Below are positions 1 through 64,000 of a DNA stretch of 64,000 bases, in pieces. The notes under the pieces were generated by a model. It was not told the origin of the DNA. It saw nothing but the letters and a program-made list of their open reading frames with translations, and did not search any database. The DNA is from Octopus bimaculoides. Its lineage: Eukaryota. A program made the translations under genes and the position numbers. Each line of letters starts with the position of its first letter. Within the stretch, counting starts at the first letter, position 1. Location of the stretch: positions 7,702,276 to 7,766,275 of the forward strand of contig NC_068983.1 of the NCBI RefSeq assembly GCF_001194135.2, given 5' to 3'.

Positions 1-32
1 ATGTATGTATGTATGTATGTATGTATGTATGC

Positions 33-88
<56 letters not shown>

Positions 89-794
89 AAATGTATACCA
101 AATCCACTCACAAGGCTTTGGTCAGTCCGGAGTTATAGAAGAAAACACTTGATTGCCTTTTGGTGAGGAGGTGTTTCTTGGGAGCTATATTGCGGGTGGT
201 CAGATAGACTTAATGTTTCTAGCATTACATTATCCAACATGTCTTTTTGTTTTATTATAGGTGCGAGCTGAAGGAATAATTAAAAAGACATATAAATTGC
301 GTTCCAGATGTGACCGTCCCACCTTTTTGTTGTTTTCAGACCCAGAGTTTCTGGGACAACGTTATCTAATTCTAGCAATGTTTGATTTCGCATTAACTTA
401 ATTTTTATTTTATTCATTTATATACTTTCTTTCACTTCTTTCAAACAGATTGTCTGCTTTACTTTCACTTTCTCTATATATTATGAAACTCCGTCGTAAA
501 ATAAAGTAATGTATTATTTCAATTTCTTTAATCATATTATTGCTTGTCGTGTTAATGCTTGTTATTGCTTGTCGTGTTAATGCTTGTTATTGCTTGTCTT
601 GTTAATTTCCTCCATGGATCAGAATTTGTGGTTGTTTATATTTTGCAGGCAAGAGAAAAAAATGCAAAGGAGAAGAAAAAGTAAAGGCCATTCGTGAAAA
701 ACGAAACAAAATACAGTTGACCTTGATCGAAGACAATGAAATTGTTTCATTTTCACGAAAGTGAGACTGCCATTGCAACCTAGATCTTCCCGTC

Positions 795-834
<40 letters not shown>

Positions 835-3477
835 TCGGTGGAGTGAGATCTGAAGAAAATTTGGTTGCTGTTTCTAGCAGGTCAGACAACTGCATTGAAG
901 TTCTCTCCCTGGATCAATAAAAAAGAATGTCTGAGGTTTTTTACAGTTACTGTAATAAAAAGTGGACGTGAAGGAAGTTGTGACAGAAGACGAAGAAGGC
1001 TTTCCAGAAAAGGTCAAGATAACCGACATACAATTAATCAAAATAAAGTTAAATTAAAAAATAAAACCTGTTCTTTATAGCATTTAAAATTATCTTTTTG
1101 AGATCTTAACATTTTTTTTTTAATATCTTCACTTTTCTAAGAAGACGCTGAGGTAAACTTTGCCTATCATCCATAGTGCCGATAAAATAAAGTACAGATA
1201 AGCTAACCACTTCTCTTAAAGTTGCTGACCCTGTGTTTAGTTTAGACACAATATTATCTCTTCCATTGTCCGCGTTTTAATCTTACCATTGATAGAATAG
1301 ATACTATTCTATCTAGGCTAAGACTAAAACTCAGTATAGTATCAAGCAGGTTCATTCGACGTGCTAGAAAAGGCAGTCAAATTACCCTCAACTCATCATC
1401 TACAGCTTGAGCAAAGAAACCGAAAAAAAGAAGAAAAAAAACTGAAAAATGAAACAAGTTTTTCAAACTTCTTTTCCTTCTCTGTCCATGCTATTATTTC
1501 TAGCTGAAAGACATATTTCGTTATCCGGCCATAAACGATCTTCGTAATACTCCCGGACCACATTCATTCGCTCGTCCTGACCAATGTCGTTTAAGAGAAT
1601 TGAACCCTTTAGGTGATTTCGATGGAAAATACTAATAGCAATGTATTATGGATCTTTTCCTTTTATTCTGAGTTCAAATCTTGCTGAGGTCTTCTTCACC
1701 TGTCATTCTGTTGGTGGGGTGGGGAAAGTTCATATTGGTGCCTTCCCACAGAAAAAAGGTCGATTTGACTTTACAAATTTTTACCTACAGAACTCGGCCA
1801 CATCTTCGATCAATAGAAATCAATATACTTATTTTGATTATTGATATTTCTATTGTTGACTAACTCTGAATCATTGGAAGTTACTCTTTAATCCAAGGTC
1901 AGCCCTTATGAGTCCAACCGTAACCATCACGACTTGCATATACTCAGGACTATAATGACACAAAATCTGTTCCCATTTTGAAGATGGTGGTAGTGTATGC
2001 AGATGAGAGTGATTTGAAGGAAGTGACTGTTGTTTCTAGCAGCCCAAGTGACTGGGTTAAAACTCAGGCCGTTCGTGTAAGGTAAGCTATTATATTGCCC
2101 CAAGTCATCTCTGACAGAATAGAACTAAAACCAAACTCCTTCCAAACTTGTCCATCGCATTTTGATTTTAAGACAATGTATCTAGGACTGCATTATCCAG
2201 GGTATCCCCTTATCCTGCCTTTAAAAAAAAAAAAAAAAAAGCGAATGAGATATTTGACGAAGATTTGATTGCTATTTCTAGTACGTCAAGCAACCACAAT
2301 GGGACTACCTCGTGTAAATGAAGTAATTTAAAGTGGAGTCTTCAACCAGGAATTTCCACACATCATTCCTTGTTATTTTAAATCAATGACTTTCTTCAGG
2401 TTTATTAAGTATCGACCGGAAGATAGGGAAGGAGAAGAGAGATGCCATGTTGTAACGTCATGTCCAAGTAGAATAAACCTGATTCTTCTTTTATTTTAAT
2501 TTCATTCACATCTATGATGCTTTATTTATTCATTTTATTTTTTAACATCGACCCTAGTTTTTAACTGGTTCTTTATTTTATCGATCCCGAAGGGATGGAA
2601 GGTAAAATTGATCGCGGCGTGATTCGAAATCAGAGCGTAAAGGCGTAAAGAGCCGAAAGAATGTTGCTAAGCATTTCGCTCAACATGCTAACAATTCTAC
2701 CGGCTTACCGCTTTTAGGATGCTTTATAGGAATATTAAAATGATCCCAGTACTTCATCATCGTCGTCATCGCCATCAATCGGGGTCCATATAAGATTTTG
2801 GGGGTCCAGGCAACAAATTGGTAGATTGTGGGATCCACAATAGTATTTTAAGGGCCCTGGAAAAATGTTTGTTTTAGACGTATGTATTGGTATGTATTGC
2901 AAGAAACAGCTAGGTTTCTTTCTCTAGCATTTTACATAATTCAATCTACACAAGTTAATAATGTGTGGAAAACAAAAGAGGAATTTTGAAAGATGTATCT
3001 ATAAAACTAGTTTCTAAACATCGAATGACTATGGGGGTTCACCTGAATAAAATAGTTGAGAACCCTTGATAAAAAATGGTTGAGAACCCCTGATGGTCAT
3101 CTCTGTCACCAAAGCCGCCGCCACCACTGTGATAGATATAAGCAACAGGATTGTTTTGTGGATCACAATCTTTTTCCAAAGGCCTACAGTTCAGAACCAC
3201 TGATGCAGGGGCTTTTATAGGCTCTACTTTTCCGTCCAGTTTTTTTCTCAGCCCTTATTTGTTAGCATAAACTGTTTTCGTTATTCCGGTTCCTAACATA
3301 TCGTTCTATGAAAGACAAATATATTTAAAGTCCAGATGTAAAGGTAACAAAATGGCCCAGCAATTTTTTTTTATTAAAAATTTGCTTATAGTGGCTAGAA
3401 TTCTTAAGATGCTTTAGATATATGGACAATTGAAATGTGATGATATTCATGGATTTCTTTAAACTCAAATAACGACG

Positions 3478-3940
3478 CTCTTTTGGCGTGTGATCTACAA
3501 GGGAGATTACTTTAGATTACTTTTTAAATTATTTTATACGTAGTTAGCATTGTAATTGTATTTTTTTAAAATTCTTACTATTTTAATAATAAGAAAACCA
3601 TATAATAATTAAAATAAGCGCGTAGATCACCCACCAAAGTAGATTTGCTCACGTAGATCACACGGAAAGTAGCACTAACACAAAGTAAACTAAAAAGTAA
3701 ACCCTTTAAATTGTAGATCACACGGCAAAGTGACACGTTTCTTTTTCTTAAGAAATGATGTGAATTTAGTGATAGTTCCTTGTAAAGATGCAACTGCCTT
3801 CTGGTTTCTTATAGAAATGCAACTGCCTTCGTCTCGTCGCTGATCACATTGTAAAAACCTTTAGCCAACATCTTACGGGTTTTAGAAATTGAAAAGTAAA
3901 CTAAAAAGTAACCTCCCTTGGAGATCACACACCAAAAGAG
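3478..3940. mobile_element. MITE-like element with about 36-bp inverted repeats and internal repeated motif
   Basis: ctcttttggcgtgtgatctacaagggagattacttt (3478-3513) is inverted at 3905-3940 with 3 mismatches. Internal tagatcacacgg(c)aaagt-like motif near 3623, 3653 and 3713. Confidence 0.65.
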
Positions 3941-5037
3941 TACCCAAATAAATTTAAACCAGAATTGAAACCGGAAATTTAATGGAAAAGAAAACCACGT
4001 CTGATTATTCCTGTTAATGTGAGATGGGAAGTTGTAACACTAATGCTGTTTTTTCCCTTATAGTATCAGTACAAGGCCTACAATTTTGGGTGAGAAGAAC
4101 GAGTCGATTAACATCAACTCTAGTGATCAACTGATACTAATTTTATCGACTCCGAAGGGATAAAAGACAAAGTCGACTTCGGTGGAATTAGAACTCAGAA
4201 TGTAGAGACGGAAGAAATGCCACTAAGCATTTTGTCCAGCGTGCTAATGATTCTGCCAGCTCGCTGTCTTAAATATTTAATAAACTTTATAATTCCTGGT
4301 GGAGAGTGAAACTTCTACCTCACGTCACACCATACAACCATAAGGCTGCTTCCAGTAATGAGAAAATTGTGGTCCGAGGGTCTTTATGCATGGCACGCCT
4401 AAAGAAAAATTACTTTCAGGTTCTTTTAGTGGTGCGGCCTGACCGCTGATGAGGCATATCTCATGCGGTCCGCTTCTCCAAAAAGGTTGCCCATGACTGT
4501 ATTAACAAATGCAATTGATTGTTTATAAAGACGTTTGTCAAATGTAAGGGAGATAACCCCTGCTAGGAAACTCATGACGCGGGGAAAAAATCTTTTCCCC
4601 AATTCAGAAAAACTTGATTTTGTTATTGTGTTCTAAGTTAGCACTATTCAAGTAGACCTTTGAACAAGAGTGTTCCACGTGTTCTATTTAGACATAGTTT
4701 AACTACGTCTTCTTTCTTTAATCTACCCTTTTCCAAATTCTTACAGGTGTGGTTTGAGAAAGGTTCTGGCTGCTATTTTCTGTAGATTAAATGACCACTT
4801 CCAAGCATGGGCAAACTGTGGCCTGTGAGACTTTCTAAATCGTACACCTAACGAAAAATTACCTTCAATTTTTTTTTTTTTTAATTCTGTGCCGCTCACC
4901 TGATAATGAGCCATGGTGAATAATTACTTTGCTTGGAAATAGATGAGAGTTGGTGACAGGAAGAGCATGCAGTCATAGAAAGTCTGCTTCATATGAACTC
5001 TTACCCAAAGTGGATGTTAAATGATGATGCTGCACAC

Positions 5038-5073
<36 letters not shown>

Positions 5074-5217
5074 ACACACATACATATGTGTGTCTGGGTG
5101 TTGAAAATGGTAAGTTGTCCACCTACCCATCTAGGACAGCAGTTGCTCTGAATAAGAACTAGTTCAAACCATGATAACCAGAATGACTCATGCCAACATC
5201 GAAAAACGAACATAAAA

Positions 5218-5251
<34 letters not shown>

Positions 5252-6470
5252 GGCGGTGTTGTTACTGGTGATGATGATGAGGATGATGAAACGATGTTGA
5301 TTATAATGAGGCTAGTGCTGGTAGTGGTGGTGGTGGTGGTGGTGGTGACTGTCATGATGGTGGCAGTAATGATAATGATGATAGTGGTGGTGGTGATGGT
5401 GGTGGCAGTGATGGTGGTGAAAATATTGGTGATGATGAAATGATGATGATGATGACGATGATGATGATGAAGATGATTGATGAGTCCAATGTCAAAGACC
5501 AACTGCTAGTGTGGCTTTATCAGATAAAGTACTTCTGACCCTTTGTCTTTCAAAATCTTGCTCATTTCTCTCAGGCGACACCAATCCAATATTTGTAACT
5601 CACACTCGAGTATATATTGAGCATAGGAGAATAAATAAATAAATTATCATCTTTTTTTTTGTTTGTTTTTCATCTAATATTATGTTTCCAAATAATTCAC
5701 AAGTCAAATTCAAAGAAGCTTTGTATTTTGAGAATCAAACAGAAAAAAAAAAGAAAGAAAGAAAGAAAAGCAAAAACAACAAATCTGCTGTTTTTCTGTT
5801 ACAATGCAGTTGTTTCATAATGACCAGGCCGCCGCCACCACCGCTGCCGCCACCACCACCACCACCACCACCATCATCATCACCATCATCATCATCATCA
5901 CTGTCAAGCATTGATGGGCTGGATGATGAATACAGACACAGACACATGCACACATGCACACACTTATACATATATACCTATACAATCCGTATATGTCTGA
6001 TGAACTTCCATAGTTTCTGTCAAACAAATTCACTCATAAGGAATTGGTTGACCTAGCACTATGGTAGAAGACACTTGCCCAAGTTGCCATGCTGTGGAAC
6101 TGAACCCCAAGCTACATGATAGTAAAGCAAATTTCTTAATTGCATAGGTACACCTGTCTTTCTGGAGTTGATAAAATAAGGTACTGCCCATGCTCTGGAC
6201 TCAATATAATTGACTGAACCCTCTTCCAAAGTTTCTAGCTTTTTGCTTTATGTAAGAAATCAGTTTCATCTATTTCTATGTTACATTTTTAATGAGAAAA
6301 ATAAGTTTCAGTTATCCTAATAAGGAACTTAATTCTAGGAACAGTTTAGAGTGTTACGTGCATATTATTCTCAATTTCCAGTCTTCACAAAATTTATTTT
6401 TGCTATAAACTTTATTAAATACCTTTCTTGTTATAAACTTCATTAAATACCTTTATTAAATATCTTTCTT

Positions 6471-7050
6471 GCGAAGACCTGTTGAGGCAAGTGAAATCGA
6501 AATCGAACTAAATTCGATGACTGGCACCCATGCCAACGTCTCCTTCATTGGACACTAAACTCTGCTTGCGAANNNNNNNNNNNNNNNNNNNNNNNNNNNN
6601 NNNNNNNNNNNNNNNNNNNNNNNNNNNNNNNNNNNNNNNNNNNNNNNNNNNNNNNNNNNNNNNNNNNNNNNNNNNNNNNNNNNNNNNNNNNNNNNNNNNN
6701 NNNNNNNNNNNNNNNNNNNNNNNNNNNNNNNNNNNNGGCATGTGAAAAGACATTCAAGCGAGGTTGTTGCTAGTGCTGCCGGACTGGCTTCTGTGCAGGT
6801 GGCACATAAAATACACCATTTTGAGCGTGGCTGTTGCCAGTACTGCCTGACTGGCCCTCGTGCCGATGGCACGTAAAAGCACCCACTACACTCTCGGAGT
6901 GGTTCGCGCTAGGAAGGGCATCCAGCTGTAGAAACTCTGCCAAATCAGATTGGTGCCTGGCGTAGCCATCGGGTTCACCAGTCCTCAGTCAAATCGTCCA
7001 ACCCATGCTAGCATGGAAAGTGGACGTTAAACGATGAAGATTATAATGAT
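6471..7050 (+). mobile_element. Family A RTE 3' UTR copy (contains a gap)
   Basis: Shared core acgtaaaagcacccactacactctcggagtgg...ggaagggcatccagctgtagaaactctgcc...gacgttaaacgatg. Confidence 0.8.
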
Positions 7051-8368
7051 GTTCACAGATAAGTGGAATTGAACAGTAGAGAGCTCTCCACATATTTTCT
7101 AGGTGTATGACTTAAATTTAGCTGGTTGTGTTTGCTTCAAAATTCCAGTTCTTTTACAAATCTCATTACCTCCTGAATGTCTCTTGCATATCTCTAGTGG
7201 TATGCAAACCCTGATTTGAAATCTCTGGCATAAAAGGCCAACATAACAAGATAAATTGTATAACAAAACCTAAAATTAACACTTACGCTAAAGTGCTTTT
7301 CAAATTTTCATACTTAATTTAATTTTACACTTATATTTTACACTTATATTTTACATAATTTTACTTATATTTTACATAATTTTACACTTATATTTTACAC
7401 TTATATTTTAATTTATTGATCTACAGGTAAGTTTCTGTATATTGAGATTTAGTCTTCTGTCTCTCATCTTTTACTTGTTTCAGCCATTAGACTGCGGCCA
7501 AGCTGGGGCACTGCCTTGATGAATTTTTAGTCGAATGAGTCAACGCCAATATATATATATTTTTTTAAAGCCTGGTACTTATTTTATCTCTTTTGCTGAA
7601 CTGTCAAGTGAGTGGGGGGGACATAAACACACCAACACCACTTGTCAAGTGGTGGCAGGGGACAAGCACAGACAGAAACACACACAGGTGCATGCATGCA
7701 CACACACAAATATATATTGCAGGCTTCTTTCAGTTTTCGTCTGCCAGATCCACTCGCAAGGCATTGGTCGCTTGAAACTAAGGCAGATGTTACTTGCTAA
7801 AGGTACCACTCAGTGGAACTAAATCCAGAACCATGTGGTTGGGAAGCAAACATGTTAACACACAACCATGCTTGAATCTCAGCAGATTAAAAAAAACAAA
7901 ACAAAAAACAAAAACAAAACCAATTTGGGTTCAGACAAAGATAAATAGTTAAGAAGTTTGCTTCACAGCCTTGTGGTTTAGGTTCAATCCTACTTTACAG
8001 CACCTCGAGGTAAGTGTTTTCTACTAGAGACGTTGATTAACCAGTATAAGTCAAATGAAATATGGAAGTTATCATCATCATCATCATCGTTTTGTTTTTC
8101 AAACTCCACTATTCCATGCTTGTATTGGTCAGGTAAAATTCGTTTAGGCACATCTCCTACGGCCAGATGGCGCTTCCTCCTAGTCAGATCTGATATGTTT
8201 TCATAGAAAGATGGAAACGAACGGCACAGCTTGTATCACGATGAAGCTCGTTTACAACCCTTGAACGCTGTCAGGGTAAATGATACACTAACATTCGCAT
8301 ACAAACACACATATCAACATACATACTCGCGCGCACACACACACAGGCGCACGAATGTATATTAATGC

Positions 8369-8601
8369 ATTGGGTTGTCCGGAAAGTTCGTGCCGATTTA
8401 TTGTAGCTTACCGTTCGACTTATTTGCCATGAAACCACCTAAGTTCTGGGAAGAGGGTATTTTCAAGTTAAAGGAAAGATGGAGACGCATTGTGCAACAA
8501 AATGGTTCATATTTGGTTGATTAAAAATGTAATGGCAAGTATTTATTGACCTTTTTGTTGTTTCCTTTAAAAATCGGCACGAACTTTCCGGACAACCCAA
8601 T
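8369..8601 (+). mobile_element. Mariner-derived MITE-like deletion derivative (233 bp)
   Basis: Perfect 31-bp TIRs attgggttgtccggaaagttcgtgccgattt (8369-8399 / 8571-8601). The interior encodes the transposase C-terminus LFAMKPPKFWEEGIFKLKERWRRIVQQNGSYLVD*. Confidence 0.92.
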
Positions 8602-9164
8602 ACAAATATTAGTGCTAATGACCAATGATAGTCACTGCCTAGAGGGAGGTAACTCTCTAAAGGGCAATAATTCTATCTTAATTCCACCAATCCAAAAAGA
8701 TCGACAACGCCTCTGCAAGCTTGTTCGCTAGCATGGTCGCAGTCGAACTAGAGAAATTAGTAAAAGAATAAAATGATGTAATTTTGCAGTTGGGAAATTT
8801 CTGATATGACATTAAAACAACAATTAACTAATTAGTCATGTTGTCATTAAGGCAAAATGAGAAGTAGTTGTGAATTTTTCTATTTTCTCTTTATTTTGTG
8901 TTGGTCTCTTCTACATTGGCATGTCATCCTCAGCGCTTTAATACCCATTTTTCCGTGGTTCCGTGCGTCAGATGGAGTTTGCTTGGGCAAATTTTCTACA
9001 TATGGGTGCTCTCTCTCTGTCATTACACCACTTCTGCTTCCAAGCAGGGTAATATTTCTCCCATGGTCAGACCTTCAGAATATTGGAAATGAATGACAGT
9101 GCTTGCATGGCTGTGACACTCTTTTACAACCCTCATGCAATGGAATGATGAGGAGATACTGACA

Positions 9165-9216
<52 letters not shown>

Positions 9217-9418
9217 NNNNNNNNNNTTCTTTCAGTCTCAGTCTACTGAATCCACTTGCAAGGCTTTGGTTGGCCCAAGGCTATAGTTGAAGGGACTGAA
9301 CCTGAAACCATGTAGTTTTGAAGTAAATTTCTTACCATGTAGCCATGCCTGCGCCTTTGATGCACTTTTTCTGATAAGAACCCCAGCTATACAATTAGTG
9401 CTTTTTAGCACTAAATAT

Positions 9419-9745
9419 GTAGCATGGCCCAGTGGTTAGAATGTCGGGCTTACAATCATGAGGTAGTGAGTTCGATTCCTGGACCAGGATGTGTGTTATG
9501 TTCTTGAGCAAGATACTTTATTTCACGTTGCTCCAGTTCACTCTGCTGCAGAAATGAGTTGCAACATCACTGGTGCCAGGCTGTATTGGCCCCTTTGCCT
9601 TTTCCTTGAATAACATTGGTGACATGGAAAAGGCAGACTGGTATGTGTGGGTGACTGCTGGTCTTCTATAAACAACCTTGCTTGGACTTGTGCCTCAGAG
9701 GGTAACTTTCCAGGTGCAATCCCATGGTCATTCATGACCGAAAGG
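9419..9745 (+). mobile_element. tRNA-derived SINE family D. Related heads: 37918-38160(+), 39245-39815(+, split by hAT), 45811-46190(+), 32240-32565(-)
   Basis: A-box TGGCCCAGTGGTTAG, B-box GAGTTCGATTCC, core tgttcttgagcaa..actt.atttc.cgttgctccagttcactc.gctg. The 3' tails differ between copies. Confidence 0.75.
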
Positions 9746-10514
9746 GGTCTTTACCGTTTAGTCTATAACCAGCAGAGAGCAGTGAGGCTGACCAGAGCAG
9801 AGGATCTGTGAGACAGTAACAGCACCTACTTGACCGAAAAACCAGTGGATGATGGCAACAACAAAGACAATAGTGGTGGGGGGGGGGGTAGCAGCNNNNN
9901 NNNNNCAACAAAGACAATAGTGGTGGGGGGGGGGGTAGCAGCATTGGCAGTGACCCAGCCTAACCAGTTAGTTCCAAGGAATACATGATGGCATCTACCC
10001 TTATATCTTATCCAGCAACATCTCATACAAAATTTGAACTAACTTGGTGTATATACCTGTTCTGCCATTTATGGAAGCAATATCTCTTATTTTGATAACG
10101 ACAAAGAAATAAATGTATTTTCATTTAAAATCTCAACAGAATCTGTGTCCTTTTGATCTGCATCGATTCAATATCAAATTATCACACTGTTAACCCTCAC
10201 AAAGAAATTTCGTTACAGGGTTAATTACTTTGGTAAATTTCTCCGAAGTTTTGAATAATGTTCTTCTACAGTTGCTTCTGTGGATCTGCTCTTTGGAAGA
10301 CCTTTGCATCTTCCTTGGCCACACACGTTCCTGATAAAATTGCTAATTATTTAATAATGTGTTATGACATGTCTGTCTGGTACCATGCTGGGAACGAAAA
10401 ATGTACTGAAATTGACCAGCTGCCATCTTATACACATTGCTTGATGCTAGTTTCATGATACCAACTATGCTTAAAAGTAGGAATGTAACATTGATCCAAA
10501 TTTACTAAACCACC

Positions 10515-11190
<676 letters not shown>

Positions 11191-11924
11191 TAAGATTTAA
11201 TGTCCATTTTCCCATGTTTTCAAGGAAAGTGGTTTCCCATTTGGCAGACATTTCCCTTTTTTTGCAGAAGCCTGGAAACAAATAGCCTCACTCCTCCTCC
11301 TCCTCCTCTGATGATGATTATTTACAACCATCACTTGATGTACACACACATACATAAACGATAAGATTCTTTCAGTTTCCATTGATCAAATACATTCACA
11401 AAGTTTTGGTTAGCCTGGGGCGATTGTAGAAGACGCTTGTTCCAGGTGCTACACAGTGGGACCGAACCTAAGACCACATGGTTGGGAAGCAGGCTTCTTA
11501 CCCACAGGACAACATCTATCCACGATATTAACATTCCTAACTACAGCTATCAATGATCTTAGGAATGGCATGAAAATCACAATTTCCAGTTCTCTTAATT
11601 CTCCTGAGTTGAGCTAAATCAAATGGAAACATAATATTATTTCCTAAATTGTATATAAAAATAGTTTTGACATAAAGCTTCACAACATAATCATTTTCCA
11701 GACTATTAAGTTGATCATTAGAGTGGATATTTACAATATCTATATTTACACTGTTTCAATTGAGTTTATCTGTAGTTTAGTATGATAAGGACATTAGTAT
11801 TTTTAAAATAGAAAATGAGAATCCTAGTTCTAGCGTAGTCGTAGGCAGCATTGTACATATTCAGGTATGAGACAATGATCAATATGAAACTTATGAACCC
11901 ATATATATCCCTGGTTGCATTTTC

Positions 11925-12460
11925 GCAGTGCAAAACCTGGGATGAGGTGGTGAAGCATGACCTTCGGACATTAGGCCTCACCGAGGCAATGACTTGTGAC
12001 CAAGACCTTTGGAAATATGCTGTGCGTGAGAAGACCCGGCAAGCCAAGTGAGACCATAATCCGAGGCCTCTGCCAGGGGTGAAGCCAGCCCACTTATGTG
12101 TACCTTTCCTTCATTGGACACTAAACTCCACTTGCGAAAACCTGTCGTGGCAAGTGAAATTGAAATCGAACCAAATTCGACGACTGGCACCCATGCCAAC
12201 CTCTCCTTCATCGGACACTAAACCTGGCTTGCGAAGACCTGTTGGGGGCAAGTGAAATCGAAATTGTGATGGCACCTGTACCAGTGGAGCGCTAAGAGCA
12301 CCGTCTGAGCGTGAACATTGCCAGAGCAGCTGTCTGGCTTCCATGCCAGTGGCACGTAAATAGCACCACTTAAGCGTGATCGTTACCAGCGTCGCCTTAC
12401 TGGCAATTGTGCCAGTGGCACGTGAAAAAACATTCAAGCGAGGTCGTTGCCAGTGCTATG
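11925..12460 (+). mobile_element. Family A RTE 3' fragment
   Basis: Translates as KTWDEVVKHDLRTLGLTEAMTCDQDLWKYAVREKTRQAK*, followed by the family A UTR. Confidence 0.8.
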
Positions 12461-13036
12461 TATAACCAGATCAAACCATCTCAAATGTAACAACCTGAAA
12501 TGGTCGTGACTTCTGGAACTTGACTGAGGAAAGAAAGCCACGAATGACCCATCGTTTTTTGCCTGTCCTTATATTTGTTGTTTCTTTTGTCCACCTTTGT
12601 ATCGTCTGCCTGTCCGAAATTCAGGAGTACCACGTGGTTCGTAAGCAAGCTACTTACCACACAGCCACTTCCTACGCCTATGTATGTATGTATGAGCATA
12701 TGTGTGTGTGTTTCAATGTACTTTTGTCTAGACATCATGTTATGGTTGTAAATGAGCATCACTGCCATACAAGTGAGGTTGTACATTTTCATTTTATGAA
12801 AAACATGTCTGGCCATGAGGAAATATTACCTTGCCTGGGAACAGGTGAGGGCTGGTGACAGGAAAGGCATCTCGCTAATAGGAAATCTGCTTTTAACAAA
12901 TTCCACCTGGCCCAAGCAAACATGGAAAAATGGTTGTTAAATGCTGCTGCTACTGCTGCTGCAGCTGATGATGATGATGATGACACTGCATGGTCATCCC
13001 CTACACTCTTATGTAGCATGGTAAAATGGACATTAA

Positions 13037-13068
<32 letters not shown>

Positions 13069-13732
13069 GATGATGATGACACTGTGGTGCAATCATGTCT
13101 ACACGCAACAGAGCCAATGAAGGAGCCTCTACACTATAGAATCTATATGGTTGCTTGACCAGCTAGAAATAGCAGTCAAATCACATCTCAGACAAACTGT
13201 ACTCTATCATATTAGAAATGAAGAACATGTTGTGATATGTAGTCATAGATATACAATGCAAGAAAAGAAAAACAGTGGGGGTGGTTAAGGATGGATTGAG
13301 TTTGACCAAAGGTCTGGTGGATGAGGGCTGACCCAGAACTAAACAATAACAATATAGATTATTATTACATTTGCATATATCTAAAATACAAAAAAAAAAA
13401 AATGTTACAGCATATCATGAAATATATAAGAAGATACTAGAATAATTATTATTCTCACAGACACACATACACATACATAGTCATACTTATATGTAGTACT
13501 ATTATACATCGATATGCCAGTCAATATACTTACATATACACACACATACACATACATACTTATAAATATACATGCATGTGTAAATTTGTGTGTGTGTGAG
13601 TGTGTTATGCATATATATGAGTGTATATACATAATATATGTATATGTATACAAACACATCTCTCTTTTGTCTTTCTCTCCCGCTCTCTCTCTGTCNNNNN
13701 NNNNNCATTGTTATGATCGGCCATTATTATGA

Positions 13733-13921
13733 TTGACCGTTGACTGAACACTATTCAATTTTTTTTCTCCGTGTTTTTCTCCTTGTCTCCGTATTCTTTC
13801 TGTTGAAGAGCGTAGCTCGAAACGTCAAAGACTTTCCGTATTCCCGAGCGTCATACTAATATATACTTTTGTTATTTACACCACCTGTCCTCGTCTGTTG
13901 TTATTTTTTGTATATTCTCCC
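13733..13921. mobile_element. Probable Penelope-like element terminal repeat (copy 1)
   Basis: Contains ctgttgaagagcgtagctcgaaacgtc and ends in a (TA)n run. The first 93 bp are identical to 54356-54448. The PLE assignment is inferred from the hammerhead-like motif; no RT or GIY-YIG sequence is visible. Confidence 0.45.
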
Positions 13922-14339
13922 ATATATATATATATACATTCTTTCACGTGAACTTACAGAGATCAACACACCTTGATGTACTATTAGCAGCTTTTGAGTA
14001 GGACTACACTGAAAGCTCTCTTTCATATGTTAGATACAAAGATATTTACATGTTTGCATAGTGGTATAATATGTACAGGAATTCCAGTTATCTCCAAATC
14101 TATGTTTAACAGGAAGTCTGTTGCTCAAGAGAAAACCAGCAACAGTATAATATCAACTTTTGCTGAAACAAAATCCTGTGCAGATGAAGTTTAAAACATC
14201 ACCTCCTGCTTTGAACCTAATTTGTGTAATATAATATAACTCTTTCTTTATTAACAGTATTTTTTTGCAGGAGAAAACCTGTATTTAACCCTTCTGAGAT
14301 TTGAGTTATTATGATGCCTTATTTAACACCAATAAGGGT

Positions 14340-28244: not shown

Positions 28245-29626
28245 TATATATATATTAGATGCATATACTGACATCACTCTGTGTGTGTATATATATGTGC
28301 ATGTGTGTGTATATATGCACACTTATGTATGTATGTGTATATGTGTAAGTGTGCATATACTCACACAAATATGTAGACATAGATGTACACACATATGAAG
28401 GAAGAGAGAATCTATATACAAGTGTATATATAAAAACGTTAGTATAGAATGTGTATAGAGGTATGATAGTAATTATATAATTACTAAAGATGTATGGAAT
28501 ATACACTTGTGTTTGTAAGTATGTATATGTATAGCAATCTCTGTCTATTAATATATAAATATCTATATCCTCTGCACATGTGTATGTATAAATATGCCTG
28601 TGTCTACATATGTTTCTATGCACACACCTGTTTACATATACACACATTAATGTGTGTGTGTGTGTGTATATATAAATATATATCTGTATGAATAAATGTA
28701 TGAATGTATATATGCATGTAAGCGTCTGTCTCTATGTGGGTATATGCACACACATCTACATATGTTCATATGTATTTATAAATCTGTGTACTGTGTTGTA
28801 TGTAAGTATACAAATGCACAAATGTGTATATGTATGCATTCATGTCTGTATGTATGTGCATATGTTTGTACGAGCATCTGTATGTAATCACATGTTTCTA
28901 TCACACACGCTATTTCACGTCGTGGCATGTTTTTTCTGTCTCCAATGAAGGAGAATTGATTAAACCAGCTCGATTGGCAAATACACACCAGCTCTTGCCA
29001 GAGTCACTGAGAAGGGATGAAGATAAAATCACAGAAATAGAGATGTAAGTGTTTTTGGTCCTATGTTGTGTTACAATTATTGACTGAATTTTCCATCCGA
29101 TATTAGGTAATCTTTAAGTTTAACCTACAAAACCCAGCTAAAATCAGTTCTTACTTAAATTACTTAAAGTACAATTTGTTAAATGGTAAATTTTTATTAT
29201 AACAAATACATAATTTTTATTGATACAAATTTCCCATATAATGTTGGGTAATCGTTAACTTTAACCTACAAAACCTATCAATCTCGCTCTCATTTTAACT
29301 ATATATTATTAAGTAGAAATTTCTGATATGTGGCTACATGGTAAGAAGTTTGCTTCCCAACTACATTGTTCTGAGTTCAGTCCCAGTGTGTGGTACCTTG
29401 GCCAAGTGTCTTCTGCTATAGCTTTGGGATCACCAAAGCCTTGTGAGTGGATTTGGTAGACGGAAGTTGAAAGAAGCCCATTGTATATATATATATATAT
29501 ATATATNNNNNNNNNNNNNNNNNNNNNNNNNNNNNNNNNNNNNNNNNNNNNNNNNNNNNNNNNNNNNNNNNNNNNNNNNNNNNNNNNNTATATACATACA
29601 TACATACATACATACATACATACATA

Positions 29627-29674
<48 letters not shown>

Positions 29675-30841
29675 CATACGTATATCCGTCCAACCCATGC
29701 CAGCATGGAAAGCGGACGTTAAATGACGACTACAATGATGATGATGATGATGATGTATATGTATATGTATATATCTATGTGTGTATGTGTTTGTTTCTAT
29801 CACCACCTGACAACCAGCGCAGATATGTCTGCATGCCTGTAACTTAGTGGTTCAGCATAAGATACTGGTATAATATGAACCAGGCTTAAAAAAAAAAAAA
29901 AAAAAAAGTACTAGGGTTGATTTGTTTAACTAAAATTCTTCAAGGCAGTACCCCAGCATGGCCGCAGTCAAATGACTGAAACAAGTAAACAATAATAAAG
30001 ATAAAAGAAATACAGTTTTATTGAATTTCTAACTTGTAAAATCTACCGCATTTCAGCTCAGATTTTAACTGTATTAGATTACATAGAAAATGTTGGCATT
30101 TCCAATAAATACAGTTTTATTGACACAAATTTATAAATAATACAAGGTAACCATTAAGATTAACCTGCAAACCTTTCTATATTCCAGCACTCATTTCAGC
30201 TATATAAGATTAAATGAATAATTTTGATCTTCTCAATAAATGAATTTTTATTGATTCAAATTCCCATATAATGTTAGGTAATCTTTAAATTTACCTGTGA
30301 AATCTAGCAAAAAATCAACTAAAACCTAAATTATATTTGTTACATGCACAATTTTAATATTCTGAAGAAATATTCATCTTTCAACAAATGCTAATTTAGT
30401 AGTATAAAACTTCTTTTTTTTTTCAATAATATGGATATATAAAGATAACTGTATAGTTTTAAGTTTTGTAGGTTAAAACTAAGGTTAACCCATAAATATT
30501 TCCATTGTATTTTTACCATTATTGACTAATTATTTTTTTTATACAGTATTGTTCTAATACAATATTCGTTATTCGTTATTTGCATTAACTTTCTTTATAC
30601 TGTTTTTGAAAAAAATATACATCATTTTTATATTTTGAAAAAAAATATATCATTTCTTTCTTCTTTGGTTGTGTGCTTAATATATGAATTTATAATTGTA
30701 TATATTTTAAAACATATTCTGGCTGAATATACACATGTACACACATGTGGGTATGGATATATGTTGCCACATGTGCCTATATATGTGTGAGAGTGTATGT
30801 GTGTATGTGTTTGACTATATGTACATGTCTAATACAGTGCA

Positions 30842-30914
<73 letters not shown>

Positions 30915-31209
30915 TACATATATATATATATACACACATACATATACGTTTATAAATATATTTATATGTTTGATATTTGTCTTATACATGCACACATGTA
31001 CATACACACACACACACACAAACACACACCCATACATATGTATATATATGTACACACACACACTCATTCATATATATTTATATATACATGTACAAGTATG
31101 CGTGTACTACACATATGAAGCAGGATTCACAAGAGTTGCCTGCAATCAATAAGTGAAGTGTGAAGTGTTGGTTTCACTTGGTTAAACTTGTTAAACTAAC
31201 ACACGCGTG

Positions 31210-31400
<191 letters not shown>

Positions 31401-32589
31401 TGGGCGTGCATGCATGTGTTTGTGTGTCTGAGTCTGTGCATATACATTTATAGTTCATACTCCATGATCTATGTACTGGTTAAGCTATAGATTGAGTAGT
31501 GCATATTACATAGCAGTTGTAGTACATAGTATGCACTAGATTATTTCACACAATAGATTAAAATGTATGCCTATCGTATTTTCAGTATGACCTGGTATCA
31601 AGTACCATGCATTCAAGCTTTGTTTTGGATATCTGTGCAATTGTAAGCAGACACTGAGATCCCTTGCCCCTTCCAGTGCCTGAAGTAGGGTCAATGACCA
31701 CTGGAAAGTCTGAGGGGGTGTCAATGACCCCTTGGAACATCTAAAATAGCACAACTGCCCCAGTACTTTACTGGGACTCGTTTTAGCTAAATTGATTGGC
31801 ACAATGTAAATCGTTTGTTCATTCATCGTTTAACGTCCGCTTTCCATGCTAGCATGGGTTGGACGATTTGACTGAGGACTGGCAAACCAGATGGCTACAC
31901 CAGGCTCCAATTTGATTTGGCAGAGTTTCTACAGCTGGATGCCCTTCCTAACGCCAACCACTCCAAGAGTGTAGTGGGTGCTTTTACGTGCCACCAGCAT
32001 GAGGGCCAGTCAGGCAGTACTGGCAATGGCCACACTCAAAATGGTGTATTTTACGTGCCATCTGCACAGGAGCCAGTCCAGCGACACTGGCAACGACCTC
32101 AGTAACTTATTCAAGTAAACTACATTTGACTTGGCCTGGGAATCGAACCCATGACCTAATTATTGCCAGCCCATGCCTCAACCACAAGGCCACACTCTTT
32201 CACACATACTATATACTAGATGTAATATATGCTATATGCACTTCATAGTAACTGGCACGCTGTTGGTTACGATGATATGTGTTCCTGTTGATCTGGACTA
32301 TGGCACAGCCTGCTCTTATAATTAACATGCAAGTGGTTGAGTACTACACAGTCATGTCTATGCTTAATGCAGTTCTCAGGGAGATTCAGCATGACACACC
32401 AAATGTGATAATGCTGGCCCTTTGAATTCCAGATTATGCTGGTCCTTTGAATTCCAGGTGCAACTCATTTTTGCCAGCTGAGTGGATTGGAGCAACATGA
32501 AATAAAGTGTCTTGCTGAAGGACACAACACACGACCAGGAATCAAACCCACGACCTTACGACTATATACATGACTAGTATATGTATATA

Positions 32590-33014
32590 GGCGTAGGCGT
32601 AGGAGTGGCTGTGTGGTAAGTAGCTAGCTTACCAACCACATGGTCCCGGGTTCAGTCCCACTGCGTGGCATCTTGGGCAAGTGTCTTCTACTATAGCCTC
32701 GGGCCGACCAAAGCCTTGTGAGTGGATTTGGTAGACGGAAACTGAAAGAAGCCCGTCGTATATATGTATATATATATGTATGTGTGTGTATATGTTTGTA
32801 TGTGTGTGTTTGTCCCCCCTATCATCGCTTGACAACCGATGCTGGTGTGTTTATGTCCCCGTAACTTAGCGGTTCGGCAAAAGAGATCGATAGAATAAGT
32901 ACTAGGCTTCGAAAGAATAAGTCCTGGGGTCGATTTGCTCGACTAAAGGCGGTGCTCCAGCATGGCCACAGTCAAAAGACTGAAACAAGTAAAAGAGTAA
33001 AAGAGTAAAAGAGT
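32590..33014 (+). mobile_element. tRNA-derived SINE family B, full-length copy
   Basis: A-box-like TGGCTGTGTGGTAAG, B-box-like GGTTCAGTCCC, central (TA)n(TG)n tract, and a 3' end ...gactgaaacaagtaaaa(gagtaaaa)n. More than 12 copies in the window. Confidence 0.85.
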
Positions 33015-33440
33015 ATCATCGTCATCATCATCATCATCATCATCATCGTCGTCGTCGTCATCATCGTCATCGTCGTTTAACGTCTGCTTTCCATGCTGGC
33101 ATGGGTTGGATGGTTTGACTGAGGACTGGCCAGCCGGGAGGCTGCACCAGGCTCCAATCTGCTCTGGCAAGGTTTCTATAACTCCAAGAGTGTAGTGGGT
33201 GCTTTTTATGTGCCATTGGCAACGACCACGCTTGAATGGTGCTTTTTACGTGTCACTGGCACAGGAGCGAGCCAGTCAGGCAGCACTGGCAATGACCACG
33301 CTCAAATGGTGCTTTTTACATGTCACTGGCACGGGAGCCAATCAGGCGGCACTGGCAGCGACCATGCTCAAATGGTGCTTTTTACGTGTCACTGGCATGG
33401 GAGCCAGTCAGGCGGCACTGGCAATGGCCACGCTCGAATG
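33015..33440 (-). mobile_element. Family A copy with expanded tail and three or more 66-70 bp internal repeats
   Basis: cactggc...gagccagtcaggc...cactggcaatg...aatggtgctttttac units start at 33254, 33324 and 33390. Confidence 0.8.
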
Positions 33441-33784
33441 TATACATATAGGCGCAGGAGTGGCTGTGTGGTAAGTAGCTTGCTTACCAACCACATGGCT
33501 CCGTGTTCAGTCCCACTATGTGGCACCTTCGGCAAGTGTCTTCTACTATAGCCTCCAGCCAACCAAAGCCTTGTGAGTGGATTTGGTAGACAGAAACTGG
33601 AAGATTTGGTAGTCGGAAACTGGTGGATTCATCACCATCATCATCATTAACGTCATCATCATTATCATAATCTAAAAACGTTCCTAGACATTAAACAATT
33701 TTTTAAACTTGATATCTTTTCTCGTAGAACACTTCGGAGGGATTTTTACTACCTCGGCAAGATAGGATTTTCTTTAGTTGGATA

Positions 33785-33938
33785 TATAAACGCACTCAGT
33801 TTGTTTCCATTATATTCAACCCCTCGTGGCCACTGCTATTTAACAGCGATAATTCATGGGAACCTGTCTCACTGAACACCGACTGAAAACGCGAGGAGTT
33901 GCAAAAACATCTAGATGTCTCGGATGCTCTACCGTAAG
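33785..33938 (+). promoter_or_regulatory. Candidate TATA promoter and non-coding first exon of the TRPV gene
   Basis: TATAAA at 33785, TCAGTT at 33796, CpG-containing non-repeat sequence, donor AAG|GTAATT at 33938/33939. Motif-level evidence only. Confidence 0.25.
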
Positions 33939-34548
33939 GTAATTATAAATACGTTCTATCTATACATCTGTGTTCCTTGATTATGAGTAGCCTGGCTAAG
34001 GCTGTCCCCAATCTTGCCTTATAAGCAGTCCACATCTACTTGCCTCCAATCTAACATTTCTACAATCTTTATGTATCTGCCTTCCATCGCGCCAACGCTG
34101 ATGTTTGAAGCTCTACTCATTTTCGCCATTTGAATGGATTGGAGTAACGTAAACTGAAGCATTTTGGTCGAGAACATAGCACATAACCCAGTCCAGAAAT
34201 CAGCACTTACACACACACACAAAGTAGTAGCCATTGGTGTGGGTGCTTGTATATATATATATATATATNNNNNNNNNNNNNNNNNNNNNNNNNNNNNNNN
34301 NNNNNNNNNNNNNNNNNNNNNNNNNNNNNNNNNNNNNNNNNNNNNNNNNNNNNNNNATATATATGAATTTATATCACTGTATCAACTAGATCATCATATG
34401 TTATTATACACCATTGGTCACGATGCGCTTCCTCGTATTGCGGTAGCTTTCGAATGATGCCACTCCGCTGGTTAGACAAGCAGGCCAACATTCTGTTTCC
34501 AGTCCGTCTCGTAACAGGGTTACCGATTTAAATGTGACTGGATTGGAG

Positions 34549-35211
34549 TACGAGGGGCGTTCATTAAAGATTTCCCCTGACCCACTTCCCAAGGACTGGG
34601 ATAAACGAAACTTGCCATAATTATTAATCCTTCTCTACATAGTCACTACCAATGGTGACACACTTCTCTCATTGCTTTATGAAGCTGTGAAGACCTCGTC
34701 TGTTGAGAAGCTGGTAGGTTGCGTCTGGAGCCAAGACATTACTTCAGAAAGAAGTTCATTATCATCCGAAAAGTGCTTCCCCTTCAAAAAAGACTTTATG
34801 GTTAGAAAGAGGAGGAAGTCAGATGTTGCAAGATCGGAAGAATAAGGGAGATGAGGAAGAATTTCATAGCTGCAGGAGTGTGCTTTCGTCTGAGCAACAT
34901 GCGCATTGTGAATTGCGGCATTGTCTTGGAGGCGGCGGACTTCTTTGGTCAGCATGCCACGCCGCTTTGCTTTGAGGGCGCCACAAAAGCATATGCCTCG
35001 TTAATTGTGGTGCCCTTTACCAGAAAATCCATCGCCACTACTCCGCGCTGGTCTCAAAAGACTGAGTATCACCATACCTGCTGAGGGTTGGACACGAGCC
35101 TTCTTTGGAGGTGGTGAGTTATCATGCTTCCATTGCTTCAACTGAGAATCGAAACCACGATCCAGTGCTCCTTAATGCAATACTTTAACCACCAGGTCAA
35201 GCGCCTTCGTA
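34549..35211 (-). mobile_element. Internally deleted mariner (irritans-like) remnant
   Basis: Translates as SPPPKKARVQPSAG...LQDNAAIH...LPHLPYSSDLATSDFLLF...LKGKHF. TIR tacgaggggcgttc at 34549, with a degenerate inverted copy near 35198-35211. Confidence 0.85.
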
Positions 35212-36029
35212 CGTGTACACTCGTATAAATAAATATATAAATATATAAATTATTTATCTATGTTTTGCTAGCAGAGTATTATGTATGCAACTGTAAAGGT
35301 GAAGGTATTACGAAACAACTTTTTATTGGAACAAATCTAACTTAGTTTTATTTCTGGATTAATTGTTTGTTTGGTGAGCTGGTTGTCAGGAAAGGAATAT
35401 CAAAAGTTTCAACGCAACAAAATACTAGCAACCTCATGTTTTTTTCCTGCCAACCGTACTTATCAAACCTGTATGTACTTGGCAAAGGGACAGTTGCAGG
35501 AGTGTCTACCTATTACATATTTAATCAAGATCTTCTCAGTTCAATCAAGCAAAATTTATTGAGGTTTGCGATTGATTTTGACTAGGCACTGGGCCAATGT
35601 TATTTAGAATAGCGTAATAGTTAATTCTGTGAATTGGTGTAGAATAGTGGTAAGATCCTGGTGAAGTGAGTCTGCAATACATGTTTCATTGGTGATTATG
35701 CAGTTTATTAAGATTATAGTTTTATGAATTATTAACCACTTTATGTCAATCTGGGCGGTGACAGCTGTATTTCAGCATCTATAAAATATTTGGTTTATGG
35801 ACGCATTGGACATCAGTATCAAGATCCCCCCACGTAATAATCTTGCATTTGTACTAAAAAAAAAGGGTTCTATATCCGAGGAAAACAAGGAAGAAAAACG
35901 GCGAAAAAAGTCACCAAAATGTTGTCTTTTACCAAAGACACTTTTAATAAAAATCGAGAATTTCTGAGAAACAAAGAAATCGTTAGAAGAGCGAAGGCTC
36001 TAAGACGTGATAGTGTAATAAGGATGCAA

Positions 36030-36600
36030 TTGGTTAGTTACCCTCTGCAGGAGCTAAATCATCAGGATGCAAGGACAGTAGGAAAGGGAAGAAAATAGCA
36101 CTGGATGCCATGGCGTGATTTTGTTTAAGGTAGACCGCCACTTGCCAGGCAGAAGCCCACTCACTTGGCTCAGAGGATGTCATCAGTGGCACCATGGAGG
36201 AGACGTACTGACTTTGACCTGTGAGTTGCAGCGAGCTGTTGTGGATCAGTTCTTTTAGGTCACGCCTTGTAGCCAGCTCGCTTGGCATTGCCTTCTTTCG
36301 CTGTCACAGCCATTGAGAGACATAGATGTCGCTTCGTCTGCCTGATCAACCGTTGAGGACTTGATGATTCCTTCTCGTAGCCTTAGCCTAAAGAGGCATC
36401 CTGCAAGGCAACATGGGAGGATCCAATTTTTACCTATTGGTGGGGCCCTAACAAGTGCTACCACTCCGGGCCAGAGCGGACCTGGGAGAAATGGCAACTA
36501 AGGGGTGTCTCCACGCTCCTCATAACTCCTGTCCTCCCGAACTGGAGCTTCACCACCGGTTGCAGTTTTGTGTCTTATGGCTACCAGCAGGAAAGAGGAA
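36030..36600. mobile_element. Decayed non-LTR retroelement remnant(s)
   Basis: GC-richer block with PGRSPLTWL-like codons resembling RTE C-termini, followed by a repeat-like ccactccgggccagagcggacctggg segment. Weak. Confidence 0.35.
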
Positions 36601-37358
36601 CCGCAGAATACCACGATTTCGAACCATTCAAGAAAAGCTGAAGACTGTCAAGAAAAAAAAAAAATAGAACACTAGAGAACTGCTGTCTGATACACCAAAA
36701 TGCTCAAGTTGGACTGAATGACTGAGTATAAGACAATGAAAACCATGAAATGGGTAAACGGATAAATATCAAAAACATGGCCGGGGAGGAAGATGGTGGA
36801 AATAAGTAATTGTTTGATTATCGGGAGAAATAGAGAGAGGATGTTGCGTCTCTTGAAATGTCCCTCAGTGTCCTTTGGTTATCGATTTTGATTGATTAAT
36901 CGATTGATTCAATGAATCTCCTTTGTAGCATGTATATTTACTTGTAATTTTATGGATTGTTAGACTTATTTTTAGTGTAAACATCAACAACATTCATATC
37001 CTTCCTTTGAGAACATTAATTCTGAATAAGAACTGATTTAGATCTTACTGACCAACCCATGACCGCACAGAGAACCGATGGAAAGGGTTTAAGATGGAGA
37101 TGATAGTGATGATGATATTGTTGTTGTTGATGATGATGATGAGGACGATGATGAGGATGATGATGAGGATGATGATGATGATTGTTTTAAAGTTTAGATC
37201 AGTTCGATTTCCGATTATCATTAACTGTTTAATTTCTGCGTATTCTGGTACACGATTCCGGACAAATTTCAAAATAGGAATCTCGTATTCTAAATTTGGC
37301 GTTTAGTGTGTATGTGCCATTAGTCTAGGGAATAACGCCTAATGACACGTGGACGCAC

Positions 37359-37405
<47 letters not shown>

Positions 37406-37589
37406 ATATTACAACTGAATTCTTATTTCGCGGCTTGAGTTTCATGCTACTGTGATCTTACATCACATCCTTATATGCAAATATACATACATACACGCAT
37501 GCGCACGCACACTCACATGTATGTATCTATCTATCTGTGTGTGTGTATGTGTATGTGTGTGCGTGTCTGTGTGTATGCGTGTGCGCGTG

Positions 37590-37870
37590 TGTTTCGTCGG
37601 CGACGAAACCGGCGACCCTATCAACCCTGCTTGTCAAGGAGTGTGGTTTTCGATGGACACTCTGCAGGACGGAGAACAAAACCTGTCAAAGGACGGATTA
37701 ACTCAATAATCAACAACCACCCAACAGCTGGAAGTGAGAGATACCCAGTCTTTGTTTAGATCTCTCTTTAGGAGAAGGAAAACTGAGATGTAACACCCGC
37801 AACTTCGTTTCTATCTAATAATGTTGATCAGATCTTCTTTTAGGGCAAAGGTACACATTGTTTAGAGAGT
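37590..37870 (+). mobile_element. Possible RTE 5' UTR remnant
   Basis: Contains taggagaaggaaaact, a motif I recall from RTE-clade 5' UTRs. No ORF. Confidence 0.3.
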
Positions 37871-38608
37871 AGGATTGGTCCTGTGCAAGGCTTTACCTCA
37901 TTTTAAAGAGCTTCAAGTGGAGGTCCATGGCTTAGTGGTTAGGGTGTCAAAATCATAATCGTAAGATTGTAGTTTCGATTCCTGGACCGGGTGACGCGTT
38001 GTGTTCTTGAGCAAAGCACTTCATTTCCTGTTGTTCCAGTTCACTCAGCTGACAACAATGAGTAATGCTACGATGGACTGGCGTCCTGTCCAGCTGGGGA
38101 ACCCATACCCCATTGAAACCGGGAAACCGGGCCCATGAGCCTGGCTAGGCTTTAAAAGGGCACATTTATTATTTTTAAAAAGCTTCAAGTACAGGCATCA
38201 CTTGATTTTTAACACCTCTATTATGCGTTGTATATTGTGGTTGGTCATTATCGAAAATGACAAAACAATCAATGAAAAATTCCATGATGGAATGAAAGCA
38301 TGTGTCAAGTTGAGTAATAACTCTTTGAACGCCTGCTGCAAGTGATTACTATCGTTGCCACATCCGTACAAACGTGTGTAGGTTCCTAGCGGAACTGAAA
38401 AGTCGTATTCAAGCTGTTTTAAGAGAACAATCNNNNNNNNNNNNNNNNNNNNNNNNNNNNNNNNNNNNNNNNNNNNNNNNNNNNNNNNNNNNNNNNNNNN
38501 NNNNNNNNNNNNNNNNNNNNNNNNNNNNNNNNNNNNATATATATATCTGTCTGTCTCTATGTATGTATGTATGTATGTAAGGAATATGTACAGGAATATA
38601 TAGAGAGA

Positions 38609-39007
38609 AGATACTCTTTTACTTGTTTCAGTCATTTGACTGCGGCCATGCTGGAGCACCGTCTTTAGTCGAGTAAATCAACCCCAAGACTTATTCTTTG
38701 TAAGCCCAGTGCTTATTCTATCGGTCCGTTTTGCCGAACCGCTAGGTTACGGGGACGTTTACACACCAGCATCGGTTGTCAAGCAATGCTAGGGGGACAA
38801 ACACAGATACACAAACATACACACGCACATCCATATATATATATACATATATACGAGGGGCTTCTTTCAGTTTCCGTCTACCAAATCCACTCACAAAGCT
38901 TTGGTCGGCCCGAGGCTATAGTAGAAGACACTTGCCCAAGGTGCCACGCAGTGGAACTGAACCCAGAACCATGTAGTTGGTAAGCAAGCTACTTACCACA
39001 CAGCCAT
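38609..39007 (-). mobile_element. SINE family B, full-length. Other copies: 7465-7870(-), 15577-15945(-), 25512-25780(+), 29330-29475(+), 46770-46890(+), 51435-51820(-), 62280-62962(-)
   Basis: Reverse complement of the 32590-33014 sequence; boundaries are approximate. Confidence 0.85.
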
Positions 39008-39269
39008 TGATAGAAATCAGAAACGAACCCGGCTGAACTTAGGATGGGGTTAATAGTCTGATAAGTGATAAACAGTCTTGTAAACAATAGCTATAACAAA
39101 TAAATCAGTAATTAATTAATTAGCAATAAAGAAGTGGAGTACAATCAGTAAGGCAATCTGTGTGTTTTATTGGCAGAATACCATCTTCTCCATAAGTACA
39201 AGAGCCCAGACGGAGATTTGATGAGTAGTTTCATTTCACTCACGTGAAGACGCGTGGCTTAGTGGTTAG

Positions 39270-39617
39270 CAGGGCCCTCGCTAAGCCCCTGTGGACTTTG
39301 TGGATTGTCTATAATATAGATTGAACACGAACTTAGTTCTCAGGTTGATTATTCTGAATTGATCGATGATTTCGAGAAGCGAAAAGTGCTTCGTGTTAGT
39401 CTTTGAAAGTTGCCTGGATTATAAAAGTGCTCTTTTATTTGTTGAGTTTTTAACGGTGTTCTTTACGATAACGTGAAATATTGAACTTGAGATAGAATTA
39501 AGTAAGATATAGCTATGAATAAAAGGTGCGTAGATTATGAATTTTGATTGAAGAGATGGGGCCTCGACACAAAAAGTTGCAGGGGAGGGGGTCTCTAAAA
39601 GTCACGCGACGGAGCTG
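39270..39617 (+). mobile_element. Non-autonomous hAT element nested inside a SINE
   Basis: Ends cagggccctcgc / gcgacggagctg (9/12 inverted). 8-bp TSD GTGGTTAG / GTGGTGAG. The interior encodes a decayed hAT C-terminus GLSII*IEHELSSQVDYSELIDDFEKRKVLRV. Confidence 0.75.
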
Positions 39618-39829
39618 GTGGTGAGGGTGTTGCACCTACGATCACAAGATCGCTGGTTTCGATTTCTGGACCGAGTGGTGGTTATGTTCTTGAGCAAACC
39701 ACTTCATTGCTAGTCACTCCAGTCCACTCAGCTGTAAATGGGTGACCCTGCGATGGACTTTCGTATCGTTCGAAGAGAATGTTGTGACCTCAGTTGCTCA
39801 TACGCCATGGGAACCCTGTTGGTCTATAC

Positions 39830-40580
39830 CAGGGGTTCACAACCTGGTCCATGTGGACCACTAGATGGTCCACGGGAAAATCCAGGTCGGCCACAGGAAA
39901 ATTCAGATGGTCTGTGGAAAATTTTCTGTGCTCCATTTGAAGAATTAAAATTTTTCCGTACACGCACATGTCGTGCAAACGAAATATGCCTCATCGCATA
40001 TGCGTGAGCACATACAAGTGCACTCATTGCCTATTGGTCAATTAGCTGTCCAATCATACACGGGACGCATACCAGGACAGGTACAGAGGCGTACAATCGG
40101 ATCCACGTTTGCGCGCATTAAAAACACACAAAGAATTATGTGTTCTCGGCTGGTCAACGCGATCGTGTTTTCTACCTGACTTTTGAATTGAAGATTACTA
40201 ACGAAACCGAAGTTCTTAAAGCTTACCCAACATATCGTATTATCTCTCCAGGTACGTACATTTTTACGCAAGTGTTAGTCTAATTGTAATCTGTAGAAAT
40301 TTTGCTGTCAGTGATATGGAAAAACATTCCCTTAACTTTCCGTCCACCGACTCGGAAAAAAGATTCTGTAGACGATATCACGAAGTTTAAATCAAATAAG
40401 ATTTTGTATCCAGTATAGAAGATCCTTTTTTTACCACAGTGTATTATCTGCTCAAAAGTATTAACTAACGATTCAATGAAACCCTCGAAATTGATGTATC
40501 ATCTACAAAAAAACCATCCTGGTTTATTTGGTAAGCCAAAGGAGTACTTCAAAGAATACCATCGCAAAAATAAAAAATAA
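39830..40580 (+). mobile_element. hAT Charlie/Buster-like 5' fragment with BED zinc finger
   Basis: Starts CAGGGGTTCACAACC. Positions 40431-40580 translate as LPQCIICSKVLTNDSMKPSKLMYHLQKNHPGLFGKPKEYFK (CxxC...HxxxxH). Confidence 0.8.
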
Positions 40581-40851
40581 AAAACTGTCTCATCTTCTCG
40601 CTCAAAAATTTCCTCGTCCATACTAACAACCGTTCTGGTCTGCAGGCGTCCTATAACATCTTATTTTTTGAGTTCAAATGTCACTAAGGTCGACTTCACC
40701 TTTTACCCTTTCAGTGTTGATAAGTACCAGTCAAGCACTAGAGTCGATGTAATGAACTTACCCACTCCCCTAAACTTGCAGGCCTTGTGCCTAAATTTGA
40801 AACCATTATCTATAACTTCACCTACTCTGAGTTCAACCAATAAAACGTATT

Positions 40852-41066
40852 CTTTTCTACGCTAGGCACAAGGCCCGAAATTTTTTGGGAAGGGGGCCAG
40901 TCAATTAGATCGACCCCAGTACGCAACTGGTACTTAATTTATCGACCCAGAAAAGATGAAAGGCAAAGTCGACCTCGGCGGAATTTGAACTCAGAACGTA
41001 AAGACAGACGAAATACCGCCAGGCATTTCGCCCGGCGTGCTAACGTTTCTGCGAGCTCGCCACCTT
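40852..41066 (-). mobile_element. tRNA-derived SINE family C (Nin/Deu-like core), full-length, 16-bp TSD
   Basis: B-box GAGTTCAAATTCC; core ggtcgactttgcctttcatc.tt..gggtcgataaattaagtacc; TSD accaataaaacgtatt at 40836-40851 and 41067-41082. The Nin/Deu resemblance is from memory of that domain. Confidence 0.85.
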
Positions 41067-41163
41067 ACCAATAAAACGTATTATTACGCGTCTTTTGAAG
41101 TTTCTAAATTCTTGTGATGCAAACAGTATTTCTAAATGTTTTATTTCTTTTCCTGTGTTATAG

Positions 41164-41244
41164 GACTGTTCTCTGCCCAATTTTCCCGAAACACAGCTGT
41201 TATGATCTCCAATGGATTTTACCATTTGAACTAAATCTTCAAAG
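41164..41244 (+). other. 5' UTR part of the first coding exon (spliced; implies an upstream non-coding exon)
   Basis: Polypyrimidine tract plus TAG acceptor ends at 41163 (ttttatttcttttcctgtgttatag|G). In-frame stops lie upstream of ATG 41245, which has a strong context (aagATGG). Confidence 0.6.
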
Positions 41245-41520
41245 ATGGGAAACATCTTTCATCGTTCCAGCCGAATTACTGACCCGGTGGCAGCATGGAA
41301 ACAACAGAATAGAGAATTTCCAGTGCACCCATTATATACCTTAGTAAACTTCAACAATGGAGGAAAACTTCTGGATGCGTACAATAAGGGAGGGAGAGAT
41401 AAATTGATACAAGCTTTAAAGGAACATGTGGAACCTTTGCTTTATAACCGAGGCAAGGGAGGTATTATCAGCAAAACGGAATATCTTCGTTGGCGATATC
41501 AAACTCGCCTGAGACTGTTG
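41245..41520 (+). CDS. iav: TRPV coding exon 1 (92 aa, MGNIFHRSS...LYTLVNFNNGGKLLDAY...EYLRWRYQTRLRLL)
   Basis: Resembles the iav/OSM-9 N-terminus (LYxL...GGxLI...LYNxGxG...EYLRW). Donor TTG|GTACGT, phase 0. Confidence 0.88.
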
Positions 41521-43621
41521 GTACGTATATAATATTTACTAAAATTAGTGTATAGATTAGATAAATTGATAAGCGTAGGTTTGGCTACGTGGTTAAAAGG
41601 TTCGCTTTTCAGCCACGGCCACGTAGCTTCTCTGTTCGATCTCATTATTCGGCATCTTCTGCTAAATAATATTAGGATGACCAAGGACTTGTGAAAGTCT
41701 AATTTGCTACATGCAGATGCCCATTGTGCATCTACTTACATATGTATGTATATANNNNNNNNNNNNNNNNNNNNNNNNNNNNNNNNNNNNNNNNNNNNNN
41801 NNNNNNNNNNNNNNNNNNNNNNNNNNNNNNNNNNNNNNNNNNNNNNNNNNNNNNNNNNNNNNNNNNNNNNNNNNNNNNNNNNNNNNNNNNNNNNNNNNNN
41901 NNNNNNNNNNNNNNNNNNNNNNNNNNNNNNNNNNNNNNNNNNNNNNNNNNNNNNNNNNNNNNNNNNNNNNNNNNNNNNNNNNNNNNNNNNNNNNNNNNNN
42001 NNNNNNNNNNGTACATGTATATATGTGTATATACGTACATCCTATGTCTATATATGTAATTTGTAATTGGTTTCCCGAACAAAAATAGGGCACTCAATAC
42101 ATTGTGATTGTGTCGAGTAAATGTTATTTACTATAAAATAGTTGATAATTCTAATTCTCTGTTAACGGAATTTCCTTCTCATTAGAGCATTCTTTAGACA
42201 GATGTGATTCTAGTGAAGGTTTTCTCTTGTAAGGTGTTTTATTTCAGGATTTTTACCTGTGATAAGGTGTTGTCAAATTTTGATAGAAGATATCGAGTAG
42301 CAGACAGGAATGTTTTTTTTTTAGATTATGTGTGTTTGTTGTAATGTGATATGTATGAGACATTTTCATTTCAGCAAAATCAGAAGTGTGTAGGTGTGAC
42401 GATGAAAAATATAAAAATTTGTAATTTGCAGCCCTGGTATACTGTAGAGCCAACGGCTCGAATAGCGATAAAATAGTATGATTATGCAATTTTTAGGTTT
42501 CTATCGCTCGATAAAAATTTTTTGGAAGAAATTTGCCCATGTCTGCATTTGGTGAAAATTTCAGCTCTGTTATTTAAATAATTATTTGAGATATTGAGAA
42601 CAAACAAAAGCCGGTCGTATATGTGTGTGTGTATGTGTTTGTTCTCAACCACTCGACAACCGGTGTTGGTTTGTTTACGCCCCCGTAACATAGCGGTTCC
42701 ATAAGCGAAAGTAATGGAATGAGTACCAAATTTTAAAAAAAGAAAATAAATACTGGGGTTGATTTGCTCTTCCAGTGGAGATCGATTATAGCCTCGATTG
42801 CGGCTGACCGTCGGTTGTGGTCAGCTTTTGTGAGGGACGTAGAGAACTCGTTGGTCGAAGCCGGCTCAACCCATTCTGGACAAATGTCGCCCCAAGTTCA
42901 AATAAGTAAGTAGTACACAACAACAACAACATCATCAGCATCAGCATCATTAGCATCAAAAGCAGCAGCAGTAGTAGCAGCTCTGGAACCAAACACAAAA
43001 TAAAATTCTTTCAACCAAAACTACCACATCGTAGTAAAATTAAGCTTACATACGCATTCACACACANNNNNNNNNNNNNNNNNNNNNNNNNNNNNNNNNN
43101 NNNNNNNNNNNNNNNNNNNNNNNNNNNNNNNNNNNNNNNNNNNNNNNNNNNNNNNNNNNNNNNNNNNNNNNNNNNNNNNNNNNNNNNNNNNNNNNNNNNN
43201 NNNNNNNNNNNNNNNNNNNNNNNNNNNNNNNNNNNNNNNNNNNNNNNNNNNNNNNNNNNNNNNNNNNNNNNNNNNNNNNNNNNNNNNNNNNNNNNNNNNN
43301 NNNNNNNNNNNNNNNNNNNNNNNNNNNNNNNNNNNNNNNNNNNNNNNNNNNNNNNNNNNNNNNNNNNNNNNNNNNNNNNNNNNNNNNNNNNNNNNNNNNN
43401 NNNNNNNNNNNNNNNNNNNNNNNNNNNNNNNNNNNNNNNNNNNNNNNNNNNNNNNNNNNNNNNNNNNNNNNNNNNNNNNNNNNNNNNNNNNNNNNNNNNN
43501 NNNNNNNNNNNNNNNNNNNNNNNNNNNNNNNNNNNNNNNNNNNNNNNNNNNNNNNNNNNNNNNNNNNNNNNNNNNNNNNNNNNNNNNNNNNNNNNNNNNN
43601 NNNNNNNNNNNNNNNNNNNNN

Positions 43622-44894
43622 TTAACAAAGGCCTTTGATACTGTAAATAGGGCCTTTCTATGGAAAATACTTGGCAAACTTGGATGTCCGGATCACTTTG
43701 TATCTATAATTAAATCATTTCATGATGGGATGGAGGCTTGGGTCAATGTTGTTGGTGGCATGGTGGGACCCATTCCTGTAGAGAATGGTGTCAAGCAGGG
43801 TGACATCCTTGCCCCAACTCTCTTTTCTTTGTACTTTGCTGCTGCTTTTACTCATGTTTTTGCTAAGGTTAGCTCTCTGGGAATATATGTCAGATATCGA
43901 TCTTCTGGCCGCCTCTTTAACCTTCACCGATTTGCTGCCAATTCAAAGGTTCTCCAGTCTATTATTCGTGACCTCCTTTATACAGATGACTGTGACTTAG
44001 TCACTCATACAGTGAATGACATGCAAATACTCATCAATTGCATTTCTGCTTCTTGCAAGGCATTTGGACTTGGCATTAGCCTGGACAAGACTGTTGTAAT
44101 GTTCCAACCTGCACCAGGAAATCCATATATGAAACCAGCTATCTTGGTTGAAGGAACAATTCTGAAGGTAGTAGACAAGTTTGTCTACCTGGGCAGCACA
44201 CTCAGCCGTTCTTGCTCCCTGGATGAGGAAATATCATTCAGGTTGCAGCGAGCAACTAATTCCTTTCGGTGTCTTAAGTCTCGTGTCTGGTCCTAGCATG
44301 GCATCGCAAGGCAAACAAAAGTTGCTGTGTACCGTGCATGTGTACTGACATCGCTCCTCTACTCATGTGAGACATGGACTCTGTACAAACGTCATGTAAG
44401 GGTCCTTGAACGCTTTCAACAGAGATGTCTCAGGCACATTCTCAATGTTGGCTGGACCTAAAAAATTCCAGACACACAGATCCTGAGGACAGCTGATATC
44501 TTGAGTATTGAGGCAATGGTGCACAAGCACCGGTTACGTTGGACAGGACACCTTATTAGAATGAAGAAATAGCAAGATTCCTAAGCAGATGCTCTATGGA
44601 GAACTTGTGAATGGAAGGAGACTCCGGCAGAAACCAAGGCTGCAATTTAAGGACTGTATCAAGTCCTCATTAAAGGCCTGTGATATGCAGGACACTGACT
44701 GGGAGAACAATGCCTGTCATCACCACGGATGGAGGAAGCAGGTTAAGGAGGGGATCGACACTTTTGAGAGAGCACGTATCCATCATGAAGAACTTAAGCG
44801 AGCTGCGCGAAAGCGCACGGCTCATATAGTGAATGGGGAAAGCTTAATCTGCAATGTTTGCAGTCGTGTATGCTTGTCAAGAGCAGGGCTCATT
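43622..44894 (+). mobile_element. RTE-clade LINE fragment (RT domain to C-terminus), pseudogenised, flanked by gaps, inside TRPV intron 1
   Basis: Translates as LTKAFDTVNR...GVKQGDILAPTLF...GRLFNL...LLYTDD...FVYLGS...LLYSCETW...RLRWTGH...LYGEL...CNVC. In-frame stops near 44294 and 44459, and a frameshift near 44570. Confidence 0.93.
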
Positions 44895-47357
44895 NNNNNN
44901 NNNNNNNNNNNNNNNNNNNNNNNNNNNNNNNNNNNNNNNNNNNNNNNNNNNNNNNNNNNNNNNNNNNNNNNNNNNNNNNNNNNNNNNNNNNNNNNNNNNN
45001 NNNNNNNNNNNNNNNNNNNNNNNNNNNNNNNNNNNNNNNNNNNNNNNNNNNNNNNNNNNNNNNNNNNNNNNNNNNNNNNNNNNNNNNNNNNNNNNNNNNN
45101 NNNNNNNNNNNNNNNNNNNNNNNNNNNNNNNNNNNNNNNNNNNNNNNNNNNNNNNNNNNNNNNNNNNNNNNNNNNNNNNATATATATATATATATATATA
45201 CGTATACGTATGCGCGTTTGTGTGTGTTTGTATGCATACACGTCCATCATCATCATCATCATCATTGTCATCATCATTGCTTCCGCTTTTCCATACTGTT
45301 ATAGATTGGACGGATCAATTTCAACACAGTTTCAGCTGAGCAAATTAGATTCTACTCCTTCCATTTTAGTATGAAAGCTATCCAGTGTGGGTAATCTAAA
45401 GGCCCTTCCGCTCAGATTCTCCAAGTCATTCCCTTTTAAACTAGATAATAGGAGAAACGCAAAACTTAACCTCAACGTATTGAAATACCTGAAAGGAATT
45501 AATTGGTTGTTTGTTAACAAATCTAATTACAAGACTCACTAAAAGCCTTGTTGTTTACTGTCTGGGTTTACAAAACTGGCAAAGTGTGTGCATTATTTAT
45601 TATTTGTAGAAGAAAGCTTGTAACGAGAGACATAGCAAACTGTCCAATATTAGTGTTTAGAACAAGTAGTTATTAAGAAACAGCAGCGACAAAAACAACA
45701 ATAATAATATACGAAAACTGGAGGTTATTTTTTTATTATTTCGAATGGCTTAAAACTATTTTATATCAATTCAGTATTAGTGTTAAGTGCTATGTAAGTA
45801 TTGTGCAGTGGAGGCGCAATGGCCCAGTGGTTAGGGCAGCAGACTCGCGGTCGTAAGATCGCAGTTTCGATTCCCAGACTGGGCGTTGTGAGTGTTTATT
45901 AAGCGAAAACACCTAAAGTTCCACGAGGCTCCGGCAGGGGATGGTGGCGAACCTTGCTGTACTCTTCCACCACAAGTTTCTCTCACTCTTTCTTCCTGTT
46001 TCTGTTGTATCTGTATTTCAAAGGGCCAGCCTTGTCACACTGTGTCACGCTGAATCTCCCCGAGAACTACGTTAAGGGTAGACGTGTCAGTGGAGTGCTC
46101 AACCACTTCCACGTTAATTTCACGAGCAGGCTGTTCCGTTGATCGGATCAACTGGAACCCTCGTCGTCGTGACCGACGGAGCGCCAACAGCAAAAGTATT
46201 GTGTGTTAGGATAGGAGATAAGGCTCCAGATGACAATAAAGGAGGTTATGGCAGTGGTGGTGGTGATGACAATGACAGCGAGGAAGTAAAAGAAAAAGTA
46301 TATAGTTGACTTTCCAAAGTGCATATCAAAATAATTGACAAAATCGAGAGATTTTAAGAGCAACGTAAAAGGATGAATAGATTGTAGTTCGCAAAGGTGG
46401 CAATTGTTCATGAGTAATTGGTGCATTTAATACAAAATATACATAAGAGACTGAATGATAATGGAATTGATAAGCGCATTGTCGATCTGCAGAAAAGTAT
46501 CATCATGTATTCTTCAAGAATCATATGATTCTTTAGAATTGAGGCGACATGCTGTCACCAAGCCTCAATATAACATCCCTACTAATTAAATTTGCATGTA
46601 ACAGCTTTTGAGTAATAATAATACTTTATCCTATTATCATAAGGTCTGGAATTCTGGAGGGGGGTGCTAACCGATGACATCGACTTCAGTGGTCATCTGT
46701 AACTTATTTCATCGACCCTCAAAAAGATGAAGGACAAAGATTGGCCTCGTCAGAATTTGAAGGTCAATTAGCGGTTCGGCAAGAAAGACCGGTAGAATAA
46801 GTACTAGGCTTACAAAGAATAAGTCCTGGGGTCGATTTGCTCGACTAAAGGCGGTGCTCCAGCATGGCCACAGTCAAATGACTGAAACAAATAAAATAAA
46901 AAAATAAAAGAATATAAATGATGCTCAGTTTGTACACCGTACAGATGGAAATGATACAGTATCGAATGACTAGGATTTATTTATTATTAATCAAGTGTTC
47001 GATACAAACTGTTGCGAAATTTTATTGTAGTGAACTGCTTTATAATAATTGGTTTGACGTCAATCGTCTGCAGGATATTATTTCTCTATGCAAATGAACG
47101 AAAGCCAGTTCAAATGCTGCTGCTAAAATGATTTTAAAAAAGTAAGCGGCATACAAAGTATTACAAACGATCTTAGGATGGTGCATAGAGTAACCATTCT
47201 CGTATTACACACTCGTCATTTCCGAATTTATTAAACAGAGTATTTGATAAATGTGTCTTATCCTTAGTGGTCGTAGTTACTACATAGAAGGTAATAATTT
47301 CATCATATTTGGTGGTATTGGAAATTTGAATTTGAAATTAAGAAACTACAAATTCAC

Positions 47358-47523
47358 ATGAAGTAGTTGTATGCTGTCAACTTAATGTGACGGTCCCCTG
47401 AAGGGAATAATACTACTGTTGGTTAGACCTAGGAAGCGGCGCAGCTTCCTAGGTGTAACCAACAGTAGTATTATTCCTTACAGGGGACTATCACATTAAG
47501 TTGACAGCATACAACTACTTCAT
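47358..47523. repeat. Near-perfect 80-bp inverted repeat with 6-nt loop
   Basis: Arms 47358-47437 and 47444-47523 match 75/80; loop GGCGCA. Confidence 0.95.
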
Positions 47524-48252
47524 CGTATCACTACTGCATAAATCTCTCTGAGAGATTTAGAAATGTATTATTTCTAAATACAAATTCACGTGCTTATTAT
47601 TTTTATTTTGCTTACTTGTTACGAAATACTTAAAATTTCTAGTCAGTGGTAATCATGTACAGTAGTATTTCATTCTTTTCGGAAAGTGTCAGCATAATAT
47701 AATCTGTTACTTGATAATTAAACATTTTATGAAGTGAGACATTTCATTAAAGGTGAAAATAATCAGTCTGGGGGAAAGTCATGGAATAGGTTTTTCTTTT
47801 TCTTTTTGTTCTTAGAGCGTTTGTAGTTTAGCAATCAAGAGAAAAGAGAGCAAGTTATTCTCCAGCATCATACACTCTGTGTGAGTCTGAAAGGTCACTA
47901 TTATGTTTTTGACGTAATCATGCCTCCATTACGATGCCGGTCAGTTACTGCGTTAGTATTCTAAATATTCCATAGTCCCAAGGTAGTTTCTTGGATCGCA
48001 AAATTCTTTGTTGTTGCATATTTAGCTATTTTCTTTTGTGGAATGTTCCCAGAAACAGGAACGAGTAATGATACCGTTGGTAGGTCTAATAACACAGGAC
48101 AAATTGAAATAGGACCAGATATAATTGCTGATATTACATTTGAAGGAGCAGTGTTTCGCCTGGGTCGAACAATCTAGTACTTTTGGAAGTTTGTTCCTTT
48201 CTGCCGCTATTTTCCCTGCATGTACTCCATGTATGTGCCTATAGTAGAAAGG

Positions 48253-48288
<36 letters not shown>

Positions 48289-48894
48289 GAGTGAGAGAGC
48301 GGTGCATGCCATCAAAGTGACGCTGGGGTAAAATATACGAAGCCCAGTATACCCATCATGACTACCCATTTGATAAGGGTACACCGGGCACATGCATCAC
48401 AACCATATGTGTGCAACATAGTAATCTTATATCAAGATAAACAGCGCATGACCTCGCAGGTGGGGCCCAGTAAGAATTTTCTTCAGGTCGAGTAGCCCAT
48501 CCCGCTCAAAAAGTCCCTGAATAAGGTTTGTTTAAGGATGTTGAGCAAAAGACCCATNNNNNNNNNNNNNNNNNNNNNNNNNNNNNNNNNNNNNNNNNNN
48601 NNNNNNNNNNNNNNNNNNNNNNNNNNNNNNNNNNNNNNNNNNNNNNNNNNNNNNNNNNNNNNNNNNNNNNNNNNNNNNNNNNNNNNNNNNNNNNNNNNNN
48701 NNNNNNNNNNNNNNNNNNNNNNNNNNNNNNNNNNNNNNNNNNNNNNNNNNNNNNNNNNNNNNNNNNNNNNNNNNNNNNNNTATTTGCTGTAGACCATCTT
48801 TTTATACCAAGACAAAACAATGTACATGATAACACTTCCAATCAATTAAGATCAGAAGCCATGAGAGCCACTGCCTGGTACTGCATCTGGGCAT
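48289..48894 (-). mobile_element. Approx. 600-bp interspersed element bounded by (TTA)n on both sides (family E), with an internal gap
   Basis: Non-coding sequence between (TTA)n at 48254-48288 and 48895-48921. On the minus strand it ends ...ctctctcactc(AAT)n, like a retroelement tail. Confidence 0.55.
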
Positions 48895-50867
48895 TTATTA
48901 TTATTATTATTATTATTATTAGTGGAAAGAAGGCGTCGAGCTTGCCGAATCGTTAGCACGCCGGACAAAATGCTAAGTGGAATTTGGTCCACCTTCATTG
49001 TTTTTGGTTTTCGTTGCTCTTATTGCTGATTCTGCTGTCGTTACTGTAATTATTGGGTTTTTCGTCCAGTATTAGCACTTTCGTTTCTTTAATAATGACT
49101 CTATAAAATTTTACTACAATCGGTCCGCTCGTACGTGTGTGTGTGAGTGTTTTTGTTATTGCGTATGTACCCCACCCCCAATCGCTTGTTCACCGGTGTT
49201 GGTTTGTCTACGTTCTCGTAAGTTAGCAGTTTTTGGCAAAAGTGACCGACAGAAAAAGTAATAAGTTTAAAATAATAAGTACTGAGTTTAGCAAAAGAGA
49301 CCGATAAAATAAGTACCACGCTTAAAAAAAAAACATAAAGACTACTAGGGTCGATTCGTTTGACTAAAATTCCTGAAGGAGGTGTCTCAGCATGGTCGCA
49401 GTCTAATGATTGAAGCAAGCAAAAGATAAAAGATAAGAGATTTTGTTTTGATAAATCAGAGATTACAGCTCTAATTCTTCTGAATCTAGTTTCTTTAGCT
49501 TTTTTTTTCTTTTATTCAGTCGAGAGATGGCAAAGGCGACTATATCATCATTGAATTGCTCAATGTTTCGCATGACTGGTAATTGTTGCGTTGTAGATGT
49601 ACTGTTATTTCTGCAGCGATAACAAGACGAATACTGTAGTCTCTGATGTTATATCGTTTATCAGAAAACTGGTTTTTACACAGTGGCAAACAGCAAACCT
49701 GAAGGAAAACGGCTGACTAAAAAAAAAACAAAAAAACACACAAGTGACGTAGTTAGTGTTACCGTAGTGATAACTGTATGTTAGAGGACAGATTGAAATC
49801 TTTCCCTTCTTTAATCAGATCTTGCTTGCATGTTTGAAAGTCATCATTGGAAGGCTAAATCGTCGCTGATCGATCAGAAATTGTTCAAGTGGTGCGTCAC
49901 CAATCGTAAGCACGTCGAACATCGAGGTCATCAGTTGTGGGGTACACACGCACACTTCTCTCTCTCTCTCTCTCTCTCATACACACACACACACTGACAA
50001 AAACACACCCCAACAAAACACACACACATATATTTATATTTGGCGAGTGTTTGGTTACCCTTATTTTCTTCCCTTTCCACAATATTTCTTAGAACCCTTA
50101 ATTTGCTTATTTTCAACCACTAGTAAACATTTGGCTTTCTCAGACAAATTATTCTGCTTAGAACGTTATATCTCTCTAGATTCTTTTGTGGCTTCCAGTC
50201 ATTGTTTAGAACCTACAGTGGAATCATCATGATGAGTTTCTGTCGATTATATCGACCATAGTACATAGTTCAACCGGGTACTGATTTTAACGATGTCTTT
50301 ATCAAATGCCTTAGTTACGTTAATTAAGACGTAAGCACAGACACAAACTCCCCCTCACATAAACACAAATAGATGAAATAAATTTCTTTTTATGGTGATT
50401 CGAGTTTCACGTAATTGTGATCTTAAAGCGAGAACTATTTTTCTTGTGGTGTCATACACGTTTTATACACATTTGAACAGGTTCATTCTTTAGTCTATAG
50501 CTATCCGCTTCATTGGCTGGTTTTCAATGTTGTTATGCTATAGTTCTATAGGAAAGTTGGTTATGCATCATTAGATGTATACCTGACTTTCCTATATAAA
50601 ATTAATGAATATATAACGGAACGCTGAACTCCAGACCATCAACTTAAACAACACTTTATTCAGGTGGTAAATATATACATCTTTAGTTCTTGTTGTTACA
50701 GCTTCTGTGTGTATGAGCATAGTTGTTGGGACGTTGTTATGTAGGTGTAAGCGAGCTGTCGAGTGTAAGTCCGAAAGATGGAGAGTGACAACTAAACACG
50801 TCCATGCTCTATTGCTGGCCAGCAAGAAAGAGAATGAATTGAGCGGGAACTCTTGGTTGTTTAATTC

Positions 50868-50940
50868 TACGCATGCGTGAGACTACGCATGCACACGGCG
50901 TTACTACAGTTCTTTTTAGAGTATCGACTTTGGCTGACGT
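50868..50940. promoter_or_regulatory. Promoter-like motif cluster inside TRPV intron 1
   Basis: tACGCATGCGTg (perfect 10-bp palindrome), tacgcatgcaca, actacagttc and tgacgt within about 75 bp of non-repeat DNA. Confidence 0.25.
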
Positions 50941-51623
50941 AGTTTCATTTGTCAGTTTATTGTTTATAGAATATTTTCCTGGGCTCTCCTGTTACTGTTC
51001 TTCTGTAGTTTTGTTGCTTTGATTTTTGTTTCTATTTATAGCTGTGATTTAGCGTTCTATTTCCGATATCCTGCTTTTTCTGACTTCTGCTAAGTTGCTT
51101 CATATCCTGTTGATCAATATTTTTTTTTGTTCGGCATTTATTTTCTTGACACATAAATTGCATTTTTTGAAACTATTTCCAGTTTTTTTTATTGCCTATT
51201 GCTCGCTGGTCACTAGTTACGTTATTTCTGATGTCCTATTTATTTCACTTCAGTTATTTCATATTCATCCAAGTGTTATGTTTATCATAGATTATTTGTC
51301 CAACGTTGTTTCTTCAATTGGTATAGTTATCTGGTTGCTTGTTATAGTTCAAAGTTCCACTTTTGTTTTTATTGAAATACTATTCTGGGCCTTTATATAG
51401 CTATTTCATTGTGTATGTATGTCTTTTTCTTCTTCTTTCCCACTCATTTGACTGCAGCCGTCACGCTGGGGCGCCGTCTTAAAGAATTTTAGTTGAACAA
51501 ATCAACTCCAGTTTTTAAGCCCGGTACTTTTTCTATCAGTTTCCTTTGTCGAACCGCTGAGTTACGCGGACGTAAATACACCAACGCCAGTTGCCAAGCG
51601 GTTGTAGTGGGTAAACAGAGATA

Positions 51624-51665
<42 letters not shown>

Positions 51666-52202
51666 CATACATGCGTGCACACATACATACACGACAGGCT
51701 TCTTTTAGTTTCCGTCTACCAAATCCACTTACGATACTTCGGTCGGCCCAAAGTGCCACACAGTGAGACTGAATCTGGAACCATGTTGTTGGGAAGCAAA
51801 CTTCTTACCATACAGCAACACCACACACAAAAGCAACTCCCTAACACACGTTATATTTAATCAGCAAGTGTCACAGAGGGACTCAAGAGCTAAGAGCTTC
51901 GTCCATTTGCAATTATCAAGATGAAATGCCCTTGAGTTATTCTATAACTTTTGTCAATTAAATAAAAAAAAATATCTATATACTTATGTTTTGAGATCTA
52001 TTTTACTGTGTATAACCAAACACATGCACATACACGCAGACACATATGTATATGCACACTGCATTCACTTTTCAGACAAGAAAAAATTTGTACTGGAGGT
52101 TTAAAACTTGAAAATTGGGTAGCTTGCGTGCAATACTCACAAGTTACACCAGAATGTCCATCTCCTAGACAAATATTCTGACATATATATATATATACAC
52201 AC

Positions 52203-52251
<49 letters not shown>

Positions 52252-52287
52252 CATACGTACGTATGTATGTACGTATGTATGTATACA

Positions 52288-52555
52288 TACACAAGGTGCA
52301 TTCCAGAAGCTTTGAGATTTTTTCAGAAGAAACATTTGTTAATTTCAAAACAATAAAAAAAAACCCAAAAACAACTCCGATTTCCTTCCAAGTAGGATCC
52401 CCTAATTTCAATGCACTTGAAGTAGCGCTCCAACCACTTCGTAAAGGTCTCATAGAAGTCCTCCAAAATGAAGGTACCCAACACAATTGTCATAGCATCC
52501 TTCATTTTCTCAATGTCTTCAAAACACCTGCCCTTGAGGTTCTCCTTCAGTTTAG
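52288..52555 (-). mobile_element. Mariner 3' fragment
   Basis: Minus strand reads KLKENLKGRCFEDIEKMKDAM...KWLERYFKCIEIRGSYLEG, followed by a TIR-like end near 52288. Confidence 0.78.
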
Positions 52556-52932
52556 GGAACAGTGTCTGGACAGTAGGGATGGTGAGGGAAAGTTTTGGTT
52601 CCTATCTCTGTCAAATAGTTGGTTACCTGGATGGCATGGTAGACTGGTACATTATCCTGGTGCCGGTGACACCGACCCAAATGGAAATCAGTTCGTCAAA
52701 AGAGACCGATAGAACAAGTATTAGCTTTAAAAAATAAACGTTGTTGTCGATTCTTTCGACTAAAAACCCTTCAAGGTGGTTTTCCAACATGACCGCCGTC
52801 CAATGACCGTCCAAATAAAAGCAGTTATATATATATATATGTGTGTGTGTGTGTATAGATTAGAGACAGATATTCTCTGTATAGAATATACATCGTAGTA
52901 CTCAAGAGATTTGAACTTGAGCAGGTAGAGAA

Positions 52933-53378
52933 GTAAATGTAAGGACAAACAAGTTAGGAAAGTCGATATACAAAGAATATAAAATACATTTAGTACAAAA
53001 AACGTACATACGTACACAGATAAAAACGTTCGACTTACACAGAATGGAAACGATATCACAAATTAATGGGCTTGAGTAGGAGTTTTACGAGCCCAACAGC
53101 TGTTTCTGGAGGCTTGGTGGTCCGAAATAATGGTTATAACTTGATTCCATCATCGGATACCACCAGCCTCCGTCTTCAAGGAAGAAGTTTACATTTTAAG
53201 TGTTGACAAAACGGCGTTTAAAGATGGCATCCTACTCAACCCCCTTAATCCCGGATATTGTTTCCATTCTGCGTAAGTTGGATTTTTTAAATATGTAAAC
53301 ATATGTATATATATTTTAAAATTGTGTTTAGTATTTTTTGTATCTCGACTTGCCTAACTTGTTTGTCCTTACATTTAC
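52933..53378. mobile_element. Fold-back/long-IR element (about 450 bp)
   Basis: Outer arms 52933-52974 / 53337-53378 match 40/42. Inner arms 53031-53057 / 53254-53280 match 24/27. A further gagtagga/tcctactc pair lies inside. Confidence 0.75.
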
Positions 53379-53381
53379 ACC

Positions 53382-53413
<32 letters not shown>

Positions 53414-53433
53414 TGTGTTTGTCTGTCTATCTC

Positions 53434-53498
<65 letters not shown>

Positions 53499-53675
53499 TA
53501 ATACACATACATATATGTGTTCGTGCGTAAGCATATGCATGTATCATACACATATATATCACACACACACGGATATATTTTTTTGAATACTTGCAAATAG
53601 ATACTGCATAAATCACACATATTTTGTTATACATCCTAACATGGACATGTTATACTTGTAATATATATATACATA

Positions 53676-53898
53676 CAGGGCGTCTATAAATTACCTTTAC
53701 AATATGAAAAATTCAGAAAAAAAAGATAAAGATAACTTTGAGTTCACAGGAAAACATAGAGAAACAATGTTTAATTAGTGACGTCAGAGCACATCCACGT
53801 GGGCTTCAATGCTTACACGCAACCTGCTTAGTTAACCATGTTTGTCTTTTTTTTTTTCTGTAATTTTCAAATTGTAAAGGTAATTTATGGACATCCTG
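53676..53898. mobile_element. Tc1/mariner-type MITE (223 bp) with TA target duplication
   Basis: TIRs cagggcgtctataaattacctttacaat / caggatgtccataaattacctttacaat (reverse complement), flanked by TA on both sides. Confidence 0.85.
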
Positions 53899-54355
53899 TA
53901 TATCATGCATATTCATTTAAGGACATCTCGATGGATTTAAATTTCTGATAGTTTCCATTTGTATAACTACAATTTTTTTTTCTCCCAATAAATTCTGGTT
54001 TGCTTTATAATGAGAGTACTTGATCGTGTTTGTATGGTGAATGTGATAAATGGTTTGTTAAGAGGACAAAAATGTCTCAAATGATTAGGCAGCTAACCAA
54101 AGATGTTAATTAGATCAATATGATTTAATATAAAAGAAGCTATTAGTAGCAAATGTGTAGAGAGCACTTACGTGTTCCTAATTGTTTTCCACAGAAAAAA
54201 AAAGAGCATAAGCAGATGTGCATGTTTGTCTGGCTGTCTGATTGTATGTATGTACGTTCGTAGGTACGTACGTACGTGTGTGTGTATGTATGTATGTATG
54301 CGTGCATGTATGTATGCATGTATGTATGCGTGCATGAATGCATGTATCTATGCAT

Positions 54356-54448
54356 TTGACCGTTGACTGAACACTATTCAATTTTTTTTCTCCGTGTTTT
54401 TCTCCTTGTCTCCGTATTCTTTCTGTTGAAGAGCGTAGCTCGAAACGT
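54356..54448. mobile_element. Probable Penelope-like element terminal repeat (copy 2), running into a gap
   Basis: 93/93 identical to 13733-13825. Confidence 0.45.
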
Positions 54449-55724
54449 NNNNNNNNNNNNNNNNNNNNNNNNNNNNNNNNNNNNNNNNNNNNNNNNNNNN
54501 NNNNNNNNNNNNNNNNNNNNNNNNNNNNNNNNNNNNNNNNNNNNNNNNNNNNNNNNNNNNNNNNNNNNNNNNNNNNNNNNNNNNNNNNNNNNNNNNNNNN
54601 NNNNNNNNNNNNNNNNNNNNNNNNNNNNNNNNNNNNNNNNNNNNNNNNNNNNNNNNNNNNNNNNNNNNNNNNNNNNNNNNNNNNNNNNNNNNNNNNNNNN
54701 NNNNNNNNNNNNNNNNNNNNNNNNNNNNNNNNNNNNNNNNNNNNNNNNNNNNNNNNNNNNNNNNNNNNNNNNNNNNNNNNNNNNNNNNNNNNNNNNNNNN
54801 NNNNNNNNNNNNNNNNNNNNNNNNNNNNNNNNNNNNNNNNNNNNNNNNNNNNNNNNNNNNNNNNNNNNNNNNNNNNNNNNNNNNNNNNNNNNNNNNNNNN
54901 NNNNNNNNNNNNNNNNNNNNNNNNNNNNNNNNNNNNNNNNNNNNNNNNNNNNNNNNNNNNNNNNNNNNNNNNNNNNNNNNNNNNNNNNNNNNNNNNNNNN
55001 NNNNNNNNNNNNNNNNNNNNNNNNNNNNNNNNNNNNNNNNNNNNNNNNNNNNNNNNNNNNNNNNNNNNNNNNNNNNNNNNNNNNNNNNNNNNNNNNNNNN
55101 TAGATAGGGAAATGCTGGAAAACCGGAGAATGAAAAAGAAAGCAAAAGTAGGGTGGGTGGATAGGTAATTTAGAATTATTTCCCTTTAAATCGCAAAATA
55201 TAAAACTCAAAAGATAGTGGCCTCGAGCATTGGTTGGAAATTGAGAAACGTTTTAAAATATTCATTTTGTGTTGTAAACTCTGTTTTTCACTTTTTTTCT
55301 GTCTCTCTTCACTCTGTTGGCATTTTGTTTCATCATAGTGTAGATATTTTTACCCACTATGATGGTACATACCTTTGCCCCTCTGTTCCAAACAACAATA
55401 TCCAGCCTGTTTTGTCTAAATTTGACTAAAGTTTTGATCGGAATATTCCACCAGTATTTCTAGAGTTGGTGTTTATGAATGTATTCCATAACAGAGGGAT
55501 TTTCCAAGTTTATTTCAGGACAGTCTTTTTTTATGGATGATAATGTAAATTGTTTTAGCAACATCGTGTCGCATAGGGAGGTAGTACCGTGACGACATTT
55601 TAGGACATCTGCTTATCAAATGTGTGCTGTCTTCCAAGGAAACATGACATAGCCGACACATGTGGTTGCACCTTGGGATTACAAGAGTGTCATTGTCTCT
55701 CTTGTATGTATGTATGTATGTATG

Positions 55725-55758
<34 letters not shown>

Positions 55759-55829
55759 TGTATGTATGAATGTATGTATGTATGTGTGTGAGTGTGTATG
55801 TATGTATATGTTTGACATAGTATAAGCAT

Positions 55830-56336
55830 CTTGTGAGAAAAATTAGGCATAAGAGGAATCAGATGTGGTGTGCGAGAGAGACGACTGCGTTGGTATGGTC
55901 ATGTGATGCGTATGGACGAGAACAACTGTGTAAAGAAGTGCTGATCTCTAACTGTGGAGGGAACCTGTGGTAGAGGTAGACCCAGGAAGACATGGGACAA
56001 GGTGGCAAAGCATGACCTTCGAACTTTGAACCTCATGGAGGCAATGACTAGTGACCGAGACCTTTGGCATTATGTCATGCTTGAGAAGAAGACCCATCAA
56101 GCTGAGCAAAATCACAGTCGTGGCAGATATCGGGGTCACACAAATAGCACCTGTGCCAGTGGCATGTAAAAGCACCCATTACATTCTCAGAGTGGTTGGC
56201 ATTAGGAAGGGCATCCAACCATAGAAAACCATGCCAAATCAGACTGGAGCCTGGCACAGCCTTCCAGCGTGCCGTCCCAGTCAAACTGTCCAACTCATGC
56301 CAGCATGGACAACAGACGTTAAATGATGATGATGAT
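55830..56336 (+). mobile_element. RTE LINE 3' end (family A): last ORF codons, 3' UTR and (GAT)n tail
   Basis: Translates as RRLRWYGHVMRMDE...GRGRPRKTWDKVAKHDL...DRDLW, then the recurring UTR ggaagggcatcc...ccatgccagcatgga...gacgttaaa(tga)n. Confidence 0.85.
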
Positions 56337-56602
56337 ATATATATATATATATATATATGCATGCACAGACACTCACAATATACTTCTTTAATTTTCTGTC
56401 TACCAAATCCACTCTACTCACAAGTTTTTGCTTGGTGTGACATTATAGCTGAAGACACTTGTCCAAGGTGTCATGCATATGTAAATATTTATATCCCATG
56501 AAATTAATCCTAACCTTTTTTTTTTAATGTAAAAGGATTCATGAAGCCATAACATGTTTACAATGCTTTCTTTATGTCTATTTTTTTTCTCTCTCTCTCA
56601 AG

Positions 56603-56849
56603 GATACAAATAAGGCAATGCCTTTAAAAACAGATGAAGAACTTCTTTCAGAATATCGCGAAGATAAATATCAAAAGTTTACAGAACATGAAGCTTGTTG
56701 GAGCCTGAACGCTCGTGGTCCCATGGGGGAAACAGCTTTGCACATTTGTTTCCTTCTAAATACTCCGGTTCACATACAAATAGCACATATTATGATTGAA
56801 ATTTACCCCAAACTGGTTCTCGATGTCTATGAAGGAACTGAATATTTTG
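56603..56849 (+). CDS. iav: TRPV coding exon 2 (DTNKAMP...EHEACWSLNARGPMGETALH...YEGTEYF-G), start of the ankyrin domain
   Basis: Acceptor ctctctcaag|GAT, donor TTTG|GTATTT; 247 nt, phase 0 to 1. Confidence 0.92.
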
Positions 56850-58642
56850 GTATTTCAAATGTCTTTTATTTCAACATTTCACTCTTTGCTCTACTAGCTA
56901 GCTGTTGTTTATATTGTTATTGTTGTTGTTGACGATGATGATATTTTTGTTGTTGTTGTTACTTAGCTCCAGTAGTTGAACTGATCTGTTCTGTATTCAA
57001 GGCTATTTCTATCCACGATCGTTTCCTCTTTTATGTTTTGTTTTTGTTTTTAGGCATTAAGTATCAAGGAATATATTATTCAATGTGTTTGTTTGTTATT
57101 TTATCTTTTAAAATGGTAAGGTATGCTTTGAAGGGAAATATGGTTTACTATTTCTGTATGGGCTCCCTGGCTAATTATTTACTCTGCTCGTCAGTTCTCT
57201 GAAAATAATTGACTGGTAATAGTATCCATGTATATATATATATATATAGGTAGAGACAGATAGCCTGGGATATAAAAATAGATAGATTGATATACAGAGA
57301 GANNNNNNNNNNAGATAAAAGAGAGGAAAAGGTTTGTCAGATGTTCATTTCATGGATTCATTTCATTCAGCATTCACTTGTCCATGCTGGCATGGGTTGG
57401 ACGGTTTGACCAGGGTTGGTAAGCTAAGGGGCTGCACCAGACTCCAGTCTGATTTAACATGGTTTCTACGGCTGGATGCCCTTCCTAATACCAACCACTC
57501 CAAGAGTGTAATGGGTGCTTTTACGTGCCACTGGCGAGGGTGCCATTTGTGTGACACCAGTATCTGTCAGTTACAGGTTTCACTCGGCTTGATAGATTTT
57601 CCCTTCTTAAGCACTGTATAAGGCCAAAGTCTTGGTCACTTGTCATTGCTTCCGTAGATCAAATACAGTGAAGGAATTCCAACCATGTTTTGAGGTTCAC
57701 TACCTCCATAGCTCCTTTATAGGATTCAAAAGCCAAGGACATCATCAGGAGGAACCATGTCTGGTTTTGGCCCCTACCCCTCTACCGTTTTCAACATGGC
57801 ACCCCCACCGCTCTCAGATGTGTCTTCAGCTCTGGTGTTAAGTGCATTTTTTTCTTTTTCTATGGCTTTTTGTTCTTTGGTTTCTTTGATACAGTGTTGA
57901 TGAATATCAGCAGGCGAATGTCCACCATGGCAAATTTCCCTTTAAATACTCACTGGGTAGCCTCCAGCAGCCAGGGTCAGCTAACTGTCACATGACACAA
58001 TCCATGCTTCAGCTGACCAATGGGGGAAAAGTGCATGTAGTTTTGGTCTGCACCCTCTCTTGACCCACCTTCCGACAGAGCCATGCTAGATTCAGCTCCA
58101 GCAGCCAGAGTCGATTAGCCAACTATTATACTAAAATATAATTAAAGCCAGAAAGATATATAGAAAATTTTCAGCTCAACCTTCTAATGTGTAGAATCTA
58201 AAAGAATCCAAGTGGGAACACAAGTTCCACCGTCTCAACTCTACTTAATCAAGATGAGTGTGGAAGTAGCATTCTTACTAAAAAATATATTCATAGGTTT
58301 CAAATTTTGACACGAGGCCAGCAATTGTTGGGGAGGGGGCCAGTCGATTACATCAACCCCATTGCTCAATTGCTACTTATTTTACTGGCCCTGAAAGGAT
58401 GAAAGGCAAAGTCAACCTCAGTGGAATTTGAACTCAGAACATAGAGGCAGATAAAATGCCACTAGATATTTCGTCTGGTATACTAACAATTCTGCCAGCT
58501 CCCATAAATATAGAAAAGAAGTTTCAGTTTTTAGTAAATTTTTTATAAAATATTTCGTTTGATAGTCTAAGCATAAGACACAGTCCCACACTCACATGAT
58601 CTCATTTAAAATATGTTTTATTTTTGTTTTTCTCCTGACCAG

Positions 58643-58798
58643 GTGAAAGTTGCTTACACATTGCTGTTGTTAATGGTAACCTAAAATCTGTTCGGTTTTT
58701 GATTTCCAAAAACATAAATGTTAACCAGAGAGCAACAGGTATATTTTTCTTACCTGCTGATCAAGTAGGATGGCGCAAAAAAGAAACTGATTTTAAAG
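58643..58798 (+). CDS. iav: TRPV coding exon 3 (GESCLHIAVVNGNL...NQRATGIFFLPADQ...ETDFK-G)
   Basis: Acceptor ctcctgaccag|GT, donor AAAG|GTAATT; 156 nt, phase 1 to 1. Contains an ankyrin repeat and the RAxGxFF finger loop. Absent from the ORF track. Confidence 0.93.
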
Positions 58799-58861
58799 GT
58801 AATTAATTGACTTCTAGTGTAGTCTTTTTGTATTGCCTTCATTTTTTTCTTCCGTTTGATC

Positions 58862-59410
58862 ATGGCTGTGTGGTTAAGAAGCACACTCACTTATCAGCTG
58901 CATGGGTTTGGGTTCAGTTCCAGTGTGTGAGACCTTGGGCAAGTGTCTTTTACTATAACCCTTGATTGACCAATACCTTGTGAATGAATTTGGTAGATGG
59001 AAGGTGTGTGGAAGCCCGTTGTATATATGTGTGTGTGTGAGTGTGTGTGTGTGTGTATGTGTGTGTGTCTGAGATTGTTTTTGTCTCCTGTGTGGTAAGA
59101 AACTTGCTTCCCAACCACATGGTTCTGGGTTTAGTACCACTGCATGGCACCTTGGGCAAGTGTCTTCTACTATAGTCCCGGGCAGGCCAAAGCCTTGTGA
59201 GTGGATTTGGTAGATGGAAACTGAAAGAAGACTATTATGTGTGTGTGTGTGTCTGCGGGTCTTCTTTCAGTTTCCGTCTACCAAATCAACTCACAAGGCT
59301 TTGGTCGGCCCAAGGCTATAGTAGAAGACACTTGCCCAAGATGTCACGGAGTAGGTCCGAACCCGAAACCATGTGGTTGGTAAGGAAGCTATTTAACCAC
59401 ACAGCCACTC
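58862..59410. mobile_element. Three SINE B 5' halves in TRPV intron 3: 58862-59023(+), 59088-59232(+), 59259-59410(-)
   Basis: Repeated gcaagtgtctt...ctata...gccttgtga..ggatttggtaga.ggaa core; the last two copies are inverted relative to each other. Confidence 0.88.
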
Positions 59411-59577
59411 CAGCCTAAACTTTTCAAGGCGGTGCTCCAGTATGGTCATAGTCCAAAGACTGAAACAAGTAAAAGATAAAAAGTAAAATGAACACTGAAA
59501 ATTAAGAGTGGAAAATGTGTTTTTTTCTTCTTTTGGAAATTCCTTTTCTCCTTTCTGCTTCTCCATCTTTCTTTTAG

Positions 59578-59732
59578 GGTTGGCTCACTATGGGGAATAC
59601 CCGCTTGCATTCGCTGCCTGCCATGAACACTATGAGATTTACGACTACCTCATGAATTATGGTGCTAACCCAAACTTTCAAGATAGTTTTGGTAATACAG
59701 TGTTGCACTTGGTTGTTATTACTAACAGAGTG
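59578..59732 (+). CDS. iav: TRPV coding exon 4 (GLAHYGEYPLAFAACHE...ANPNFQDSFGNTVLHLVVITNRV)
   Basis: Acceptor ctttcttttag|GG, donor GTG|GTAAGT; 155 nt, phase 1 to 0. Carries the TRPV signature YGEYPL(S/A)FAAC. Confidence 0.95.
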
Positions 59733-60254
59733 GTAAGTAATTTTAGCGTCAGTAATTTTGTAGAATTTAGGCTAATTGATTAATTGATTGGTTAAATGGT
59801 TAATGAAATGGTAAATAAGATAAAATTAAGAAGTAAAATGGAATCAGTGTGTGAGGTGATTGGCATTAGGAAAAATGCCAAAGGAGACCCTGGGGCTCAG
59901 TGCTTCTCTGTGGCTTGTTGGATCCTGTCAGACTGTCCAATCCATACTAATTAGGAAAACTGACTTGAAATAATGATGATGGAGATGATGATGGAGTTGA
60001 TGATGATTGTGGAGATGATGATGATGATGGTGGAGTTGATGATGATGATGATGGTGGAGATGATGATGATAATGATGATGATGACAATGACGATAATGAT
60101 GATGATGAGAATGACGATGATGACAACGACGATGACGATGAACCTCTTGATAGACAACAGAATACATTTCTAACACATGAGTTCGCATTCAGAATCTTGC
60201 AAACCAAGCACAGAAATGGAAATGGATTAATTCTAATTCTTCTGTTGTTTGCAG

Positions 60255-60398
60255 GACTTTTATAAATATGCTGTGAAGCATATGACCATTCCTGGAGACA
60301 CAACAATTACCAATATCTATGATCTAACACCTCTTGCTCTGGCCTGTAAACTAGGACGACCAGAAATATTTCATGTGATGCTTGAATTAAGTGCAATC
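60255..60398 (+). CDS. iav: TRPV coding exon 5 (DFYKYAVKH...DLTPLALACKLGRPEIFHVMLELSAI)
   Basis: Acceptor gttgtttgcag|GAC, donor ATC|GTAAGT; 144 nt, phase 0 to 0. Confidence 0.94.
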
Positions 60399-60414
60399 GT
60401 AAGTAGAACAGTCA

Positions 60415-60447
<33 letters not shown>

Positions 60448-60689
60448 TGGATGTATGTATGTATGTATGTATGGATGGATGGATGCATGAATGTATGTAT
60501 GGATGGATGGATGGTTGGATGTATGGATGGATAGATGGATGGATGTATATGTGTGTACATATGTGTCTGTGTATAAGTATCTATATGTATATACATCTAG
60601 AAACATATACATGGGTGTGTGTAGAGAGAGAAATAGAGAGATACATTGATGCACATATCTATATCAACAAATCCATCTATAAATTTCTC

Positions 60690-60735
<46 letters not shown>

Positions 60736-61070
60736 AGTATATGTGTATGCATGAGTTCCTTTTGAGTGTTGGGCCTCATGGAGGCAATGCCTAAGACCTT
60801 TGGCATTATGCTATGCTTGAGAAGAAGACCCATCAAGCCAAGCAAAGTCACAGTCATGGCAGATACTGGTGTCATGCAAATGGCACCTGTGCTGGTGGCA
60901 CGTAAATGCACCCATTACACTCCCAGAGTGGTTGGCATTAGGAAGGGCATCCACCCATAGAAAACCATGCCAAATCAGACTGGAGTCTGGGGCAGCCTTC
61001 CAGCTTACCAGCCCTGGTCAAACTATCCAGCCCATGCCAGCATGGACAACAGACGTTAAATGATGATGAT

Positions 61071-61152
<82 letters not shown>

Positions 61153-61591
61153 TGTATACTGAGCGTGTAGCACTTGTGCAGCAGACCAATACAAGTTTGA
61201 AAGACATGATAGTTGGACCGGCTGTGTTGTTACATGACCAGAAAATAACTAACCAGAAGTTAGAGAAACATAGAGAATGTGGTTTTGGAAGGAGAGTGCA
61301 AAAACGGATATTGTGTGTATGTGTGTGTGTGCGAGCTGTGTATGTGGGATACTGTGTGTGTGGAGAGTATATATATATACATGTTCTTTTGTGTGTGCGC
61401 GTGGGTGCTGGTGGTGAGTATTGTGTGAGATGGAAGTACATGTGTGCATGTGTGTTTGTGTTTAAAAGCAGTGGATTGAAATATTTATCAGTTCTACTGC
61501 ATGTTAATTCCCTTGTACATTCAGGCAAGATATTAAAATGTAGGAAACGGAGAATGATGTAATGTCTTGTCTGGTGTTTATTTTGTTTCAG

Positions 61592-61673
61592 GAACTATGG
61601 CGTTACAGCAATATCACTTGCTCTGTTTATCCAATTGCAAACCTGGACACTGTTGACCCAGACGGAGTAACGT
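61592..61673 (+). CDS. iav: TRPV coding exon 6 ([27 protein letters not shown]), ARD-to-membrane linker
   Basis: Acceptor ttttgtttcag|GAA, donor ACGT|GTAAGT; 82 nt, phase 0 to 1. WRYSNITC is characteristic of the iav clade. Confidence 0.94.
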
Positions 61674-61842
61674 GTAAGTGGAACTTTCTGTTTTTGTTCT
61701 ATCCTTTCATTTCTACCTACCTACCTTCCAACCTACCTACCTACCTACCTACCTACCTACCTACCTGTCTACTTACCTACCTGTCTACTTACCTACCTAC
61801 CTTCCTACCTACCTACCTACCAGCATATTCTACTTAAGTACC

Positions 61843-61893
<51 letters not shown>

Positions 61894-61902
61894 CTCTATC
61901 TA

Positions 61903-61950
<48 letters not shown>

Positions 61951-63193
61951 CCTGTTTACCTACCTATCTACCTACCCAGCTAGATAGCTATTCATTCATC
62001 CGTCTATTCTCTTATCCATCTGTTCAGCCATGTTGGTTAAGAACGTCTTAATTTAAAAAAAACAAATAAGGCTCAGGTATGGCTATATAGTTAAGAAGTT
62101 TGCTTCCAAACCATGTAGTTTCAGGTTCAATCCCACTGTGTGGTACCTTAAGCTAGTGTCTTCTATAACTGTCTCAGACAAACCAAAAGCCTTGGGAATG
62201 GATTTGGAGGATCGAAACTAAAAACGTCTGATGTGTGTGTGTGTGTGTGTGAGTGTGTAGACCCTTGTCTTGGCATTCTCTTTTTACTTGTTCCAGTCAT
62301 TTGACTGCGGCCATGCTGGAGCACCACCTTTAGTCGAGCAAATCGACCCCAGGACTTATTCTTTGGAAGCCTAGTACTTATACTATCGGTCTCTTNNNNN
62401 NNNNNNNNNNNNNNNNNNNNNNNNNNNNNNNNNNNNNNNNNNNNNNNNNNNNNNNNNNNNNNNNNNNNNNNNNNNNNNNNNNNNNNNNNNNNNNNNNNNN
62501 NNNNNNNNNNNNNNNNNNNNNNNNNNNNNNNNNNNNNNNNNNNNNNNNNNNNNNNNNNNNNNNNNNNNNNNNNNNNNNNNNNNNNNNNNNNNNNNNNNNN
62601 NNNNNNNNNNNNNNNNNNNNNNNNNNNNNNNNNNNNNNNNNNNNNNNNNNNNNNNNNNNNNNNNNNNNNNNNNNNNNNNNNNNNNNNNNNNNNNNNNNNN
62701 NNNNNNNNNNNNNNNNNNNNNNNNNNNNNNNNNNNNNNNNNNNNNNNNNNNNNNNNNNNNNNNNNNNNNNNNNNNNNNNNTATATATACATATATACGAC
62801 GGGCTTCTTTTCAGTTTCCGTCTATCAAATTCACTCACAAGGCTTTGGTCGGCCTGAGGCTATAGTAGAAGACACTTGCCCAAGGTGCCATGCAGTGGGA
62901 CTGAACCCGGAACCATGTGGTTTGTAAGCAAGCTACTTACCACACAGCCACTCCTACACCTATGCAATTTTTCTAAGCAAGTTTCACTATCATACAAGTG
63001 ATGTTCGTTTGTATATCAATTTCACCATGTTAGCATGGGATGACCTCCGGAGAATACTTACTCCAAACTCAACCTCAATGACGAGATATCAACTGCCAAT
63101 TCCTTAAACCTGCAATCGTCTGCCCATTCCACTTTTGTTCAGTTAAAATTATTTAAGATCCTTATATACCTTTTAATTTTCCGTTACCAACAG

Positions 63194-63309
63194 CATGGAC
63201 AACAGCTTTAAACCTCATCCTTGATGGTGAGACTGACGAGCATCTTGATATGATGGAAGGTAAAGTTATTAAACAATTACTAGATGAAAAATGGAAAACC
63301 TTTGCTCAG
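63194..63309 (+). CDS. iav: TRPV coding exon 7 (SWTTALNLILDGETDEHLDMMEGKVIKQLLDEKWKTFAQ), linker and pre-S1 helix
   Basis: Acceptor ttaccaacag|CA, donor CAG|GTGAGT; 116 nt, phase 1 to 0. Absent from the ORF track. Confidence 0.94.
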
Positions 63310-63394
63310 GTGAGTGGCATCACAGTTTTTACTATTTCTACTGGATGAATGGTTAAGTAGTTTGCTTCACAGCCATGAGGTCGCAGGTTCATAC

Positions 63395-63895
63395 TGCCAA
63401 GCATTTCACCCGGTGTGCTAACGTTTCAACCAGCTCGCTGCTTTTTATTCTTTTCTACTCTTGGCACAAGGCCCGAAATTTTTGGGGAGGGGGGGGGCAG
63501 TCAATTAGAACGACCCCAGTATACAACTGGTTCTTAATTCATCGACCTCGAAAGTTGACCGCGGAAGAATTTGAACTCAGAACGTAAAGACAGATAAAAT
63601 ACCGCTAAGCATTTCACCTGGTGTGCCAACGTTTCTGCCAGCTCGCCACCTTAGAGACAGTATATATTTATTTCTTCATTACCCACAAGGGCCTAAACAT
63701 AGAGGAGACAAACAAGGATAGACAAACGGTTTAAGTCGATTACATCGTCCCCAGTGCATAACTGGTTCTTAATTTATTGACCCCGAAAGGATGAACGGCA
63801 AAGTTGACCTCGGTGGAATTTGAACTCAGAATGTAAAGACAGACGAAATACTGCCAAGCATTTCGCCCGGTGTGCTAACGTTTCTGCCAGCCTGC
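63395..63895 (-). mobile_element. SINE C cluster filling TRPV intron 7. Other C copies: 2555-2715(-), 4074-4268(-), 22258-22480(+), 58310-58500(-)
   Basis: Two near-complete copies plus a head fragment between exons 7 and 8. Confidence 0.85.
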
Positions 63896-63949
63896 TGCTT
63901 TGCTGTTTATGTATATTATGTAATCACTTTCACCATTTATTTATTTCAG

Positions 63950-64000
63950 AGAGGATTTTTCAAATTACTAGTTTTCGCCTTCTTACACCTGGTTCTCTTG
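63950..64000 (+). CDS. iav: TRPV coding exon 8, partial (RGFFKLLVFAFLHLVLL...), start of S1
   Basis: Acceptor ttatttatttcag|AGA. Open and hydrophobic to the window edge, at the position expected for S1. Confidence 0.82.

Follow-up and report, generated by a model that had tools for sequence, protein, structure and literature searches.

Which channel subunit is encoded in the repeat-rich end of this octopus sequence, and is the gene a new one or one already known from cephalopods? For the last 23 kb of the window, by which we mean the whole stretch of 64,000 nucleotides of Octopus bimaculoides contig NC_068983.1 that was analysed, the first-pass annotation, made from the letters of the DNA and a list of open reading frames, had proposed that eight exons scattered through repeats splice into 409 intact codons of a TRPV channel of the iav/OSM-9 clade. 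It had also entertained the idea of a lineage-specific paralogue, and named the product a candidate for sensory or nociceptive function.

We rebuilt the gene model independently from the tblastn matches of homologues, three-frame translations and the sequences of the splice sites, and arrived at the same count. Eight exons, all on the plus strand, lie between positions 41245 and 64000 and splice to 1227 nt, or 409 codons uninterrupted by a stop or a frameshift. Each of the seven introns is of the GT...AG type with a polypyrimidine tract, and canonical signals mark 14 of 14 splice sites. Among the donors, GTAAGT occurs three times and GTACGT, GTATTT, GTAATT and GTGAGT once each.

Exon 1 (41245–41520) supplies the start codon and residues 1–92, comprising the conserved MGN... 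N-terminus and the N-terminal region that precedes the ankyrin domain. The ATG at 41245 is the first downstream of an in-frame stop. It replaces 41164, the start given at first pass. An MGN/DPxxAWKxQN motif in exon 1 is common to gastropod, bivalve and hemichordate homologues. The relative P0017/L001, on an ENA metagenome contig, shares 60% identity across exactly 92 residues, with a splice donor at the same position, GTAAGT in place of GTACGT; on that contig exon 1 alone is present in the 10 kb to either side. The product of the exon 1 reading frame was also sought in public assemblies, where none is on record. Intron 1 (41521–56602, plus strand) is 15,082 bp long and contains five N gaps, the remnant of a LINE reverse transcriptase and SINE-like repeats. 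The LINE remnant is 81–90% identical to O. vulgaris proteins, with every other match at 62% or below, and so marks the genome as that of an octopus.

Exon 2 (56603–56849), placed on the basis of tblastn, encodes residues 93–175, the linker leading into the ankyrin domain together with its first repeats. Its acceptor is preceded by a long polypyrimidine tract and its donor, GTATTT, is in phase 1. A second in-frame acceptor at 56615 would drop four residues, and the choice between 56603 and 56615 lies beyond sequence alone. A search for protein relatives of this exon gave nothing above about 60% identity and no cephalopod orthologue. Exon 3 (58643–58798, residues 175–227) contributes an ankyrin repeat, with a Pfam Ank match at residues 175–204, and the finger loop QVGWRKKE. 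It is followed by exon 4 (59578–59732, residues 227–278), which carries the GEYPLAFAAC ankyrin core and gives the strongest tblastn matches, at up to 69% identity, and by exon 5 (60255–60398, residues 279–326) with the last ankyrin repeats. Exon 6 (61592–61673, residues 327–354) encodes a β-strand of the coupling domain, including Trp329 at 61598–61600 and Tyr331 at 61604–61606. Exon 7 (63194–63309, residues 354–392) encodes the linker and the stretch before S1, with EKWKTFAQ at its end, and exon 8 (63950–64000, residues 393–409) holds the start of S1 (RGFFKLLVFAFLHLVLL) before the end of the window interrupts it. Exons 3, 7 and 8 are all missing from the list of open reading frames, just as had been remarked, and the strings AACHEHYE, QVGWRKKE and KHMTIPGD, quoted then as divergent from iav, all occur in our translation.

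In a region so rich in gaps and repeats it is necessary to ask whether the model could be incomplete or fortuitous. Seven N runs are present, five in intron 1 and one each in introns 2 and 6; one of them, at 62396–62780, is absent from the program-made notes. Since none comes nearer than 235 bp to an exon, the reading frame crosses no gap. In alignments to homologues from molluscs, insects, nematodes, hemichordates and cnidarians all seven junctions continue without missing residues, so that no coding exon is concealed in an N gap. In a Batillaria model an insert of 27 residues sits precisely at the boundary of exons 4 and 5, and a Pinctada model parts from the family alignment precisely at that of exons 5 and 6; both suggest that other molluscs have introns at these positions. 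Although some 26–30% of the bases in the window are repeated, the exons have no self-similarity. This, together with the match of residues 30–409 to a solved Inactive chain (E = 9e-120), indicates that the model did not arise by chance. Scans of the window for tRNA genes and Rfam families gave no matches.

The 409 residues are predicted to form the cytosolic part of the channel up to the first membrane helix. Pfam Ank, Ank_2, Ank_3, Ank_4 and Ank_5 matches fall between residues 175 and 323, with Ank_2 at 236–323, and the alignment of the ankyrin region with the solved Iav, Nan and TRPV6 chains is collinear and essentially free of gaps. That there are six repeats is taken from this alignment and from the published structure (PMC12808645). 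Residues 327–409 align with residues 321–403 of Iav, a span that takes in EKWKTFAQ and the hydrophobic beginning of S1, and so correspond to the coupling-domain β-strands and pre-S1 helix. The exon map and collinear alignment thus bear out the coverage first proposed, namely N-terminus, ankyrin domain, linker and the start of S1. The window reaches 17 codons into S1 and includes 409 of approximately 932 expected codons and eight of approximately 15 exons; those for the pore, the TRP box and the C-terminal calmodulin helix would lie past its end.

The predicted protein is assigned to the Iav/OSM-9 clade (TRPVA or αTRPV), as had been proposed. A phmmer search of PDB chains gave 403 bits for Inactive, 263 bits for Nanchung and 115 bits for TRPV6, and profile HMMs of the clades, built without molluscan sequences, ranked them in the same order (Iav/OSM-9 476 bits, Nan/OCR 341 bits, TRPV5/6 150 bits). 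In a neighbour-joining tree of 41 sequences and 383 columns, which separates the three groups, the protein lies inside the Iav/OSM-9 clade with 76% bootstrap, and the octopus βTRPV OvTRPV1 (P0020, CAI9738794.1) groups with Nanchung. Between ankyrin repeats 3 and 4, the finger loop is short and lacks the insertion of about 12 residues (DxxDHExV...) typical of Nan/OCR; in the alignment around the exon 3/4 junction this insertion is missing from all Iav/OSM-9-type sequences and present in Nanchung and OvTRPV1. A better match of exon 1 to a Trichinella than to a Panagrolaimus protein had initially raised the suspicion of a Nan/OCR-type subunit; the search of PDB chains, the tree and the HMMs overturned it. 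The Trichinella and Caenorhabditis matches are OSM-9-like and the Panagrolaimus match is OCR-like.

Most relatives in the databases carry the automatic names 'TRPV5-like' or 'TRPV6-like', and the ankyrin core is common to all TRPVs, so that a βTRPV or a true TRPV5/6 orthologue had to be considered. Nanchung, however, scores 140 bits and TRPV6 288 bits below Inactive, OvTRPV1 is only 36% identical to the window protein, and the literature regards TRPV5/6 names for invertebrate sequences as misnomers. With the tree, the HMMs and the finger loop pointing the same way, we consider either identity refuted at the level of sequence and its residual probability negligible.

Within the Iav/OSM-9 clade, the region is very probably the 5' part of the single αTRPV gene of octopus, and would be orthologous to O. 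vulgaris Ovtrpv2, O. bimaculoides LOC106882030, O. sinensis LOC115209468 and O. maya PV783833. Orthology to OvTRPV2 is drawn from the clade, the octopus host, the surveys of copy number and one primer match rather than from a residue-level comparison with cephalopod αTRPV proteins. Two independent surveys report exactly one αTRPV and one βTRPV in each of 13 cephalopods, four Octopus species among them. A published qPCR primer for the O. maya αTRPV matches exon 8 at 63966–63989 in 24 of 24 bases, with no match in 100 shuffles. The second O. maya primer and a Sepia primer do not match in the window, as expected given that the amplicon runs past its end and that Sepia has diverged. A search of a large protein database yielded no homologue longer than about 714 residues and no cephalopod αTRPV, the best matches being partial gastropod models of 48–49% identity. 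Peptides taken from the supplements of papers had no match to the window protein, and the O. maya primer was the sole match at the DNA level. The gene is already catalogued in cephalopods, and its O. vulgaris counterpart has already been tested functionally.

Two other histories of the locus deserve to be weighed against this assignment. The thought that it might be an extra, lineage-specific αTRPV rather than the 1:1 Iav/OSM-9 orthologue has some grounds. Paralogues of αTRPV (TRPVA) are known in some molluscs, with two in scallop, and two Batillaria sequences appear among the relatives in the database matches and the tree. Within the clade the placement of the window protein is weak, with bootstraps of 20–36 and no grouping with other molluscs, to which its identity (45–54%) is no higher than to insects (45–48%). 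We nevertheless judge such a paralogue very unlikely, given the single αTRPV found in each of the cephalopods surveyed and the perfect primer match in exon 8; moreover, the stretches that appeared divergent sit in loops that vary among all orthologues. Even less probable is a pseudogene or truncated copy, with intact 5' exons and a gene disabled downstream or unexpressed. The window takes in no more than 44% of the coding sequence expected, transposon and SINE-like insertions crowd the locus, and the public Octopus models differ in length (749, 782, 888 and 932 residues). This spread more likely reflects exons missed by annotators. The continuous reading frame and canonical splice sites speak against decay, as does the conservation of functionally critical residues. 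The O. vulgaris orthologue, furthermore, yields a full-length cDNA and a working channel, and the O. maya αTRPV is measurable by qPCR with the primer that matches exon 8.

The preferred reading of a single, intact αTRPV gene leaves room for a further suggestion. Cephalopod-specific substitutions on the ankyrin surface and in the finger loop (for example LAHYGEYPLAFAACHEHYE and QVGWRKKE) lie near the inter-subunit junctions, where the insect channel binds its agonist. They could shift the heteromer's specificity for ligand or partner away from that in insects and nematodes. We regard this, or alternatively a second, uncatalogued αTRPV copy in the species, as unlikely.

What might the single αTRPV subunit do? 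Trp329 and Tyr331, within the sequence ELWRYSNI, align with Trp323 and Tyr325 of Iav in the solved stink-bug channel. The latter residues complete the pocket for nicotinamide and afidopyropen, and their alanine mutants lose nicotinamide binding (PMC12808645). Dependence on a co-expressed βTRPV partner and gating by nicotinamide are also known for OSM-9/OCR-4 and Nan–Iav (PMC5064019). The background on heteromers and nicotinamide given at first pass was correct (PMC5064019; PMC12808645). The candidate role in sensing or nociception proposed there has meanwhile been put to experiment in O. vulgaris, with results as predicted: OvTRPV2 rescues osm-9(ky10) mutants, and in oocytes OvTRPV1 and OvTRPV2 respond to 100 µM nicotinamide only when they are co-expressed (bioRxiv 10.64898/2026.03.27.714695). 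The octopus Iav/OSM-9-type subunit, one of only two cephalopod TRPVs, can rescue nociceptive behaviours in worms, and its sites of expression are the arm tip, the sucker and the brain.

By analogy with the insect channel and the O. vulgaris experiments, the αTRPV subunit would not be functional alone but would assemble with a βTRPV (Nan/OCR-type) subunit in a 2:2 arrangement. The β-strand of the coupling domain, through Trp329 and Tyr331, may then cap a nicotinamide pocket in the ankyrin domain of the partner. Such a heteromer would be expected to act as a nicotinamide-gated cation channel in sensory tissues, for example the arm tip, suckers and brain, and may contribute to aversive sensing of chemical and mechanical stimuli. 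On the same analogy we infer that the locus is intact downstream and would behave like OvTRPV2.

The contribution of this window is detail at the level of annotation, the biological value of the gene having been largely realized elsewhere. The exon with the start codon is set apart from the others by a 15-kb first intron that is gap-ridden and rich in repeats, and this isolation offers a plausible reason why public models range from 749 to 932 residues and why manual correction was needed at the N-terminus of the O. vulgaris protein. An exact map of the exons for the cytosolic half, with the two residues of the agonist pocket placed on it, should assist the curation of cephalopod TRPV models and the design of primers or guides.

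The closest known system is OvTRPV2 (cDNA PX926346; chromosome 3), which belongs to the same OSM-9-like αTRPV clade as the window protein and comes from an octopus. Its 15 exons give a product of 2799 bp, and the N-terminal ones were wrongly predicted by automatic annotation (bioRxiv 10.64898/2026.03.27.714695). Among the catalogued cephalopod αTRPVs are those of O. bimaculoides (XP_052822662.1/LOC106882030), O. sinensis (XP_029633752.1) and O. maya (PV783833). The window covers the first 409 of approximately 932 residues. Insect Inactive, as seen in the stink-bug Nan–Iav–calmodulin structures (PDB entries 9NVN–9NVR), is 48% identical across 370 aligned residues, remains collinear from its N-terminal region as far as S1, and shares the six-repeat ankyrin layout and the WRY motif. 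The two differ in the segment from the N-terminal region to the first ankyrin repeat (about ten residues longer), in the finger loop and in stretches on helix surfaces, where the window has CHEHYE and KHMTIPGD in place of CANESI and RHPKMPAS. C. elegans OSM-9 is placed in the same clade by the literature; nematode OSM-9-like proteins are 42–43% identical to our model, but have a different N-terminus and Phe instead of Tyr as the aromatic residue after WR. Nanchung, OCR-2 and OvTRPV1, the βTRPVs, share the overall TRPV architecture and represent the obligate partner subunit of the heteromer. They are 36–38% identical to the window protein and are distinguished from it by the finger-loop insertion of about 12 residues, by three residues fewer after ankyrin repeat 5 and by WQI where the window has WRY; the gene for OvTRPV1 lies elsewhere, on chromosome 22 in O. 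vulgaris.

The eukaryotic DNA of the window is AT-rich (38.7% GC, with 19 N runs). Using homologues from a protein search, tblastn against the window, three-frame translations and the junction sequences, we built a model of eight plus-strand exons, at 41245–41520, 56603–56849, 58643–58798, 59578–59732, 60255–60398, 61592–61673, 63194–63309 and 63950–64000, the last of which runs past the window end. Spliced together they give 1227 nt, or 409 stop-free codons, identical to the count in the first-pass annotation, and the three peptides quoted there (AACHEHYE, QVGWRKKE and KHMTIPGD) are all present in the translation. Exons 3, 7 and 8 had been described as invisible in the ORF track; the ORF list indeed lacks exons 3 and 7, and exon 8 is cut by the window end. 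The window covers only 44% of the alphaTRPV coding sequence. All seven introns start with GT and end with AG preceded by a pyrimidine tract, and four of the seven have a GTAAGT or GTGAGT donor. The open frame of exon 1 has its first ATG at 41245, a credible start codon since the N-terminus MGN...DPxxAWKxQN is common to gastropod, bivalve and hemichordate proteins. An AG at 41243–41244 on the plus strand, after a short pyrimidine-rich stretch, directly abuts this ATG, and an untranslated 5' exon may therefore be spliced on just upstream. Exon 2 has a second in-frame acceptor at 56615, the use of which would give four residues fewer.

The gene region has seven N runs, all within introns: intron 1 holds five, and introns 2 and 6 one each, that of intron 6 at 62396–62780. 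The smallest distance from a gap to an exon edge is 235 bp, so that the reading frame crosses no gap. The loss of a coding exon in a gap was tested by alignment at the seven junctions with thirteen homologues, none of which has additional residues where introns 1, 2 and 6 are removed. Some homologue models are irregular exactly at the junctions, namely P0017 (the protein of the ENA contig L001) at 1/2, Batillaria at 4/5 and Pinctada at 5/6. The P0017 model demonstrably continues into the intron, and the Batillaria and Pinctada irregularities are consistent with similar read-through. That these models go astray precisely at window junctions suggests that the intron positions are old. L001 (ENA ERZ21867824, contig ctg121612l), a eukaryotic contig within a 'metagenome' assembly, carries at 10001–10276 an orthologous exon 1 with 60% protein identity, ending at codon 92, as the window exon does, and followed by a GTAAGT donor. 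Exon 2 was not found within 10 kb in L001, and a long first intron therefore seems to be common to both genes. The TRPV exons are single-copy, and 26–30% of the surrounding DNA is repeated in the window.

Pfam finds ankyrin repeats only, as expected because the model represents the cytosolic half of a TRPV. The top match among all PDB chains is Inactive of the insect Nan–Iav channel (403 bits, E = 9e-120), with model residues 30–409 collinear with chain residues 33–403; Nanchung (263 bits) and TRPV6 (115 bits) score lower. Three clade HMMs, built solely from ecdysozoan Iav/OSM-9-type, ecdysozoan Nan/OCR-type and vertebrate TRPV5/6 sequences, gave 476, 341 and 150 bits, respectively. In a distance-based neighbour-joining tree of 41 sequences (200 bootstraps) the window protein lies within the Iav/OSM-9 clade with 76% support, bootstraps inside that clade being poor (20–36). 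The Nan/OCR clade holds Nanchung and O. vulgaris OvTRPV1 (CAI9738794.1, P0020 in our set), which shares no more than 36% identity with the model. The finger-loop insertion of the Nan/OCR type, a discrete character that agrees with the scores, is absent. These results uphold the Iav/OSM-9 membership originally proposed and overturn an initial reading of the gene as Nan/OCR-type. In the literature Iav corresponds to OSM-9 (TRPVA, alphaTRPV) and Nan to the OCRs (TRPVB, betaTRPV) (PMC5064019 among sources).

Scanning the 41 kb before the gene (1–41000) for ORFs revealed repeats, microsatellites and transposon remnants but no conserved protein-coding exon; the stretch 10474–11287, a long block of low complexity, is open in five of six frames. 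A mariner/Mos1-like transposase remnant lies at 27168–28004 on the minus strand, in which a stop divides an HTH_48 ORF from a Transposase_1/DDE ORF. The segments 34680–35000 and 52326–52601, both on the minus strand, may be weaker mariner-like C-terminal fragments; neither has Pfam support. Intron 1 contains a plus-strand LINE-type reverse-transcriptase remnant (Pfam RVT_1; 43730–44894) that runs through frameshifts into a zinc-finger-like C-terminal tail, as far as an N gap. Two O. vulgaris 'hypothetical' reverse-transcriptase proteins match it at 81% and 90% identity, other matches reaching at most 62%. An interspersed repeat of about 400 bp has at least 20 copies or fragments in both orientations (65–95% identity; for example 15577–15941, 32595–33010, 38612–39006, 51488–51822, 58863–59411 and 62781–62961), several within TRPV introns, and ARAGORN found no tRNA-like part in it. 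A second family, of about 220 bp, occurs at 26029–27149 (five copies), 40848–41066, 58311–58501, 63446–63653 and 63734–63891; one copy ends about 180 bp before the TRPV start codon, and intron 7 contains two.

An O. maya alphaTRPV qPCR primer from the supplement of a 2026 survey of cephalopod TRP channels (PMC13402157) matches exon 8 at 63966–63989 in 24 of 24 bases (shuffles, 0/100). Its partner was not found in the window, as expected from a 100-bp amplicon that starts 35 bases before the window end. The matching primer carries the label 'R' and corresponds to the sense strand of the gene, so F and R seem to have been swapped in that table. Together with the LINE identity to O. vulgaris, the primer match marks the DNA as octopus and the gene as most likely the alphaTRPV of the genus. 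The first-pass annotation had raised a lineage-specific paralogue, citing divergent stretches. This idea is unsupported, because those stretches fall in loops or on the surface, where residues differ among all orthologues, and because the gene is single-copy in cephalopods, 13 of which were surveyed and have exactly one alphaTRPV and one betaTRPV each (PMC13402157). The genus alphaTRPV is already known, with models for O. bimaculoides (XP_052822662.1, 888 aa), O. sinensis (XP_029633752.1, 932 aa), O. vulgaris (CAI9719439.1, 782 aa) and O. maya (PV783833, 749 aa) (PMC13402157). The range of public cephalopod models, 498 to 932 aa (PMC13402157 Table S1), points to missed exons in several annotations, the isolated exon 1 likely among them. 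In O. vulgaris the gene has 15 exons and a 2799-bp product, its N-terminus having been mispredicted automatically (bioRxiv 10.64898/2026.03.27.714695).

The co-expression experiment with nicotinamide that had been proposed as a check has already been performed for O. vulgaris: 100 µM nicotinamide elicits a sustained current only when OvTRPV1 (OCR-like) and OvTRPV2 (OSM-9-like) are co-expressed. For both, arm tip, sucker and brain are the main sites of expression, and in C. elegans they rescue the respective mutants (bioRxiv 10.64898/2026.03.27.714695). The stink-bug channel is a 2:2 Nan–Iav tetramer, in which the nicotinamide pocket lies in the Nan ankyrin domain and is closed by the Iav coupling-domain β-sheet; Iav W323A and Y325A abolish binding (PMC12808645). 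The equivalent model residues, W329 and Y331 in exon 6 (61598–61606), are both conserved. From this structure and the O. vulgaris experiments we infer that the window gene would encode an obligate alphaTRPV partner in a nicotinamide-sensitive heteromeric sensory channel, with heteromer formation, gating and expression taken from these papers.
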